A DNA stretch of 64,000 nt, from the IMG/VR virus record IMGVR_UViG_3300014969_000017, positions 8,795 to 72,794 of that record; one strand, given 5' to 3'. Position 1 is the first letter of the stretch. Each line of letters opens with the position of its first letter. A model generated the notes under the pieces. The model was not told the origin of the DNA. It saw only the letters and a program-made list of their open reading frames with translations, and made no database searches. This document shows, piece after piece, positions 1 to 64,000 of the stretch. This stretch comes from a virus. Its lineage: Duplodnaviria > Caudoviricetes. The position numbers were made by a program, and so were the translations under genes.

Positions 1-253
1 ACTTTGACATCGCGGTCGGGCACTTCACGTACAGGTTCAGACCCGGCGTGCCGCCAATCGTCGTCACGCCTGCATAGAAGTTCCAGATGATGGCGTTGCC
101 GATCCGGCAGTAGCGGTTGTTGATCAGCGGCGGCGTCAGCGCCCACGTCATCGACCCACTGGCGTAGAAGTTCGCCGGGTCGAACGGCACATCCGTCCAG
201 AGGCCCAGTCCGGGCAGCAACTGTCCGCCGCGCTGCTTATTGGTAATACCCAT
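1..253 (-). CDS. tail-associated beta-rich protein, paralog of 256-690 (runs off window edge)
   Basis: Manual translation from ATG at 253 gives MGITNKQRGGQLLPGLGLWTDVPFDPANF..., nearly identical to the N-terminus of the 256-690 ORF; lies downstream of the tail tube gene. Confidence 0.7.
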   Translation of the reverse strand, partial: MGITNKQRGGQLLPGLGLWTDVPFDPANFYASGSMTWALTPPLINNRYCRIGNAIIWNFYAGVTTIGGTPGLNLYVKCPTAMSK

Positions 254-255
254 GA

Positions 256-690
256 TTACGACGGGTCCACTTCGTACGAGATAGTGAAATACAGCGTCAG
301 CGACCCCAACACGAAGGCCGCGCTACTTGGAAGCGACACCGCCCCGTATCCGGGATTCGGTGAATTGGGAGCCATTGACGCGATCCCCGGTACCGGCGGC
401 GCTCCGTTCAGGACACGGCAATTCCCCGTGGCGTAGCCCTTCGCCTTCGTCGGCGCTTTCAACGTCAACTGCGTGCCGGGCACTCCACTCAGCGTGCTGG
501 AAGCAATGACGAGGTTCCACGTCACCGTATTCCCGACGCGGGACATTCGGTTCTGGAGCACTTGCGCTTGCGTCACCGCCCACGTCATGCCGCCTTGGCC
601 GGAGAAATTCGCCGCATCGAACGGCACGTCCATCCACGCCCCGAGGCCGGGAAGCAGTTGACCGCCGCGTTGTTTGTTGGTGATGCCCAC
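256..690 (-). CDS. putative tail-associated structural protein
   Basis: 144 aa beta-rich ORF after the tail tube gene; has a tandem paralog. Confidence 0.6.
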   Translation of the reverse strand: MGITNKQRGGQLLPGLGAWMDVPFDAANFSGQGGMTWAVTQAQVLQNRMSRVGNTVTWNLVIASSTLSGVPGTQLTLKAPTKAKGYATGNCRVLNGAPPVPGIASMAPNSPNPGYGAVSLPSSAAFVLGSLTLYFTISYEVDPS

Positions 691-815
691 GAGGAAGGCT
701 CCTTTATCCGGGGCCGCGTCACCCGGAATGACCGATGAGAGTCGGTCTGCTCAGGACCAGTGAAGAAGGCAGGAGACGCCAACCGCCCGGAAAGCGTCTC
801 CCGCCACGAACCGAT

Positions 816-1838
816 CTACACGAGCGCAGCGGGTGCGACTCCCTGCACCCAGACCGCGTTGTTCCAGTAGCACTTGGACGCATCGCCCAGCGTCATGAAC
901 GAACCCTCGACCCACGCCGACGCCGGAACCGGCGTAATGGTCCCCATGTCCGACAGGTGCATCGGGATCGTGCCGCCCGTGGGCGACCACGTGCCTGCCG
1001 CACCGGGAACTTGGGTCGCCTTGGTCATCGGGTACGTCGCCGGAACCACACCGGGCACCCACGCCGACTCGTTCCAGTAGACCTTCGAGCCGTTGTCGAG
1101 CGTCACGTACTGCCCGACCGTCCAGTGCGCCGTCACGATCAACCCGGTCGCATCGACCGGCTGGACGCCGCCCATTTCCGACTGAGTCATCGGCACGCTC
1201 GATCCGGTCGGATACCACGAACCCGGTGCTCCGGCCACCGCGCCCGTCGCCAGCGGAGCAGCCTTCTCGCGGAACCACTGGAACAAGCGATCCCCCGCCG
1301 TGCGCTTGGCGTCCACGAGTCCCTTGAGCGTGATCTTGTAGATGGCCTCACCCGTCCGGTTGTACGGGATGGCGACACCTTCCACGTTGTACACGCGGTA
1401 GAGACACAGCACCTCGAACTTCTTGGGCGACGTGCGGATGCGCGAGGTCAGCGCCACGCACTGCGTCTGCACGCTGATCAGGTTGCCACCGTCGCCACCC
1501 CAGAACAGCATGCGAGCGGCATCGTCGTCCGATCCGACGTTGTCGAACGCGGCCTTCAGCGTGGTGTAGACGTGCTCCATCGCCGTGAACTCGATCTGGA
1601 TTTCTTCGCTGACCACGAAGACATCGACCGGGTTCAACGACTGCTCCGCGACCACCTCTTGCTTGTTCTGCTTGTAGGTGAACGTCGCCGCGTCCTGCGT
1701 GTAGCCGACCTCAACGCCGGACAAGGGCGTGCCGTCGTTGTGAACCAGTAGCTGCGGCGGGTTGCCCGTCGCAGGCGGCGTCACACCGAGAAAGATTCTC
1801 GCGGCACCGATGTGTATGTTTGCTGGATTCTGGGCCAT
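816..1838 (-). CDS. major tail tube protein with C-terminal Trp/Gly-rich extension
   Basis: N-terminus NPANIHIGAARIFLG...EVGYT is typical of siphovirus tail tubes; position after the terminator gene; repeated C-terminal modules (VTLDNGSKVYWNESAWVPG / MTLGDASKCYWNNAVWVQG). Confidence 0.75.
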   Translation of the reverse strand: MAQNPANIHIGAARIFLGVTPPATGNPPQLLVHNDGTPLSGVEVGYTQDAATFTYKQNKQEVVAEQSLNPVDVFVVSEEIQIEFTAMEHVYTTLKAAFDNVGSDDDAARMLFWGGDGGNLISVQTQCVALTSRIRTSPKKFEVLCLYRVYNVEGVAIPYNRTGEAIYKITLKGLVDAKRTAGDRLFQWFREKAAPLATGAVAGAPGSWYPTGSSVPMTQSEMGGVQPVDATGLIVTAHWTVGQYVTLDNGSKVYWNESAWVPGVVPATYPMTKATQVPGAAGTWSPTGGTIPMHLSDMGTITPVPASAWVEGSFMTLGDASKCYWNNAVWVQGVAPAALV

Positions 1839-1871
1839 TCGTTACTCCTCAGACGAAACTGGTCGGTGCCA

Positions 1872-2342
1872 CTACTCCACCGTGGTGATGAAGACTTCCA
1901 AGAACCCGCCCTTCACAAACGGAGTCTCGACGGTTTCCGGACGCTTTTGCAGCGGCGTGTACTGCTCGCCCCCTGTGTCGAGTGGCCCGGTGCCCTCGAT
2001 GGGCGTCAGATGCGAATCCCGCGCGATGGCTCGCAGGCACCACAGGTAGCGTTCCAACTGGATCGAGATGGTTTCCTCGGTGTCGCCGCCAATCGACACG
2101 CCGATCACCACGCGATGCCGCATCACCCGCGAGTACGAATTCACTTGCGGGGACGAGTCCGTCACGATCAGTTCGAGCGACGGCAAGCCGCCGAGGTCCG
2201 CCTTGTCCGTCGTGTGGATCTCGTACGGCGGCGGCGTCACGATGCCGTCGCCAGCCGCCATGTCGGCTTCGGCCAGTCGCCCCGGCAACTCGGCCTGCAA
2301 CCGGTCGCGCAACTTTCGCTTGGCCTGCGTAACGTGAAACAT
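1872..2342 (-). CDS. putative tail terminator/completion protein
   Basis: 156 aa; synteny between neck gene and tail tube. Confidence 0.55.
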   Translation of the reverse strand: MFHVTQAKRKLRDRLQAELPGRLAEADMAAGDGIVTPPPYEIHTTDKADLGGLPSLELIVTDSSPQVNSYSRVMRHRVVIGVSIGGDTEETISIQLERYLWCLRAIARDSHLTPIEGTGPLDTGGEQYTPLQKRPETVETPFVKGGFLEVFITTVE

Positions 2343-2345
2343 CCG

Positions 2346-2885
2346 TCATGACCCTGCCGACGGCGCGGACGCCGATCCTGTGTCGTGCGCTTTCACGAGC
2401 CACGCGTGGAGCAACGGCGCGAACACCGCTGGATCCGGCGGCGGCAGAAACGGCCGCGCAGGCATCTTGCTCGTGCCCCACTGGTGAAACTTGCCGTAGG
2501 GCACCGAGGTGCCAGCCACCGCAAACATCGGGTGGGCTTCAAAGATGCCTTCGGGTCCGACGTTCGATCCGTTCCACGCCAGCGAGTTCCGCAGCCGACC
2601 CTCGCGCGTGAGGATCGGCAACCCCGGATAGTTCGCCGTCTTCCAGATGCGATACCTCGGAGACAGCTTGGCCCACGGTCCACCAATGAACCGTCCGCCC
2701 TCGCCACGCGGCGTGCCGCTGGTGGCGAACAAGTCCTGCACCATCCCGAAGTACTTCGGCGCGAACACGTCACGCCAGAACGGCGTCAGATCCTGCACCG
2801 ACGCCAACAGCGCGGCCATCCCCGCCTTGACGGCTTCGTCACCGATGACGGTGAAACTCAGGATGCCTTGAGGCTGGTTCGGCAT
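2346..2885 (-). CDS. virion morphogenesis protein (Mu gpG / P2 gpS-like)
   Basis: Motifs WAKLSP, ILTREGRLRNSL, GTSVPYGKFHQWGT..MPARPFL. Confidence 0.8.
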   Translation of the reverse strand: MPNQPQGILSFTVIGDEAVKAGMAALLASVQDLTPFWRDVFAPKYFGMVQDLFATSGTPRGEGGRFIGGPWAKLSPRYRIWKTANYPGLPILTREGRLRNSLAWNGSNVGPEGIFEAHPMFAVAGTSVPYGKFHQWGTSKMPARPFLPPPDPAVFAPLLHAWLVKAHDTGSASAPSAGS

Positions 2886-2886
2886 C

Positions 2887-3348
2887 TCAGAACTTCATGT
2901 TCATGGTGACGCGCGGCTCGATGCGATGCCCACAGTCATCGAAGATGAGGCCCATCGGGGCACCACCGGGCTTCGGCACCATGTCGTCCGTGCGTTCCGC
3001 GTCCGTGAATTCAATCGGACTGTTCGGGTCCGCCAATAACTTCAACGCGTTCTCGTACTGCTTGCAGGCGCGGTCGGCGCTCTGCATTGTGACCTCGGTG
3101 CCGACCGCTGCCGCACGCGCGTAGAGAATCTTGCAGATCGCCCCCTGACTGACGATCTCTTTCGATTGCGCCAGTGACCGTGCGCCGGTAATGGGAATCT
3201 TGTAGCCAAGGTTCTCCATCGCCGCGTCGAACTGCGCGTGTGTGTCATCGAGAAACACTTGCGCCGAATCGGCGGCAGGCTTGGAGGTCGCCGTCAGTTG
3301 GAACTGCGGCATCCTCCGCTGCACGTCATCGAGGGTGGCGTAGGGCAT
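2887..3348 (-). CDS. head-tail adaptor (Mu gp36-like)
   Basis: MPYATLDDV start, 153 aa, directly after the major capsid gene. Confidence 0.7.
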   Translation of the reverse strand: MPYATLDDVQRRMPQFQLTATSKPAADSAQVFLDDTHAQFDAAMENLGYKIPITGARSLAQSKEIVSQGAICKILYARAAAVGTEVTMQSADRACKQYENALKLLADPNSPIEFTDAERTDDMVPKPGGAPMGLIFDDCGHRIEPRVTMNMKF

Positions 3349-3391
3349 GAGGCGTTGACTGGGCGCGAGCCGAAACCCGCGCCCGAATCAC

Positions 3392-4318
3392 CTACGCAAC
3401 CGCGCCCTTGATCAAGTACGCCAGCGCGGCGCTGACGATCTTCTCGTCCTGCTTCTCGCTGACCCGGATCACGTCGGTATCCCGCTTGTCCTCCCGATAC
3501 CGGAAGACGCGCAGATCGCTCGTCCGCATCTGGTAGCCGAACGACGCACGCTTGAGCGAGGGGCGGCTCTCCTTGTAGAACAGGAGCACGTCCTTGCCCC
3601 ACACGTCCGCGAAGGCATCGACCGCGCCTTCCTTGGACACGCGGCGAATCACCTTGCCGACGAGGACTTCGTCCACCTCGAACACCGCCGCCAGAATCTG
3701 GCGCGTGATGATCGCCCGTTCGGTGTACTTGACGATCTCCTTGATGTCGGGATGGATCTTCAGCGCCTCGAACACGAGGTAGCCCATGAGCATCGTGTTC
3801 GGGCCGTACCCCGGTGCGCCGGTGTAGATCGTGGTCCGCGCATTCTTCGCATCATCGAGCGGGTCGCTGTTCGCGGCATCGCTCCACTGATCGCCACCGG
3901 TCAGCGTGATGTTGTTCGTGATGATCGCCGGGTTCAGCACAAGGTCCGCCACCCGCTTCTCGCGGTTGTTCAGGACCATGTCCGTCACGATCTCGGTCGT
4001 ATCCACGTCGAGGTCGAGCGGCGAAGCGGCGTTCTTGCGCTCCTCGTCGTCAATCTCGCCTTCAAGGCCGTACTGTTCGGCCAAGTAGGTGTCCGTGGTG
4101 ACGTTCCAGTCGATCCGGTTGTACTGGCTGCGTGGCGCACGCTTGGAGTCCGGCGCGTCCATGCGGCTCTTGTCGTAGACCCAGTACGCCGCTGACTCCT
4201 TGGCGACCGGGACCGGCGGCAGCACTTCGTCGGCCAGATAGCCTTCGGGCGCTGCGGCAAACTGCAACGAGATGTTCGTCAGCAGTTGGTCGAATTTAAC
4301 GGATGTGATCAGCGGCAT
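3392..4318 (-). CDS. major capsid protein
   Basis: 308 aa; DQLLTNISL, ADEVLPPVPV, REKRVADLV, WSDAANSDPLDD motifs; follows the cement gene. Confidence 0.85.
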   Translation of the reverse strand: MPLITSVKFDQLLTNISLQFAAAPEGYLADEVLPPVPVAKESAAYWVYDKSRMDAPDSKRAPRSQYNRIDWNVTTDTYLAEQYGLEGEIDDEERKNAASPLDLDVDTTEIVTDMVLNNREKRVADLVLNPAIITNNITLTGGDQWSDAANSDPLDDAKNARTTIYTGAPGYGPNTMLMGYLVFEALKIHPDIKEIVKYTERAIITRQILAAVFEVDEVLVGKVIRRVSKEGAVDAFADVWGKDVLLFYKESRPSLKRASFGYQMRTSDLRVFRYREDKRDTDVIRVSEKQDEKIVSAALAYLIKGAVA

Positions 4319-4430
4319 TGATGTCGCCCTTGCTCAAACGGTTCATGACAGTGACCCCCGCGACACGGTGCCTCCGGCACTCAGCGTGCGGTCGCGCGTC
4401 CGCTGTCCCAACGATGTCGAACACCTCGCG

Positions 4431-4826
4431 TTAGACCGCGAGGTCGTACTGCATGATCAGCGAGTCGATGATGATGGCCGCGCCACCATTGGCTTCCATC
4501 GCAATCGCGCCGACCTTGTCTTTGTCCGCCGCCGCCAGCGAGCCTTCACCAGCCGGACCCGCCTTGAGCGGCGAGCCGACGAGGATGGCGCTGGTGTCGG
4601 TCTGGAGCTTCGACCGGCCGCTCACGCGGACGACCGCCCCCAGTCCCGCCGCCGACGGCTTGTTCTGGAGGATGCCGATGGAGCGGCCATTCGCGCCGGA
4701 CACGTTGACACGCGCCTGCTGACCACCCGCGACTGCTGCCGCTCCAATCACGAACTTGTACTGATGGGTGGACAGGTCCGCCGCTGATTCCAGCGTCATG
4801 TCCATGCCGGGCATATGAATGCGCAT
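4431..4826 (-). CDS. capsid cement/decoration protein (DUF2190-like)
   Basis: AADLSTHQYKFV...IGILQNKP...VGAIAMEA pattern; between scaffold and capsid; start trimmed to the ATG after GGAG. Confidence 0.7.
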   Translation of the reverse strand: MRIHMPGMDMTLESAADLSTHQYKFVIGAAAVAGGQQARVNVSGANGRSIGILQNKPSAAGLGAVVRVSGRSKLQTDTSAILVGSPLKAGPAGEGSLAAADKDKVGAIAMEANGGAAIIIDSLIMQYDLAV

Positions 4827-4884
4827 GCTCGTCTCCGCTCCTCTGGTAACGCTGTTCCTGCCAAAGTCAAAAAGGTCGGGCCAC

Positions 4885-4943
4885 AAAAAACGGGCCTCCA
4901 CTACCGCCACGACACCACTGGTCGCGTGCAGGCAGGGAGGCCC
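4885..4943 (-). terminator. long hairpin followed by a U-run (intrinsic terminator or attenuator-like)
   Basis: Minus strand GGGCCTCC...GGAGGCCC stem with internal pairing, followed by GTTTTTT. Confidence 0.5.
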
Positions 4944-5053
4944 AATCCCGTGCAGCCCTTGTCACTCGCGATCCGGAGATCCCTCTCCGGCACCTCACGG
5001 GCAGTGAGGTGGTTCGGGACCGTGGATGCGGCCCCTACACGAGTGGATCGTGA

Positions 5054-6922
5054 TTACGCGTCCGCCGAGGCGAACCGCTCGCGGTACGCTTCGGCGTCAC
5101 CCGCCAACTGCGTTCCCGCCTTGATCGTCGCGTCCCGCAGCGAGATGCCTTCGTCCTTCGCGATCTTCCGCGACAGTTCGATCAGCTTCTCCTCGGCCTG
5201 CTCGCCGTTGGTCTTCGCATCGCCTTCGGCCTTGCCGCCGGAGCCGTGCTCCTTGTTCAGCGAGATAACGGGCGTGGTCTTGGTCGCGGCCCACTCGCGG
5301 AACCCGGAGAGGTCCACGGTGTCCTTCCACATCTTCTCGGCCCAGTCGCGCTCGGGCTTCGTGATGAACGCGCCCTGCGACAGCCGGTTCAGTTCGACCG
5401 TCATCGCCGCCGTGGACTTTTCCTTCTCGGTCTGATCGAGCCGTGAAGACAGCGACACCACCTGCGACTGCAAGTTGGTCAGGTCCGCCTTCGGGATGAC
5501 CGTCTCGCCGTCCTTGACGATCTTGACGCCAGCGGCTTCCAACTGTTCGAGGCTGACTTCCACCTCGCCACCGGCGTCGTTCTTCAGCATGAACTTCATG
5601 TGCATTCCCTTCTGCTGTGGGTTGGCCGCAGCCGCAGCCAACGCAGCCGCGATGGCTTGCTTCAACTCGTCTGGAAGCGGCAGGTTGTTGACGACAGCGG
5701 CGACTTTTGACTCGTCGCCGTCGGTCCCGGATTTGGTGACGACCGTGGCTTCGCCGTCGGCACCCTTATCGACCTTCGCGCTCACGTCGGGCTTCTTGTC
5801 GCCCTCGCCCTTCGCGAAGGGATTGCCGCCCTTGCCGTCCGCGCCGTCCTTCTCCTGCGAGCCAGCGGCTTTCTGTTCCAGCTTGGCCCCGACCGGATTC
5901 GGTACCTGCGGGGTCACGGGAGCCGCTGGATCCGTCACCGGCGTATTCGGGTTGGTCGGATTCACCACCGCCGCTGTGTTGGGCGCAACACCCTGCTGGC
6001 CCGGCAGCGCCGCGATAGGAGCCTGTGGCGGCACCACGCCCGGCGCACCGGGGATCCCCGGCACCCCCGGTCCCGGCAGGCCCGGCACCGGCACGGTCGG
6101 CGCTGCGCCCGGCGTCAGGCCCGGATGCTGAGGGTTGGCGGGTGTCGCACTGGCAGGCAGCAGTTCCGTCGCGCGGAACCACTTGTGGATCATGCCGTTC
6201 GCATCCTTCACGGACACGAAGGCGTCGTCCCCTTCCCCGACCACTTCGGCAATCTCGAATGTCGCGCCGATCTCGTCCTGCGTCCGGGCGTTGCCCGGCG
6301 CGATCATGACGCGCATCCCGGCCTTGGTGCCTTCCGTCGTGGACAGGTTCACCAGTTCGTGCGCGGACACATCGAGCGTCCCCGTCTTGGTGAAGTCCAT
6401 GAACGGCACTTCCTTGCACGAGTAGAGCGACAGCGCCGTCATCCCTTCAAGGAACGGATGATTCGTGATCGCCGCCGCCAGCAACGTCGTGCCGATCTTC
6501 GACCCGTCCTTGTGCGTGTGGTTCTTCACGAACGACGGGCTGATGAACCGGTACTCCTTGTTCTCGACCGCGTCCATGCCCTTCGGCGTCCACTCGACCT
6601 CGGCCCAGAGCGTGTCGCCGTCGTCACGCAGTTCAAGGTTCTTCATCCACGCCGCTGCCGCCCCGTCGCCCGGCTTCTTGGGGTCCATCGAGAGGTGGTC
6701 CCAATCAATCGGCAGTTCGGTCGGGTTCTTCGGCGTGATGGTCTTGAAGTTGTGCAGCATCGAGGACAGGTCGTCCTTGGTGATGCTGAACTTGCCGTAG
6801 CGACTGGACGTGAAGGAACCCGTACGCGCGAGTTGGATCCAACTGCGCTTGCCCGTGCCGCTCAGCGTGATCGCGCTCAGCAGGGAGGGAGTCGAGAGGA
6901 TGACGCGCGTCAGATCAGCCAT
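5054..6922 (-). CDS. Mu-type prohead protease fused to scaffold
   Basis: LPIDWDH, AAAWM, LWAEVEWT, EYRFISPSF and AAITNHPFL motifs (Mu gpI family); coiled-coil C-terminus; probable internal scaffold start near 5605 (AAGGGA-ATG). Confidence 0.85.
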   Translation of the reverse strand: MADLTRVILSTPSLLSAITLSGTGKRSWIQLARTGSFTSSRYGKFSITKDDLSSMLHNFKTITPKNPTELPIDWDHLSMDPKKPGDGAAAAWMKNLELRDDGDTLWAEVEWTPKGMDAVENKEYRFISPSFVKNHTHKDGSKIGTTLLAAAITNHPFLEGMTALSLYSCKEVPFMDFTKTGTLDVSAHELVNLSTTEGTKAGMRVMIAPGNARTQDEIGATFEIAEVVGEGDDAFVSVKDANGMIHKWFRATELLPASATPANPQHPGLTPGAAPTVPVPGLPGPGVPGIPGAPGVVPPQAPIAALPGQQGVAPNTAAVVNPTNPNTPVTDPAAPVTPQVPNPVGAKLEQKAAGSQEKDGADGKGGNPFAKGEGDKKPDVSAKVDKGADGEATVVTKSGTDGDESKVAAVVNNLPLPDELKQAIAAALAAAAANPQQKGMHMKFMLKNDAGGEVEVSLEQLEAAGVKIVKDGETVIPKADLTNLQSQVVSLSSRLDQTEKEKSTAAMTVELNRLSQGAFITKPERDWAEKMWKDTVDLSGFREWAATKTTPVISLNKEHGSGGKAEGDAKTNGEQAEEKLIELSRKIAKDEGISLRDATIKAGTQLAGDAEAYRERFASADA

Positions 6923-7212
6923 TGGAACACCGCAAGGTTGTCCGACAAAGTCAAGATGAAAACATGGGACTAGCGGTGGGGTGATGCCGCCGCCAAACCC
7001 CCATACTTTGCGATTGCTTCGGGCTGAGGCGCAACACGTTCCTGTAAGTTGTTGAATCTATTGGACCCGCTCCGCGAACTCGGGGCGTACGCGGACGTGA
7101 ACGATATTATCCGGAGGCATTTCCGGCACCTGAAGTGCCAGTGCCAGATGCCCGTCCGCTGCTCCAGCCGAACCGCCGGGCTGTCCCATTGACAGATGCG
7201 TCCGCAGTCCAC

Positions 7213-7560
7213 TCAATGCACCCCGGTGGTCCGCCGACGCCGCAGCGAATCCGGCGTGAACACGTAGCCGACCGACACCTGTGCCTGCGGGATCGTCCCG
7301 AAGTTCGACCGCACGTACTGGATCGAGCGAATCGCCAGCGTCCGGCTGCACCGGGCGCACTCCGACGTAGACACGAGCGTGAGGTGATGCAGATGCGTCG
7401 AGCCGCACGGGCAGTACGCGTCCACGGTCACGTCGAGCCGATCCACGAGCTTCTCGGTCGCCGGGGGTCGCTCCTCGGCCGCGTCCGCCCCCAGCACCTT
7501 CGCCAGAATCAGGAGCAGAGTTTTCACGGTACCGTGATGGGTCGTCGCCGTCGGCATCAA
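7213..7560 (-). CDS. hypothetical zinc-finger protein
   Basis: CPCG and CARC pairs; coupled to the MuF gene. Confidence 0.45.
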   Translation of the reverse strand: MMPTATTHHGTVKTLLLILAKVLGADAAEERPPATEKLVDRLDVTVDAYCPCGSTHLHHLTLVSTSECARCSRTLAIRSIQYVRSNFGTIPQAQVSVGYVFTPDSLRRRRTTGVH

Positions 7561-9044
7561 TCCTCGCTATCACTCTCGTCGCCGGTATCGGCCGTGTCGG
7601 CCTCGGGCGCGGCCTTCGTGCTCGGCTTACTCGGCTTGTCGCTCTCGTGGTCGCCCAGCGTGTCCTCGTCAATTTCGTCCACGTCGATTTCGCTGCCGTC
7701 GGAGAGGAGCGCGATCTGGACGCACCGGCAGGCATCCCCGCCGAGGCACTTCACGTAGGGTGGGCGCAGTTCTTCCTGCCGGTCGCTGCCCAGTTCCATC
7801 GACTCGCCATCGACCTCGGCGCACTCGTCGCACGTGCCCGTGTCCATGACCGCCGTCTGGATGACCGCGTCCACGATGGCCTCGCCCCCGGCCACCGCCT
7901 CGGCCTTGCTGATGAACTTGCCGTTTTCGTCCCGGTAGGCCAGTTCAAACTCCAGCGGGATGCGCGAGCGCCGGAGCGCCTGCATCGCCGTCGAGCGCCC
8001 CAGCGCGAACGCTTCGTTGGTCGCCCGGCTGGCGAACCGCTTCAGTAGCGACGGCGAGCGCCGATCCGTGAACGACTGGGTGAGCGCCTCGCGCCGGTCG
8101 GCCCCGATCCGTCGTCGCCGGAGCCGCGCCTCGTAGTCCTCGCGCAGACTGGTGAGCGCCCGTGCCCGGTCGGCCAGCACCGCCGCGCAGATGCCGTCCA
8201 CATCGACCGGGATCTCGCGCGTGCCCAGCCGCGCCGGTGCGCCCTGCCGCACCAGTTCCATCAGCACTTCACTCGCGCCGTAGGCGGCGAGGTCGTGCAG
8301 CGTGTCGCGCCAGCGGTCCTCGTCACAGCTAAGGAGCGTGTCGCGGCAGGCGTCGAGCCGCCGGGGAATCTCCGTCAGCGACAGCACCTTGGCCTCGAAC
8401 TTCATCGGCCGACGGCTCAGGCTCACGCCTTTGTAGAGCGTGCGCTTCCGTTTGCGCTTCGGGGGCTTCGACGGGATTGCGCCGACCATCGACGGGAACG
8501 ACACGTCACTGATGTCAGGCAGGTTGATAATCGCCAAGTCCGTGCGCCCGGCGATCAGGCCGTGCTTCTTCGCGTTGGCTCGGGACTCCTTCGTCATCGA
8601 CACGGGCACCCGCGTGACGCCCTTGTCGCGCAGGTTGGCCATGCGGTGACGACCGTTCGTGAACCCGACGCGGCCATCGGCATCGACATTGACTTCGGCC
8701 GCGTCCATCTGCGGCGAGGTCTTCAGGAAGTCCGCGATGCGCTCCAGTCGCCCGTGAATCGCGCCGGTCCCGGACGGGTCGATGTGGAAGCCGGTGTCCT
8801 GCTTCCATGCGGCGTCGAACTTCGCCATGTCCACGGGCACGAGCACGTCGCCTGCACGCTTCGCGCGAGCACTGTGCGTGACCTTGATCGACCGGCCCTC
8901 GACTTCGACGTGCTCGCCGCCGCTGTACTGGTTCCCTCGAAACGGATGGCCCTCGGTATCGCCCAGTGCGAACGGCTTCGCCTTGGAGACGATGACAAAG
9001 TCGCCCTCTTGCAACGCAAACCGGTCGGCGTGTACGTCCCTCAC
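7557..9044 (-). CDS. MuF-like head morphogenesis protein with N-terminal tag and ParB-like domain
   Basis: C-terminal AVMDTGTCDECAEVDG...PPYVKC...CRC (MuF Cys pattern); GFTNGRHR ParB/Srx-like motif; LGDTEGHPFRGNQY tag. Confidence 0.7.
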   Translation of the reverse strand: MRDVHADRFALQEGDFVIVSKAKPFALGDTEGHPFRGNQYSGGEHVEVEGRSIKVTHSARAKRAGDVLVPVDMAKFDAAWKQDTGFHIDPSGTGAIHGRLERIADFLKTSPQMDAAEVNVDADGRVGFTNGRHRMANLRDKGVTRVPVSMTKESRANAKKHGLIAGRTDLAIINLPDISDVSFPSMVGAIPSKPPKRKRKRTLYKGVSLSRRPMKFEAKVLSLTEIPRRLDACRDTLLSCDEDRWRDTLHDLAAYGASEVLMELVRQGAPARLGTREIPVDVDGICAAVLADRARALTSLREDYEARLRRRRIGADRREALTQSFTDRRSPSLLKRFASRATNEAFALGRSTAMQALRRSRIPLEFELAYRDENGKFISKAEAVAGGEAIVDAVIQTAVMDTGTCDECAEVDGESMELGSDRQEELRPPYVKCLGGDACRCVQIALLSDGSEIDVDEIDEDTLGDHESDKPSKPSTKAAPEADTADTGDESDSED

Positions 9045-9652
9045 GGCTGCACCTGTACGGTCATCCCGTTCGGACCTTTGCTGACGACCTTGTACTTGAG
9101 GCCACGCGGCAGAATGACTTCCTGCTGCCGGGCATACCGGTGGTCGGTGCCGATCTCCTCGTTGACGTTGATGTGACCCAGTCCCTTGGGCGCGAGCACG
9201 GTCAGTGTCGATTGCTTGGCCTTGTCCGCCACGCCGATGTCGTCCTGAATCTTCGCCAGCGCCGCCGGGTCGGCCGTCGTGGAGACGAACCCATCGTCCT
9301 GATACACGTCGCCCACGTCCAGCGAGGCCACCACGCTGGTGGGCACCGTGCGACTCAGCGTCGTGTCTTTCGGCAGGCGATTCCGCGTCATGTGGGTGTC
9401 CATCTCCAGCACGTCATTGCGATTCGCCCAGCGCGGTCCCTTCCCTGCCCGAAGATGCTCGTTGATGTAGCGAGCGCCGCCCAGCGTGTACTCGCTGACG
9501 GCTTTCTTGACGGCGTACGTTCCCCACCGCCAGCGTTGGCCCTCGGTATCGCTGTCGCCGCCCTCGCCCTCGGTCCACTGGTTGCCGCGAAAGGGATGCC
9601 CTTCGACATCGCCAAGGCTGAGGAGCGCGAGCTTCTCGCGGTAGGCGGTCAC
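9041..9652 (-). CDS. ADP-ribosyltransferase (VIP2/C3-like, R-STT-QxE)
   Basis: YINEHLR, LSR, GFVSTT, QQEVILPRG. Confidence 0.8.
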   Translation of the reverse strand: MTAYREKLALLSLGDVEGHPFRGNQWTEGEGGDSDTEGQRWRWGTYAVKKAVSEYTLGGARYINEHLRAGKGPRWANRNDVLEMDTHMTRNRLPKDTTLSRTVPTSVVASLDVGDVYQDDGFVSTTADPAALAKIQDDIGVADKAKQSTLTVLAPKGLGHINVNEEIGTDHRYARQQEVILPRGLKYKVVSKGPNGMTVQVQP

Positions 9653-10920
9653 ATGACCCCCAGTAGCCGCTGGCGATACGCCGACAGCGACTTCGGCTGC
9701 TCACCGGGCATCAGCACATACTCGTCGGGCAGGAGCGCCACCTTCTGCGTGGCGTAGGGGCGCTCGCCGGGCGGCAGGTTCTTGTGCGTACCATCGGCCT
9801 CGTAGTTCTGGCGACCAAAGTTGACCCACGAATTCTGGCCGCGTGTCTCCGTCGTTAGTGCTCGCCGCGCCGGGAACGTCAGCATCTGCGAGTGCGACCG
9901 CCACGCGTTCTCCTCGCCACGCGGCCCGAAGCCATACCCGCCTGCGGCGTGGCCGAAGTAGTCGTGGACGGCGCGGAACTTCTCGTTCAGGGACAAGCCG
10001 GTCTTGTCTTTCGACTTCGCCCCGATCAACGGGTGCGGCTCGCCACCCGTGTAGAAGTACATGTGCTTGTTGTTCTTCACGTCCGCAACCATCTCGGTCG
10101 AGGTCTGGTAGGGCTGACCGTCTTGCGTCCACGGCTCCAGCGTCATGCCGCTGGCAACGATGTGATCCCACTGCTGCTGAATCTCGGTGCTCAGCGCGGC
10201 GTAGGCTTCCTTGACCTTGGGGTTGTCTTGGTCGTCGGCTGGCAGCGCGTCGTACGCGTCCGCGATGTCACGGGCGCGTGGCTGGCTGACCTCGATGTAG
10301 GTGCTGTGATCGACCGGCGGGAGGCCGTGCGCCTCGTTGTAGCTATCCGCTACGCGGCTGGCGGCGGGGTCGGCTCCGGGTCTGGCGTGCGTCGTGGCGG
10401 CGGGGGCGGATACCGATCCTCCTCCTCCTCCGTCAGTTCCCGATCCTTGCGGTTGTCCGTCGGCGTGTCCGCCATCGCCTGCTCCTTCGCTGAATTTGCC
10501 GTCATCGGCACGGGGGTGCTGGCCCTCGTCCCACTCAAGGTGACGTGCATCTATACTATCATAGTTCGCGACCGCCAGTGTCAGGGCCAGCTTGTCCCGG
10601 TAACTCAGGTCCACCGGTGGCTGGTCCGACCCCTCGATGCGGTGCTTCAGCCAGCCGCAGAACGCCTTCGGGTCGTCCTTGTCCGGATTCTTCTCGACGC
10701 AGTCCGCGAAGTCTTCATAGTCCGCGAACGGCATGGTAATCACCTCGCCCACGGGAAGCGCCAGCGACCGCTCCTGCGTGACCGCGAGCATGATGACCTC
10801 GCCGTTGTCGAACTTTGCAATCGCTGTCGTGGCCTGATCGGGGTCCACCAGTTGATCGTTCAACAAGTAGGCGATGGTGGCCCAGCGGCCGTCGATCTTG
10901 TCGCGTTGCAGGCTCGGCAT
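9649..10920 (-). CDS. tagged multi-domain protein with putative metal-dependent domain
   Basis: Start trimmed to MPSLQR; WDEGQHPRADDGKF tag; FRAVHDYFGH...GEENAW...TETRGQNSW domain. Confidence 0.6.
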   Translation of the reverse strand: MPSLQRDKIDGRWATIAYLLNDQLVDPDQATTAIAKFDNGEVIMLAVTQERSLALPVGEVITMPFADYEDFADCVEKNPDKDDPKAFCGWLKHRIEGSDQPPVDLSYRDKLALTLAVANYDSIDARHLEWDEGQHPRADDGKFSEGAGDGGHADGQPQGSGTDGGGGGSVSAPAATTHARPGADPAASRVADSYNEAHGLPPVDHSTYIEVSQPRARDIADAYDALPADDQDNPKVKEAYAALSTEIQQQWDHIVASGMTLEPWTQDGQPYQTSTEMVADVKNNKHMYFYTGGEPHPLIGAKSKDKTGLSLNEKFRAVHDYFGHAAGGYGFGPRGEENAWRSHSQMLTFPARRALTTETRGQNSWVNFGRQNYEADGTHKNLPPGERPYATQKVALLPDEYVLMPGEQPKSLSAYRQRLLGVM

Positions 10921-13727
10921 CACTGCGTCTCCGGCGCATCCCAATCGAGCAGGAGCACCTGTTCCCGGTCCGTGACCTCGTCGCGCTCGATGGCCGACAA
11001 CGCGACCCGCTCGATGCCGTGCGTCTTGTCGTACGCGTGCATCTTCGCCAGTGCCCGGCGCGTCGGCATCTTGATGCGGTAGATCGGCACCTTCATCTCC
11101 GGGTGCTCCAGCGCCAGCGCGGCGGCTGCGGCCCAGTGGTGATGCCCGTCGAGCACGCGGTTCCCCTGCGACACCAAGACCGGCTTGAACGGCTTGCCCT
11201 TGCTTTCGAGCTTGTCCAGCTTCTCGGCGGCGCGGCGTGCGGAGATTTCTTTCTGCGAGGGCGCGAGCGTCAGCGGGTTCACCATCTCCCGCGTCACCGT
11301 GACACCGGCATCTCGCAGCGACTGGAGGAACGGCTCGCGATGCTCGGGCGGAATCTGCGGCATGTCCGCACGGGCGATGCCCAGTCCGTTGCCGCCGAAG
11401 ATGAGATGCCCGTTGACGTGCAGATCGGTAAGGTCCGCGTCCAGTCCCTGCTTGAGCGCCTTCTTCAGTAAGGCCCGGACGTGATGCGGATCGATGTTGG
11501 TCTTGTGGCCGTCCAGCAGCGAATGCAGCGCCTCGCCGGGCGAGTGCGAGTCCTCGAACTGACCGCGTGCATCGCGTGGGTGCTCGCCTTCGTCCCATTC
11601 CAGTTGCAGCGCCTTGAGCTTGTCGCGGTAGAGCGAGGTCGGCTTCTCCGGCACAGCGTCCGCAGGATCATCGGGAAAGTCCTCGCCCAGTAAATCGCGC
11701 CACAGGTCGCGGTCGGCACGCGTGCCGTCAGGCTCCTCGTAAAACATCTCGCGACTGCCCGGCCGTGGCGTCGGCGGCGGCGGGTCGGTCGGCGGAGGCG
11801 TCGGCGGGTCGTCGGCAAAGTTGATGGGTGACAATCCCAGTCGCTCGCGATTCGCGTTGCGCTCCTTCTGCTCGGCCAGCACGTCGGCGCGTTCGCGCTT
11901 GCGTCGTTCGCGTTGCGCGACCGTCTCCTTGGCCTTTGCCTTCCGCTCCGCCTTGACGATCCGTGCCGCCGCGTCCTGTCCCTCGTTCTGTTGCCGCATC
12001 CCGGCGACCTCGCGGACCCGCGTCTCCAGTTCCGTCGCCAGCCGTGCTCGCTCTTGGTAGTCCGGGTGCGTCGTGCGTGCCGCCGGAGCCAACTCCTCCA
12101 GACGCGTGCGCAGCGCCGCAATGCGCGTCTCGCTCGCCGCAATCGCCCGGTCGCGTGCCTCACGTCCAGCCCGGATGTCGGCGGCTGTCTCGGCATCAGC
12201 CTTCGCACGCTCGCGTGCGGCCGTGCGCTCGGCCTTCTGTCGCACCGCACGATCAATCGCTCGCTCGGGACGCGGAGCCGGTGTCTTCGTGGCCGAGAGG
12301 TAACTGTGCAACCGACTCATCGCCTCTTTGTCATCGAGGCGGATTTGCCCGTACCAGTCACTGCCCAGCAGCACAGCGGACCCGATCTTCTTACCCTCGC
12401 TCGTCGCGTCGGCAATCGCCCACAGTTGCGTGTCATCGCCCTCCGTCTCGGTGGCGATGTCCTCCAGCGAGAGCCGCTCCTCGTGCGTGATCATGCCCCG
12501 GCGCTCGGCGCGGTCGATCAGGCTATCGATGTCAGGTCCGCCATGCTCGTCGCTATCGATCTTGAACCCAAACTTCGCCCACGCGTAGCCGCCCACGTCG
12601 ATGTTCGCGTGGACCGTGACCTTGTCCACGCCCATCTTTTCGTACTCGTCAAAGCTCGCACGGAGGAGATCCTTCGCAAGGCCACCGCCCGTGTTCCCCG
12701 CTTGGAAGTAGCTGTGATCCACCACAAGCTCGCCGTTGTAGTCGCGCTTGAACTCGCGGGTGATCTGCGTGCCAGCGGATCCGGCGAACTTGATGCGCAC
12801 CACTTCTTCGCCGCTGTAATTGCTGTCGTCCTGCTCGGTGCGCCACTCATCGAACGAGTCGTTGGGTTCAAAGTCCTGCCCAACGCCGTCCTCCCACTCG
12901 CTGCGCATCTGGTTGATGGACTTCTGCACAGGACCGCCCGTCTGCATCAGCCGCTCGCGCAGGATGGCCTTCTCGTCCTCGGACCACGGAGCCGACGGGT
13001 CCAGCCCCTCCACGAGATCCTCGTACTCAATCTTCTCGGCGGTGTCGCCCGGCTGAAAGGCTTCGCCTTCCCCTAACGGCAGCGTCGGAATCTCGCGCGT
13101 ATCACCATACGGACCCGTGCGCCGGGCCTCCTCGGCCTCGGCCTTCATCGACTCCCAGAGCGTGTCGATCTCGGCCGCGCGATCCCGACGCTCGGCCACC
13201 CAGTCGTTCCGGGCTTCCCGGCGCGACTGCTCGACGTACTCGTCATAGCTCTCGCGGAGTTCCTCCTCGTCGGGACCGCCGCCCTCGGTCATGATCGTGA
13301 CCGCGAACTTCTCCTGATCGGCGTACTGCACCATCGACTCGGCCAAGTCACGCACGGCCGCTTCGGAGTTCAGCCCCAGCACGTTCGACACGACCGCGTC
13401 ATTGGCCTCGTCGTCTACCCGGACGATGTTCTTGCCCTTGACGCTTTTCTTGCTGTAGCTGCCAGTGCCCTCACCGTCGCCCTCGGCGGACCCGCCGACC
13501 TCGCCCGGTCGCCCGGCATGCCCGAAGTTCCCGGAACCGGGACCGCCCAGATGCACGGGCGTCGGCTGGTACGGTTCGACCGTGAAGGTGGCCCGACCCC
13601 CGTCATCGAACACCACTCGCGCCACCACGGCCTTCGGGTGACGCGGCTCGACCGGCTGGCGGTCGGCGTCGAGGAACACGACCACGCCGTGGCGTCCGTC
13701 AATCGTGATCGGTTCCGGTTGAATCAT
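10920..13727 (-). CDS. tagged polyprotein: GNAT-like domain, coiled coil, ParB-like domain
   Basis: Start trimmed to MIQPEP; GGGLAKDLL...VHANIDVGGYAWAKFGF (GNAT-like); VLDGHHHWAA (ParB/Srx); two tags. Confidence 0.65.
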   Translation of the reverse strand: MIQPEPITIDGRHGVVVFLDADRQPVEPRHPKAVVARVVFDDGGRATFTVEPYQPTPVHLGGPGSGNFGHAGRPGEVGGSAEGDGEGTGSYSKKSVKGKNIVRVDDEANDAVVSNVLGLNSEAAVRDLAESMVQYADQEKFAVTIMTEGGGPDEEELRESYDEYVEQSRREARNDWVAERRDRAAEIDTLWESMKAEAEEARRTGPYGDTREIPTLPLGEGEAFQPGDTAEKIEYEDLVEGLDPSAPWSEDEKAILRERLMQTGGPVQKSINQMRSEWEDGVGQDFEPNDSFDEWRTEQDDSNYSGEEVVRIKFAGSAGTQITREFKRDYNGELVVDHSYFQAGNTGGGLAKDLLRASFDEYEKMGVDKVTVHANIDVGGYAWAKFGFKIDSDEHGGPDIDSLIDRAERRGMITHEERLSLEDIATETEGDDTQLWAIADATSEGKKIGSAVLLGSDWYGQIRLDDKEAMSRLHSYLSATKTPAPRPERAIDRAVRQKAERTAARERAKADAETAADIRAGREARDRAIAASETRIAALRTRLEELAPAARTTHPDYQERARLATELETRVREVAGMRQQNEGQDAAARIVKAERKAKAKETVAQRERRKRERADVLAEQKERNANRERLGLSPINFADDPPTPPPTDPPPPTPRPGSREMFYEEPDGTRADRDLWRDLLGEDFPDDPADAVPEKPTSLYRDKLKALQLEWDEGEHPRDARGQFEDSHSPGEALHSLLDGHKTNIDPHHVRALLKKALKQGLDADLTDLHVNGHLIFGGNGLGIARADMPQIPPEHREPFLQSLRDAGVTVTREMVNPLTLAPSQKEISARRAAEKLDKLESKGKPFKPVLVSQGNRVLDGHHHWAAAAALALEHPEMKVPIYRIKMPTRRALAKMHAYDKTHGIERVALSAIERDEVTDREQVLLLDWDAPETQ

Positions 13728-15970
13728 GGTGTGTGCTGGGCCTTCACCTTCGGGTACGTCTTGCGCAGTTGCAGCGCGTAGTCCTGCCACGACTTCGCCG
13801 GGACGCCTTCCTTCCACGGGCCACGCGGAGCCTGCTCATGGTACGCCGCGACCTCGGCCAGTGTTTCCTCCTCCGCGCGTTTCCACGCGGGACCAATCGC
13901 GTTCGGGGGTCCATCCCGCATTGCTGTCTCGTACGCCTCCCAGTACAGGCGCGAGTAGGCGGTGAAGCCATCGTCTTTGCGCATCGCGTGGCCGCGCTCG
14001 CTCAGGCCACGGTCGTCCATGACCGTCTTGCCGTCCTCGGCCGTCTTCCACGTCCCGAGGTAGGGGTCGCCCAAGGGAGCCGTCCGCGCCATTGCGGCCG
14101 ACGCAGGCCACCGGGCTTCGATCTCCGCCATGCGGCTCTCGCGCGGGTAGCCGTTCCGACCGAACAGGCGGTCCCACTCCGGTGTCGCATCCTGCACGAC
14201 CTTCCCGCCATCCCCGAAGACCCGCTGCCCCTGAGACGCCAGCTTGCTGATTTCATCGTGCTCCTTCGCCGCCACGATGCGCACCGTGTCGTGCTGCGCG
14301 TGCATGATCTCGTGCGACACCAGCCCCTGCGTGAACTCCGGGTTCCGCGCGAGGTTGCGGGAGTTGACCTCGATGCGCCCGGTGCCCGGATCGTAGTGTC
14401 CGCCCTCGTTCAACTGGCGACCAGCCACAGTGAAGCCGCGTGGCTCGATGTCCACTACGTCGATGCGCCCAGCGTCGAACCCTTGCCGCGTGGAGACAGT
14501 GTTCGTGATGATCTGCACCGTCTCCTGCCGCACTACCGGCGCGTGCGCTTCCACCGCCAGTCGGGCGGCGTGCTCCGCCTGCATCGCCTCTTGTCGCGCG
14601 TCGAACGACGTGTAATACGTCGGGTCTTGGTGGATCTCGTAGTCCCACCCGTGCTCGGCCCGGATCGCTTTCACCACCGCGAGGTGCGAGGCGAGCACGT
14701 CGGCATACCGCAGGGTCGCCTCCTTGAGTGCCGCCTGTCGCTTCTCCATCTCGCGCTGCGCGGGGCGTGCTGTCTCGCCTTCGCCATCAGTCCACTGGTT
14801 TCCACGGAAGGGATGTCCCTCCACGTCGCCCAGCAGGATGAGGCGTCGGCCGTCGGCCGACATGGTGATCTTTGGGTTCGCGGGGTCGAACGTCGTGTTG
14901 CCCGTGGCGCTCTTGATCTGCGTCGGCGCGAAGACGACGAAGTGCGTCGTGTCCGGGTTCATCCCCTTCATCGACTGACCGATCCGCCGCTGCGAACCGA
15001 ACTTGGTGTCTACCTCGCGGTCGATGACGCCGTCGAACCCGGCTCGCTCCAGCGCCGCCCGGAACACTTCCTTGTTGACCAAGGCACCGGTGTCGCTCTC
15101 GATGTAGCTGGCCTCCTCCGTGTCGTTCCACGCCTTGACCAGTTCGGAGGCCGTGATCATGTCGCGGTCCATGATCTTCTCGGTGAACTTCTCGACCGCC
15201 TCGTCGCCGCCGGAGTGCTGACTGGCTTCGTCGCGCAGTGCCGCCAGAAAATCTGGCAGCGTGCCTTCCTGCCCGACGATGTCACTATCGGAGTCGTTCG
15301 GATCGTCGTACACGTACTCCGAAGTCAGGACGGTTTCCCTGTGCGACGAGGTGCCGTTGGCATCGCCCACGACGAAGGGCTGCTGCATCGACACGTACGC
15401 GGGATAGATCGCGACGGACTTACCAGCCAGCGCCGCACGCGCCTGCTTCAGTGCGTCGTCGTGAGACAGATCCTCGTTCTCGCTTTGTAGGCGATCCACT
15501 TCGTGCTCGATGCGAGCCGTCAGGTCCGGACCTTCCCCGGCGTAGTTTTCCCCAGCGTCTTCCGGCTCGCTGGTGAAGTACACGCCAGCGCCCCAGTCCG
15601 ACTCGGGATTCAGTCCCTCGTCTCCGGCCTTCTTGAACTCCTCGATGTCGTGCGTCGTGCCGTGATAGACGACCAGCGGCTGGCCCTCGTCATCTACGAC
15701 CTTCGACTCTTTGAACCACGCCTTGAACCGGGGCGACTCGGTGCGGTCCCGGCCACTTCCGCCACCCTCGCCATCCGTCCACTGATTGCCCCTGAACGGG
15801 TGGCCTTCGACATCGCCCAGCAGGAGCGCGAGCCGCTCGCGGTAGGTCAGCGCCTTCTTGTCGGCGTCGTCCTTCGGCTTCGGTTTCGGGGGGACCGGCT
15901 TGATAATCCGGAACTCGCCCCATGTGAAGCGATCCGCGTCCGGCGGCACACTGGGCGGCGTGGCAGGCAT
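13724..15970 (-). CDS. tagged polyprotein: polyvalent-type ADP-ribosyltransferase plus zincin metallopeptidase
   Basis: FKAWFKESKVVD...PLVVYHGT...GVYFT...GFDGVI...VVFAPTQIKSATGN; second domain GGHYDP...SHEIMH (HExxH). Confidence 0.75.
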   Translation of the reverse strand: MPATPPSVPPDADRFTWGEFRIIKPVPPKPKPKDDADKKALTYRERLALLLGDVEGHPFRGNQWTDGEGGGSGRDRTESPRFKAWFKESKVVDDEGQPLVVYHGTTHDIEEFKKAGDEGLNPESDWGAGVYFTSEPEDAGENYAGEGPDLTARIEHEVDRLQSENEDLSHDDALKQARAALAGKSVAIYPAYVSMQQPFVVGDANGTSSHRETVLTSEYVYDDPNDSDSDIVGQEGTLPDFLAALRDEASQHSGGDEAVEKFTEKIMDRDMITASELVKAWNDTEEASYIESDTGALVNKEVFRAALERAGFDGVIDREVDTKFGSQRRIGQSMKGMNPDTTHFVVFAPTQIKSATGNTTFDPANPKITMSADGRRLILLGDVEGHPFRGNQWTDGEGETARPAQREMEKRQAALKEATLRYADVLASHLAVVKAIRAEHGWDYEIHQDPTYYTSFDARQEAMQAEHAARLAVEAHAPVVRQETVQIITNTVSTRQGFDAGRIDVVDIEPRGFTVAGRQLNEGGHYDPGTGRIEVNSRNLARNPEFTQGLVSHEIMHAQHDTVRIVAAKEHDEISKLASQGQRVFGDGGKVVQDATPEWDRLFGRNGYPRESRMAEIEARWPASAAMARTAPLGDPYLGTWKTAEDGKTVMDDRGLSERGHAMRKDDGFTAYSRLYWEAYETAMRDGPPNAIGPAWKRAEEETLAEVAAYHEQAPRGPWKEGVPAKSWQDYALQLRKTYPKVKAQHTP

Positions 15971-16200
15971 CAGTACAACTTTCTTGGGTAGTCCGGCGTG
16001 GGCGATACCCACGTGCCGCCCCAGACATTCAGGATGTGCTGCGCAAGACGCGCATCCTCAGTCGGCGCATAGTGCCCGTTCTCCGGCGGCTGCATCGACG
16101 GGGCGTTCAGCAACTCCGCGAACACCGCGTTCTCCGGCACCGACACGACGCCATCGCTGACCGTGACCGTTTCCCCGGTCGAGAGCTTGAGGGTGATCAT
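15970..16200 (-). CDS. small hypothetical protein (possible inhibitor/immunity partner)
   Basis: 76 aa ORF translationally coupled between two effector genes. Confidence 0.45.
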   Translation of the reverse strand: MITLKLSTGETVTVSDGVVSVPENAVFAELLNAPSMQPPENGHYAPTEDARLAQHILNVWGGTWVSPTPDYPRKLY

Positions 16201-17429
16201 GGCTTACTCCGATACTTGCCGTGCATCACGTCGAAGATGAACTTGAAATGCTCCGGCCGACTTTTCGAGAAGCCGATGGGGTCCATGATGTACGCCTCCA
16301 CGCCCGTCGAAACCATCTCCGTCGCAATGTCGTCCGGGTAGAGTTTGGCCGAGTACGGGTCCGGGAAGTTGCCACGCAGCGCGTGCTCATGGGCATCGAG
16401 GCCACCGTGAACCGTGTTCAGCGCATAGACCTCTCGCGGTTTCGTCGCCAGCGATTCTCGCAACTCCACTGCCGCCTTCAGCACCGCCGAGTGGTTCATC
16501 TCGATGTGGTGCGCGATCTCGTGATAGACCGTGCGGTCCAGTTCGCGTGCGTTGCCGATATTGATACCACCCAGCGTGGCGTTCGCACGCCCGTCTTTGG
16601 CTCGCCCCAGCCGCAAGGTCGCCGGGATCGAGAACGTCCCATCGGGATTCGTCACCAGCGGCGTCTTGTCTCCAAAGATTTCGCGAAACTTTTCGATCTG
16701 GTCGCCGGGGTATTTGTGTGGGACGAAGGCACCGGACCCGTCGTACTGCCGAAAGGTCGCCAGCGCCCGATTCGCGCCAGCCTCCACCGCCCCGTGCAAC
16801 TCCTGCGTGGACGTGAACGTCAAAGCCGACCGCTCCTCGTGCGGCACCTTCAGTAACTCTTTGGCTTGGGCGTTCGCCTCCGCACGCTGCTTCTGCGCCT
16901 CGTCGTACGCGGCGTGGAACGTGGCCGAGAGCGCCTCCATCTTCTTGTAGGAGTCGAGCTTCTTCGCCGCCGCGCCGTCGGCTTTCAGGGGCCGCTTGCG
17001 CTCGGTGATGTCCTTGCGCCACGCGTCAGACGCGGCCTTGATGTCGTTGCGCATGACATTCAGGGCGTCCTCGGTGTCTTCGCCCTTCTTGACCAGCGCG
17101 ACGAACCGGTGATGCAGCGCCTCGATGGGATCGCTGTCGCCCTCAGCCGATCCGCCGACTTCGCCCGGTCGCCCCGCGTGACCGAAGTTGCCGCTGCCTG
17201 CTCCGCCCAGCAGGTACGCCAGCTTCTCGCGATAGGTCAGGTGATGCGGGTCAGGTGGCGGCTCCGGCTCCGGCGCGGGTGACTCGGCTACGGTGAAGAA
17301 TGCAGTGCCGCCATCATCGAACACGACCTTCGCCATCGTCGCCTTCGCCGCTGGGACCGGGTGCCAGTCCGCATCGAGATAGACGACGCTACCGGATCGA
17401 CCGTCGATGGTGATGGACTCGGGCGTCAT
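16197..17429 (-). CDS. tagged zincin-like metallopeptidase
   Basis: Start trimmed to MTPESI (ATGA overlap with the upstream stop); VYHEIAHHIE...TEMVSTGVE. Confidence 0.7.
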   Translation of the reverse strand: MTPESITIDGRSGSVVYLDADWHPVPAAKATMAKVVFDDGGTAFFTVAESPAPEPEPPPDPHHLTYREKLAYLLGGAGSGNFGHAGRPGEVGGSAEGDSDPIEALHHRFVALVKKGEDTEDALNVMRNDIKAASDAWRKDITERKRPLKADGAAAKKLDSYKKMEALSATFHAAYDEAQKQRAEANAQAKELLKVPHEERSALTFTSTQELHGAVEAGANRALATFRQYDGSGAFVPHKYPGDQIEKFREIFGDKTPLVTNPDGTFSIPATLRLGRAKDGRANATLGGINIGNARELDRTVYHEIAHHIEMNHSAVLKAAVELRESLATKPREVYALNTVHGGLDAHEHALRGNFPDPYSAKLYPDDIATEMVSTGVEAYIMDPIGFSKSRPEHFKFIFDVMHGKYRSKP

Positions 17430-20400
17430 GACCGCGCCTTCTGTTGATGCCACGCGTGCATGCCCTTCGTGAACGCGACCCACGCGGACTTGGGACCGAG
17501 TCCCGTCGATTGCAGGCGAATCTTGCCGTCCGCCACCGACGCCTTGGCCGGTTCTTCATTCCACGACTTGGGCGCGATCAGCCAGCGCGTGACCTCGGCC
17601 ACGGTTTCGTTGATCGCCGTGTCGTACGTGCCGTGTCCACGCACACGCACGGCTTCAGGCGTCCAGTACGACTTCGCGTAGGCGCTGTGGCCGTTCTCTT
17701 TGATGATCTTGTCCGAGAGGCCCGTGAACATCTTCCCGTCGTGGAGGTTGGCCCACACCGCCGACGCGGGAAACTCTCGCGCCAGTTGCTCGCGCATCCC
17801 CGGCTTCACCGTCGTCTCCCCGAACCGGTGCGGCTGGTCGAACCGCTCATAGAACCAGTCCGTGCCCTTCTCGTCGTTGTAGTGCCCGGACAGCACCTTG
17901 TACCGCTCGTCCTCGGCTTCCAGTTCGTCTTTGAACTGGTCGTAGATCGCATGCGAGACTTCGTGCGCCGCGATCCCTTTCACGGCTGGCACGTCCCCGT
18001 ACGCAAGGTTCCGGGCGTTGATTTCGATCTGCTTCGTGGCCGGGTTGTAGTGCCCACCCTCCCGGAATTCCTTCGTGCCCACCGTGAATGTCGATGGCTC
18101 CTTGTCCACAACGTGAATCGTGGACGGATCGACGCCCATGTCCTTCGCCACGGCGTGCGAGAGGTTCGTGATCACCTCTACGCGCATCGGGGACGCCTGA
18201 TCGTCGTATGCCTTCTGCGCAGCCTTGGCGGCATCGTACGCAGCGAGCATCGCGTCTTTCGTCGCGCGGAAGTCCGGGTCCGCATTGCGCCGGGCCTCTA
18301 GCGCCTCGGCGCGTCGGCCGTACTCCTCGTCGCTGGCTGGCGGAATCAGCAAGCTCTCCCACGTGCCGTACCGCTGCTCGACCAGTCTGATCGACGCCCG
18401 GTGCGCTTCCTTCGCATCGTGCAAGGCGGCGTCGGCCGCGCGTGAGGCCACCAGCCGCTCCACCCACTTCCGCCGCTCTGGGCCAGCCCCTTCAATCGTC
18501 GCCAGTGCCTCGGTGTCAGCAGACTCGGTGTCACGCTGCACAAACGCGCTCGGTCCCTCACTGGACGATCCGCCCACCTCGCCGGGACGGCCTGCGTGAC
18601 CGAAGTTGCCAGAGCCGGGACCACCGAGATCGAGCGAGGGCAAAGTTTCCCGCCGAGAAACTTTGCTACTCAGGTCTTTCTTCCCCTCGCTGCTGCCGCC
18701 GCCGATATATTCCAGCACCACGTCGATGGGTTCGACCGCCTTCATCTTCGGATCGGACGACGTGATACGCCGGGGACCGCGCTGCACGCTGACGATGCGG
18801 AACTGCGCTCCGCTCCCCAGCAGGATCTCGGCCTCGCTGCGCTGGTTCGTCTCGTGCAGCCGATCCATCTTGATGGTCGGCTTTGCCGTGAAATCCGGGC
18901 GCGTGTAGTCGCTGGCCTTGAGGCCGTTCGGTGTCCCGTCGTCGTTAGTCAGCCATTCCGGGTGATCGAACACGGCCGGGTCTTGCACCTTGGGGTACGC
19001 GTAGTCCACACGGCGGAGCGTCTCCACCGGCGCGACCTTGGTACCTGCTGGCAAGATGATAGAGATCCGCATCGGCGCAGCGACCTCGTCCTGCCGCGTG
19101 TAGATCGCGCTCGACCCTTCCTTGTCCGCGTAGCGTTTGTAGAGGCTCTCGGCCTTCCCGCCCAGCACGTAGCTGTCGAGCCGATTGCCCGGATTGCCCA
19201 GCATCGTGGAGGTGAAGCCGCGTTCCTCCGTGATGCCGCCCTCCTGCGCCTTCAGATCCTCGTACGACAAGCCGGGCACGTAGGCCGCACGCGTCACTTC
19301 CATCGGCTCGGGGAGCACGTACCCGTGCTCGCGAATCAGGCTGTTGATCGCCGCAACATGCTTGTCCAGTTCCCGCGCACGCGCCCGATCCGGCACCGCT
19401 CGCTGGACGCTGTAGAACACCTTCTCGCCGGTCGCCGGATTGACCGTGAACGCATTCCGGATGATGCGACCATCCTCGACCTTGTTGATGGGATCATCCG
19501 GATCGTACGCCTTCGCCTCGCTCTTGCCCGTCGGCCTGAACGCGGCAATCTCCGCCTCGGTCGCCGGGCGCACAAACTCATTCACCGTGTCCGGCACGAA
19601 CGACCCGCGCAGTTGTGCGTTGATGTCCGCGTAGCTGAACCCGGCGTAGTTGTTGACGGCCTCCACCTCGTGGGGTGGCAAACTCCGGACGTACGTCTCC
19701 ATCTCGGGACGCTCGTGCCAGTCGTACCCTTCGTTGCCTTTGAACTGGCGCACGGCCTGCGTCACGCCAGCGCCACCGCCCACCACGTCGGTGTACTGGT
19801 TCCCCCGGAACGGATGGCCCTCCACATCACCAAGATTGATGGACAGATGGTGCGGCTTCGCGATCAGCGCATGAATCGGAGCCAGCACCGACGCGTGCTT
19901 GAACGTGTGCTTCCCGGACGGCTCCTGCGTCATCTGCCGCGCGACGAACGGATACGACGAGGCGTCGGCATGGAAGAACGCCAGTTGCAGCGTGGCGAAG
20001 TCCGTCGCGTTCATGCCGACCTTCTGGGCCTTCGCGCCCAAGATGGTCGCGACCTCCTGCGGCGTGCGCTGGGACCGCATGCCTTCGTGCGCTCGCAGCA
20101 GCGGCCCGATCATGTCGTGGTTCAGCAGTTCGGTCGCGAGCGACACGTCCCGTTCCGTGAAGCCTTCCCGGCGCAGGACGCGTTGCAGGATCGGGATGGT
20201 GTGTTCGTGCTGCGAGCCGCCCGACTCCCGCGCGTCGGCCTTCCCGATGTCGTGCAGCGGAATCGCTGCGGCCATCAGCTTGCCCACGTCGGACCCGAAC
20301 CGGCCGGAGATCCCAGACAACTCCTCGGGCGTCAGTTGCGTGGCCCACGTGCGACCCACGTCGCGCGTGTGCGCCTCGATGCTGCCCATCTCGGTGTAGC

Positions 20401-23400
20401 TGGACTTCGCGTACCGGCTGGCAACCTCGGGATACTTCTCCTTGAACGCGGCCATCGACTCGGACACCGACCCGGCCGCGAAGCGACCGCTCTCGTCGCG
20501 TGGATGTGAGCCTTCATCCCAGTCGAGCATGAACGACAGTGCCAGCTTGCGCGAGCCGACTTCCGTCTCCGTCCACGGCCCGTGGTTGCGCGTCCGCAGC
20601 ATGTTGATGGCTGAGTGCTCGGCGGTGTACTTCGCCTCGGGCTTGGCTTTCACCAGTCCGTACCACCGGCCCTTGTTCATCTCCACGCCGGTGGTCGGGT
20701 CTGCGACCGTCGTGGCCGACTCGGCCCACGCGTGATCGAACGTCTGCCCCTCGCCGTTCGTCACCTTGCCGTGGACAAGCACGTAGCCATCGCGCTGGCG
20801 CACGAACCGCGCCGCGTTGCGGAAGCATTCACCTTTCTCACCGGCGGGGATGTCCGTCACCGTCTCCGCCGACGCAGGCTCCACCGACGCCACCATCGTG
20901 GCGTGGCTGACGTTCATGCCCTCCTTGGTGCCGTTGTATTCCGAGTCCACCTCGGTGCCGCCCGACTTCTTCTGCGTGATCCACGACCGGGATTTCCGGT
21001 CGTACCAACTCTCGACCGTGGAGCCATCCGCACTGGTCGATTTCTTGGCTCCGTGTGGCGTGCCGCGTCCACCTTCATGCGTCCACTGATTCCCGTGGAA
21101 CTCGTGACCCGGCACGTCCCCGAGATGTACGGGGTCCGCTGCCATGTCGATGTAGTCCTTGAACGCACGCGGGTCGCCATCGATCTTGTCGATGAGGATG
21201 TCGTCCTTCGTGAACTGGACGCCCTTGGTCTTCTGCCACGTGTAGCCGCCGCCGGTTTCGTACGTGCTGGGCGGGATGTCGATGGAGTAGACGCCGTCCT
21301 TCAGTTTCGCGACGACATAGACGTGCTGCTCTCCGATCTGCTGACTGACCGTCGTGGCCTCGACGCCTTCGTCAATCAGCTTGCTGGCGATCTCGTCTGC
21401 GATGATGTGGCAGATGCCACCACCCGCATAGCAATCCGGATCCTCGTCCCAGTCGTCGTACACCTTCTGCGCGGCAGCAGCGAGCGCAGGAGCGAACTTG
21501 GCCTCCACGTCTTTGCCGGTGTGCTGGGGTTCGTCCGGATCCTCGTCGTCGCCTTCCCCATCAGTCCATTGATTGCCTCGGAACGGGTGCCCATCCACAT
21601 CCCCGAGATGCTTCTCCGCCTTCTTCAGGAACATCTGGGTGAGCGAGGCTTCGTACCGTCGCGCCTCGCGCTCGATGTCGCGCTGCACTTCCGCGACGAC
21701 CTCGGGCGGTACGTCGAGGCCGGGCGGCGGCACGAACGTCCACGCGTCGGGCTTGTCGGCTGAGAGCACGAACCACTGGCGTGCCGCGATGGGCGTCTCC
21801 TTCCGCTGCGCCGCTGGCTTTGGTCGGTACGTGAACGTGCCCCGGTAGCCAGCCTTCGCTTCCTCGCTGTTCCAGCCGATGCGCTGGTGGAAGCCCTCGA
21901 ACTCGTACACGTCGGCGCGATGCGTGTCGGGGTTGAGAATCACCGTGAGCGTGCGGCCCTTGACCGGGCGACCGATGTTCTTGGAGATTTGCTTCGTCGC
22001 CCGTTCCTTGCGGACGAGAATCTGTTCTTCCTTGCTGTCGTTCCAGCGAGCCTTGTCCGCCTCGGACATATCCGCCAGCATGGCCTTCTCGGCCTTGCCC
22101 GGCTCCCCGATGGTCAGCCGCCACTGCTGTGCGCCCGTGGTGTTTCCGGCGCTCCCAGCCTTGACCTCGATGACCTCGCCGCTGCCGTCGTCGTTGATCG
22201 ACACGAGGTCGATGGGGAAGTTGGGTTGCCCGACGTTGGACGCGTAGACGCGGTCCTTCTCCTGCTGGGTGAGGTACTCCGCGACGATGGCCTCGCCAAT
22301 CGCGCCCTGCTCCGGCTTGGTCAGCTTCGTCTTGACGCCGCCGGGATCGCAGCAGGCACGCTTGTCGCCCTTGACCGGCTCGATGCGGTAGTCGCGTGAC
22401 GCGGCCGGGTACGCATCCGTCCACTGGTTGCCGTGGAACTCGTGACCGGGAAGGTCGCCCAGTAGCAGTGCGAGCCTGTCCCGGTAGGTTAAATCTCGCC
22501 CAGTGCTCGCGCCTCCCGCAGCGCCAACCCGCCATGCTTGGCGACCCAGTCGGCTCCCTTGAGTCGCTCCAGCTTCGCTAAGAAACGTCTTTCCGCCGGA
22601 CTCTGTGCGCTTGGCGGCAGCGTCGGCACGTCGGGTGACGGCGTGCTTGCTGGCGATGGCGGTGGCGTCTCGTTTCCCTTGGTCGTAGTCGTCATAGTAG
22701 TTATCCCCCGGTTCATTCGGCGTCTGCCACAGGAACTCGTCCGCCAGTCGCTCGCGGATGTCCTCGACCGACTGGGCGTGCTGATCCAGTGCGAGGAAGA
22801 TCACATCCGGATGATCGTCCTTCTCGTAGTTCCAATCCTTCGGCGCGTACTCCGGGTTGAACGCCATGCGTCCGGTTTCGTGCAACCCGAACTGGGTGTA
22901 CAGCAACGGCAGGTACCCGTCGTACGCATCGGCCGTCTTCCCCCCGTCCGCAATCATCTGGAGCAACACTTCGCGTGCCGCGCCGGACGGCCCGTCGTTG
23001 TTGAACAGATTCCCCATGTCGCCGCCCGGCGTCATCGCGCCGCCGACCGTGCCGTCCTTCGACAGGTACAGCTTCTGGCCCTTCAGATCATCCGGCGTCA
23101 ACGGCGACAGGAACGCCATCCGCGAAGACTTGTTCCGCGCCTCGATGAATTCGTGCGGGGTTGGCTCGTGCAGAGGAACCGTGCTGATCTTCTCGCCGTC
23201 GCCGCCGCCACCATCCGCCGACCCACCCACTTCACCGGGCCGTCCGGCATGCCCGAAGTTCCCGCTGCCGGGACCACCGAGGTCTATACTACCATTGTCC
23301 CGCCCGTTCGGCAAGTTCTCCTGCCAGTCGAGCACGAGGACCGCGAGGTCGTCACCCGAGAGCACGGTCAGCGCCTCGCCTGCGAGACGGTCGGCCTCCT

Positions 23401-24100
23401 CGGCCCCGGCGTAGTCCTTCGCTGTCACCGTGCCCGTCGCGTGGGTGATGAACGTGACCGTCACGTCGCAGTTGTCGTTCTGCACATCCGGGTGGTGATT
23501 GGCCTCGTTGGCCGCATCCATCAACGCCGAGATGAACGTCGCGCACGCCCGGAGGTTCGGGAACGTGATCTGCCGCGTCAGCCCCGCATCGCCCAGTTGC
23601 CAGTCCGGATGCAGGCCGGGCTTCGCATCGCGCAGCGTCAACTGGACACCGCGCCGATGTAGCCCTCGGAGTACCGGCACGAAGTCGCCGGTGTCGGCCT
23701 GCTCGAACTCCCACACCCGCGCCGGAAGCGTCTCGTCGCCGCGCAGGACGGCCGCGCCCAGTCGCGTGTGTCCTTCCTGAATGACCCACCGCTCGCGACC
23801 GCTCCGCATCACCACGTGCGCCACGTCCGGCGGATCACGCCGGGGCTTGACGACATACGCCGACAGCCCGGCCACCGGCAGCAAGTCCCGTGTCGGCTCC
23901 AGCGTGTCGAGCCGCACGGACTGCACGGCGTTCTGGGTCGTCTTGCGATTGAGCGGCACCTTCAGCGTCGTGACCGGTGCCCGGAACACATCGGCGGCTC
24001 GCACCGCCAGCGGAATCGTCGGCGTCGAGGTCGTGGGCAGTCGGTCCAGCGCCTGCAAGCCCGGCACGGCCTCCCGCTGGGGCGCAGGCGCGGCACTCAC
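17426..24100 (-). CDS. 2224-aa polyvalent polyprotein (ParB-like, PCD-like, GNAT-like, PD-(D/E)xK, two Cys-His domains, HD, ART, zincin)
   Basis: Motifs EGHTR; NHHPDV...THA; DAYDGYLPLLYTQFG; GAIGE...IDLV...EVKAG; GICHIIA...HVYV; CFRNA...HAW...DPT; LHDIGK; FTSTM...EAEILL; HEVSH; domains separated by tags. Confidence 0.75.
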   Translation of the reverse strand: MSAAPAPQREAVPGLQALDRLPTTSTPTIPLAVRAADVFRAPVTTLKVPLNRKTTQNAVQSVRLDTLEPTRDLLPVAGLSAYVVKPRRDPPDVAHVVMRSGRERWVIQEGHTRLGAAVLRGDETLPARVWEFEQADTGDFVPVLRGLHRRGVQLTLRDAKPGLHPDWQLGDAGLTRQITFPNLRACATFISALMDAANEANHHPDVQNDNCDVTVTFITHATGTVTAKDYAGAEEADRLAGEALTVLSGDDLAVLVLDWQENLPNGRDNGSIDLGGPGSGNFGHAGRPGEVGGSADGGGGDGEKISTVPLHEPTPHEFIEARNKSSRMAFLSPLTPDDLKGQKLYLSKDGTVGGAMTPGGDMGNLFNNDGPSGAAREVLLQMIADGGKTADAYDGYLPLLYTQFGLHETGRMAFNPEYAPKDWNYEKDDHPDVIFLALDQHAQSVEDIRERLADEFLWQTPNEPGDNYYDDYDQGKRDATAIASKHAVTRRADAAAKRTESGGKTFLSEAGATQGSRLGRQAWRVGAAGGASTGRDLTYRDRLALLLGDLPGHEFHGNQWTDAYPAASRDYRIEPVKGDKRACCDPGGVKTKLTKPEQGAIGEAIVAEYLTQQEKDRVYASNVGQPNFPIDLVSINDDGSGEVIEVKAGSAGNTTGAQQWRLTIGEPGKAEKAMLADMSEADKARWNDSKEEQILVRKERATKQISKNIGRPVKGRTLTVILNPDTHRADVYEFEGFHQRIGWNSEEAKAGYRGTFTYRPKPAAQRKETPIAARQWFVLSADKPDAWTFVPPPGLDVPPEVVAEVQRDIEREARRYEASLTQMFLKKAEKHLGDVDGHPFRGNQWTDGEGDDEDPDEPQHTGKDVEAKFAPALAAAAQKVYDDWDEDPDCYAGGGICHIIADEIASKLIDEGVEATTVSQQIGEQHVYVVAKLKDGVYSIDIPPSTYETGGGYTWQKTKGVQFTKDDILIDKIDGDPRAFKDYIDMAADPVHLGDVPGHEFHGNQWTHEGGRGTPHGAKKSTSADGSTVESWYDRKSRSWITQKKSGGTEVDSEYNGTKEGMNVSHATMVASVEPASAETVTDIPAGEKGECFRNAARFVRQRDGYVLVHGKVTNGEGQTFDHAWAESATTVADPTTGVEMNKGRWYGLVKAKPEAKYTAEHSAINMLRTRNHGPWTETEVGSRKLALSFMLDWDEGSHPRDESGRFAAGSVSESMAAFKEKYPEVASRYAKSSYTEMGSIEAHTRDVGRTWATQLTPEELSGISGRFGSDVGKLMAAAIPLHDIGKADARESGGSQHEHTIPILQRVLRREGFTERDVSLATELLNHDMIGPLLRAHEGMRSQRTPQEVATILGAKAQKVGMNATDFATLQLAFFHADASSYPFVARQMTQEPSGKHTFKHASVLAPIHALIAKPHHLSINLGDVEGHPFRGNQYTDVVGGGAGVTQAVRQFKGNEGYDWHERPEMETYVRSLPPHEVEAVNNYAGFSYADINAQLRGSFVPDTVNEFVRPATEAEIAAFRPTGKSEAKAYDPDDPINKVEDGRIIRNAFTVNPATGEKVFYSVQRAVPDRARARELDKHVAAINSLIREHGYVLPEPMEVTRAAYVPGLSYEDLKAQEGGITEERGFTSTMLGNPGNRLDSYVLGGKAESLYKRYADKEGSSAIYTRQDEVAAPMRISIILPAGTKVAPVETLRRVDYAYPKVQDPAVFDHPEWLTNDDGTPNGLKASDYTRPDFTAKPTIKMDRLHETNQRSEAEILLGSGAQFRIVSVQRGPRRITSSDPKMKAVEPIDVVLEYIGGGSSEGKKDLSSKVSRRETLPSLDLGGPGSGNFGHAGRPGEVGGSSSEGPSAFVQRDTESADTEALATIEGAGPERRKWVERLVASRAADAALHDAKEAHRASIRLVEQRYGTWESLLIPPASDEEYGRRAEALEARRNADPDFRATKDAMLAAYDAAKAAQKAYDDQASPMRVEVITNLSHAVAKDMGVDPSTIHVVDKEPSTFTVGTKEFREGGHYNPATKQIEINARNLAYGDVPAVKGIAAHEVSHAIYDQFKDELEAEDERYKVLSGHYNDEKGTDWFYERFDQPHRFGETTVKPGMREQLAREFPASAVWANLHDGKMFTGLSDKIIKENGHSAYAKSYWTPEAVRVRGHGTYDTAINETVAEVTRWLIAPKSWNEEPAKASVADGKIRLQSTGLGPKSAWVAFTKGMHAWHQQKARS

Positions 24101-24423
24101 TGGGTCGCTACCGCTAGTTCAAGGTTCTCGCCCACGTGGAAGTTGAAGGCATCGGTGTGCCACTGGCCGGTCGGGAACTCCATGAAGATTTGCCCCGACC
24201 ACGGGCCGGACTCATCGAGGTCGTCCTCGACCGTCGTGTAGGTGAAGACGCCGTCGGTGCCGTTGGTTTCAAATTCCGCTGGACGCGCGACGACCCGCCC
24301 ACTCGGCTTCTTCAGCTTGAGCGTCTTCGTCGTCGCCGCTGCCGCATTGAACGGCAAGCCTTCCTCGCGGACCCGCACGCGGATGATGGAGCCAATGTCG
24401 TCCTTGCGTAGCTGTCCTGCCAT
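24097..24423 (-). CDS. BppU-N-like (Ig-fold) structural protein
   Basis: DIGSIIRVRV...LKKPSG...DGVFTYTT..DDLDESGPWSGQ pattern. Confidence 0.55.
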   Translation of the reverse strand: MAGQLRKDDIGSIIRVRVREEGLPFNAAAATTKTLKLKKPSGRVVARPAEFETNGTDGVFTYTTVEDDLDESGPWSGQIFMEFPTGQWHTDAFNFHVGENLELAVATQ

Positions 24424-24424
24424 G

Positions 24425-24889
24425 TCATCGCTCCGTATCAACCGAGAAGACCAGCCGCACCAGCACCGGCGCAGTCGTGTCCAGCGCCGTATGCACCGCC
24501 ACCGTCGCCTCCACCATCACGATCTTCCGCAGGATACCGACGGTCACATCCACCCGCCGCTCGACCACGACCATCGCCTCGACTTCACCGGGCGGCAGGA
24601 CCACCGCCGTCTCTTTCGTCTGCGAGGGTGCGAGCGCCACATCGATCAGCGCCTCGCGCTCGATGCTGGCCTCCACCTCCACCCGCCGCTCGACACCGAC
24701 CGTCGCCTCGACTTCGCCAGCCTCGATGACGACCAGTCCCTCGTCGGCCACGAGGGTGTCCACAATCACATCGGCCGTGAGCGACGTGCAGACTTGCACG
24801 TCGAACTCGATGACCTCCGGGATGACGATGACAATCCGGACAGCCGGGAAGTACAGCCCCGGATAGCCCCCGCCCGGATAGATCATCAC
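24425..24889 (-). CDS. Val-rich repetitive structural protein
   Basis: Internal repeat GEVEA.V.VERRV.V; within the fibre module. Confidence 0.45.
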   Translation of the reverse strand: MMIYPGGGYPGLYFPAVRIVIVIPEVIEFDVQVCTSLTADVIVDTLVADEGLVVIEAGEVEATVGVERRVEVEASIEREALIDVALAPSQTKETAVVLPPGEVEAMVVVERRVDVTVGILRKIVMVEATVAVHTALDTTAPVLVRLVFSVDTER

Positions 24890-24907
24890 GGCGCGATCAT
24901 ACGGCCG

Positions 24908-25255
24908 CTACTCCTGCTTCGGGCAGGCGCTGAGAAAGTCCCAGAGGTCCACCACGTCCCGCGAGACGCGCGGACTCCATGCGACCTTCTCCGTGTACTG
25001 CTGCAACAGGTCGAAGTCCTCCTGCGCCAGCACCACCGTCTGCGTCTCGCCGGTCAGCTTGCGATCCGGCTCGTTCCCCGTGGGCGAGGCCGTCGGCTCG
25101 CTGATGCGATCAAACGCGTCCTGCAACCGCGCCTCTTTGCGAATCGTGGCCGGGGAGCGGTCGCCCTTCCCGTCCCCACCGGTCGCCAGCGCGGTCCAGA
25201 TCAACGTGAACCGCGTTGCCGCCTTCGGCCCCTCGAACACCACCGCTCGTGTCAT
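24908..25255 (-). CDS. hypothetical protein (possible fibre chaperone)
   Basis: 115 aa, GAGG RBS, follows the FN3 protein. Confidence 0.5.
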   Translation of the reverse strand: MTRAVVFEGPKAATRFTLIWTALATGGDGKGDRSPATIRKEARLQDAFDRISEPTASPTGNEPDRKLTGETQTVVLAQEDFDLLQQYTEKVAWSPRVSRDVVDLWDFLSACPKQE

Positions 25256-25261
25256 GCGTCC

Positions 25262-27685
25262 TCAGTTCGGATACCGGAACTTCACGAAACCGTGCGCCCC
25301 ATACTCGCCGCCGCCGACGTTCCGGGCCTGACCGCCCTGCCCACTGTTGCCGGGCGGGGGTGCATCGACCGGGCCTCGACCGCCACGGCCCCCTGCGCCA
25401 TAGTAGCCACCGTCCCACGCCCACGTGCCCGGTCCTCCAGCGCCACCGACGTTCGAGCCATTGCCCCCGCCACCACCAGATCCGCCGCCACCGCCGCCGC
25501 CGTTACTGTTCCCGACGCCTTGACGCCCACCAGCGCCGCCGCCATACCCTTGCCCTGACGCGCCGCCGTCACCACCCCACCCATACCCCGGATCGGGGGG
25601 CGCACCACCACCATTGCCGCCGGGAGCGGCGTTGACGCCACGATAGTACGTGTTCCCGTCCACCCAGATGTTGGCGCACCACACGGAGCTATCGACCACT
25701 GGCTCTACGTCATTCCACTGGTTGACCGCACCACCACCACCGCCGCCGCCGCCCAGATCCCAGTCCTCGTTACCCGGTCCACCGGGACCACCCGCGCCCA
25801 CGAACAGGCGCTGCAACGTGCCGCCACGTCGAATCGAGAAGTTGACCCAGTCTCCAGCGACGACCCAGATCGTGGTATAGCCGCCCGAGTAATCGACGCC
25901 CCAGTTCCCGGCAGGCGCGTACGTGATCACCATCTCCATCGACGGGCGGTTGCTCGCCTGATTACTCGGGTCTGAGAAGTTGCCGTTGTACGCGTGGACG
26001 TAGCACGTGTAGGTCGCACCCGGCGTCAAGCCGCCGATGTCGAGGTAGTTGACTCCCGCATCCGCCCACGCCCACCACTGCCCATTCAGGATCAGCAGAT
26101 GCTGGACGTTCGACTGCGGAGTCCACTGCATCCGCAGGGTCTGATCATTCGAGACGGGCGTGACCGAAAAGTTGTACGCAGGCGCAGGGGTCGTCAGTTG
26201 GTAGACCTGATTCGACCACGCCGTCTCGTAGCCGTTCCGGTAGTGCGCCATCGCGTAGTAGTACCCAACATTCGCGGTGAGGCCAGAGTCGGTCCACGCC
26301 GTCGTCCCCGCATTGAGCGATCCGATGTACCGCCAGACCGGGTCGTTCGTCGCGTAGCGATAAATCTGCACGTAGTCGTACGAGCCGTTTGTCCATGACA
26401 AGGCAATCTGCGAACTGTTCACCCCGGCGACGGCGAGGCCCGACGGCGGATTGAACGCGGCCTGTAGCTGACCCGCCCCGGAGGAGTTCTGGCCGTTGTC
26501 AGGCGTGTCGTAGCCATCGCGGAGATGGCGCACGATCACGTCGTAATGCTTACCAGTCGAGAGGCCGGTCAGTGAGTACGACGCGGTCCCTGCCGCAAGA
26601 TCGACGTTCTCCCAGTTCCAGTTGTCGGTCGTATTCCGTCGCCACACGCGCACGGGATCCCCGTACGGCGCATTCGTCCACGACACATCGAGTTGTGCCT
26701 GCCCGACCGCTGGATTCGCAGGGACGGTGACGACCACACCCGTCGGAGACACGGCCGGGGGCTTGGTCCCGGCCCAGATCCACTGCACGAGGCCAGAGTC
26801 GTACTGGCCGCTCGCATTCGCCCGATAGTGCTGGAGGCCGTAGGCGCGGTTCTCACTCGGGTTTAGTTCGGTGTCCGTCCACTGCGTCGTGCCAGCGGCG
26901 ACAACGCCGACGTACTGCCACCCGTCCGGCCACGGCCCCGCGCCACCCCGGTTGATGTAGCGGAAAATCTCGATGGCATCGCCAGCCTGTGCGTTCGTCC
27001 ATGTGACGACCAGTTGCGTTGAACCGTTCAGCCCGTTCGGCGGAACGACGCTCGTCACCGTCGGTGAGTTGAACTGAATCTGGGTCGTGGCGACCGCATC
27101 ATTCGACGGCGCGGATTCGTACCACTGGTCCGTCGGCCGTTCGTGGTTGACGTGGTAGTAGTACGTCGAATTCGCGGCGAGGCCGGTGTCGGTGTAACTC
27201 GCCACGCCGGGATTGAGCGTGGCGAGGAACGCCCACGCGCTGCCGGTCCAGCGATAGACGTTCGTGTAATCCCCGTACGGGCTGTTCGTCCACGCCAGCG
27301 CGATCTGGGTCACGCCAGCCGGGAGCGGCAGCACCTGACTCGCGGTGAAGTTCGTCGGCGCGACGAACGCTTGCTGCGTCGTCGCCCCAGCGATATTCGA
27401 CGGAGCCGAGAGCCGCCCACCGCCACCCTCGGACTGCGTGACATAGAAACTGTACGGCGTGTTTGCCGCCAGCCCGGTCACGTCGTACGTCTGCACACCG
27501 GGGTTCACATAGCCGATGTACGAGCCGTTGCTGAACCAGATATTCGTGTACTGATTCGGATCCGTCGTGTGCCACGTCAGGCGAATCGACGTGATCCCCG
27601 CTGGCACCTGTGCGATCTGACTCGCAACCAGCGCCGTCGGCGGCTGCAACCGCTTTCGGTAGAGCGTCGGATGAAAGCGCGGCAT
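25262..27685 (-). CDS. fibronectin type III repeat protein with Gly-rich C-terminus
   Basis: About 6 repeats of APTN...I.L.W...YTDTGL..N..Y.Y.V; Gly-rich tail. Confidence 0.8.
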   Translation of the reverse strand: MPRFHPTLYRKRLQPPTALVASQIAQVPAGITSIRLTWHTTDPNQYTNIWFSNGSYIGYVNPGVQTYDVTGLAANTPYSFYVTQSEGGGGRLSAPSNIAGATTQQAFVAPTNFTASQVLPLPAGVTQIALAWTNSPYGDYTNVYRWTGSAWAFLATLNPGVASYTDTGLAANSTYYYHVNHERPTDQWYESAPSNDAVATTQIQFNSPTVTSVVPPNGLNGSTQLVVTWTNAQAGDAIEIFRYINRGGAGPWPDGWQYVGVVAAGTTQWTDTELNPSENRAYGLQHYRANASGQYDSGLVQWIWAGTKPPAVSPTGVVVTVPANPAVGQAQLDVSWTNAPYGDPVRVWRRNTTDNWNWENVDLAAGTASYSLTGLSTGKHYDVIVRHLRDGYDTPDNGQNSSGAGQLQAAFNPPSGLAVAGVNSSQIALSWTNGSYDYVQIYRYATNDPVWRYIGSLNAGTTAWTDSGLTANVGYYYAMAHYRNGYETAWSNQVYQLTTPAPAYNFSVTPVSNDQTLRMQWTPQSNVQHLLILNGQWWAWADAGVNYLDIGGLTPGATYTCYVHAYNGNFSDPSNQASNRPSMEMVITYAPAGNWGVDYSGGYTTIWVVAGDWVNFSIRRGGTLQRLFVGAGGPGGPGNEDWDLGGGGGGGGAVNQWNDVEPVVDSSVWCANIWVDGNTYYRGVNAAPGGNGGGAPPDPGYGWGGDGGASGQGYGGGAGGRQGVGNSNGGGGGGGSGGGGGNGSNVGGAGGPGTWAWDGGYYGAGGRGGRGPVDAPPPGNSGQGGQARNVGGGEYGAHGFVKFRYPN

Positions 27686-27688
27686 GAC

Positions 27689-30600
27689 CTACGTCGGGAA
27701 GTTCCTGCCGCCGACGTAGCCGCGCCAGCGACCGCCGCCGTTGAGCGTCGAGAAGCCAAGGATCATCGTGCGCCCCGCGCCCGGCCACACCGGCACAACG
27801 TCCTCGTCCCATACGGTGCCAGTGGGATACGTCACCGCCCCGACGGCCGCACCCATGTCGAACTGAATGGAGCAGACGTACTCGACGCCGGACGGCGGCA
27901 GGTTGCTGAACTTGATGTTGAAGGAGCCAGCGATGCCGGACGCCTGAAATGCACTACCCGTCTTCAAGTCGAACGTGAGATTCGTGGTCGGGCCGTCATA
28001 CACCGGCACTGCGCCGATGACCGTGACCGGACGACGCTGGCTCACCGTCAGCGAGTCGGCATCGAAGTTCAGTCCGATGACACCCTGCGAATCGCGCAAC
28101 GACACCGCGCACCCAGCCGCGTTGCCGGTGTAGATGACAGCACCGCCCGGATACGCGAACTCGTTTCCAGTGATCAGGAGCCGTGCGCCATGCGCAGTGT
28201 CAACCACGCCGCCGCCGCCACCGATATACACATAGCCGTTGTCCGCGCCATCCAGCGTGTCCCGCACGATGGTCGCGCCATTGCCGCCACCGCCGTCTGC
28301 CGACCCGTCGGGGCCGAGCACGATGCGACCGTTCGACAGCAGCGCCGCACCGGTCGCGCCGTCGATGGTCAGCGCCGGGTTGCCATCGGAGCGACAAATG
28401 ACCGTCTTCGCATTGGCGACGTTCCCCGGCTGCAACTGGACGCGACCGGGATTGTTGTTCTGATTGCCAGCGACGAAGATGTACGCCCCGCGCAAATGAT
28501 CCACGACACCAGCGCCACTTAAGATCAGGTAGCTGGTGTCACTCGCAGCAGCCGTCGCCAGATGCAGCGCCAGCGGTGATGCCCCGCCGACAATGTCGCC
28601 GCCGACCGTGAGTGCCTTCGTCGTCTTGTTGAATGTCAGCCCGGCATCGCCAGCGAACACGCCGCCGTCGTTGAACTGAAGCTGCGTCGTCGCACCGCCC
28701 GGCACGCCGCCGACCGCGTTGAGTGTCGTGCCGCTGAACGAGAGGTTCGTGCCCAGCACAATCGGTTCGGGCTGACCGGGGCCACTCGCACCCCCGCGCC
28801 CGAGGAGCCGCGCCTGCACGAGGTCGGGCACGAACGCTGGATTACCCTGCGGACCTTGTGGTCCTTGTGGTCCCTGATCGCCCTGTGGTCCCTGTGCTCC
28901 GGTCGCGCCAGTCGGACCCTGCGCTCCAGTCGCGCCCGTCGCACCCGTTGCGCCCTGCGGCCCTTGCGGTCCCACCGGTCCCGAGACACCGGGCGCGAAC
29001 ACGCCGTCATCGCGCAGGAACGTCGTCGTCCCACCGGGGAATCCCGCGAGCGCCGTGATCGTGATCGGATCGACACCGCCGACCGCGTGCGTCGGCGCAT
29101 GCGCAACGACGGCCGCGCTCGCGCCGCCGACCACGACCCAGTTCGTACCGTTCCACCGGCCGAGGACGTGCTTCGTGCCGCCGGTCGCAATCACGGCTCC
29201 GTTCACATCGGTCGAGGCGTCGAGGAAGCTGGCGAGCGCCCCGGTCGTCTGTCCGGCGATCCCTGCGACCGGTACTTCCTGAAGTTCGAGGCGGTTCTGC
29301 AACACGACCACGGGACCGGAGATCGCACCGTTCCATCGGAACTGCCCCGCCCCATTACGGTCGATGAACGCGGGTCGTCCAATCAGCGAGCCGTCGTCGT
29401 TCTCCAGATCAAACTGGAGATACCCGCCGGTCGTCCAGACGTGCCACCGTCGCTGGTCCGCTGGACGCGCGGTGTCGATCAGCACGAGGCCGGGGCTGTC
29501 CGATTGCACGAGCGCGGGATTCGCGATCCCCGCAGGCGCGTTCATGACGCCGAGGCGATCTACCCACCACGTCGCACTCGCGCCGCCCGGCGTCATCACC
29601 GCAATCGCGGGATCGACCTGCGTCAGCGTCGGCCAGAACTCGACCGCCGCGCCGACTGCTGGACTGCTGTCCTGATAGCGACGACCGAACTGCACCTTCC
29701 CTGCGCCGCCGCCCTCACTCGGCGTGAAGACGATCTGTCCGCCGACGATCTTGAATAGGAGACGGCCACCCGCCGACAAGCCCCAGCCGACGTTGTCGAG
29801 GCCATCGGTGTTGCCGAAGAACCCGACGGTCGCCTTCAGCGGCGCATCGGTGCGGCCGAACTCCAAGTTGCCGGAGTCGAACTCCGGGTGCAACCCGATG
29901 GTGTAGGCGCGGCTGTTCGGCCTGTCTTGGAACGACAAGAGCGCGTCCGGGGCCATCAGCAACGGATGTGTGCTGAAGATCGGCTGGACACCCGGAGCCT
30001 GCGAGATGAGCACCTGACCAAGAGGTGCCGTCGGCAACGTCGCGTTGTCGCCGGGCGTGCCTTGCGGACCTTGCGGACCCTGTTCGCCTTGTGCGCCTGT
30101 CTCGCCCTGCGGCCCGATGGGACCAGCGGGACCGACAGGTCCGATTGGCCCCTGCGGCGCGACGGCGACGACCACGAGCGCGATGGGCTTGTTGTTGCCC
30201 ATCAGGCCAGAGCCGCCAATTTCTAGCAGCGCGACCCGAATCTCGAACCAATCAACGTAGGAGATGTACTCGACCAGTTCCCACTTCTGGTACACCACCG
30301 CGATGTCGCGGTCCTGCACGTAGATGATCGAACCGGGCACAAGGTTCGCGAACATCAGGTGCGCGTCGAACCCGTCCGTGGTCAGCCAGTCGATGTACAG
30401 CGAGGTCGCCGCCAACTGGTCAACGTCGTTCCACTTCACGTTCCCCGCGCCGGGATCGTTCTGGCTGGTCTGCGCGTTCATCCGGTACGGGAACCACGAG
30501 GCCGACGGCGACGGATCGCCCTGCTCGCCCTTCGGTCCCTCCGGTCCCTCGATGCCCTGAATGCCCTGCGGCCCCTGTACGCCCTGCGGACCTTGAACGC

Positions 30601-31975
30601 CCTGCGGTCCCTCCGGGCCTATCGGGCCGAGTGGCCCTTGCACGCCTGCGGGTCCGGGTGGCCCCTGCACGCTCCCGGTATCGACCCACGTGTCCGTGTC
30701 GTCGTCCCACACCCAGAGGTGGCCGGTGTCCGCCGCGATCCATGCGTCACCGGGCGCACCAACCGGCGGCAGATCGCCTGCTGTCGGCACGCTCCCGTGG
30801 ATCGCGAGGCCAGCGCCGGGATCGCCCTGCGGTCCCTCTGGCCCCTCCGGGCCGGGCACGCCTTGCGCACCCTCTGGCCCTTGCGGCCCGGCGGGTCCGA
30901 TGTCTCCGGTCGCGCCCGTGGCTCCGGCTGGCCCTTGCGCACCGGTCGCACCCTGCTGTCCCGGATCGCCCGGTATGCCTTGAGCGCCCGTCGGCCCGGT
31001 CGGCCCGGTCGCGCCCGTCGGACCCGTCGCACCCGGATCCCCTTGCGGTCCCTGCGTCCCCTGCGGCCCCTGCGGTCCCGGCGGACCTTCCGGGCCTTGC
31101 ACCTGTCCGGCATCGATCCAAACGCCGTTCGCCGCATCCCACACCCAGAGATGCCCGGAGTCCTCCGCGAACCACGCGTCACCGGGATCGCCCGGCGTCG
31201 GCAGATCACCAGCGGACGGCACGCTGCCCTGCACCGAGAGGCCGGTGCCGGGATCGCCCTGCTCGCCCTGCGGACCTTCGGGACCGACTGGTCCCTCTGG
31301 CCCCGGCACGCCTTGCGGCCCCCGTGCGCCATCCGCACCGGTCGCGCCCGTCGGCCCTCGCGGTCCCTCTGGGCCGTCCGCGCCGGGCACGCCTTGGATG
31401 CCCTGAATGCCTTGCTGTCCGGGCGGACCCTGCGGCCCCTCGGGACCAACTGGCCCCGGATCGCCGGTGTTGCCCTGCGGTCCCTGCGGCCCCTGCGGCC
31501 CGTCGAGGCCCGGAGGTCCGGCCGGACCCATCGGACCATCAGCACCCGGCTGACCGTTCTGCCCGTCAGCACCGGTCGGGCCTTGTGGTCCCGGCGGTCC
31601 GGGCGGTCCCAGATCGCCTGCTGGTCCCGTTGGTCCCTCGGGTCCGGGCGGACCCTGCACGCCGAGCCTCAGCGAGTCGAGCGTGTGGCCGGTGATGCCT
31701 GCGTAAATCTGATCGCCCACCACCACCACGCGTTCGCGGAACGGTTCCTCCGCGAGGCGCTGGATGGTGAACACATCCCCCGCCGTCTCGATGACGCGGA
31801 CGATCTCGGCGTTGGGATAGATCGGGAGTTCATTCGCGGCGCAGATGACCGCATTGAACGGCGGCGCAGGGAAGCGCACGCCGTGGCCCGGCTGCACGGA
31901 CAGCGAGGTACCGGTGTTGGCGGGTACCGGAGCACCCGCCACCGTGGAATAGGAAAAGTTGCGAAAGTCGTCCAC
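27689..31975 (-). CDS. collagen-like fibre protein
   Basis: Long Gly-X-Y tracts interrupted twice by GSVP.AGDLP...GHLWVWD modules; start trimmed to GTG 31975. Confidence 0.85.
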
Positions 31976-32018
31976 CGGTCCCGCTTCCGTTTCGACTGTG
32001 CCGCCGCCGCCGCGACGG

Positions 32019-32483
32019 TTACTTCGCGAACGGGAACGACTTCTTGACTTGCGCCGGACCAGCCACTTCGTCGTCAGGTGGTTCGGCGGCTTCTTCGGCT
32101 GGCGTCTCCGTTGCCTCGTGCGCGGCACCTTCTTCGCTGGTGTCCGTCGTCACGTCTGGCTCGACGCCGACCGTCTGACCGTCGTCCGTCTCGTACTCGA
32201 ACTTCAGCTTCTTCTTCCCGTGAACGGTCGAGACTTTGACCTTGCGCATGTCGAGCGCGAACGTGGACGCGGGGCACGTGCGTGCCTTGTCCAATCGTCG
32301 CGCGAGTTCACGGCGATCTCCGCCGCTCACGCCGTGCGCATCGCGCCACGGCCCCATGCGTTCTGCGGCTTGCGGATCCATTGGTGGCGAGCACCGGTCT
32401 TCGCACAGGATGACGGACATGCCGCCGTCGAGCGTCAACCAGAGTGCGCCATCCTCGCGAGTACCAGCGACACGCATACTCAT
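32019..32483 (-). CDS. hypothetical protein sharing its N-terminal domain with 32490-33566
   Basis: GTR.DG..W.TLDGGM.V.L..DRCSPP.DP present in both. Confidence 0.6.
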
Positions 32484-32489
32484 CTCCTT

Positions 32490-33566
32490 CTATTTCTTCA
32501 CGCCAGCGGGAGGGATGCCGAGCTTGCGCGTCCACTCCGTGGAGAGGTGGTAAATCTGCGACATCGGCATATCGACCACCGTGACTTTCATCGCAGTGTC
32601 GTTGTTCAGGTTCCCGTCTTCGGCGTCACGCCCGACCGCAGCGGCCCACGTGTGGTGTCCGTCGATCACGTAGCCATCGCGCGATACCCAGATCCGGTTC
32701 TTCTCCGACTTCGGATCGAAGCCAGAGTTGAGCATCATCCCCGCGACCTTCGTGCCTTCCATCTCGGCTTGGCTGGCCTTCAGCTTCCGCGAGAGCATGG
32801 TGTCGGGGTGCGTTTTGACGCCGGACGCTTGGAGATGCTTGAGGAACTGTTGCGCCGCGTTCACTTCACCGTTCGCATCGCGCGGGAGCTTGTCCGCCTC
32901 GCTGCCGGGGATCGGATTCTTCGACTTGAACTGCGGCATCTCGATGCGCGGAATGCCGTGCGGGAACTTCTCCGTCTTGAGCGTTTCCTGACAGAAGATG
33001 CTGGCCCCCTTCACCGTGACCGTGCAGGGATCCCAGTTCTTCGCGTCCTTCCCCGCCGCCTGCGCCGCCAGTGCTTTCTCGCCCAGCAGCCGGAGCACGG
33101 TGTGAACTTGCCGCGTGTCCTTCAGTTCGACGTTCTCGCCCTTCAGGATGAGATCGACGCCTTCCTCGGCCGTCTCGACCTGATGCACCGGCTTGCTGCG
33201 CTGCTGACGAATCGCCTCCTGCATCGACCGCTGGACTTCGTTCAACGACGGATGGTAATCGTCACCATCCTTCTCGGACCCGCCGCCAGTGCCATCGCTG
33301 TACTGATTGCCGCGAAACGGGTGGCCCTCCACGTCTCCGAGGTGGAACGTGCGCAGCGACACCGTGCGTGCGCGTTCGAGTCGGCGCACGAGCACGCGCT
33401 GCTCGTCTCCGTTCCGCACGACCGGCGCGAACGTCCACGGCCCCAGTGATTCAAGGAGGTGCGGATCCACCGGCGGCGAACAGCGGTCGGCGCGAAGCAG
33501 CACGGCCATCCCGCCGTCGAGCGTGACCCACTGGGTACCGTCTGCGCGTGTGCCTACGATTCGCAT
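32490..33566 (-). CDS. tagged ParB/Srx-like protein
   Basis: LGDVEGHPFRGNQY tag; LKASQAE...VSRDGYVIDGHHTWAA; paralogous to the C-terminal domain of 10920-13727. Confidence 0.65.
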   Translation of the reverse strand: MRIVGTRADGTQWVTLDGGMAVLLRADRCSPPVDPHLLESLGPWTFAPVVRNGDEQRVLVRRLERARTVSLRTFHLGDVEGHPFRGNQYSDGTGGGSEKDGDDYHPSLNEVQRSMQEAIRQQRSKPVHQVETAEEGVDLILKGENVELKDTRQVHTVLRLLGEKALAAQAAGKDAKNWDPCTVTVKGASIFCQETLKTEKFPHGIPRIEMPQFKSKNPIPGSEADKLPRDANGEVNAAQQFLKHLQASGVKTHPDTMLSRKLKASQAEMEGTKVAGMMLNSGFDPKSEKNRIWVSRDGYVIDGHHTWAAAVGRDAEDGNLNNDTAMKVTVVDMPMSQIYHLSTEWTRKLGIPPAGVKK

Positions 33567-33572
33567 CGTCGT

Positions 33573-35477
33573 TTACCGATGGCGGCGCGTGGACGTGATC
33601 GCCGCCTGCACCGCGCGTGCGCTCATGCGCTCAGCGGCTGGCGTGTGCGGGTCAGCGGCGATAGCCCCGTACGCGGAATGGAGGTCGTCAAGGTCTTTCG
33701 GCTTCAGCTTGTGGAACGTGTCGATGGTCAGCTTCTTCCGGTTGGCCTTCGGCCCGAGGATGCGCGTGATCGTCGCATCGCCTTCCGCCGCCGTCAGGAA
33801 CTGGCCGCGCTCGTTGCGCGGATGCTGGCCTTCGTCCCAATCGAGCGCGAACGCCATCTCGTCGTCCGTCATGTGCATCGGCGGCATCCGCGCGTGCGGC
33901 GGCGGTGCGGCCCCACGTGGTGCGCCGGGATGCTTCGGCGTCGGCTCGCCGCCCTGTTGGTCGTCTGGGTTGCCGCCCTCGGCCTGTTGCTGCTGGTCCG
34001 GTTCCTCGCCCGGCCCCGGTCGATTCGGGTTCGTCGCATCACCCGCGTTCGTGCCATCGCCCTGCTGCGGCACAGCCGACGCGTCACCCGGTTGCGCGGC
34101 CTTCTCGGACTTCGCCTCGCGCGAGCGCGTGGGCGCGAGCGGCGGCAACCCGAGCATCTTGCGCAGCACCGCTTCGTCGTCGTCCTGCGGCGTGATGAGC
34201 GTGCCCTGCAACTGGGCGAGCACGCTGACCAGCGCGGTGAGATCGAGTTGTTCGAGGTCGAGGCAGACCGGGTCCGGATACTTCCGGCGCGACATATCGA
34301 AGTTGAAGTCGCACAGCGGCTTGATCACGCTGTTCTTCAGATCGCCGTTGATGCCGTTCGCAATCCCGTCGAGCGACGAGATGAACATATCGGTGATGCG
34401 CGAGCCGTAGCCGGAGCCGACGTGCGTGCCCACTTGGTTGTTCTGCCCGGAGGCCAGAAACATCGCGAGGACGTTCCGCGCCATCTGCGAATCGTTATGC
34501 TCGATCCATGAGATGCCGAACTGCCCGGCCGTGCCCTGTCCGCTGTTCCCGCCCTCGATACGAAACGCGGTGTGCTCCGGCGTCACCATGTACGACTTCT
34601 CGTTCGCACGCACCGACCGCAAAATCTCCCGGATCAACCCGAGGTCGCCGGTCGAAAGCGTGTTGCCCTCCTCCAGCGCGATGATGGGAATGCCGACGCC
34701 CCAGCGGTCGAGGCCGACGCCCATGATGCGGTACGCCTCGTCCTTGAAGAACCAGTTGCGATAGATATTCCGCAGCAGCGACATCCCGTGGTAGTTGTCG
34801 CCCTCGCGGTCGAGCACGAACACCGCGCAGTACTCGGCGGGGATGGTCAGGTACTGGTAGCTGACGGAGCCACCATAGATCGCCGCCCGGTTATTGCCCC
34901 GTGAGTCGCGGCTCGCGTAGGGCACGGGCGCGTACTGCACGATGTGTTCGAGCTTGCCCTCCCGATTGACGTGCCATTCGCGCAGCGTCTTCGGCAGGCG
35001 TGGGGCCAGTCGCTTGAAGCGATAGAAGCCCTGCTCGTCCACCTTCCAGATTTTCTCCAGCACCGAGACGCCGAACTCCAACTGCATCAGGATGTGGCGC
35101 AGCGTGAAGTCCCACGAGTCGTCCATCGAGTCGTCCTCGAACAACGCCCCGTTGCAGAACTCTGCGATCTGCTTGTCTACCGGATCGGAACTGGCCGCGT
35201 TGACTTGCCACGTCGCCCCGCGCAGCGGGAGCTTGATGACTTGCAGCATGGCGCGGACGTTGGCGTCCGTGCGGCGCATCTTGTCGTACTGCGCAACGGC
35301 CTTCTGCCAGTCATCGAAGTCGGGGTTGTAATCCTCCCGACGAATGGTGCCACCGTAGTTCTCGGTGCCGGAGACGCCGTGCTCCTGCGCGGCCACGCCA
35401 CGAATCGGAGCCGACGGCACGCCCTGTTGACTGAGGTCGCGGCGGAAGATCGGTGGAATGAGGTCCGTCAGTTTCAT
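33573..35477 (-). CDS. portal protein (Mu gp29/DUF935-like)
   Basis: YDKMRRTD, FGVSVLEKIW, GMSLLR, IKPLCDFNF motifs; first gene of the head block. Confidence 0.85.
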   Translation of the reverse strand: MKLTDLIPPIFRRDLSQQGVPSAPIRGVAAQEHGVSGTENYGGTIRREDYNPDFDDWQKAVAQYDKMRRTDANVRAMLQVIKLPLRGATWQVNAASSDPVDKQIAEFCNGALFEDDSMDDSWDFTLRHILMQLEFGVSVLEKIWKVDEQGFYRFKRLAPRLPKTLREWHVNREGKLEHIVQYAPVPYASRDSRGNNRAAIYGGSVSYQYLTIPAEYCAVFVLDREGDNYHGMSLLRNIYRNWFFKDEAYRIMGVGLDRWGVGIPIIALEEGNTLSTGDLGLIREILRSVRANEKSYMVTPEHTAFRIEGGNSGQGTAGQFGISWIEHNDSQMARNVLAMFLASGQNNQVGTHVGSGYGSRITDMFISSLDGIANGINGDLKNSVIKPLCDFNFDMSRRKYPDPVCLDLEQLDLTALVSVLAQLQGTLITPQDDDEAVLRKMLGLPPLAPTRSREAKSEKAAQPGDASAVPQQGDGTNAGDATNPNRPGPGEEPDQQQQAEGGNPDDQQGGEPTPKHPGAPRGAAPPPHARMPPMHMTDDEMAFALDWDEGQHPRNERGQFLTAAEGDATITRILGPKANRKKLTIDTFHKLKPKDLDDLHSAYGAIAADPHTPAAERMSARAVQAAITSTRRHR

Positions 35478-35542
35478 GCGGAAAGCCGGACCATTATGCC
35501 GTCACCCTACAACACGCGGGGGTGAAAAATCTCGTCGGCCGT

Positions 35543-36247
35543 CTATGTTGGGGTCGGCACGACCCAGAGGAAGACCAGCGCATCCGCCGTGCGCGTCACC
35601 CGATGCGGCTCCCAGTCGGGGATCGGGAAGCCGTGCGAGACGATGCGCGTGCCCGGCTTCAGCGCACGGAACCGATCCACCAGCACCGCCATCGCGCTGC
35701 TCACCAGATAGCACGTGACCACGGTCGGCTGGCCCCAGTCGGTATCCTCGATGCGCCCGTGCTGGAACGATGCGGTCACGTACCGCACGTCCTCGGCCGC
35801 ACGTTCGTTCGCCTCGGCCACGAACCGCGCGTCGATCTCGATGCCACGGCCGTACGCCCCGCGCTTCGTCGCCGCGAACACCACGCGGCCGTCACCGCTG
35901 CCGAGGTCGAGCACGTGATCGCCCGGCCCCACCTCTGCGAGGTCCAGCATCTCCTCCACGACCTCGAACGGGGTCGGGCACCACGGCGCGAGCGTCTGCG
36001 CCATGCGCGACCGGATCTCGTCGTCGTCTGGTGTTGGGATGTCGAGGAGCGCGGTGTCCACCGCCCGGCGCAGTTCGACCAGCGCCTGCTGGCGCGTCGG
36101 CGTGTCTGGCAGGAGCCGCATGAACTGGAGCGCCACGAGGAGGCCGAGGCTCTGGACTTGCCACCAGTCGCCCCCGGCCAGCGGGTTCTCCGTGTGCGGA
36201 GCCGGGAACCAGTCGAGGAGGTTCTGGCTGGTGATAGGGAGGTGCAT
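35543..36247 (-). CDS. class I SAM-dependent methyltransferase
   Basis: PWCPTP...VLDLGSGDGR...GIEID...LKPGTRIVSH. Confidence 0.8.
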   Translation of the reverse strand: MHLPITSQNLLDWFPAPHTENPLAGGDWWQVQSLGLLVALQFMRLLPDTPTRQQALVELRRAVDTALLDIPTPDDDEIRSRMAQTLAPWCPTPFEVVEEMLDLAEVGPGDHVLDLGSGDGRVVFAATKRGAYGRGIEIDARFVAEANERAAEDVRYVTASFQHGRIEDTDWGQPTVVTCYLVSSAMAVLVDRFRALKPGTRIVSHGFPIPDWEPHRVTRTADALVFLWVVPTPT

Positions 36248-36519
36248 CACACGCCGAGCCGAGCGCCGCCGGTGCCGTCGTCTACGACCCGGACGCCGGG
36301 CACGAACGCCAGCGCCTGCGCGACCGCACTGGTGCCGTTGAAGTAGACCTGTCGCGTCGTGACTTGCACGAGAACGCCGACGGCCGGGATGTCGATGGCC
36401 TTCGTCTCGCGCACCCAGCCCTCGGACTCGCTGGCCTCTTGGCACAGCATCTTCCACTGGGTCGGATCCCCAACCGTGGTGTAGTCAAGGACGCCGGGGA
36501 CCGGGACGGTGTCAGGCAC
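36247..36519 (-). CDS. conserved hypothetical phage protein
   Basis: 90 aa, coupled to the methyltransferase. Confidence 0.5.
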   Translation of the reverse strand: MPDTVPVPGVLDYTTVGDPTQWKMLCQEASESEGWVRETKAIDIPAVGVLVQVTTRQVYFNGTSAVAQALAFVPGVRVVDDGTGGARLGV

Positions 36520-36541
36520 GGCGGGATTCTACCCTGCGCCC

Positions 36542-36557
36542 TTCACGGTACCGTGAA
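36542..36557. promoter_or_regulatory. perfect 16-bp palindrome TTCACGGTACCGTGAA (operator-like); copies at 59757-59772 and 7523-7538 (15/16)
   Basis: Three dispersed copies read directly, each near a gene start. Confidence 0.6.
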
Positions 36558-36925
36558 AAGTCAGCGCAGCCAGACGCTGCGCCGCGCCGCCGCCCGGCGG
36601 TCTGTCTCCATACGGTACTGCCGGGAACCGTGCGCCAAGAACGCCACCGCGCCGACCAGTAGTGCGGTCGCTCCCACCCACCAGCGCATCAGAGCACGAG
36701 CGCGAGGATGCGAGCCTTCAGCCGGTCGTACGCGGCCCAGTCCACGCGCTCGTCGCAGCGCCAGAGCGACTGGAGCAGACGCGCTTCGTCCGCCGTCAGC
36801 ACGATGCCCTGCGTGGCAGCGGGTCGCGCGGGGACAGCCTTGAGCGTGGAAGGAGCGGAATCAGTCATAGCTCCATCGATCATCGTCGTCGCCTCCGGAG
36901 TCGGTGGGAATAGTAACAGAACGGT

Positions 36926-37246
36926 TTATTGCCGCCCCGATTCACCCTTACGTTTCTGGCGCAACTGTTCCCAGACCTCCATCACGCGATGCAGATCGGG
37001 ACTGAGCGCCGCGTGTTCCTCGGCGGTGGCAATCCGAAACCCGTCGTCCGTGAACACGAGCACGGTCCCGCACTGCGAGCAGAAGGTCACGTCGCCCGGC
37101 TTCGGCTGCGGCGGACCCGGCGCTTTGTGCTGGGTCGAGATTTCCGTCACCGCATCGTGAATAGTGAGACACGCCGGGCACTGGCGCGGTCGCTCCGGCT
37201 TCTGCGAGGAGCGGATGTAAATCTTGCGTTTAGAGGACAAGGTCAC
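36926..37246 (-). CDS. zinc-finger hypothetical protein
   Basis: CPAC...PKPGDVTFCSQCG. Confidence 0.5.
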   Translation of the reverse strand: MTLSSKRKIYIRSSQKPERPRQCPACLTIHDAVTEISTQHKAPGPPQPKPGDVTFCSQCGTVLVFTDDGFRIATAEEHAALSPDLHRVMEVWEQLRQKRKGESGRQ

Positions 37247-38770
37247 GCGTCACCGTGAGGAGCGGCGCGTCCGGTCCTCCGTGATGCCCTCGCTTGAAGA
37301 CGCCGCCAATCGCTTCGCCAATCGCTTCCGTGATCGCCTCACGCTGCGAGCGGCTGAAGCCGTCGGCCCACTGGATCCCGTGCATCCCCACGTTGACCTT
37401 GACCCGGCCCGAGTCCGTCGGCTTGGTCACAATCGTCACCGTAATCGTCGTCGCGCCCTTCGGCATCGTCTCCAGCCTCCGCAGTACATCGAGTCGTCGC
37501 ATGCGTCCCCTCAGTCGAGGTCGATCCGCCGCGTGGTCGTCGGCACCGGCGCGGCCCGGCCTCCACACTTCGCCACCATGCGCTCGTGTCCGACGTGCGC
37601 CTGCTGCCGCGTGTGGTAGCGATACTGCTCGCCGTCGAACGGGCCACCGAACACCAGTGTCTCCCAGAGGAGCGGCTGGCCCGTGCGCGTGAAGTTGTGA
37701 TCGAGCGCGAGGAACACCGTCGAGACGCGCACGTGCTCGTTGATCGGCGTCAACTCCAGCGTGCGGTCTGCGACCTCGTACCACTGCGCCCACGTCACGA
37801 GGTCCGGGCACAACTGCGGCTCGCCCAGTGCGTTCAGGATGTAGCGGCCGTTCGCGTTCATCGTCGGATCGATCATCGCGTCTTGCTCCTCGCTCGCATC
37901 GTCCGATTCAGGCTGTCCAGCAGCGCCTGCTTCTCGTGCAGCGCGACCCATTCGTCCGGCGTCACCGCGTGAACCACGCCAGCCAGTGTGCCGATGACCG
38001 GCGTCAGCGGTCGCGTGTCCCACGCCCCCGCGAGGCGCAGGAACTCGACGCGCTGCTCGTGCGGGGTCATCGCGTCGTCACGTAGGCGATGTCCCAGCTT
38101 CGGCGTTTGGCTCGCGAGTTGATGCAGACCACCGGGATGTGCCGCCCTCGGTCCACGATCACGCGTCGGCCGTCGGCCTTCTCGTAAATGTTGCGCCGCA
38201 CGACACGGCCGTTGTGGTTCGCGCCCAAGTCCACCAGCGCGATCTCGACCAGCGTCATCACCATTGCAGCGACTCCCGGCGGCGGCGGAGCCAGTCCGGG
38301 TCGAGCCGCCACGTCGAACCGACCGGCCCATCCCAGAGGCGCGGTAGATCGGCGCGTTGCAAGCACGCACCCCCAGCGGGTTTCCCTGCGGCCATCCGGG
38401 CGCGGACCCAGCGTTCCCAGTAGCCGCCACCGGGCTGGAACGCGCCGAACGCGTCGAACGGCGCGACGACCTCGGCCACCAGCGTCGAGACGCCCTCCGC
38501 GTCCGTCACCGTGACTTGCATGCGCATCGGCGGCTTGGTCGCGAACGCGGCCGAGGCATCCGTCGGGGACGCACTGGTGTAGTGGCGGATCATCGTCACG
38601 CGACCCTCCGCCCAGTGTGCTGAATGCGCAGGGCGGTCAGGTCATGCACGGCGGCTGATGCCTCCGCTGCCGACAAGCGGCCGTCCGCGAACGCCGCCAT
38701 CACGAGATCCCAGCGCCGGTTGTACTCCTGCAACGTGATCGTCATCGCCATCGTCGTCTCCACCTGATTG

Positions 38771-38799
38771 ATACTACCACGGGTCCGAGGCCGGGGCAA
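38771..38799 (-). promoter_or_regulatory. sigma70-like promoter
   Basis: TTGCCC-N17-TAGTAT with extended -10 TG, just upstream of a GGAGACGACGATG start. Confidence 0.5.
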
Positions 38800-39246
38800 T
38801 CCCCCGGCCCGGCCGACCAGTTACACGCCCCAGCGAGCCGCGACTCGCGAGCCGCGCGTCGTCGTGAGGAAGATGGCCCAGACTTCGTCCTCGCTCACCG
38901 GGCGTCCGAGGTCCGCTTCCATCGACCGCCACTGCGCCTTGAGGCTGCGCTCGATGCGCTGCGCGACATCGGCGGTGCGCTCGCCGTCGGCGTAGAGGTT
39001 CTCGGGGCTGAGGCGCGTGAGCAGGGCGAAGAACTGTTCGGCCATCGCGGGGGTCAAGGTCGGGGGCGTCGTCATCGTCGTCTCCTGAAGGTGAAAAAGA
39101 GTGCCGGGCTTTTCTCCGGGGTGGCCCTTCCCGGCGTAAGGATTCTGCCACCCGTCGGGTCCGCGCTCGTTTTGCCGTTTCAGGGGAGCCACGGTACCTG
39201 TCGCCCGTCCCCTACTCACCGGCCCTCGTCGTCATCGCATAACTGG

Positions 39247-39275
39247 TTAGACGGGAATGGTAGTCGCAATGTTCC
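39247..39275 (-). promoter_or_regulatory. ECF-sigma-like promoter GGAACA-N17-GTCTAA
   Basis: One of six copies of the motif. Confidence 0.55.
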
Positions 39276-39582
39276 CTAGCTGACCGGGAACCACGACCCG
39301 GCCTGTCCGGCCCTGAACTCGTCGGCGTCCACCGGCGTCACGCGCACCAGCGTGAGCGGCCCCAGTTCGACGTGCATCGCCGCGTCGTTCGCGACCTGTT
39401 CGGCGTGCATCCGGGCGAACGTCAGGTTCTCGCCATAGAAGTCGAGGCCCACCCACTTACCCTCGACCGTCGCGAAGATCCCGCGATACTGGCGCTCGCG
39501 TGCCTTGCGTGCGCCCCGAAACTCGTACTTGCGTGCCATCGTCGTCGCCTCGTGAGAGGCAGGGGCCGAAGCCCCCGCCCAG

Positions 39583-39933
39583 TTACCGCATGTAGACCGC
39601 GCCATACGTGGTGATGGCATCCTGCCCGGCGTTGACGAGGATGGAGCCGCGCACGTGCTTCGCGGGTGCCTTCCACCCTGCGGCCTTCAGCACCGCGCCG
39701 TCCGCCTTGCGGATGAAGCAGAACACCGACCGGCCCCACGTGTCGCGCTGGGTCGCCACGATGCGGACGTTCTTAACGCCGGGGTCCGCCGAGAGCACCG
39801 GCGCGGCCGGGTAGCCGCCGTAGTTCTTCGCGTACTCCGCGTCGAGCCGCGCCTGCGTCGTCGCGAGGAAGGTGTCGAGGGCAATCTGAAACTCGGTGGC
39901 CGTCAGCGTCGTCGTCATCGTCGTCGTCTCCAT
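39583..39933 (-). CDS. conserved hypothetical phage protein
   Basis: RSVFCFI...DGAVLKAAGWKAPAKHVRG; ATG 7 nt after a promoter copy at 39941-39969. Confidence 0.6.
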   Translation of the reverse strand: METTTMTTTLTATEFQIALDTFLATTQARLDAEYAKNYGGYPAAPVLSADPGVKNVRIVATQRDTWGRSVFCFIRKADGAVLKAAGWKAPAKHVRGSILVNAGQDAITTYGAVYMR

Positions 39934-39975
39934 ACCCATAGTATACGCGATTGCTACTGCCAATGTTCCACTATC

Positions 39976-40812
39976 TTACATGCACCAGTTCGCGACCGCC
40001 ACCGGCTGGTTCGCGATGGGGAGCAGCGTCCGGGTCTGCGCCTCGATCTGGACTTGCTTGAGCGACAGCCCGTGCTTGAACGTGTGCCCGATCTTCTCCT
40101 CGACGCGCACGTACTCCGCGAGCAGTTCGGGGTTGTGGATCCCGGCGAGCACCAGCGCCTCCTTCGGCGCGAAGATGCAGAACGCGCACGAGAGGCGCGG
40201 CATCCCGAGGTCATACGCTTCGTGATGGCGGACGCCCGACGCCTTGATGCGTGCCCAGACTTCCGTCTCCGTCCAGTCGTGAATCGGGAGCCACGTGTCC
40301 ACGTGGCGCTTGCTGTTCGACGCCAGCTTGTCGAACGCGAAGGGCACCTTGTGCGCACGCGCCGACGACTCCTGCGCACGCAGCCCGAGGCAGTTCAGGA
40401 TGCGCACCGGGCGCGAGAGGCCCAGTTCCTTCACCAGCTTGGTCAGGAGCTTGTAGACCTGCGCACGCTTGTGGTCCGAGGTGCAGAACCGCGCCTTGTT
40501 CGACGGCCACTTGCCGCGCTCGAACTCGACTTGCGCGAGGAGGTCGCCCTTCGCACGCGTCACGACTTCAAAGCGAGCACCGTAGTGCGCGGCCTGTTCA
40601 GCGGCGAGCGCCTTGACGCCCTGCCACTCGACGCGCCCGAGGTCGCAGTGGACGACCACGAGGGGCTTCACCACGCCTGCGGCGGTCGCCTGTTCGGCCA
40701 CGCGGTCGAGCATCGCCTGTGAGTCTTTGCCACCCGAGGAGTTCACGAGAATGATGTCGTAGCTCGCGAGGTCTGGGGTCGTCGTCACCGTCGTCACCGT
40801 CGTCGTCTCCAC
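39976..40812 (-). CDS. PAPS reductase/DndC-like PP-loop protein
   Basis: VNSSGGKDSQA PP-loop, CTSDHK, GLRAQES..RA, RLSCAFCIF. Confidence 0.8.
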   Translation of the reverse strand: METTTVTTVTTTPDLASYDIILVNSSGGKDSQAMLDRVAEQATAAGVVKPLVVVHCDLGRVEWQGVKALAAEQAAHYGARFEVVTRAKGDLLAQVEFERGKWPSNKARFCTSDHKRAQVYKLLTKLVKELGLSRPVRILNCLGLRAQESSARAHKVPFAFDKLASNSKRHVDTWLPIHDWTETEVWARIKASGVRHHEAYDLGMPRLSCAFCIFAPKEALVLAGIHNPELLAEYVRVEEKIGHTFKHGLSLKQVQIEAQTRTLLPIANQPVAVANWCM

Positions 40813-40955
40813 CGCGTTGGCGGCGGGGGTCCATCCCCCGCCCCCGGCTGTGCCGGGCGGTCGCTGTGCCGCCCGTTCCGTTGGCTGGTCCGCTCAGGTC
40901 CAGCCGCCTCGCTCCCGGTGGCTTGCCGCCACCCGCGCCGTCGTCGTTCATAGAG

Positions 40956-41080
40956 TTAGACGGCGTTCACGGGAAAAGGTTCCCTCAATGGTAATTTATT
41001 TGTTCCCAGAGCGAGGCTAGAACACCTTTAGAATCAACAGGTTACAGGCATGGAACATTGGCAGTGTCATTCGCGTCTAA
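40956..41080. promoter_or_regulatory. divergent pair of ECF-like promoters (minus 40956-40983, plus 41052-41080)
   Basis: GGAACC-N16-GTCTAA and GGAACA-N17-GTCTAA flanking an AT-richer gap. Confidence 0.6.
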
Positions 41081-41086
41081 CCAAGC

Positions 41087-41305
41087 ATGGCGAGCACGAC
41101 GACGAAGACGGCAACGCACCCCTACGTGGTCGAGGTGTTCCAGCACGGCGACTACCGCAAGAGCCGGAAATTCCGCACGCGCGAGGCGGCGGTCGCCTTC
41201 GCGAACGACTGGAGCGACCGGCACTACGACGAGGGCGGCTGGCAGTGCCAGCTTGTTCACGCGGGAGTGCTCCACCAGTTCGGCGTCAACGGCAACGACC
41301 GCTGA
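41087..41305 (+). CDS. small hypothetical protein, probably leaderless
   Basis: ATG 6 nt after the GTCTAA box. Confidence 0.55.
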   Translation: MASTTTKTATHPYVVEVFQHGDYRKSRKFRTREAAVAFANDWSDRHYDEGGWQCQLVHAGVLHQFGVNGNDR

Positions 41306-41356
41306 CGCGTGGAACATTGGCACTAGCATTCGCGTCCAAGGTAGTGTAAGATCGGT

Positions 41357-41662
41357 GTGACGGTGACGACGGAGACGACGATGACGCACGAGCAGGAAGA
41401 CCGCGACTACGAGATCAGCGCACGCTACGACTACCGGCAGGAGACGTTCGGCTCCTACTGCCAACTCCACCGCGTCCACTACGGGGCCGACTGCCCGGTG
41501 TGCGAGGACGCCATCGCGGAGGTCCAGTGGGCGCAGGACGTGACGGAGCCGGGAGAGGCACGCGTCAGCCGCACGGCCCGTCGCGAGGTCATGCTGACGC
41601 TGCGACAGAACGGCTGGAAGGTCGTGTGCCGGGGGACCACGGTGGCGTGGACCCGGCGGTAA
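41357..41662 (+). CDS. hypothetical protein with C-x2-H-x6-C-x2-C motif
   Basis: Follows the promoter copy at 41311-41339; GGAG RBS. Confidence 0.5.
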   Translation: MTVTTETTMTHEQEDRDYEISARYDYRQETFGSYCQLHRVHYGADCPVCEDAIAEVQWAQDVTEPGEARVSRTARREVMLTLRQNGWKVVCRGTTVAWTRR

Positions 41663-41723
41663 CAAGCTGGCAACCGAGGGCCGTCATCAGACGGTCCTCA
41701 CTTCAACGGAGACGACGACGACG

Positions 41724-42140
41724 ATGGCGACACCTGACCCGATTCCCGAACAGTACCTCCCGCGCGATGCGTTCAGCACCGCCCTGCGCGACCTGACCCG
41801 CAACCCCGGCGCGGTGCGCTCGTCCAGCAAGGTGGACCTGACGGACCTCTACGGCAACTCCGAGACGTGGGTCGTGGACACGTTCCGCCACGAGGGCGAC
41901 GAGACGGTCCTGCTCCAGCGCATCGACGCCGCTGGCGGTATCCGCCTCGTGCTGCCCCCGGCCGTGACCGCCGCCATCTCGCGCCAGCGTGACCGCGCGA
42001 CGACGGTGAACCGCAAGCGTGGGGCGCAGCAGGCCGTCGCGACCCGCATCGCACGCGGCGATGTCCTCGGCAACCCGGACGCCCTGCGCAAGGCACGCAA
42101 GTCGCCACGCAAGGCCAAGCGCCGCTCGCGGAAGGGCTGA
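41724..42140 (+). CDS. hypothetical protein with basic C-terminus
   Basis: GGAGACGACGACGACGATG start context. Confidence 0.55.
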   Translation: MATPDPIPEQYLPRDAFSTALRDLTRNPGAVRSSSKVDLTDLYGNSETWVVDTFRHEGDETVLLQRIDAAGGIRLVLPPAVTAAISRQRDRATTVNRKRGAQQAVATRIARGDVLGNPDALRKARKSPRKAKRRSRKG

Positions 42141-42661
42141 TGCGTCACAATGGGCCGGTGCAGCACGTGGGCTTCACCGGCCCCTCGTCCGGCATGACCG
42201 CCTCGCAGGCGGTCCGCGTCACGCAGGCGCTGACCGCCCTGCGGGGCGCTGGCGCGTCCACCGCCAACCACGGGATGTGCATCGGGGCCGACGAAGCGTT
42301 CCACGCACTGGCCCGGTCCCTCGGCTTCCGGCTGGTCGGCTGGCCCGGCGTGACCAACACCGGCACCGTCTACCGTCGCGCGACCGTCACGTGCGACGAG
42401 GTCATGCCGGTCAAGTTCTTCCTCGACCGCAACCGCGACATCGTCCACGCGTCGAGCGTCCTGCTCACCACCCCCGACGGCGCTCGCGAGCGCGTGCGCT
42501 CCGGAACGTGGGCCACCATCCGCTACGCCCGGCGCTGCAAGCTGCCGCTCGTCCTCATCGACCCGGCCGGGCGCTCGCGCGTCGAACACGTGCCGGGCAT
42601 CGAGACACTCGACGCTTACTGCGCCTACCTTGGGAACATTGACACTGTCATCAGCGTCTAA
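42140..42661 (+). CDS. SLOG/DprA-like nucleotide-binding protein
   Basis: VGFTG...HGMCIGAD...LDRNRDIV...SGTWATIRYA. Confidence 0.65.
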   Translation: MRHNGPVQHVGFTGPSSGMTASQAVRVTQALTALRGAGASTANHGMCIGADEAFHALARSLGFRLVGWPGVTNTGTVYRRATVTCDEVMPVKFFLDRNRDIVHASSVLLTTPDGARERVRSGTWATIRYARRCKLPLVLIDPAGRSRVEHVPGIETLDAYCAYLGNIDTVISV

Positions 42662-42667
42662 CCGGAC

Positions 42668-42889
42668 ATGGCAACGAACGACACGCAACTGGCTGGCTGG
42701 CGCTACGCGGGAACCTTCTGCACGAAGTGCGAGGGCGAGGTGAGCGCGGAGGAACTGGTCGTCGTCAACGAGGATGGCGACTACGACGGGGAGGGCTTTC
42801 GCGACCTGACCACGGTGGCGCACGTCGAGTGCCCACCGGACGACGAGGACGCCGAACTGAACGACGAAGGCGGGACGGGAGCGCACTAA
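42668..42889 (+). CDS. small acidic zinc-finger protein
   Basis: ATG 6 nt after the promoter copy at 42633-42661; CTKC...HVEC. Confidence 0.5.
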   Translation: MATNDTQLAGWRYAGTFCTKCEGEVSAEELVVVNEDGDYDGEGFRDLTTVAHVECPPDDEDAELNDEGGTGAH

Positions 42890-42909
42890 CCCCCGCCCCG
42901 ACTTCGGTC

Positions 42910-43584
42910 TTACTTCTTGACTTCGACCGGCTTGCCCTGCGCGGCCGGAGCCGCCGGGGGCTTGCTGCTGCCCAGCATCGCGCCGCTGGCAACCGTGCCC
43001 GTGCCCTCGTGCGAGGTCTGACCGCCCTGCGCGGCCTGTGTGCCGCCACCCTCCGCCGCCGTGAACGTGAAGTCCATCGGCTCGGTGATCTGGTCGTCCG
43101 GATTGCGCACGAGCACCGGTAACGTCACCGCGTTCTGGGCCGTCGCCATGTTCACGCCCGTCGTCAGTTCCGTCTCGCTCACCCGTGTCGTTGGCTCGTC
43201 GCCGCCGTTCCACACGATGACCGCACCCTCGGCAAAGCCGGTGCCCATCACGTGAATATCGAAGTCCGGCTGGCCCAGCGCCACCGTGTTCGGAGACAGC
43301 GAAGTCAGCGTCGGCGCAGGCAGATCGACCGGCGGCAGATCGCCGCGCTCGGGGGCGGGTCGCTGCTGGAGGCGCTTGCCCGTCAGCACCTCGACGCGGT
43401 TCTGCTCGTCGCCGTCGAGGAGCTTGCGTCCGCTGTCAATCGCACGCTGCTCACGGTACGCCGTCGCGCGTGGCGACTCGGCCTTCGGCTTCACGGGACC
43501 ACCCGCGCCGACATCCACCATCCCGAAGTAGGGATCGGGCTTCAGATCCAAGCCCGTTTCACCGGGCAACAAGTCCAATGTCAT
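42910..43584 (-). CDS. IPT/TIG (Ig-like) domain protein
   Basis: PTLTSLSP...V.GTGF..GAVI.WNG...TT.VS.TELT; AAGGAGG RBS. Confidence 0.7.
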   Translation of the reverse strand: MTLDLLPGETGLDLKPDPYFGMVDVGAGGPVKPKAESPRATAYREQRAIDSGRKLLDGDEQNRVEVLTGKRLQQRPAPERGDLPPVDLPAPTLTSLSPNTVALGQPDFDIHVMGTGFAEGAVIVWNGGDEPTTRVSETELTTGVNMATAQNAVTLPVLVRNPDDQITEPMDFTFTAAEGGGTQAAQGGQTSHEGTGTVASGAMLGSSKPPAAPAAQGKPVEVKK

Positions 43585-44301
43585 ATCGCCTCCTTCAAGG
43601 CAGATGTCCGCAAAGGGTCGTACGATAACACCCCGACGGACGGAGGTCAGCAGGGATTCACGGGGTTCGGATCCTGCGGGGACGGCTCCGGCTCCGACTC
43701 AACCTCCACCGGGATGGACGCCTTCGGGTCCGTCAGGTTCACGTCGCACACCGCCCGGAAGGGCACCGGGATGCCCTCGTCCGGGCCGTGCTTCACCTGT
43801 TGCAACTGCGCCACGGTCACGCTGGGAATCTTCGCCATCAGGCTCGACGCTGCATCAACGGTTCCACGTGACTGGCCGACACGACACACTCGCACCGCCC
43901 GGCCAGATGCTGCGCCGCCCAGACCCAGCGGCCGACGAGGTGCCAGTACTGGCGCTCGACGGCGGCGGCACGGCCGGGGACGGGTTCGACAATCCATGAG
44001 GCGTGACGAGGCAGACCCGCCTCGGGGAGATCGGCAATCAGCCGTTCACCGGGCAGGAGGCAGGGCCGGTCGGGCGGGACATACAGGCGCAGATCCCCCG
44101 CTCGCGGCAAGCGGCGCACGAGTCGCACGAATCGCCGGATCATGGTCGTGCTCCATCGTCTCCAGTCACACCAAGCAGTGAGGTTGCAAATGCGCCACCA
44201 CCGTGGTGGCCTCCCAGTGCATGGCTAGTATAAATGCACCATGCGACCGCGCTGTAGCAGAAAGCACAGCCCGTGTCCAGCCGTTGGAATTGTGACGGAA
44301 T

Positions 44302-44523
44302 TTACACGCGTCCCTCGCGCTCGGCCTTCTTCACGCGGCGAATCGCCTGACTCACCTTCGATTCTTTCGCGCCCGTCTCCGCGAACGCGAACGCCGCCGC
44401 ACTAGCTTGGCGCTGGGCGGGACCGCCGCACGTGGGACAGGGACGCGTCGTGTCGGACTGGCGTGTGAGGTCGATCACCTCATGCCGATGACCGGCGAGG
44501 CAGAGGTATTCCCAAATAGGCAT
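44302..44523 (-). CDS. FmdB-like zinc ribbon protein
   Basis: MPIWEYLC..GH..E...CPTCGG. Confidence 0.7.
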   Translation of the reverse strand: MPIWEYLCLAGHRHEVIDLTRQSDTTRPCPTCGGPAQRQASAAAFAFAETGAKESKVSQAIRRVKKAEREGRV

Positions 44524-44722
44524 CTCAGGTTGTCCACGGAGCCATGACCCAGAGGACCGTCCAGATCACGAGGAGGAGGAACGCCGCTGCGGCGCACAGG
44601 AGCCAGAGTTCCGACTGGCGCTGCGTCACGCGAACTGAAAGAGCAGCCAGACAAGGAAGCCGGTGGCGAACATGGAGAGGCCGAGGATAACAAAGAATCC
44701 CAGCCAGTGCTCCGCGCGAGGG

Positions 44723-45091
44723 TCACGCATCGTCAGGATCGTCATCGTCCTCGAATAACGCGAACAGGCTCCCCACCGGCGGCGGCGCGTGCAGCATGGC
44801 CTCGCGGACTTGGTCCTTCACCGCTCGCGTCTCGGGCATCCGGGCGCAGACGTAATTGACCTTCAAGGGGCACGAGACATTGAACGTCCAGATTTTGCGC
44901 TTCGTGAACCGCACCGCATGGATCGGGGCGTGACAATGCGCACACTCAACCACGATGTCGAACACCGCCGGAGGAGCCGTCTTGTGGACCTCGGTGCGAT
45001 GCTCCGGGTTCGGCCCGTTGACGGTGCCGGTCTTGTCCAGATACAGGTAGCTGAGAAGCGTCGGCCACAGTGGGTGCTCAAAGATCGTCAT
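44723..45091 (-). CDS. hypothetical Cys-rich protein
   Basis: Coupled ORF in a minus-strand run of small genes. Confidence 0.45.
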   Translation of the reverse strand: MTIFEHPLWPTLLSYLYLDKTGTVNGPNPEHRTEVHKTAPPAVFDIVVECAHCHAPIHAVRFTKRKIWTFNVSCPLKVNYVCARMPETRAVKDQVREAMLHAPPPVGSLFALFEDDDDPDDA

Positions 45092-46019
45092 CGACAGGTT
45101 CGTCCATCACCGAGTTGTGCGCCACAGCGCGAGCAGAAGGTGCCGTTCATGTACCACTGCCACTGGTGCTCCCGCGCGACGACGAGCGGGATGCCCCACC
45201 GCTTCTGTCCACAGTCGCACGGTGTGCCGACATCGGGTTTGTAGTCCTCACCGTACTCATGGGTCCACGTGTGCCCAGTCGCACACGGCGCGTCGTCAGG
45301 CACTTACTCCCCGACCACCACGCGACGTAGCGCCGCGATCACCGCCTCCCTCGTCGGGCACCACTCGGTCAACTGCGTGCCGACCCCCGCCACGCGCACG
45401 AACAGCGCCCACTGGCCCTCGGCATTGCTCTCGATCATCCACTGCACCAACTGTGACTCGGGAACGGGCATCACTGGCTCCTCTCAGAACGGCTTGTAGG
45501 ACTTCCCGACGGCATCCACCGGGTGTTGCGTGCGCAGGCGCAGGCCGGTGATCTCGCGACGGGCCTCGGCCAGTTCCTTGCGCAACTCGGCCACATCTTC
45601 CTCAGCCTTCGCGAGCGCGGCTTCCAAGCGATCTACGCGCCGCTTCAGTACGTCTGCGTCGGCCATGTCAATCTCCCCTTCGGGCTACGGCTGGCGCGTG
45701 ACCGGATGCAACCCGCACGCGCGACCAGTCGGACACCGCCCCTCTGCGCCCACCGGGGCTTGTGGCGGGGCATCTCGTCAGGACGGGACATCGGCATCTG
45801 GCCCATCGAACGCGACGGCGTCGAGTACGGGCTTCGCCAGCGCAGACTGCATCCGTCCTAGCGTCTCCGCCAGTTCCTCGACCGTGTCTCCGACCGGCGC
45901 AACCGGATCGGTCGTGATCGAATGCGGCTTCTCGATGTCGCCGTCGTCAAACGCCTCATGAATCCCGAACGACACCTCACCCTCGTGTACCCGCCGCACG
46001 ACCCGATACGTCCACGCCA

Positions 46020-46724
46020 TCACAGCACCGCCGTGTTGAGCCACCACGCGATGAAAAACGTAATGCACCGCCCAGTTCCTCGCGGGTCGAGGATGCGTCC
46101 GACCATGATCGGGTCGCCTGACCGATGCGTCACACTGCCGATCTCATCGAACACCCTGAGCGCCATCGCACGCTGGGTCGCGTCGAGCACCGCAGGTTTC
46201 ACCAGCGTGAACGGGAAGTCCGGCTCGTCGTACGAGTCCGAGATGAGGAGCGTCTTGTGCTCCTTCTTGCCGTCCTTCTCGACGGTGTAGCTCTCGTCCC
46301 GGTGGATCAACGTGTCGTCCACGTAGCGGCCTTCGCCAGCCGGAAGCAGTTGGGCCTTCGCGCCGAAGTGGCTGTACTTGTAGTCGCGCGTTTCGTGCGG
46401 CGGCTTCTCGCGCTGGACGCGGACGGCCAGCGTCGTCACCGGGAAGTTCGGCACCACGAGGTAGCCAGCCTCGACGGCGACCTTGATCTTTTCGTAGTAC
46501 GTAATGCGCCTCGCGACCCGGTTCAGCGCCGAGTTCAGCCCGGCCAGCTTCCAGCCGTTCGCCGTGGCGATCAGGAGATGCTCCTCCAAGTCCGTCTGCT
46601 CGCGTTGGAGGGCGGCGACCTTCTCGACACACCAACCGCCGAGGGCGGCTTGCGTCGGGGCGAGGTCGGCCGGGGAGAGGGCCACAAGGGCCAGATCGTC
46701 AGGAACCGCAGTCGTCGCCATCAT
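46020..46724 (-). CDS. hypothetical protein
   Basis: 234 aa, AAGGAGG RBS. Confidence 0.6.
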   Translation of the reverse strand: MMATTAVPDDLALVALSPADLAPTQAALGGWCVEKVAALQREQTDLEEHLLIATANGWKLAGLNSALNRVARRITYYEKIKVAVEAGYLVVPNFPVTTLAVRVQREKPPHETRDYKYSHFGAKAQLLPAGEGRYVDDTLIHRDESYTVEKDGKKEHKTLLISDSYDEPDFPFTLVKPAVLDATQRAMALRVFDEIGSVTHRSGDPIMVGRILDPRGTGRCITFFIAWWLNTAVL

Positions 46725-46731
46725 CGCCTCC

Positions 46732-47160
46732 TTACGAATTCACCGGCATCTGGTCGAGCGGCAACGGCACCGGCAGTAACACGCCGTGTGCGTCACACGG
46801 ACGACACGCTTCGCGGAAGCGACTCTCGTCGTTCCACGTCTCCAGCCCTTCGCGGTGCCACCGGTTACTCTGCACGACGCGCGTCCAGACGACGCGATCC
46901 GTGGTCCCTCGGTCCTCCACGCGCATGACCTCGATGTGGCACCACGCGGTCGGCTTGTCCGGTTCCCAGATGAAGTGATCGCCCGGCGTGATCGGGCCGC
47001 TGTAGCCCTCCGGCGCGGCCGGGACGATCTTGATGGCCCGGATCGCCGTACCCCACCGCTCCCAGTCCTCCAGCGCGTGCTTCAGGTTGTCGGTGTCGTC
47101 CCAGAGGTCGTGGGCACGGAGCAGTTCTTCCACGCGAGCGAGGTGCGCATCGTCAGACAT
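46732..47160 (-). CDS. hypothetical protein
   Basis: GGAGACGACGATG start. Confidence 0.55.
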   Translation of the reverse strand: MSDDAHLARVEELLRAHDLWDDTDNLKHALEDWERWGTAIRAIKIVPAAPEGYSGPITPGDHFIWEPDKPTAWCHIEVMRVEDRGTTDRVVWTRVVQSNRWHREGLETWNDESRFREACRPCDAHGVLLPVPLPLDQMPVNS

Positions 47161-47331
47161 CGTCGTCTCCAGTTGGTCAGGGCGGCTGTTGATTCAGCCC
47201 CAGTCGCGACTGCCGCATCCCCTGCCGGTTCAACGGACCCCGTCATCGCAAGAACATCAGCATGAGAATCCCGACACCGATCAGTGCGCCGAACAGGAAG
47301 CCAAGCACGAGCCGCAGTGCATTCGGTCCGG

Positions 47332-47730
47332 TCATGCGATCAGCATCGTCGGCGGCACCGGGAAGTCCTTCTCGCGATGCCGCCACAGGTGGAGCACGAA
47401 CGGATGATGATTCACGTACACGCTCTGACGCGGATGGTACTGCACGACCGTGTCGTCCGCGCCCCAGAAGTGGTCCTTCACGAAGCACATTTCCTTCCAC
47501 GTCGGGACGCGCATTTTGCCCTGCGCGTTCCGGGCGTGAACGCTGACGTGCTCCCAGCCGCGTGCAGTCTCCGGCACGTCGGGCAGCGTGTTGGTCCCGT
47601 CGTCCGCGATGATCGCCAGCACCCAGCCCGGCACCGGCGACAGGAGCGCGAACGCGCCCCAGCCTGCGCCCGGCGGCGAACTCCACTCGCTGCCGTCCAT
47701 GACCCGGCCCTCGTCAGGCGCTCGGAACAC
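47332..47730 (-). CDS. conserved phage protein (WEHVSV...PTW.EM..VK..FW...HLW family)
   Basis: Recognisable conserved motif string. Confidence 0.6.
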   Translation of the reverse strand: MFRAPDEGRVMDGSEWSSPPGAGWGAFALLSPVPGWVLAIIADDGTNTLPDVPETARGWEHVSVHARNAQGKMRVPTWKEMCFVKDHFWGADDTVVQYHPRQSVYVNHHPFVLHLWRHREKDFPVPPTMLIA

Positions 47731-48328
47731 GTCGCTTCAACTCGGCGTCGATAATGTCTTTCGTCCACGTGTCGCGCACGGCGATGGCATCATGCCGCAT
47801 CGCGACCAGCGCGAGGTCGGATAGCGTCTTCACGATCTCCGGAAAGTCCGGCCCACGACCCGGCGGACCCTTCTCACCCGGCGGTCCGGCGGGACAGCCC
47901 TGCGGTCCCTTACTCGACTCGTCGGGCATTTGCCACCCACAGCTTCGCCGTCTCCAGATACGTCGCCGCCACGTGCAGTGCTCGCACGTCCATCTGGACT
48001 TGCGCGTGTGACGGCAGTCCCTTCATCTGGTTGATCGTGTTCAGGCTCTCCTGCATTTGCGCGAGCAGGGCGTTGAATGCGTCGTCCATCGTCGTCTCCT
48101 CCTACTCCAACCCGTGAATGATCGTCTTGCGCCGCGTCTCGACGTACTCGTAGATCGCGACCTCGTCGTCCGCGTCTTTCCCCTCAATGTCGGTGTCGGC
48201 ATCGAAGTACATCCCGCTGTCCTCACCCGCACGCGTGACATACAACCGGGCCGGGAATCGAGGCGTGGCTGGCCGCGCCTTCGCCTTCGATGCCCGGCGA
48301 ACTCTGCGCTTCGCCATCGTCACCTCCG

Positions 48329-49060
48329 TTAGTCGTCTAAGTCGATTCGTCGTTGACCCGGCACCGCTGGCACGAGCGGCTCGGGCTTCTTGATGTGCGT
48401 CAGCTTGGCGCGGTACGTCGTGGGCGTGAGTTTCGAGACCACCTTGCCGAGTGCGTCCAGTCCGCCCAGTGCGGCCAGTCCGGGTCCGATTCCATCGATC
48501 CCAGATGCCGCCTGCGCGGCGGCGATGCCGAGGTCCGAGAACGCCAGCCCAGCCTGCTCAAGCTGCGTGACGACGTGCGAGACATCGACCCCAATGACGC
48601 CGTCCAACTTCCCGATAACGCCGCCGCCGACACCGCCTCCGGCGCTGTACCCACCGCCGTTGCCGCCGCCAACATACGTGCTGTTGCCGCCCCCGCCGCC
48701 GCCCCACTCGTTGACGACACTGCCGCCGACCACATGACCTCCGCCTCCGCCTCCACCACCGCCGTACACGTAGTCCGCGTCGGCCGCGAACGCATGCTCG
48801 TGACCGCCCATGATCGGCTTCAGTCCCATCGCACTCTGCACGGTGTCCTCCACCCAGTCCAAGACGCGGCTGGCGATGGCGGCGGAACTTCGCGCGTCCC
48901 GGATGTCCTCGTCGGTGATACTGAGCCGCGCGTTCCGGCCGTCGCGATCTGTCAGCGAAAAGATCGTGCAGCACCGCGTCGGGTCTTCTATTGATTGCAG
49001 CGTCCAGCCCGGTGCGACATCCATCCGCGCCAACGCGTCCATCGCCTGTTTCGAGGTCAT
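48329..49060 (-). CDS. Gly-rich hypothetical protein
   Basis: Start trimmed to MTSKQ; poly-Gly core. Confidence 0.5.
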   Translation of the reverse strand: MTSKQAMDALARMDVAPGWTLQSIEDPTRCCTIFSLTDRDGRNARLSITDEDIRDARSSAAIASRVLDWVEDTVQSAMGLKPIMGGHEHAFAADADYVYGGGGGGGGGHVVGGSVVNEWGGGGGGNSTYVGGGNGGGYSAGGGVGGGVIGKLDGVIGVDVSHVVTQLEQAGLAFSDLGIAAAQAASGIDGIGPGLAALGGLDALGKVVSKLTPTTYRAKLTHIKKPEPLVPAVPGQRRIDLDD

Positions 49061-49379
49061 GACGGCTTGCCTCCCCGGCGCATCTCGGCCTCCAGCCGCT
49101 GAAAGACGACCCACGCCGCCAGTTCGCGTCGTGTCTGCTCGGTGGGCATCATCATCTGCACTGGCTCTTGCTTGTCCTGCTGCGCTCGGATCCGCACGGC
49201 CGCGCAGGGCATGCACAGCCGGACGGCCTGCGGCGCGTGCGGCCGATACACGATGTCGGTCGCGCAATCGGCACACGCGGCGTGCAGATCATCGAGGAAC
49301 ACGCTCTGCGTGGCACAGACAAGGATAATCTCATCCTCCGGCTCGGCGCTCCTCATCTCTCGGTCCACTGCTCTACCTC

Positions 49380-50223
49380 GGCTCGCTCTCAAGGCTTGGT
49401 CCGCTCACGGGACATGGCTCGCTCTTGGCTTTCGGTGCGCTCACAAGAACGCGGCTCACTCGGACGTGACGGTGCGCTCTCCCTGACTCGGTTCGTTCTT
49501 CGTCTTCGGTCCCCACTTCGTGCTGGACTCGCTCCCATTGCTCGGTACGCTCACTCAAAGATGGCTCGTTCGAGTTGAACGGTACGCTGCCCATCCTCGA
49601 CTCGATCAATATCGACGGTGCCCTCGTTGCCTTCGGCTCGCTCCATCCGCTTTGGTGCGCTCGCCTAACATGGCTCGCTCGATACACTCGGTCCTGTCAC
49701 TCGAACGGCTCGCTCATTGGGTCCGGCGCTCGCGGATGTCACGGCTCGTTCTAAGCGCACGGTGCTCTCCACGTCCTAGACTCACTCCCAGTCACTAGGT
49801 GCTGTCTGCTACTACGGTTCACTCATCATCAACGGTGCGCTCGGCGTAAGTGGCTCGTTCCGATCCGATGGTGCGCTCTGTAACCTCGACTCGCTACCTT
49901 CCTGCGGTGCCCTCAACGACAGTGGCTCGCTCGCCATCATCGGCGCACTCTTTCATGTCCGGCTCGCTCACCGTATACGGTGTCGCCTCTCGGCATACGC
50001 GGCTCGCTCCTTGATCCCCGGTGCTCACTATCATCGCGGCTCGCTCGCTAGGTTCGGTCCTGTCGCATGACTCGACTCGCTCCCGCTTCCGGTCCCCTGT
50101 GTCGTCGCGGCTCGCTCGTGCCGCTCGGTGCGCTCGATGGTGGACGGCTCGCTCACCCAACTCGGTACTCTCAGATGAAGGCGGCTTCGCTCTAACGCCT
50201 CGGTCCCCTCTACCTTTCAGGCT
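49380..50223 (-). repeat. TIGR-like dual-repeat/dual-spacer array, part 2 (about 23 units of ~36 nt)
   Basis: Plus strand: GGCTCGCTC-N9-GGTGCGCTC-N9 with variable spacers, parsed manually. Confidence 0.85.
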
Positions 50224-50233
50224 GACGACCAGC

Positions 50234-50638
50234 TTACAGGCCGTCGCCCTCGGGGGCCGTCGGATACCACTGGCGATTCGCGAGGCCGGGCAGCAGTGCC
50301 CAGTGCGGACTCGCGTCCTTGCCGTGCTCCAGTGCGTTCTTGATGATATGGACCGCCTGATGCGTCGTGTCGTACATCACCGTGTCGGCCGAGACGCGCT
50401 GGTTGTTCGGCAGCATCACCGCCGCGCGTTCCATGCCCTCGGATTGCACGTAGCCCCAGTGCTCGTCCTCCGCCGCCAGTCGCTTCGCCACTTCTGTGAG
50501 GAAGGACAGGATCGACTCCGGCGTGTTCTGCTCCAGCCAGAGCTTGCCCTGCGGTTCACCCGAGAAGCCCACCACGACCCACGAGTGATCGGGCGTCTGC
50601 GGCATGTGCTCGGTGTCTTCGATGTTCGATTCGGTCAT
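50234..50638 (-). CDS. hypothetical protein embedded between the two array halves
   Basis: 134 aa with normal composition; GAGGAG RBS directly after a repeat. Confidence 0.65.
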   Translation of the reverse strand: MTESNIEDTEHMPQTPDHSWVVVGFSGEPQGKLWLEQNTPESILSFLTEVAKRLAAEDEHWGYVQSEGMERAAVMLPNNQRVSADTVMYDTTHQAVHIIKNALEHGKDASPHWALLPGLANRQWYPTAPEGDGL

Positions 50639-50648
50639 GGCTCTCCTC

Positions 50649-51700
50649 GGCTCGCTTGTCAGCTTCGTTACGATCTCTAGTGATGGCTACTCGGTAGCTT
50701 CGGCACTCTAGTCATCAACGGTTCGTTCACCATGCACGGCACGCTTCGTTTCCTCGACTCGCTCGCGTAGTACGGTGCGCGACCACCTCGCGGCTCGCTC
50801 CACATCAACGGTTCTCTCCGGTGTACTGGCTCGCTCTCCGTCAACGGTGCGCTATGAGAACGCGGCTCGCTCGCACCTCACGGTCCTCTACAGGTGCAAG
50901 GACTCGCTCCACTCTCTTGGTTCACTTCGGATCAACGGCTCGCTACTCCACCACGGTCCGCTCGTAAGGGGCGGCTCGCTCTCTGTCAACGGTACGGCCT
51001 CTCGACTTGGCTCGCTCACTCTCGACGGTGCGCTGATTTGAAGCGACTCGCTCTCGACCCACAGGTTCTCTCGCATGACTCGGCTCACTCGTTCGCGGTG
51101 GTGCCCTCTGCTCCCACGGTTGCTCTGCGCTAACGGCACGCTCACGGTTAGCGGCTCGCTCTAGCCATGCGGTGCGCTCTTTCCAGTTGGCTCGCTCAAT
51201 CTGCCGGTACGCTCCTGCGACACGACTCGTTCGGCATACTCGGTGCGCTCGCTCATATTGACTCGTTCGTAACGCTCGGTGCGCTCACGCTACACGACTC
51301 GCTCGCTAGATTCGGTTCACTCACACCAGCCCGGCTCGTTAGAGTTGAACGGTACGCTACCCATCCTCGACTCGCTCGCACAAGACGGAACCCTCCAATG
51401 GTGCGGCTCGCTCTCCATTGCTCGGTGCGCTCAGCCATGCTGGCTCGCTCGGCTGCAACGGTCCTCACGTCGAACTCGACTCGCTCTTGTGCATCGGTTC
51501 ACTCGCCGTGGGCGGCTCACTCAATCTGCCGGTACGCTCCTGCGAGACGGTTCGCTCGAAAACGTCGGTACGCTCATCAACAACGGCTCGCTTACTTCCC
51601 TCGGTACGCTCAGTCGTGCTGGCTCGCTCGACACAACCGGGACTTCGTAGGATACGGCTCGCTCGTTCTGCTCGGGCCACTCGCCGTGCGCTGGCTCCTC
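50649..51700 (-). repeat. TIGR-like dual-repeat/dual-spacer array, part 1 (about 29 units of ~36 nt)
   Basis: Same repeats; begins immediately after the stop codon of the Nop-domain gene. Confidence 0.85.
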
Positions 51701-52528
51701 TTACTCGGCCCACGGAAAGTTTGGCACCTGAATCAGATGCGCGTGCCCGAGATGCTCGATGACGTAGGGCTTGGGCGGCATCTCGCCATAGTGCTGGCGG
51801 TAGGCGACGGTCTGCCAGTGACTGAGGAACAACTTCACGGCGTACCGCTGGGCGCGGAGATGGATGCGTGCCTGCGGCAGCAAGCCCTGCTCGTACGCGG
51901 CCTTGGTCTGCGTGTCGCGCTTCCAGTTCTTCGTCGTCAGCGCCGTCGCGGCCTGCTCGGAGAAGTCGTGATTCGCGTTCTTCGCTTCTTCCTGCGCCTT
52001 GCGCTGGACGTAAATCTTGCCGTAAAAGTCGTCCTTGTGCGCCTGCTGCTTCGTGAAGCTCTCCCCGATGATCCAGCAGAGGCGTTTCAACGCGCCATTC
52101 CACGGCCGCTTCTGCCCTTCCTTCCACACCACCGTCGGATCGAGTCCGGCGAAGCGCCAGATGTGCCCCACCGTCGGAGCCTTCGTGATGTCGATGTGCG
52201 CGAGCAAGCCTGCGCTGATCACCGGGCCGATCCCGATGATGCTCTCCGCCCACTTGCCGACCGGGTTGTTCTGGCTGTACGTGCCGAGGGCGCTCTTGAT
52301 GTTGCGCTCCAGCACCGCCGTGTTATCGAACAGCCAGCCGAGTAACTGGTGCGGCTCGCCAGCCTCCTCCAGCGTGCGTGCCTGATGCGCCGCGCGAATG
52401 CGGTCGCGTTGCATGATGTAGTAAGCATCAACTAAAAATCTGGCCTCCGTCGCGGTCAGCGTCTTCGCGGCATTCTTCAGATCGCGATTCAATTTAACAA
52501 TCGGTGCCAGATCGTCTAGTTCTTCCAT
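51701..52528 (-). CDS. Tas-like (TasA-type) Nop/IS110 C-terminal-domain RNA-binding protein without RuvC
   Basis: N-terminal coiled coil, then SIIGIGPVISAGLLAHID...IWRFAGLDP...PWN..LK, Y...K, H.RA.RYAVKLFL; no DEDD domain; abuts the array. Confidence 0.8.
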   Translation of the reverse strand: MEELDDLAPIVKLNRDLKNAAKTLTATEARFLVDAYYIMQRDRIRAAHQARTLEEAGEPHQLLGWLFDNTAVLERNIKSALGTYSQNNPVGKWAESIIGIGPVISAGLLAHIDITKAPTVGHIWRFAGLDPTVVWKEGQKRPWNGALKRLCWIIGESFTKQQAHKDDFYGKIYVQRKAQEEAKNANHDFSEQAATALTTKNWKRDTQTKAAYEQGLLPQARIHLRAQRYAVKLFLSHWQTVAYRQHYGEMPPKPYVIEHLGHAHLIQVPNFPWAE

Positions 52529-53043
52529 GTCCGCCCCGCGCGAATGGCGTTGATCGCATGACGCGACACGCCGAATTCTTTCCCGAGAGCCGCCGCATTC
52601 TCCGTCGGTCGGAGGCGAATCTGCTCTACCTGTTCCAGCGTCAACTTCACCATCGGATGCGCCTCGCCACGAGGCACAAGCTCCGGATGCTTCCGCGCCG
52701 GATGGTCATCGCCATAGAGATGCCCGTGCCGATGGCGACCCTTCGCGAGCTTGTCGTCGGTGTTGGCTTGGTCGTCCCCAAGGAATAGATGCTTCAACCG
52801 GAGACACGGCGGGTTGTCGCATTTGTGCAGCACGCCCATGCCATCCGGGATCTCACCGTGCGCGGCCGTCCACACCAGTCGATGCACGGACATCGGGGAC
52901 TTGAACATCTTGCGTCGTTGAATCAACCCGTAGCCTGCCGTCGTTCGCGCACCGGTCCATTCCAAGCAACCATTCGGTTGCTCGACCGTGCGCGATAAAA
53001 CCTCAAGCAGGAGGTCGTTGGCTTGCTCCTCCGTCATCACCAT
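52516..53043 (-). CDS. HNH endonuclease with C-terminal HTH
   Basis: CLEWTG...GYG...HRLVW...VLHKCDNPPC...HLFLG...N; its stop overlaps the tas start. Confidence 0.8.
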   Translation of the reverse strand: MVMTEEQANDLLLEVLSRTVEQPNGCLEWTGARTTAGYGLIQRRKMFKSPMSVHRLVWTAAHGEIPDGMGVLHKCDNPPCLRLKHLFLGDDQANTDDKLAKGRHRHGHLYGDDHPARKHPELVPRGEAHPMVKLTLEQVEQIRLRPTENAAALGKEFGVSRHAINAIRAGRTWKN

Positions 53044-53106
53044 CGTCGTCTCCGTCTCCGTAGGGATTCTACCGGGCACGAGGCCCGGTAGAACTCAGTC
53101 AGTCTC

Positions 53107-53832
53107 TCATGCCTGCCTGCGGCTCCGGCGAATCTTCGCCGCGATTCCGGCAAGGCCGCTGCCCATCAGAATCAGCGAGGCCGGTTCCGGGACCGGTGGC
53201 GCATCCGTGGGCGTCGGCGTGCAGCCGGGGCAGTCCCCGACACCCGGCGACCCGTCTGCGATCCACGTGCTCAACGCCCCCGTCGGCCCGATGCCCTGCA
53301 AGTGCGCCGCTGCGAAGAACGGCCCGTTGCCACCACCCGGTGCGGCGAGGAAGTTGAACGAGGCAGCGGTCAAGGTGCCCGTGATCAGATCGAGATCGAT
53401 GACCATCGAGTCGCCCTGTCCGAATCGCGCTCCGGCGCTCTCGTTGAAGTTGAACAGGAGGTCATAGATGCCGTCACCATCGGCTTGGCAACAATCCACG
53501 CCACGCGTGATGCCCGTGTAGGCTCCCGACGAATCCGAGATCAGGTTCGTCGTCACCTGTGTGGGGTTCAGCAGCGGATTCAGATTGAGATAGATCCCGC
53601 TGATGAATTCCTGCATCGACAGGTCCAGCGCCGTGAACGTGAGGCGCACGTCGAACCCGGCTCCGGCGGTCGCGTCATTCGCGTTGACGCGCAACCACGG
53701 GGCTGGATCATTCGGCAGCGTCCCGTTACTGAACTGCGTCGAGTAATCGAACGTGATGGAACTGGCTCGCGCCGGTGCGGCCACCAACACGAGCGCCAGA
53801 CACAGCGCCACTAAGAACACACATCGCTTCAT
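53107..53832 (-). CDS. secreted PEP-CTERM protein
   Basis: Signal peptide MKRCVFLVALCLALVLVAAPARA; C-terminus VPEPASLILMGSGLAGIAAKIRRSRR. Confidence 0.85.
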   Translation of the reverse strand: MKRCVFLVALCLALVLVAAPARASSITFDYSTQFSNGTLPNDPAPWLRVNANDATAGAGFDVRLTFTALDLSMQEFISGIYLNLNPLLNPTQVTTNLISDSSGAYTGITRGVDCCQADGDGIYDLLFNFNESAGARFGQGDSMVIDLDLITGTLTAASFNFLAAPGGGNGPFFAAAHLQGIGPTGALSTWIADGSPGVGDCPGCTPTPTDAPPVPEPASLILMGSGLAGIAAKIRRSRRQA

Positions 53833-54523
53833 CACACGCGCCTCCTGCTGGGGGAAAGGAAGAAAGACCCTACGTGTCGGCTTGCTGGAGAAGTTTGAGG
53901 GCCGCTGAAAACTTCGCCACCTTGTCCGCGTCCTGCTGCGCCCGTGCTCGCAACGCCGCCATCTGCTCGCGTGCGCGACGGGTCGCGTCTGCGACTTCGT
54001 CGGCCAGCGCGTCAAGGGTATCAAGGGTCGCCTCCAGCGCGGCAAGGCCGGACGCAAAATCTTCGGGCAAGGGGGACTGAGGGTCGGGCACGAACCGCGC
54101 GTCTTCTGGCAGCACCAGCACACGGTCCCGGAGCCGGTCCCCGTCTGACCGCTCGCGACGATGCGGCCGGTTCGCCGCCGCCTTCTCCATCGCCGCCTTA
54201 ATCTCCGCACGCTCGACCATCGCTCCTCCGGCATCGGGCTGTGTCGCCGTCGGAAACGTGCGGCTATCGACTACGTCCTCGACTTCGCGGCCTTTGAGAT
54301 CGCGGAAAGATGGCATCGCCCACTCCCAGAGTTGTCTAAGTCGCACGCCACACGGCGAAGCCGCGCCGGTCGATGGTCAACCGAAGTACCGTCGCGCACG
54401 TCCCGCACTGGATGGCCGTCCACGCCGTCGCGTACCGCAGACGAGCGCCGCAGTCGCACACCAGTTCGGGCAGGCGCGGCGCATCGTCTGATGACGGAGA
54501 TGGGGGCGTGTCCAGATCGTCCA

Positions 54524-55030
54524 TCAATCTTCACGCTGAATGAGATCGCGAGCGTCCCGCAAGACCTTGCTCGGCACGAACCACGCCGCGTCCCGGTTGT
54601 GCGGCGCTTTCTTCCACGACTCCTGCTTTTTCGCTTCGTGACCGAAGAACCAGCCGCGAAGCTGGAACGACGGCGCTCGACCGGTGACGAGCACCCAGAC
54701 CGCAGCGTCCGAGTCCTCCACGCGCACGATGAGCGACGACGCATCCGGCACCGCGTGTCGTACCTGAATGCCGTACTGCACGTCGTCGCCTTTGTGATAG
54801 GTATCGACGCTGCCACACCAGTACCGATTCGTCGCCTTCGCCACCGCCATCTCCGCGATGGCGGCTTCGATGTCGATGTCCCACGCCCCGAGTCCTTGGT
54901 TCCCCTCGGCGTCCGCTGCCGCGCCGTTCAATCCCTTCTTGCGACTATGGATGCGGCGGCGCACACCGACGCTCGCGGCCTGCTCAACTTCGTCCCATGT
55001 CAGGTTCGACGGCAGCGGCTTAGGAGCCAT
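54524..55030 (-). CDS. hypothetical protein, possibly restriction-endonuclease-like fold
   Basis: AEMAVAK...DV..GIQVR pattern. Confidence 0.45.
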   Translation of the reverse strand: MAPKPLPSNLTWDEVEQAASVGVRRRIHSRKKGLNGAAADAEGNQGLGAWDIDIEAAIAEMAVAKATNRYWCGSVDTYHKGDDVQYGIQVRHAVPDASSLIVRVEDSDAAVWVLVTGRAPSFQLRGWFFGHEAKKQESWKKAPHNRDAAWFVPSKVLRDARDLIQRED

Positions 55031-55228
55031 GTACCACTTCCGGGAACCCGAGATGCGGAAGGTCGCGGCCGCGAATCCCGTGGAGCGCGATGAAGTGCCG
55101 CTGCACCAGCCACGTCCGCCCCTCGCAGGAGATGGGCACAGACGGCCCCTGCTGCGCGACGAGCGCCTCGACGTATCGCTGCGTCTCCGGGTTGGAGTAG
55201 TGCAACGGCTGACCGCAGTGACACGTCG

Positions 55229-55690
55229 TCATGCGGAGGCACCGACCAAAGTTTCCCGCCGAGAAACTTTGACCACAGATAGTTTTCTGCTTCGCAAGTA
55301 GTCGTGCATGTTCGCCGTCGGCGTGTCCCATCGGAGGTTCGCCAGCGCGTTGTTGCCGGGATTATCGTCTTCGTGACAACACACCATCCCGGCTGGACGT
55401 GGGCCGATGAACGCCTCCAACACCAGCCGATGGACTCGACGCGTCAGAATGCGGCCATCTCCTGTCGCTAAGTTCACCGTCCAATAGCCGTCAGCATCGC
55501 GACCGCCAGCGAGCCGTTGCCAGTGCAGACTTAATCGTCCCGGCCCTCCGCGCCCACGCTTACAGCGCGACTCGACAAACCCATCGGAGCCAACGCGATA
55601 CCCGTCAAAGCCTGCGATGGGACGATACTCAACGGGAACATCCAGTGGCGGCAGTAAAGGCTCCACCGGAAACAGCGTCATCTGATTCAC
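55229..55690 (-). CDS. NUMOD4-HNH endonuclease
   Basis: PIAGFDGYRVGSDG.V...VHRLVLEAFIGPRP...CCHEDDNPGNNALANLRW. Confidence 0.8.
   Translation of the reverse strand: MNQMTLFPVEPLLPPLDVPVEYRPIAGFDGYRVGSDGFVESRCKRGRGGPGRLSLHWQRLAGGRDADGYWTVNLATGDGRILTRRVHRLVLEAFIGPRPAGMVCCHEDDNPGNNALANLRWDTPTANMHDYLRSRKLSVVKVSRRETLVGASA
55247..55271. repeat. 25-bp inverted-repeat site, identical to 18641-18665
   Basis: CAAAGTTTC-CCGCCGA-GAAACTTTG at both positions. Confidence 0.7.
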
Positions 55691-56143
55691 GTGCGATCCA
55701 CCGTCGGCGTCGGCATCGGGGTCGGATGCCACCATGACAGGAGGTTCCGCATCTTCGTGCGGCCCTCGGCGCTCGTCAGCTTGGCGTGCATCATCAGCTT
55801 CACTGTGTCGATCATCTGCTCAACCAGTTGGTCCCGGTACTCGGCTTCGGTCGGGCACTCGTGGTCCGGGTCAAACTGGAAGCCCGAATGACAGTGGCAA
55901 CAATGGACATCGAGCGCCGTGCCATGCGCACATCGCGGGTCGTCCGCGATCACGTCGGCTCCTCGGGTAGGAATGAGAACGTCTCCGTGGTGTCCGCGCT
56001 GAACGCTCCGAAGAACCCTCGCCACGCAGGTTCATCGAACACGAGATCGCCGTTCTTCTCCCACGACCCATCGAGGCCCGACGTGCTTTGAAAGACGCGC
56101 ACATGCACGTGCCCACCGCGCTGGATGTACCGAAACCGGAACT

Positions 56144-56557
56144 TCACGCTGGCTCCTCTCGGGACATGACGGGCTGCGCATCGTCCCACTCGTGACCGCA
56201 GACCTGACAGAGCCACAGTCCCGCGATGCGCTCCTGCCGAAGACTCTGACAGGACGGGCAGCGCACGTCCTCGGTCAGCGTGCCCTGCTCGGCGGAGTAC
56301 GCGAGATAGCGCGTGACCTTTGCGACCTTGGCCTGCTCCATCGACTTCGACTGCTCGGTGTTCAGCCACGCGTCGAGGCCAGCCATCCCCAGCACCGCTC
56401 GCAGATCGCAGAACTCCACATAGAAGCGGTCCTCGTTCGTCAGCGTCTGGCCCGGCTGCACTTCGGTGATCCCGAAGCGCAGAATCTTCGACAGCCGCTG
56501 CGCGACCTCGCCGCATTCTTCAATCGCAATCGTGAGGAGATGTTCCTGTCGCGTCAT
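56144..56557 (-). CDS. MazG-like NTP pyrophosphohydrolase with zinc ribbon
   Basis: IEECGEVAQRLSKILRFG...EFCDL; C-terminal CPSC/CQVC. Confidence 0.55.
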   Translation of the reverse strand: MTRQEHLLTIAIEECGEVAQRLSKILRFGITEVQPGQTLTNEDRFYVEFCDLRAVLGMAGLDAWLNTEQSKSMEQAKVAKVTRYLAYSAEQGTLTEDVRCPSCQSLRQERIAGLWLCQVCGHEWDDAQPVMSREEPA

Positions 56558-57554
56558 GGGGTTTTCTCGGCGTAGATGCGCTCCAGAATCTCCACTTGCT
56601 TCTCGGAGAGCCGGTGGCCGCGCGTGATCTGGTCGCTGAGACTTTCGATGAACTGCTGCTCCCACGGCGTCAGGTTCGCCCCGTGATCGACCACCGCCGT
56701 CAGCCACTCGCGGTGCATCTCGTGGTCGTCTCTCGCCATCACGCCTCCAGCCGGAGACATTCGAGGGGCAACCAGTTGCGCGTTCCGGCCACGTCGATGA
56801 TGTCCTTCACGTGCGCTTCGCACTGGCCGTTGTCGTGCCGATGAATCATGGTCTGGCCGCGCGTAATGGTATCGAGATCGACCAGATACGTCTGGCCCAA
56901 CTGGACGCGCTCCTCGAACGTGCAGAGGCCGTCGTCGGTCGCGAGTTTGATCAGGGTGGCTCGCACGATGTGCATCGTCGTCTCCGTCGTCGCCTACTCG
57001 CACACGAGCGTATCACCTACATCTGCGTCCAGTCGAGTGGTCCCACCGAGAGCAGCACCGGGCGAATCGGCGTCCCGAAGATTGTGAGGAAGATGTCCTC
57101 GCCCTTCAGGATGCGCAGGCGCTCCTCTGGCGTCAGTTGCCACCGGGTGATGACCTTGTGATCCGGCGTAACGATACTGGGCAGCGGCACGTACTGCGGC
57201 TGGTCCTTCGCGATCACCGTCGCCTTCGATCCGGTCGGCACCATCGCGGGGTTGACGCGCGGGTCCACGGGTTCCATGTCAGTGCAGCGTCGGGCCAACC
57301 TGCACGACGACCGCTCGCTTCTCCCCGGCAATCTGCTCGATGACGCGCACGCGATACCGGGCCAGTAGCTTCTTGATGTACCGCCGGGCCACACGGGGCG
57401 TGTCCACTACGAAGCCGACCGCGTGTCCCGCCTCGGCCTCCTCGCCAATCACGCGGATGCGCTCATCCTCGGGCAGATGCGAGATGTCGGTGGCGTCGTC
57501 GGGCACCAGTGGATCCATCGCAGAGGCAGCGTAAAACAGCCCCAGCAGCCTCGC

Positions 57555-59084
57555 CTAGAACATTCTGCGCTCGATGGCTTGCCGGGACTCGTCCGCCCCG
57601 CCGCCAATCTTCAGGAGGTCCGTGGCCGCAATCGTGGACCCTCGCGCCAGTTCTCCGAACGCGCCAGCAGCACCGTCCAACTGGTCATCGTGGGCACCGT
57701 GCGGGGCCATGCTCACCTCCGCGAGGAACTGGGCGTTCCACGCGCCCTCCAACAACTCGATGCCGCCGACTTCGGCCTGAATCAGCATCGGTTGCCAGCG
57801 CAGTTCCTTCGCACGCGTGGACGGCACGCCCCGGTAGTTGAACCCGGCCATGTGCTTGCGCCGCATGTTGATGATGGCGAGGCCAGCACTCCCCGGCTCC
57901 TGCTCCTCGCGCACCCGGCACTCGGGGCCGTCGCGCACGGCGGTCTGGCGAATCAGCGCGTTCACATCGCCGCTGCTGGCCTGCACGCGCACGATGTCCG
58001 TGAGGTAGAACCGCTGGCTCGCGACGTGGCGCTCCATCTTGGCTCCCACGGTCCAATCCGGGTCCGATCCGGGCCGTGACTCGCTCCCGCCAATGTCCCA
58101 GAACCGGCACGCCTGCTTCGGGCCGTGGGGGAGACTGGCGACGATGGGGAACCACACGGTCTTCGCCAGCACACCGCCCGGCGGGGTCGGGCGCTGCTGA
58201 TAGAGCGCGTTCCACCAGTGGCCGGGGAGCGTGGACTTGATGGCGTCGAGGCTCTTGACGTTGTACCGGGAGGGCCAGAGCGCCTCGCCGGGCATCCGCC
58301 CCAGTGGGTCATCGGGGGCATCGCAAATCGCCGGGAGGGTCAGGCTCTCCCACTGCTCGCCGCCGACGCTGGCCTGCTGGCGCAGTCGGCCGATGAGGTC
58401 TTCCTCGTGCCAGCGCGTCTGAATGACGATGACAATCCCGCCCGGCTCCAGCCGGGAGCGTGCGGTCGCGCTGTACCAGTTCCACGCGCGGTCCCGATAG
58501 ACCTGTGACGAGGCTTCGATGGCGTCCTTGATGGGGTCGTCAATGATGAGGAGGTCCGCGCCGCGCCCCGTGATGCCGCCCGTCATGCCGACGCACTGCA
58601 TGCGTCCAAGGTGGCCGGTGATGCGCCAGTCGTCCGGCCGGTTGAACTGGCGACGGACATCGAGGTCGAACACTTCTTTGCCGACCAGCGCCAGTGCATC
58701 GCGAGCGCGTTCGCCCCAGCCTCGGGCGAACCCACCGCCGTAGCTGGCGAGGATGACGCGGTGTTCAGGGTTGCGTCCGAGGTACCACGCCGGGAAGTAC
58801 TGCGAACAGAGGAAGCTCTTGCCGTGGCGTGGGGGCATCTCGACCAGCAGCCGCGTGATGCGGCGCTGTTCGAGATCAACCAGCTTCCGGGTCAGGAGGT
58901 TGAGGTGCGGGGCTGTCTGCCACGTCCCCCGGCTCGCTAGGTACGCCAGCCCCGAGGGCAGTGCTCGCGCGAGGGAGCGTGAGTTGATCAAGGAGTTGGA
59001 TCGCCAACTCGGTGGCGGCGGGGTCGTTGGCGATCCGGTCAGCAAAGGAGATTCCCTCGTCTCGCGTATCCTCGACGTGGACAC
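57555..59084 (-). CDS. terL: terminase large subunit (true start uncertain)
   Basis: Walker A MPPRHGKS, Walker B LLIIDDPIK, QTRWHEEDL, YQQRP, nuclease WD...HDDQLD. Confidence 0.9.
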   Translation of the reverse strand: MSTSRIRETRESPLLTGSPTTPPPPSWRSNSLINSRSLARALPSGLAYLASRGTWQTAPHLNLLTRKLVDLEQRRITRLLVEMPPRHGKSFLCSQYFPAWYLGRNPEHRVILASYGGGFARGWGERARDALALVGKEVFDLDVRRQFNRPDDWRITGHLGRMQCVGMTGGITGRGADLLIIDDPIKDAIEASSQVYRDRAWNWYSATARSRLEPGGIVIVIQTRWHEEDLIGRLRQQASVGGEQWESLTLPAICDAPDDPLGRMPGEALWPSRYNVKSLDAIKSTLPGHWWNALYQQRPTPPGGVLAKTVWFPIVASLPHGPKQACRFWDIGGSESRPGSDPDWTVGAKMERHVASQRFYLTDIVRVQASSGDVNALIRQTAVRDGPECRVREEQEPGSAGLAIINMRRKHMAGFNYRGVPSTRAKELRWQPMLIQAEVGGIELLEGAWNAQFLAEVSMAPHGAHDDQLDGAAGAFGELARGSTIAATDLLKIGGGADESRQAIERRMF

Positions 59085-59751
59085 TCTCGGTCGTCAACCC
59101 AAGGGCCAGTCGTTCCATGTTCACCACGGCCGGGACCGCCGCCGCGATCCGGGCGACTTGCGCAATCAGATCCTTCGCGCCAGCGGCCGTCGTCGCGGCG
59201 GCGGTCATCGTCGGCACGAGGTTCGGATCCCGCGCCGCCTCCAGTGCCGCCTTCACCGGCAGCGAGAGCACCGTCAGCATCGCCTGCGCAAACCGCGCGT
59301 GCCGCTCCCGCGCCTCAACCTGCGCCGACACCAGTCGCTCGCGCACCAGCCGGTCGAGTTCGGCGTCCCACGCTCGTGCTCGCTCCACCCAGTCCCACTG
59401 CGACGACCAGAGCCGCCAGTGCTTCGGCGCGTCGGTCAGATGGCCGACCGGCATACCCATGCACTCGGCCTTGTGCGTCTTGTAGGCGTTCAGACACGAG
59501 TGGACCTTCTGGTCCCGGAAGTGGGTGAACGCATGGAAGGCCCAGCTTGTCTCCCCGGCCTGCTGTTCCCACGGCGGAATCGGTTCAGGGATGGGGTCCG
59601 GGAGGTGGGCGACTTCTGCTTCCAGTGCCGCTTCCAGCGCCGCCTCCGCCGACTCCTCCGCCGCAACTTCCGGTTCGACCACGTCCGCGTCTACGTCCGC
59701 GTCTCCGTCCGGTGGGTCAGGTGCCTGCGGTGATTCGTGGATCTCAGCCAT
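58876..59751 (-). CDS. terS: terminase small subunit
   Basis: PWEQQAGET..AF.AF..F...WS....WVERA.AWD; immediately upstream of terL. Confidence 0.7.
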   Translation of the reverse strand: MAEIHESPQAPDPPDGDADVDADVVEPEVAAEESAEAALEAALEAEVAHLPDPIPEPIPPWEQQAGETSWAFHAFTHFRDQKVHSCLNAYKTHKAECMGMPVGHLTDAPKHWRLWSSQWDWVERARAWDAELDRLVRERLVSAQVEARERHARFAQAMLTVLSLPVKAALEAARDPNLVPTMTAAATTAAGAKDLIAQVARIAAAVPAVVNMERLALGLTTESVHVEDTRDEGISFADRIANDPAATELAIQLLDQLTLPRASTALGAGVPSEPGDVADSPAPQPPDPEAG

Positions 59752-59946
59752 GACTGTTCACGGTACCGTGAAGGTCCGCACCCTCGTCCCGGAGGTCGGC
59801 AATCTTCGATAACTCGGCTCGGGCCTCGCGCCACTCCTCCGCGCCGAACACCAGTTCCCCGACGTGCGCCAGCGTGACGCCGGTCTTCCCGGCGAACACC
59901 CGGCAATGGACGTGTGCCCCGCGTTTCAGAAAGTACACCCGCAGCG

Positions 59947-60552
59947 TCATCCCGCCTCCGTCGTCGTCGCCGTCGGGGTTGCCAGTGTCGTCATCTGCGC
60001 CGCCAGCCACGCGTCCAACTGCTCGCCCCACACCGCCCCCGGCATCGCCAGCACGGCCGCGTGCCACGCCGCATGGAGCGCCGCCGGGAACGCGACCGTC
60101 ACCGTCAGCGGCAGTGTGACACCATCCGCGTCGAGCGCCGCGAGCATGCGCTCGATCTCGCGCTCCGTGAACATCGACCCGAGTTGTAGCCCCTTCTCAA
60201 GGTCCGCTTCCAGTTGCTCGACGTTCCACGCAAGGCCCAGTTCCGCCGCCCGATTGTCGAGGTACGCGAGCACCCGCGCCTGCGGGTCCGTCGCAAGGTC
60301 AAGGTCCGTGCGCACGACCACCACCAGCGTTTTGCCGTCCGTCTGCACGACGCGCATCCCCAGCCCGGCCTCGATGGCGAGTTGCAGGGTCTTGTTCCCA
60401 CCGATGCAGCGGCCGTACTTGTCCACGACGATGGACCGGGCCGCGCCGTACTTCGTCAGCGAGTGCTCAAGGAGTTGCTCGCCGCGCAGCGTCCCGGCGT
60501 TCGCGTTCGCGATGTCCGGGGTGCAGTCCTCCAGCTTCTCCAGCGTCTTCAT
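59947..60552 (-). CDS. ParB/Srx-like protein
   Basis: NANAGT.RG...SL.KYGAARSIVVDK.G..IGGNKT...DNR..EL..W. Confidence 0.7.
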   Translation of the reverse strand: MKTLEKLEDCTPDIANANAGTLRGEQLLEHSLTKYGAARSIVVDKYGRCIGGNKTLQLAIEAGLGMRVVQTDGKTLVVVVRTDLDLATDPQARVLAYLDNRAAELGLAWNVEQLEADLEKGLQLGSMFTEREIERMLAALDADGVTLPLTVTVAFPAALHAAWHAAVLAMPGAVWGEQLDAWLAAQMTTLATPTATTTEAG

Positions 60553-61211
60553 GACAGGTGTCGGGCCAGCAGCGCCGTCTCCGTCGTCTCCTCTGGATAC
60601 CGGGCCGCGAGCGCGTCCATGAACGCCTGCCACCGGGCGTGCTCATCGAGGGTCGCGAACGTCAACGTGATCCGCAGCACCGGGACCGTCGGAGTCGCCG
60701 CAGGCGGAGCGGTATATATACCTGCTCCGTCCTGCGGTGGCATCACGCCCCCGTCGGTCTTGGGGAGGTCGAGCACCGGCACCGGCGGGTCCACCTTCGA
60801 CGCGCCGGGCGTCACCTTGAGCGCCGTCAGTTCTTTCGGAAAGAACGCCGCGCCGACATCGACGCCTGCCAGTACATCGGCCGCGACCTGTGCCCGGTCC
60901 CACGCGAGGTCGAGTTCGTGGGTGCGGTTGTCGTAATACGCGAGTTGCCGCGCTGACGCATCGACCGCAAGATCCAAGTCCGTCCGCTGCACCACGACCA
61001 GTTCGTGACCATCCGTCTCGATGCACTCCGTGGGAATCCCAAGCGCCTGCGCGGTCGCCAGCGTCTTATTGCCGCCGAGGACGGTGCCGTGCTTGTCGGT
61101 GAAGATGGAGCGGCCAGCGCCGCAGACGAGGAGGGAGGCTTTCAGGAGGGCGGCTCCGCGTACGGTGCCCTTGTTGGCGTTGTTCGGATCCTGTTGCAGC
61201 GTGACCGCCAT
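60549..61211 (-). CDS. ParB/Srx-like protein (tandem paralog)
   Basis: NANKGT.RG...GAGRSI..DK.G..LGGNKT...DNRT.EL..W. Confidence 0.7.
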   Translation of the reverse strand: MAVTLQQDPNNANKGTVRGAALLKASLLVCGAGRSIFTDKHGTVLGGNKTLATAQALGIPTECIETDGHELVVVQRTDLDLAVDASARQLAYYDNRTHELDLAWDRAQVAADVLAGVDVGAAFFPKELTALKVTPGASKVDPPVPVLDLPKTDGGVMPPQDGAGIYTAPPAATPTVPVLRITLTFATLDEHARWQAFMDALAARYPEETTETALLARHLS

Positions 61212-61442
61212 GCGCGGTCACATTATCACTGTTCCACTTATGCGGCGCGTGCGAGCGCCGGAGCCAGTGCGGCCTCAGCCTGCGCGAGCCGTCCGCTGTA
61301 GTAGGCGCGTTGCTCGGCGGTGTGAACGAGCGCCAGCATCAGCCGCGCCTGATACGCCGTACGCTGCCAGTACCGCTCGCTGGCCGTCGAGGCCGGACAC
61401 GTGGTCAAACAGAAAGGAGCGCCCCCGCACCGGGGGCAAAAG

Positions 61443-61481
<39 letters not shown>

Positions 61482-62368
61482 ATCGTCATCACCTCAACCG
61501 CACCCGCCGGTGGCATCAGTCCTGAAGGACTCTCACCGGAGGAAGTAATTCAATGTCCGAACCGAACCGTACGCAGCACGATGTCGGCAAGCAGCATGTC
61601 CCGTCCACGGGCGGAGATCGCCCCGTGACGCCAGACCCCAGCACGCTGGAGCAGGGGTCGAAGAATCCGGACGTGCGCGACAAGGCTGACCGCGCCAGCA
61701 ACCCGACGCCGCCCGACCGCAAGTAGCGTCCGCCGTCTCGTCGTGCGGAGTACGGGCTGGCTTACTTCGTCAGGCTGGCCCGTAGCTCCGCTGCCTTCGC
61801 TCGCATCGTCGCCGCCATCGTCTCCGCGTGCCGGGCCTCCGCGAGGTAGCTCGCCGCGAGCCGGTCACACCGATCCGCGTCCCAGCCCAGTCGCACCGTC
61901 TGCATCGACACGAGGAACGTACGGAACACCTCTGGCGACAGCACCGCCGTCGCGCCGCGCTTCGGGAGCAGTTCCAGCGAGGCCGCGTGCAGCGGGTCCG
62001 CGTGCTCGCGCGTGCGCATCGCCACCAGAAACTCCTGCGCATCTTCGGGCCGAAGTTGCACGGCCTGCGACCGCGCCTTCGTCGGCTGGCCGTCTACGCC
62101 CAGCCACCCGCCGCTGAACAAGCGCACCAGCATCCCGCGTTGCCGTCGAACCTGCACGAGCGTCATCGTGCCCCTCGGAGCATGAACGCGTGGCACCAGT
62201 TCTGCTCATAGCCACAGGCCCGACACCGCCAGCCTTCTAGGGTAGCGACGAGCACCGGATGCTGACTGTCCGTGCCACAGGTGAACGGATGGAACGCGCC
62301 GGTCGCTTGATACGCATTGAGCGCATCGACTTGGTCTTTACTCCACGGCGCGACAGAGATCGGGTCGG

Positions 62369-62932
62369 TCATCGGAGCGCCTCCAGTGCTTCGTGGAACA
62401 GCACCTGTGCCGTGATACTGGTCGTCGCCGCCAGCAGCGGCACGATCTCCTTCTCGGTCTTCGCGACGTAGCGCCGGATCCAGCGCCGCGTCGAGTCACC
62501 TCGCTCATGCGTGTCCTCTCGCTCCGCATCCAGCAGCCGCCGCATGTCGCGGAGGTTGTCCGTGCGGTCGAGCAGCTTGAGGTCTGCCGCCAGCGGGGTC
62601 GCCACGATCCGCGCGTAGTACGCAGGCTTCCCGGCGCGTGCCGCCACGTCGTCGCCGTCGGGCCACGGCTTCGTCAGCGCCACGACCAGCCGCGTCACGT
62701 CCGCGCCCAGTGCCTCGATGCGCGGGTACCAGCGTGCGCCGCAGTCTTCGACCACGTCGTGCAGGAGCGCCGCTTGGACCGCGTGCGTTGGCATCCCGGC
62801 CACCATCACCATCTCCGCGACCTTGAACGGATGCTGAATGTAGGGGCCGAGGCCGTGCTTGCGCATCTGGCCGCTGTGCGCTTCAGCCGCAATCGCCGCC
62901 GCCATCAGCACCGCGTGCGTGTCGGTCATCAC
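62369..62932 (-). CDS. Mesh1/SpoT-type HD hydrolase (small alarmone hydrolase-like)
   Basis: AH.GQ.RK...PYI.HP..V...AALLHDVVEDC...KL.DR.DN. Confidence 0.8.
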   Translation of the reverse strand: MMTDTHAVLMAAAIAAEAHSGQMRKHGLGPYIQHPFKVAEMVMVAGMPTHAVQAALLHDVVEDCGARWYPRIEALGADVTRLVVALTKPWPDGDDVAARAGKPAYYARIVATPLAADLKLLDRTDNLRDMRRLLDAEREDTHERGDSTRRWIRRYVAKTEKEIVPLLAATTSITAQVLFHEALEALR

Positions 62933-63518
62933 TTCCCCCCAACCGGACCCATCGAGGTCGCGAGCGCCTTGGCTGTTGCGTCGATGTCCGCGAGCAGCGC
63001 GAGCAGCCGCTTCTGGTGAATCTCGCTCACCTCCGTCACCAGTGCGCGGAGGGCCGCGTGCATCTCGGGCGTGGCCGCGAGGAGCGCCGCGCGTTGCTGC
63101 GCCGCTTGATGCGCGTCTGGCGAGCCGCCCTTCACGTACACCCGTGCCACGTGGTCGCCGGGCGTGAACACGTCGTACCAGAGTTTGGACTTGTTGCTAC
63201 CGAATTGGATGAGCGCCTTCATCGTCGTCTCCGTCTCACTTGCTGTTGCGTTCGGCGTCGAGGGCATCCCAGCCGTCGCGTAATTGTGCGGCCAGCGCCT
63301 TCGCGTCGGCCAGCGTCGAGGCGTAGGCACGCGGGGCGACCACGTCGCCGTGGTGCAGCGCCCACACCGTGCCAGCGACCGGCACGGCAAAGTGCAGAGT
63401 CGGGCGAGGGCCGCGCACGAGTGCCGTGCGCCCATCGGCGGAGCGATAGCGCCCCGCCGCCTCGATGATCCAGTTCGCTTGCGCCATCGTCGCCTCCGTC
63501 TCCGTCTCCGTCACCGAG

Positions 63519-64000
63519 TTACGCGGCGACGGGGGTGGCCGCAGCCACCTCCGTCGTCAGCACCTTCACGCCGCCGCGCTTCCACGGGAGCGAGTAGTTC
63601 TTCGCGCACTTCGGGCCGTAGCCCACTTCCTTGCTGCCGTCGTCGTCAATCTTCTTGTTGCAGAAACTGCACACGCCGCGCAGTGCGCCGTATTCCTTCG
63701 CCGCCTTCGCCGGGTCCGCCGCGACGGTCGCGAGCGTCGAGAGAATCGCGTCCTCGCGCGACAGCTTGCCGTGGACTTCACCGGCCGGGGTCAGGCGTCC
63801 CAGCCAGTTGTCGTTCAGGAGCACCTGAATCGAACCCGGAGCCTTCGACCGGGGGCCAGCGACGTAGAGGCGCAATTCGCCGCCGCCGGGGGCGAGGAAG
63901 CGCACCGACGGGAACTTCAGCTTGCCAGCCGCCGCCGTCAGGAACGCCGCAATCGGGGCCATCGAGAAGGTCGCCTGCGGGGCCGGGGTCGCCGCGACCG
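63519..64000 (-). CDS. hypothetical protein with DUF6011-like zinc finger (5' end may lie outside the window)
   Basis: CSFCNKKI.D..S...GYGPKCA. Confidence 0.6.
   Translation of the reverse strand, partial: VAATPAPQATFSMAPIAAFLTAAAGKLKFPSVRFLAPGGGELRLYVAGPRSKAPGSIQVLLNDNWLGRLTPAGEVHGKLSREDAILSTLATVAADPAKAAKEYGALRGVCSFCNKKIDDDGSKEVGYGPKCAKNYSLPWKRGGVKVLTTEVAAATPVAA

Follow-up and report, generated by a model that had tools for sequence, protein, structure and literature searches.

In an uncultured tailed phage with a Mu-type head module (completeness about 60% by CheckV), short peptides recur in front of one protein module after another in the genes lying between the Portal_Mu portal and the Mu-like_Pro protease, which raises the question of what these peptides are and what they might do there. 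We analysed a stretch of 64,000 nucleotides (hereafter the window) of this record, an IMG/VR virus contig in which the large terminase gene TerL lies at 57555-59084.

The tagged genes between portal and protease

Seventeen cargo modules are encoded by nine genes, from the portal gene to the MuF-like gene g8, all on the minus strand and including an ART-PolyVal gene. They are listed below with the head genes that follow them (a slash marks the junction between a tag and the residues preceding it).

33573..35477, minus strand: portal protein, 634 residues (Pfam Portal_Mu, E 2.2e-35; PHROG portal), with a Pro/Gly/Gln-rich linker, then the junction FAL/DWDEGQHPR at residues 545/546, then an 89-residue C-terminal module
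32490..33566, minus strand: g1, 76-residue leader, FHL/GDVEGH (tag A), 282-residue phrog_2859 module
17426..24100, minus strand: g2, polyvalent protein of 2224 residues, 8 modules with 7 tags between them (B, A, A, A, C, A, B)
16197..17483, minus strand: g3, leader domain, YREKL helix, YLL/GGAGSG (tag B), 336-residue module with HEIAHH (zincin-like, weak Pfam match)
13724..16012, minus strand: g4, leader, YRERL helix, LLL/GD (tag A), ART-PolyVal domain (PF18760, E 7.9e-19), ILL/GD (tag A), 368-residue module with HEIMH
10920..13817, minus strand: g5, leader domain (matches in only 3 proteins), VHL/GG (tag B), 649-residue module with a coiled-coil stretch inside, YRDKL helix, LQL/EWDEG (tag C), 226-residue phrog_2859 module
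9649..10935, minus strand: g6, 133-residue leader with a YRDKL helix, RHL/EWDEG (tag C), 295-residue phrog_3170 module
9041..9652, minus strand: g7, 13-residue leader with a YREKL helix, LSL/GD (tag A), ADP-ribosyltransferase (ART) domain (PF03496, E 1.3e-9)
7557..9044, minus strand: g8, 27-residue leader, FAL/GD (tag A), PFIN/ParB-like stretch (Pfam PFIN, E 0.0013), MuF-like C-terminal part
5054..6922, minus strand: Mu-like head maturation protease (Mu-like_Pro, E 4.6e-30; PHROG head maturation protease, E 5e-34), in the N-terminal ~170 residues, fused to a long Pro-rich, helical, scaffold-like tail
3392..4318, minus strand: major capsid protein of the Phage_cap_E type (PF03864, E 4.4e-10)

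The Portal_Mu and Mu-like_Pro matches identify a Mu-type head maturation module. Gene g8, located between the cargo and the protease as MuF is in Mu, scores below the cut-offs of Phage_Mu_F (PF04233; E 0.045, 14.9 bits, cut-off 29.6) and TIGR01641 (E 0.033, 14.6 bits, cut-off 39.65), and PF04233 clusters make up 19 of its 30 feature hits in the Atlas (score 0.95).

Module 0 of g2 contains Pterin_4a, and among its later modules are a weak NERD-like match, two without assignment, a weak HD match, an ART and a zincin-like module with HEVSH. Over the whole array, Pterin_4a, ART-PolyVal and ADPrib_exo_Tox (twice) score above the Pfam cut-offs; NERD/NOV_C nuclease, HD, Zn_peptidase_2 (E 6e-4), Peptidase_M10 (E 0.019), PFIN and Phage_Mu_F fall below them, and the three HExxH motifs (g2 C-terminus, g3 and g4) were read directly from the sequence. 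The initial annotation had nearly every tag preceding a different domain, which is true in part: several distinct domains are present, but there are three ART modules, three HExxH modules and two of phrog_2859, no Pfam or PHROG family matches five of the 17 tagged modules, and a GNAT domain finds no support (E 0.28). The phrog_2859 module of g1 has no Pfam match, and was called ParB-like by the initial annotation only. At least two effector-type domains share one polypeptide in g2 (Pterin_4a and ADPrib_exo_Tox over the cut-off, besides weak matches to HD, NERD and zincin) and in g4 (ART-PolyVal and an HExxH module).

The whole window was scanned in six frames with regular expressions for tag A (G[DE]x[EPDT]GHxFxGNQ[WYF], reading GDxxGHxFxGNQW/Y in this window), tag B (G[PA]GSGNFGHxGRPGxxGGS) and tag C ([DE]WDExxHPR), which returned the following copies.

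8925-8963, 9575-9613, 14792-14830, 15779-15817, 19793-19831, minus strand: tag A, first five of 9 copies
21083-21121, 21566-21604, 22421-22459, 33300-33338, minus strand: tag A, last four copies
13488-13544, 17148-17204, 18566-18622, 23219-23275, minus strand: tag B (GG[PA]GSGNFGHAGRPGEVGGS), 4 copies
10510-10536, 11574-11600, 20498-20524, 33816-33842, minus strand: tag C ((D/E)WDEGxHPRxxxGxF), core of 4 copies

These counts and positions, together with seven copies of a YR[DEQ][KR]L helix, agree exactly with those first noted, and Leu immediately precedes the tag in all 17 cases, as had been claimed. Five of the seven helices are just upstream of a tag, as they were said usually to be; one lies ~17 residues upstream (g6), and one is at the end of the g6 protein (YRQRLLGVM), whose ORF has no tag after it, the g6 stop codon overlapping the GTG start of g7. 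All tags and helices are in frame within long ORFs on the minus strand; the rest of the window and the record's remaining 8.8 kb have none. Each tag is followed by a Gly-rich linker. Back-translated patterns A, B and C matched 9, 4 and 4 times, where 100 dinucleotide shuffles predict 0.00, 0.04 and 0.00. Selection acts on the tag peptides, since their synonymous sites are scrambled: the majority base reaches a fraction of 0.57-0.67 at third codon positions versus 0.84-0.95 at positions 1 and 2, and the copies use different Ser and Arg codon families.

Spread of the tags among phages

No family was found for five tag segments in Pfam (E<=10) or for three in NCBIfam (E<=0.1), profile searches of the PDB gave chance matches only (E>=0.7), and tag strings of six to nine residues were absent from the literature searched. 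The DNA patterns of tags A, B and C occur in at least 183, 157 and 118 IMG/VR stretches, respectively. Among the matches listed, the unforced part of tag A (G[DE]xxGH) was present in 141 of 158 unique contexts and the full 20-residue tag B in 164 of 165; hybrids of A and B exist. A tag B profile (E<=1e-3) matched 5,359 representative proteins (clusters), with up to 9-10 copies per protein. Twenty-three of the 47 proteins examined have a Pfam family, namely ART-PolyVal (9), ADPrib_exo_Tox (7), Phage_Mu_F (3), 2_5_RNA_ligase2 (3), Zeta_toxin (2) and prohead protease (1), and conjugation families were not found among these 23. A tblastn search of 50,697 cultured phage records (E<=1), whose low-complexity filter may mask the tags, returned no tag-bearing phage.

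The tags are near-invariant among phages whose portal, capsid and protease families differ and whose hosts are very diverse, an archaeal MAG included. They are linked to head genes: portal, MuF or protease genes accompany them in 19 of 27 contigs, and in some contigs tags are fused straight behind portal and protease domains. The restriction to head modules that the initial annotation had set as a test holds in this majority and fails in two contigs (G019 and G020), where a tagged ART gene is located among Rad52/YqaJ recombination genes, away from head genes; in all, 8 of the 27 had no clear head gene in the stretch examined. Many tagged genes encode a single module behind a leader of 13-60 residues, and in five of the 141 tag A contexts among the matches listed the tag directly follows Met, which in three cases has a stop codon shortly before it; a P22-type coat protein is encoded on one contig of this kind, whose examined 20 kb showed no protease family. 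As far as homologous cargo indicates, the tags are interchangeable, in that relatives of the g7 ART carry tag A or C-like variants, and the phrog_2859 domain occurs behind A, C or B.

The residue preceding the tags and the proposed processing of the cargo

The residue in front of the tag is lineage-specific. Of 156 tags from 25 contigs, 151 have the residue most common in their contig, whereas 2,000 permutations averaged 90.8 and never exceeded 100; the observed count overstates independence because contigs and tags share descent. The residue does not depend on which of the three tags comes next, and from the contigs compared it appears to follow the neighbouring head-maturation gene. First, Lys precedes the tags in all five such contigs with a protease family found, which is Peptidase_S78_2 or S78, the HK97-type proteases (G006, G009, P0146, L520 and L516). 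Second, (R/K)-x-(L/A) goes with DUF2213 in four of four contigs (G001, G004, G005 and L567). Third, Leu goes with Mu-like_Pro in three of three (the window, L491 and L499), all from related phages. Asp, Asn and the initiator Met were also found. Against this stand a DUF2213 phage with Asp instead of (R/K)-x-(L/A) (L531), and a contig with Phe before the tag, Glu one residue further upstream and only a sub-threshold S78 match (G011). These comparisons support the view that Leu is an element separate from the tag.

Phages of the (R/K)-x-(L/A) lineage have this motif also in the capsid protein at residues 55-58 (FRAA/G, FRAL/A), just ahead of the start of the capsid family model, and right behind the DUF2213 domain (MRML/GG), a spot at which two relatives have a tag. 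To our knowledge DUF2213 is not known as a protease, and its profile shows no similarity to that of Mu-like_Pro (hhalign probability 0.07). Judged on these features, the junctions look like processing sites. In the window no N-terminal extension is apparent in the capsid protein, as read without alignment, and the protease-scaffold protein is tagless, so that the Leu site has no internal control here.

From these lines of evidence we propose, as the probable reading if only just, that each junction has two parts, a lineage-specific cut site and a universal header kept on the cargo, and that the modules are packaged and injected. Part one would be a short amphipathic helix or leader with a hydrophobic-x-Leu end, where the Mu-like prohead protease would cut inside the procapsid, much as protease I is thought to trim the C-terminus of the Mu portal. 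Part two, presumably universal among phages, would be one of the three interchangeable headers plus its Gly-rich linker, and once cut would form the new N-terminus of the module. Once freed, the modules would be carried in the head and reach the host together with the DNA, a route already predicted for effectors of the polyvalent and MuF-linked kinds. The header could serve as a signal for packaging or retention, provide a handle for ejection, or be read inside the host.

It is unlikely, in our view, that the polyproteins are instead packaged and active uncut, like the N4 virion RNA polymerase, the tags being inter-domain linear motifs (partner-binding sites or hinges) and the pre-tag residue the mere end of a lineage-specific linker helix. 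That reading can call on the full-length transfer of the N4 enzyme and of the plasmid proteins ArdC and TraC1, described in the part considered of Iyer et al. 2017 (PMC5512222), and as to cleavage the tagged proteins are known from sequence alone. It also agrees with tags falling in segments without confident predicted structure, as in the AlphaFold2 model of g7, where the leader, tag and linker (residues 1-41) have pLDDT <50 and the fold begins near residue 45. Against it, the upstream motif recurs at the tagless sites in the capsid protein and behind DUF2213, and the short leaders of many single-module genes and the tags at Met1 are more easily explained by a header at a free N-terminus than by a hinge.

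It is quite unlikely that zincin-like metallopeptidase modules within the cargo do the cutting, either ahead of packaging or once injected, with the prohead protease uninvolved. Three HExxH modules with weak zincin matches are at hand in this phage, and processing of this kind had already been raised in the covered part of Iyer et al. 2017 (PMC5512222), but 12 of 24 tag-bearing contigs, including the 12-tag contigs G007 and G009, have no HExxH in their tagged ORFs (a count of HExxH as such in the examined stretches, leaving aside HExxxH variants and peptidases beyond them), and the pre-tag residue follows the head-maturation gene.

We regard as very unlikely that the tags work only after delivery, as an activation, refolding or localisation signal for a conserved host factor, unrelated to capsid loading. 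The two tagged ART genes outside head modules would suit such a signal, as would the near-invariance of the tags, which across such varied phages and hosts calls for a very conserved reader. The strong association with portal, MuF and protease genes and the fusion of tags right behind portal and protease domains speak against it, and a role of this kind would in any case be compatible with the cleavage step proposed here. A role of the tags as recombination junctions in the DNA, at which effector cassettes would be shuffled, much as conserved motifs border the variable ends of polymorphic toxins, is strongly disfavoured and scarcely credible: homologous cargo does carry different tags, cargo sets vary between close relatives and 12 of 14 Mu-like_Pro loci are tagless within 10 kb, but in thousands of clusters it is the peptide that is conserved, and the scrambled synonymous positions and differing Ser and Arg codon families mean that the copies share no long DNA identity.

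Returning to the two-part junction, the same peptides also stand at the start of similar modules in thousands of unrelated phages, so that the tags resemble a label, as yet undescribed, for protein cargo of the virus head. A broader extension, which we hold only tentatively and which may well fail, is that many tailed-phage lineages, with bacterial and possibly archaeal hosts, share one cargo code, in which three interchangeable headers (GDxxGHxFxGNQW, GGxGSGNFGHxGRPGxxGGS and W(D/N)ExxHPRxxxGxF) would label whatever enzyme module they precede as cargo and be read by a conserved receptor for loading or ejection, and the residues before the header would be retuned to each head protease. If this extension is true, any protein given a leader, cut site and header could be directed into a phage head and from there into a target cell.

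Comparison with known systems

The initial annotation had proposed tagged polyproteins that are cut after Leu and injected, a proposal that finds comparative support in part, for head-module polyvalent proteins, processing-like junctions and the separate Leu, and that loses its analogy to T4 capsid targeting. Phage-type polyvalent proteins and portal- or MuF-fused effectors were described by Iyer, Burroughs, Anand, de Souza and Aravind (2017, PMC5512222), who, in the parts of the article covered, predicted that polyvalent proteins are packaged and injected and proposed their proteolytic processing. The likeness lies in multi-effector polypeptides beside portal, terminase and MuF genes, with ART-PolyVal and candidate zincin-like modules; the present phage has both several effector domains per polypeptide and a (pro)phage portal-terminase packaging system. 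The difference is that those parts assign processing to MPTase modules and not to the prohead protease. The covered parts of its main text mention no linker, glycine, low-complexity segment, GNQ or junction motif. The MuF polymorphic toxins of temperate phages (Jamet et al. 2017, PMC5576092, in the part considered) likewise have toxin domains on or beside MuF in the head module, and the Asp-type contigs (G016, G017 and L568), with Zeta toxin, glutamine deamidase and CdiA_C-like ends, look like this group; linkers, cleavage, junctions, boundaries and a conserved motif go unmentioned in the covered part of that main text.

In Mu, where the same portal and protease families are found, the virion portal gp29 lacks its last 124 residues according to the cryo-EM passage considered (PMC11915804), whose authors credit protease I (gp32), and the portal junction here is 89 residues from the end; Mu has neither tags nor a cargo array between portal and MuF. 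The Leu preference is not established by this parallel, since the passage does not give the position of the cut.

In T4, as set out in the part covered of PMC9958956, non-essential enzymes including an ADP-ribosyltransferase are likewise loaded into the prohead, trimmed and injected with the DNA, gp21 stripping N-terminal peptides from the internal proteins and the ART Alt. The T4 targeting peptide, however, is upstream of the cut, is removed, and is confined to T4 relatives, whereas the present tags are downstream of the presumed cut, behind a conserved residue that is Leu here, would be retained, are common to phage lineages that are not related and lie within polyproteins too; the protease families differ as well. 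The tags were therefore rejected as T4-type capsid-targeting sequences, and the lineage-specific upstream leaders make the better T4 analogue. Encapsulin cargo-loading peptides, which are short, conserved and carried on a flexible Gly-rich linker, direct diverse enzymes into an HK97-fold shell compartment; they are C-terminal and bind the shell protein, whereas the present tags are N-terminal to each module.

The tagged genes and their setting

The record that contains the window is linear (72,794 bases; G+C 63-71%) and about 60% complete according to CheckV, and its minus strand carries nearly all genes. Based on Pfam and PHROGs, the order of transcription is terminase, about 22 kb of small genes, portal, tagged genes, protease-scaffold and capsid. 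The main features, in window coordinates, are as follows.

57555-59084 (-): large terminase (Pfam and PHROGs)
35543-57500 (-): terminase-portal gap, about 22 kb, in which small genes predominate
53107-54234 (-): 375-aa protein with a terminal PEP-CTERM sorting motif, unusual in a phage gene
52516-53079 (-): HNH endonuclease
39976-40812 (-): PAPS-reductase-domain protein
35543-36457 (-): methyltransferase
33573-35477 (-): Mu-type portal (Portal_Mu, E 2.2e-35)
27689-32128 (-): collagen-repeat protein, 1479 aa, untagged
25262-27685 (-): fn3-repeat protein, 807 aa, with a Gly-rich tail at its end, untagged
5054-6922 (-): fusion of a Mu-like head protease and a scaffold-like tail (Mu-like_Pro, E 4.6e-30)
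3392-4318 (-): capsid protein of the Phage_cap_E type (Pfam)

The tagged cargo genes g1 to g8, which lie between the portal (itself tagged) and the protease, are interrupted at 24.1-32.5 kb by the collagen-like gene, the fn3 gene and five small ORFs. These ORFs (114-237 aa, within 24097-32483, minus strand, between g1 and g2) are untagged, and four of them are compact; the ORF at 27099-27812, nested in another frame, is probably spurious. The collagen and fn3 genes, fibre-like and placed amid the head module, may encode head fibres or be a misplaced tail-fibre block. There is weak evidence that g8, the last tagged gene, is MuF-like; the portal, MuF, protease, capsid order would therefore be that of Mu, with about 25 kb inserted in the window. 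A homologue of the window protease, named at NCBI as a phage protease of a Vicinamibacterales MAG, hints at an Acidobacteriota host.

A six-frame scan reproduced exactly the counts and positions proposed by the initial annotation for the three tags, hereafter also headers (nine copies of A, GDxxGHxFxGNQ(W/Y); four of B, GGxGSGNFGHxGRPGxxGGS; four of C, (D/E)WDEGxHPRxxxGxF), and for the seven YR(D/E/Q)(K/R)L helices, all in frame on the minus strand. The numbers expected by chance, from dinucleotide shuffles and back-translated patterns, are 0.00, 0.04 and 0.00 for A, B and C. Divided at their tags, the nine proteins fall into 17 tagged modules (89-649 residues each) and nine upstream leaders of 13-545 residues; the two largest leaders are the body of the portal and, in g2, a Pterin_4a part of 274 residues. 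Leu does precede every tag, as had been claimed (17/17), and, in 11 of the 13 junctions of types A and B, a hydrophobic residue stands two positions upstream of it. The domain labels were borne out in part: Pterin_4a, ART-PolyVal (ART, ADP-ribosyltransferase) and ADPrib_exo_Tox (twice) score above the cut-off, the nuclease, HD, zincin, PFIN and MuF matches fall below it, and the GNAT label found no support in domain searches. For five of the tagged modules, neither Pfam nor PHROGs gave a family. A pterin-4a-carbinolamine dehydratase (PCD/DCoH-like) domain opens g2, a cargo protein of 2224 aa (23279-24100, minus strand; residues 162-238, E 1.3e-16), and its family also occurs in P0113, another tag B protein, from elsewhere; such a recurrent type of cargo is unexpected.

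Tags mark where modules begin. Tag A directly follows Met in 5 of 141 contexts, in three of which a stop codon lies no more than six codons upstream, and one contig (G014) carries four such Met1-tag genes together with a P22-type coat protein and a MuF gene, and no protease family within the 20 kb examined. On other contigs, single-module genes have leaders of about 19-60 residues before the junction; that of g7 has 13. In an AlphaFold2 model of g7, weak in that its alignment has six sequences, residues 1-41 (leader helix, tag and Gly linker) have a pLDDT <50 and a confident ART fold begins at about residue 45. As to the boundary between g6 and g7, g6 ends (9649-9680, minus strand) with the junction-type helix YRQRLLGVM and a TGA stop that overlaps the GTG start of g7 (GTGA), and g7 opens with a second helix, YREKLALLSL, followed by tag A. 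This boundary looks like a polyprotein junction divided between two translationally coupled genes.

Conservation and distribution of the headers

Selection maintains the tag peptides themselves. When the DNA of the copies is aligned, the most frequent base accounts for a fraction of 0.57 (A), 0.61 (B) or 0.67 (C) at third codon positions, and of 0.84-0.95 at first and second positions, and the tags use both AGC and TCN codons for Ser and both CGN and AGG codons for Arg. With third positions so scrambled and codon families so mixed, we reject the possibility that the copies are recent DNA duplicates or recombination scars.

Using back-translated DNA patterns, we found tag A in at least 183 IMG/VR stretches, tag B in at least 157 and tag C in at least 118. 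Among the matches listed, the G[DE]xxGH part of tag A, unforced by the pattern, occurs in 141 of 158 unique contexts, the full 20-residue tag B in 164 of 165, and 109 of 113 tag C contexts are open upstream. A hybrid tag, GG(P/E)GSGAQxGHxFxGNQ(W/Y), consists of the first half of B followed by the second half of A, which makes the two tags variants of a single motif. With a profile of tag B we retrieved 5,359 representative proteins among 1.84 billion at E<=1e-3 (138 at E<=1e-30); a single protein can carry as many as 9-10 copies. Pfam families were found in 23 of 47 scanned tag B proteins, every family being of the phage polyvalent kind: ART-PolyVal (9), ADPrib_exo_Tox (7), Phage_Mu_F (3), 2_5_RNA_ligase2 (3), Zeta_toxin (2) and Peptidase_S78_2 (1), with kinase, NUDIX, Pterin_4a, GNAT and ParB_N as further families; no conjugation family occurred among these 47.

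No Pfam or NCBIfam model covers any tag segment, and the three tag alignments, used as profiles against the PDB, found no chain covering a tag. The tag strings searched are absent from the searchable literature (subscription journals lie outside it), where topical searches equally returned no such description; linkers and junction motifs go unmentioned in the main texts of Iyer et al. 2017 (PMC5512222) and Jamet et al. 2017 (PMC5576092). In cultured phages (F116, Caulobacter Rauchvirus phages, Mx1), only the ART part of g4 finds relatives, and the two loci inspected, F116 and Jess A, carry no tags. The 47-aa tag segments gave no tblastn match at E<=1 in cultured phages, a search whose low-complexity filter may hide tags; with the four-tag protein P0035 as the tblastn query against plasmids and phages, only a cargo domain was matched and the tags were not.

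Tags are rare in cellular genomes. A one-genome-per-species scan with the tag B pattern yielded 107 unique contexts, namely 28 full tags, 3 variants and 76 chance matches, in agreement with an arithmetic estimate of about 70 by chance. The genuine ones include MAGs or genomes of Clostridia, Lachnospiraceae, Dehalococcoidia, Omnitrophota, Terriglobus and Elusimicrobiales, and an archaeal MAG of Methanomassiliicoccales. Several proviruses of IMG isolate genomes carry tags, as does a Desulfosporosinus prophage. Full or variant tag B copies also lie on three contigs (L573, L584, L559) binned to Methanomassiliicoccales, Methanospirillum and Nitrosotalea; the last of these contigs carries a terminase and a head-tail connector as well, and the short fragments L573 and L584 have no head gene by Pfam. 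The headers may thus extend to archaeal tailed viruses, binning errors being possible.

The expected restriction of the tags to head modules held for most of the 27 distinct tag-bearing contigs that we examined with Pfam: 19 of them carry a portal, terminase, MuF, prohead protease or capsid family with the tags. Eight have no clear head gene in the stretch examined, including L573, L584, G007, G011 (weak portal match only), G015, G019 and G020, and the last two depart from the expectation, with one tagged DRAT-like ART among Rad52, YqaJ and Gp157 genes, a setting other than a head module. Fusions place tags immediately after the portal domain in the window and in seven other contigs (G001, G004, G010, G017, G018, L531, L568), and they lie behind a protease or DUF2213 domain in G004, L520, L567 and P0146, and ahead of it in G001. 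The cargo array is optional: only 2 of 14 IMG/VR loci with a relative of the Mu-like protease have tags within 10 kb.

The residue before the header and the maturation genes

Among the IMG/VR matches listed, tag A is preceded by K (95), L (18), A (8), F (6), M (5) and a few others, and tag B by K (60), D (30), N (25), L (20), A (8), H (6), E (6) and a few others. Within 25 contigs, the pre-tag residue is that of the contig majority for 151 of 156 A, B and hybrid tags, as compared with 90.8 on average and at most 100 in 2,000 permutations, a uniformity that overstates independence because contigs and copies are related by descent. The residue is independent of the type of tag, since the window Leu precedes A, B and C alike, and another lineage has hydrophobic-(R/K)-x-(L/A) before both A and B. 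It is a lineage-specific element, separate from the tag. Outside g5, whose leader domain resembles that of g3 by eye, this domain was found in just three proteins, and Leu stands before the tag in each; leaders are therefore lineage-specific and tags universal. In G018, an 80-kb phage (L494/L495; 100% complete by CheckV), Asn precedes all eleven tag B copies, three in modules of a 1587-aa portal and eight in four other proteins. Asn-Gly bonds are chemically labile, so that self-cleavage is possible there.

On the following lines of evidence, the pre-tag residue tracks the neighbouring maturation gene. First, contigs of the Lys type have an HK97-like protease in all five cases where any protease family was found, either Peptidase_S78_2 (G006, G009 and the protein P0146, which itself has three K↓GG junctions, the arrow marking the presumed cut) or Peptidase_S78 (L520, L516); the HK97 protease cuts its capsid protein after Lys. 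Second, all four contigs of the (R/K)-x-(L/A) type (G001, G004, G005, L567) have a DUF2213 protein between the MuF and capsid genes. Third, the Leu type goes with Mu-like_Pro in the window, its near-identical relative L491 and L499, where the protease is 70% identical and Leu precedes 6-7 of 8 tags. Fourth, Peptidase_S78_2 (PF14550) has no match in five contigs of the Asp or Asn type. A search of ten contigs for PF04586 gave a single sub-threshold match. There are two exceptions: L531 has Asp before the tag yet a strong DUF2213 match, and G011 has Phe, with Glu one residue further upstream, and a sub-threshold S78 match only. DUF2213 has no peptidase role known to us; its profile shows no similarity to Mu-like_Pro (hhalign) and found nothing useful in the PDB.

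The best evidence that the upstream motif may be a maturation-protease site comes from non-tag sites of the (R/K)-x-(L/A) lineage, which is not that of the window phage. At capsid residues 55-58, the motif reads YRFRAA↓GPLQDK (G001, G005) or EFRAL↓APLQDK (G004), at the expected start of the capsid family model, whose profile position 52 falls on residue 107. In DUF2213 proteins, HRAAMRML↓GGSMELL immediately follows the DUF2213 domain; the equivalent spot reads GIKVL↓GG and then tag A in G004, and FKDL↓GG and then a degenerate tag B in L567. The capsid propeptide and the protease-scaffold boundary are usual places of cleavage.

Two further elements were noticed. At the end of the Mu-like protease domain, residues 150-166 of the window protease (AAAITNHPFLEGMxALTL), nearly invariant in 27 homologues, contain hydrophobic-x-Leu and then Glu-Gly, resembling the tag junctions; they could be either a self-cleavage site or simply an element of the fold. 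Intein/HINT domains immediately follow the MuF domain in several MuF or cargo polyproteins (L210:1437-5198, L520:7325-10018, L567:1751-4486, P0010), where they form a second element, self-splicing or self-cleaving.

A proposed two-part junction and its relation to known systems

We propose that the junction has two parts, an upstream cut site and a downstream header. The helix or leader followed by hydrophobic-x-Leu would most likely be the cut site of the Mu-like prohead protease, and the header would stay on the released module. That the modules are capsid cargo of the polyvalent kind is quite probable; with Mu itself as the precedent, the prohead protease would cut the junctions after Leu, a step for which we see about an even chance, leaning slightly towards yes; a part for the headers in loading or ejection is put forward tentatively. 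The non-tag sites, the Met1 tags and the identical headers found beside different protease families all suggest a header that is dispensable for cutting. Zincin modules could themselves be the cutting enzyme, a weaker candidate since HExxH is absent from all tagged ORFs in 12 of 24 contigs. An all-against-all BLAST of the ORFs of 22 contigs, with tags masked, gave no shared candidate receptor for the headers beyond the chained polyvalent/MuF cluster and portals. Homologous cargo bears differing tags, and what is new relative to the searchable literature is the junction grammar: three universal, interchangeable headers with a retunable cut site ahead.

The effector proteins that a phage packages are its opening move against the defences of the host, and to our knowledge little is known, outside T4, P1 and N4, of how such proteins come to be selected for packaging, are processed and are set free. 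Together with a lineage-specific cut site, a universal header would provide a rule, based on sequence, by which injected cargo could be recognised in uncultured phages, many of whose modules lack a known family. If true, the proposal would also give a direct experimental handle (N-terminomics, tag-reporter fusions) and a possible route to load chosen proteins into phage heads, and would make prohead protease specificity readable from genome sequence alone.

The cargo system belongs with the phage polyvalent proteins and the portal- or MuF-linked effectors. In Mu, the last 124 residues of the portal are missing from the virion, a loss that the authors attribute to protease I (PMC11915804); the junction of the window portal lies 89 residues from its end. 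The window cargo would work in much the same mode as the internal proteins and Alt of T4.

Follow-up and report, generated by a model that had tools for sequence, protein, structure and literature searches.

The locus analysed here is best read as a dual-repeat TIGR-TasA system carried by an uncultivated tailed phage of soil or the rhizosphere, a reading to which we assign a probability of roughly 80%. [quoted passage not shown] An initial annotation had already proposed a TIGR-Tas identity, and this was borne out by a Tas profile match above its cutoff, a Tas fold, a dual-repeat array with a period of ~36 nt, end motifs shared by both repeat types, the lack of a nuclease domain and the phage setting of the locus.

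Table 1. Position and description of the features of the TIGR-TasA locus within the window.
Feature	Coordinates	Strand	Description
TIGR sub-array 2	49343..50210	(-)	48 chained half-units (~24 units)
134-aa ORF	50234..50638	(-)	Between sub-arrays 1 and 2; GAGGAG ribosome-binding site within last unit of sub-array 1
TIGR sub-array 1	50649..51700	(-)	59 chained half-units (~29 units), edge GAGCGAGYC and loop GAGnGnACC alternating
tasA	51701..52528	(-)	TIGR-associated protein of 275 aa, nuclease-less; coiled-coil helices are followed by a Nop domain and a C-terminal loop bearing Y255/H262
HNH gene	52516-53079	Same direction as tasA	Upstream of tasA, overlapping its start by 13 nt; HNH_3, E 1e-12

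At the level of sequence and predicted fold, the tasA product was confirmed as a member of the Tas family and of the TasA type, which has no fused HNH or RuvC domain. The gene has a GC3 of 0.83 vs a GC2 of 0.40, and its product has 4,850 homologs at E ≤ 0.001. The comparison of profiles and structures suggested by the initial annotation pointed to Tas in both cases, with the IS110 model remaining below its cutoff. The NCBIfam equivalog NF052498 (TIGR_Tas_endo) matched TasA with an E-value of 1.4e-58 and 198.4 bits (cutoff 100) across profile positions 1-213 of 215, and a phmmer search of the PDB returned TasR as the best match (9mty_A, E 2.7e-14, the alignment covering TasA residues 74-183 and 221-271) and TasH with an E-value of 1.6e-7. 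When the AF2 model of TasA (pLDDT 89, pTM 0.85) was compared with known structures in Foldseek, ranks 1-10 were all TasR or TasH chains (probability 1.0, TM 0.53-0.73), followed by the IS621 and ISCro4 recombinases. The coiled coil, the GIGP...WRFAGLDP domain and the missing nuclease described at the outset were all recovered: two long helices (residues 26-56 and 61-86) precede the GIGP...WRFAGLDP region, the part of the protein ahead of the Nop domain is helical in the AF2 model, and neither Pfam nor NCBIfam detected a nuclease domain, the only match to a nuclease family being HNH_3 at an E-value of 0.29 over 21 residues.

In the PDB phmmer alignment, Y255 and H262 of TasA align with Y289 and H296 of SpTasH, which PMC13421893 names as the catalytic residues for pre-tigRNA processing. 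All of the 48 homologs compared have H262, and at least 90% of them also have Y255; a Tyr/His dyad is described as conserved across dual-repeat systems by Xu et al. (bioRxiv 10.64898/2026.09.09.750476). By this alignment, Y255/H262 is a candidate pre-tigRNA processing dyad of TasA.

The array is long, rather degenerate and split by a protein-coding gene. Half-units were counted by chaining 9-mers at steps of ~18 nt, and the 59 and 48 half-units obtained, which form 52 full units, agree with the earlier count of about 52 (29 + 23). The start of the array had likewise been placed correctly at the base after the tasA stop codon (51703-51701), the first unit, which is degenerate, beginning at 51700. 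The end of sub-array 1 coincides with the 134-aa ORF's ribosome-binding site and that of sub-array 2 with the start codon (49356-49354) of a Cys-rich ORF of 99 aa, so that each passes directly into the next gene; a terminator after the array is described as typical, not defining, of the TIGR layout (Faure et al., PMC12045711). On its minus strand the window has 23 exact copies of GAGCGAGCC, of which 22 lie within 49380-51700, against none on its plus strand, while 10 of the 12 occurrences of GAGCGCACC and all 5 of GAGCGTACC lie in the array region. Tandem Repeats Finder recovered no more than a 2.8-copy segment (51205-51305), and it is therefore fair to say that the array escapes standard repeat finders.

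The alternation of two 9-nt repeats given in the initial annotation held, but the loop repeat is looser than was described (GAGnGnACC; position 4 C22/A10/G6/T5, position 6 C17/T13/G9/A4, n = 43). Furthermore, the 'spacer' opens with a purine (G or A) in 39 of 41 edge half-units and in all 43 loop half-units, and the conserved part is therefore 10 nt long and the freely variable part 8 nt. Spacers of ~9 nt and a period of 36 nt were likewise upheld as the commonest values but not as fixed ones. By our own segmentation, the 107 spacers measure 9 nt in 84 cases, 10 nt in 13, 8 nt in 7 and 11 nt in 3, and the 52 edge-to-edge distances range over 35-40 nt (36 in 30, 35 in 7, 37 in 13, 38 and 40 once each). 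Edge and loop repeats both open with GAG and close with CC followed by G or A, these being the best-kept columns, and such GAG...CC(G/A) ends parallel the box D / box C scheme, UG...CCA, set out by Faure et al. (PMC12045711).

Could these repeats be something other than guides? A 36-nt period is divisible by three, and a translated repeat protein had been named as an outcome that would overturn the initial interpretation; however, all six reading frames contain stop codons in each sub-array (5-19 per frame in sub-array 1, 4-14 in sub-array 2), which rules out translation, the longest open stretch being 183 codons on the antisense strand. The repeats are of two kinds and 9-10 nt long, vs 25-36 nt in CRISPR arrays, and a Pfam search of ~60 window ORFs found no cas, fibrillarin or L7Ae family, which argues against a CRISPR array. 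An IS110 element is what the Pfam Transposase_20 match of TasA (E 3.3e-4) and its match to a PHROG family labelled 'transposase' would suggest, yet TasA has no Pfam match to a DEDD domain, and its match to the NCBIfam IS110 model NF033542 reached 21.4 bits, against a cutoff of 140, over profile positions 187-264 of 343 only. Nor was there an Rfam match at E ≤ 1. On the strength of the stop-codon counts and domain searches we consider these non-guide readings refuted, with a negligible probability left to them. A further alternative is that the array is genuine but largely decayed, a minority of units working and the rest being drifting remnants. Consistent with this, 22 of the 52 units deviate from 36 nt, degeneracy is strong in the first two half-units and in the last few, several repeats deviate strongly, and only 21 of 52 units passed when all three flanking repeats were strictly tested, a criterion too stringent for GAAC variants. 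Dual-repeat tigRNAs are described as fixed at 36 nt by Xu et al. (bioRxiv 10.64898/2026.09.09.750476), and since only 30 of the 52 units have exactly this length, part of the array may be inactive. Nevertheless, wholesale decay is improbable: spacer pairs, even irregular ones, recur unchanged or with a single change in relatives with a Tas protein identity of 92-94%, the GAG...CC ends are well kept, and register drift is seen in the arrays of relatives too, so some length tolerance may be normal for the clade.

These relatives also place the locus in its family. Autocorrelation detected arrays with a period of 36-39 beside tas in 20 of 21 related viral loci, and the remaining one, L001, has 46 chained half-units beside tas. 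Their repeats retain the box-like start and end and are of the GAGTGAACCA / GAGAGCACCA type, ending in CCA (CCA or TCA), and relatives of the clade also carry dozens of units. The suggestion that the locus may be an uncharacterised subtype found no support: Table S1 of Faure et al. 2025 (PMC12045711) already includes an ortholog 93-94% identical to TasA, and many relatives have repeats of this family. This published ortholog and the 21 related loci with arrays therefore make it a member of a known family and not a new subtype. A separate autocorrelation signal at 48617-48771 was rejected as a Gly-rich coding repeat.

Spacer pairs are common in blocks to the window and its closest relatives, L001 (20 near-matches) and L002 (37), with differences in order and content; sub-array 1 in particular has many units in common with these two. 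Within the window, sub-arrays 1 and 2 have one whole unit and several single spacers in common, and within-locus spacer repeats of at least 8 nt numbered 7, vs 0.5 in shuffles; there was no sign of spacer tiling or complementarity, as reverse-complement matches numbered 3, vs 3.0 in shuffles. Contigs from other samples showed one 36-nt skip and one 376-nt stretch swapped for 87 nt. The arrays thus appear to change via duplication, loss and reshuffling of whole units, and not via dedicated spacer-acquisition machinery.

The 134-aa ORF is conserved and has a strong coding signature (GC3 0.87 vs GC2 0.41) and database homologs that are 97% and 55% identical, and a profile search recovered 23 proteins at E ≤ 0.001, mostly of ~200 aa with an extra C-terminal part. 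These distant ~200-aa relatives have no informative Pfam domain, and the ORF itself had no match in Pfam, PHROGs, NCBIfam or the PDB and no usable Atlas match; its AF2 model (pLDDT 43) was too low for use. By local tblastn the family is confined to the window, L001 and L002, and it is therefore no clade-wide Tas partner. No ParB-like partner was found among 28 tas-flanking ORFs of relatives or the scanned window ORFs.

The upstream HNH gene could together with tasA amount to a split TasH, its product acting in trans with TasA so that the system cuts its targets. The order HNH then Nop equals the domain order of TasH, which has an N-terminal HNH domain (Faure et al., PMC12045711), the two genes overlap in the same direction, and the HNH_3 match is strong. 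L002 likewise has an HNH_3 gene adjoining tas, but this is on the opposite side of tas and only 30% identical over 123 aa, and tblastn showed the window HNH gene to be absent from 21 of 21 related loci; in the closest relatives, L001 and L002, a PEP-CTERM gene is directly followed by tas. Moreover, a PDB sequence search with the window HNH protein gave nothing at E ≤ 1, hence no match to TasH, and among PHROG families the protein comes closest to HNH endonucleases that phages encode as free-standing genes. This sporadic distribution fits the pattern of mobile homing endonuclease genes, and we hold a split TasH to be very improbable.

What the guides recognise was addressed by searching for targets in both geometries, with full spacers at ≤3 mismatches and with 8-nt cores at gaps of 0-2 and ≤1 mismatch, in the own 72.8-kb contig and the complete related phage genomes G001, G003 and G004, with permuted spacer pairs as controls. 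Of the two geometries, spacer A joined to the reverse complement of spacer B is, by our own derivation, the one in keeping with the published 8-nt 3' overhangs (Faure et al., PMC12045711). The initial annotation had proposed a search of this kind, which yielded no target above controls in the own contig or in the three related phages. The own contig gave 8 and 9 matches for the two geometries at ≤3 mismatches, vs 2-8 in controls, and 0 and 1 matches with the 8-nt cores, and the matches in the three relatives were within the range of the permuted-pair controls. One candidate, an exact 15/15 match between unit 27 and a terminase-like gene in G001, was rejected as about chance level: the same 15-mer occurs in viral contigs at 114 loci in 58 unrelated clusters. 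Only 2 of these belong to the terminase family in question, and the biggest cluster, with 24 loci, is a virion-like gene of no relation to it. These results bear on self-regulation, in which the guides would be directed at the genome of the phage itself to set the timing of gene expression. A possible role in regulating the viral life cycle is listed by Xu et al. (bioRxiv 10.64898/2026.09.09.750476), and part of the genome may lie outside the record, which is 72.8 kb vs 112-122 kb in complete relatives. However, neither geometry raised the own contig above the permuted-control level, the 8-nt-core search was close to empty, and the three complete relatives, as stand-ins for the missing part, had no match above controls, leaving self-regulation improbable. 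With regard to the host, no tRNA genes were found, and a scan of genome contigs with the Tas protein gave one weak match, in a Proteobacteria MAG. Among cultured phages, tblastn gave a single distant match (Microcystis phage Mvi-JY20, 27% identity), and nothing matched at the DNA level.

Among known systems, the locus most resembles dual-repeat TIGR-TasA, as represented by FpTasA of Flavonifractor plautii and MbTasA (PMC12045711 and bioRxiv 10.64898/2026.09.09.750476). The features in common are a stand-alone Tas protein with Nop domain and coiled coil, a neighbouring array whose ~36-nt units each combine two short alternating repeats with two short spacers, repeats of both types that end in shared box-like motifs, and carriage by a phage. 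The locus differs in having 52 units, vs 'most often 5 to 15' (PMC12045711), in a box C that is CCG more often than CCA, in a variable core of 8 nt, in the share of units that are not 36 nt (22/52), and in an array that is split by a coding gene with no terminator after it. SpTasH of Salicola phage CGphi29 (PDB 9W03, 9W04, 21KL, 9VZX) shares with TasA the phage origin, the Nop fold (TM 0.60-0.73) and the aligned Tyr/His processing dyad, and SpTIGR likewise has 16 variable nt per guide; unlike TasA it has a fused HNH domain, whereas the HNH neighbour here is unrelated by sequence search and not conserved. TaTasR (PDB 9MTY), the best PDB sequence match and best Foldseek E-value, has a RuvC domain, and none lies ahead of the coiled coil here. 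The IS110-family bridge-RNA recombinases (IS621, PDB 8WT6/8WT9; ISCro4) have a similar RNA-binding Nop-like domain (Foldseek E ~6e-3 to 1e-2) but combine a DEDD/RuvC-like catalytic domain with one bridge RNA, in contrast to the many small guides of this locus. Archaeal and eukaryotic box C/D RNPs (Nop5/Nop56/58) have a Nop domain, a coiled-coil dimer and two guide segments with box C/D-like motifs (Faure et al., PMC12045711), but no fibrillarin or L7Ae gene is present among the scanned window ORFs and no Nop5 chain among the Foldseek matches listed for TasA. Box C/D RNPs target RNA, whereas this locus would, by homology, target DNA.

For the TIGR-TasA system we propose the following mechanism, modelled on relatives that have been characterised. 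Because no minus-strand promoter-like or terminator-like site was found within 48900-54400 and the genes abut the arrays, tasA, sub-array 1, the 134-aa ORF, sub-array 2 and downstream genes would be transcribed as one minus-strand RNA; no sequencing runs recorded as RNA contained the locus. TasA would dimerise through its coiled coil and bind the GAG...CC(G/A) ends common to edge and loop repeats, and Tyr255/His262 would cut the precursor in the edge repeats to give ~36-nt RNAs, TasA from elsewhere having been reported to bind 36-nt RNAs (Faure et al., PMC12045711). Each RNA may then guide a TasA dimer to a DNA site of ~16-18 bp, with spacers A and B pairing with opposite strands. As TasA has no nuclease domain, cleavage is not expected, and the complex would probably bind and bend DNA, blocking transcription or replication; its natural targets may be host genes or rival mobile elements, as the initial annotation had supposed. 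Xu et al. (bioRxiv 10.64898/2026.09.09.750476) report that MbTasA represses reversibly under RNA guidance and binds its target in EMSA, and all repression data were obtained in E. coli with TasA proteins other than the one described here. A more speculative extension, which we regard as rather unlikely, is that the TasA Tyr/His RNase, acting on this single transcript, both matures ~50 guides and frees the mRNAs of the 134-aa and downstream genes, thereby coupling guide maturation to phage gene expression. The guides might then be a multiplex silencer of genes of the host or rival elements, which diversifies not through acquisition machinery but as whole 36-nt units and half-units are duplicated, undergo point changes and are reshuffled.

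The locus leaves existing knowledge of the TIGR-Tas family unchanged. It adds to that family a well-delimited natural nuclease-free TIGR-TasA with one of the larger guide sets, together with its close relatives and population variants, and between the locus and its relatives whole guide units are seen to be kept, duplicated, lost and reordered.

The window locus is a genuine TIGR-Tas system of an already catalogued kind, as the initial annotation had identified it, with an array that is long, gene-interrupted and somewhat degenerate. This identification draws on a Tas-family profile match above cutoff, a TasR/TasH fold in the protein and a dual-repeat array on the minus strand.

The tasA gene has a clear coding signature and encodes 275 aa. 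General family collections pointed to a transposase, with Pfam returning Transposase_20 alone, at a marginal score, and PHROGs placing the full-length protein in phrog_4285, labelled 'transposase'. NF052498, a curated NCBIfam model titled 'TIGR-Tas system RNA-guided endonuclease', matched over nearly its whole profile with 198 bits (cutoff 100); the IS110 model reached 21 (cutoff 140). The kinship with Tas and IS110-type proteins put forward initially was also borne out by sequence and fold comparison: the top PDB sequence matches were TasR (9MTY chain A; E 2.7e-14) and TasH (E 1.6e-7), and a confident AlphaFold model (pLDDT 89), built from 48 homologs, retrieved only TasR and TasH chains at Foldseek ranks 1-10 (probability 1.0), followed by the IS621 and ISCro4 recombinases. 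The initially noted lack of a RuvC/DEDD domain held, as the window protein contains no nuclease domain, and it is therefore of the TasA type.

The array was read by chaining half-units (one repeat and its spacer), i.e., 9-mers fitting GAGCG..CC at a step of about 18 nt, which on the minus strand gave one chain of 59 half-units (51700-50649) and another of 48 (50210-49343). In the 64-kb window GAGCGAGCC has 23 exact minus-strand copies, of which 22 fall inside 49380-51700, and no plus-strand copies; two forms of the loop repeat have 10 of 12 and 5 of 5 window copies in the array region. Column statistics restricted to half-units spaced by exactly 18 nt (84 of 107) gave G-A-G-C-G-A-G-(C/T)-C for the edge repeat and a looser G-A-G-n-G-n-A-C-C for the loop repeat, with a tenth position conserved as G or A in both. 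The alternation of two repeats stands as first described, but each half-unit holds about 10 conserved and 8 free nucleotides rather than 9 and about 9, and the proposed 36-nt period applies to just 30 of 52 edge-to-edge intervals, the others measuring 35-40. Published TIGR arrays are more regular, and the degenerate units may be only partially active. Tandem Repeats Finder detected a single 2.8-copy fragment in the array region, and an Rfam search of the array gave zero matches. The alternative that the region is a translated repeat protein is ruled out, because every frame on both strands of both sub-arrays holds 4-19 stops.

TasA proteins have been reported to bind 36-nt tigRNAs (Faure et al., PMC12045711), and MbTasA to repress targeted genes reversibly and, in vitro, to bind its target DNA without cleaving it (Xu et al., bioRxiv 10.64898/2026.09.09.750476). 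On the strength of this known behaviour we commit to RNA-guided DNA binding and blocking as the proposed action of the window TasA. In the PDB sequence alignment its Y255 and H262 lie opposite SpTasH Y289 and H296, which are reported as the catalytic residues of metal-independent pre-tigRNA processing (PMC13421893); SpTasH E292, K293 and R305, near the dyad, are likewise in register. All 48 homologs retain H262, and at least 90% of them retain Y255. By homology, guides would be matured by TasA's own Tyr/His dyad, and the guide-directed protein would then bind DNA and block.

Features of the locus and of related sequences; the first seven rows follow the minus-strand gene order, which continues into further genes
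Sequence	Feature	Coordinates	Strand	Remarks
Window	PEP-CTERM protein gene	53107-54234	-	Phage-encoded secreted protein with PEP-CTERM sorting signal; TIGR02595 22 bits (cutoff 16); likely start at internal MKRCVF...; kept in L001 and L002
Window	HNH_3 gene	52516-53079	-	
Window	tasA	51701-52528	-	
Window	Array 1	50649-51700	-	
Window	134-aa ORF	50234-50638	-	
Window	Array 2	49343-50210	-	
Window	99-aa Cys-rich ORF	49057-49356	-	Begins at array 2 end; no family match
Window	Gly-rich protein gene	48329-49063		After the 99-aa ORF; coding repeat mimics a 36-nt period in autocorrelation
Window	DUF7694 gene	47332-47730	-	About 1.6 kb downstream of array 2
Window	Tail-fibre gene	27689-32128	-	1,479 aa; long collagen-like repeats (Pfam Collagen, 8 stretches)
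Window	Pterin_4a-domain ORF	17426-24100		2,224 aa; adjoins the ADP-ribosyltransferase ORFs
Window	ADP-ribosyltransferase-domain ORFs	9041-9652; 13724-16012	-	In virion-gene block; ADPrib_exo_Tox E 1.3e-9, ART-PolyVal E 7.9e-19
L002	HNH_3 gene	5740-6321	+	
L017	DUF7694 gene	6333-6839	+	Directly downstream of tas
L020	Portal protein ORF	6864-10888	+	1,341 aa; LAGLIDADG domain; after array
G001	Terminase-like ORF	9797-11791		Unit 27 match at 11389-11403

The source record is a virus contig of 72,794 bases carrying terminase, portal, protease, major head and tail-fibre genes. No promoter-like or terminator-like sites were found on the minus strand between 48900 and 54400; the end of array 1 falls in the 134-aa ORF's ribosome-binding site, and array 2 runs up to the start codon of the next ORF. 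The simplest reading, inferred from sequence, would be that the tasA-array region forms one transcription unit. The locus was found in no RNA run. The PEP-CTERM protein suggests a host with an exosortase system, and the proximity of DUF7694 genes to tas in the window and in L017, a related viral locus, may be plain synteny.

The HNH_3 gene and the start of tasA overlap by 13 nt, a position that could suggest a Tas partner. The HNH_3 product is a free-standing endonuclease whose C-terminal tail is helix-turn-helix-like; no PDB sequence matched it, TasH included, and the gene is absent from all 21 related loci. In L002, one of the two closest relatives, a distinct HNH_3 gene (30% identity across 123 aa) lies on the opposite side of tas, separating tas from its array, and run X3 yielded a contig with a 667-nt insert at the same place. 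We read both genes as probable mobile homing endonuclease genes, not Tas partners, and such genes look to be landing repeatedly beside tas. The LAGLIDADG domain in the L020 portal protein may be an intein or homing endonuclease insertion. The 134-aa ORF, a real gene, has distant relatives that are longer, at about 200 aa; no known domain was found in it and its model was not usable. Among the fetched DNA its family is confined to the window, L001 and L002, and it is thus not a clade-wide accessory.

A database search at E<=0.001 gave 4,850 homologs of TasA; most are 270-280 aa long and several lie on 110-126 kb contigs. A scan of viral contigs recovered 21 loci (41-94% identity), and four relatives checked individually are complete genomes of 112-122 kb, two with terminal repeats. 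By autocorrelation, 20 of the 21 loci have an array next to tas with a period of 36-39, and the remaining locus, L001, has 46 chained half-units. Their repeats, which finish with CCA or TCA, belong to the same family as those of the window. A single run of about 64 units is present in one relative, and in two the arrays flank tas on both sides; dozens of guides are therefore normal for this clade. The suggestion of an uncharacterised subtype is not supported, as Table S1 of Faure et al. (PMC12045711) lists an IMG protein that is a 93-94% ortholog of the window TasA, judged by comparison with its database homolog P0001 and L001. The Tas family had been catalogued before, this lineage included.

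[quoted passage not shown] From this we derived a site that begins with spacer A and continues with the reverse complement of spacer B. Both geometries were searched in the phage's own contig and in three complete related genomes, and matches, including those in the spacer order first proposed, were no more numerous than with permuted spacer pairs. The sole exact 15-mer match was the 8+7-nt core of unit 27 (15/15) in the terminase-like gene of G001, a distantly related TIGR-carrying phage (genome of L026); its outer G and C positions mismatch, the unit 9 core matches the same site with one mismatch, and we rejected it as a target because it is statistically about chance level.

At one mismatch or fewer, L001 has 20 near-matches to window spacers and L002 has 37, mostly as spacer A/spacer B pairs in blocks whose order differs, with insertions and losses. 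One pair from sub-array 2 stands in L001 beside a sub-array 1 pair, one whole unit is present in both window sub-arrays, and several single spacers recur in the window with other partners. Direct spacer matches of at least 8 nt within the window numbered 7 against 0.5 in shuffles, and reverse-complement matches were at chance level. Parts of the locus also appear in contigs of four further soil and rhizosphere runs. In one of 4.4 kb, which spans the 134-aa ORF, array 1 and tasA, 87 nt stand in place of 376 nt and a 667-nt insert separates the array from tas; another contig skips 36 nt. These variants, whose joints lie in repeats with short sides, lend weak support to array change. Taken together, these observations suggest that the arrays change as whole units are duplicated, lost and recombined.
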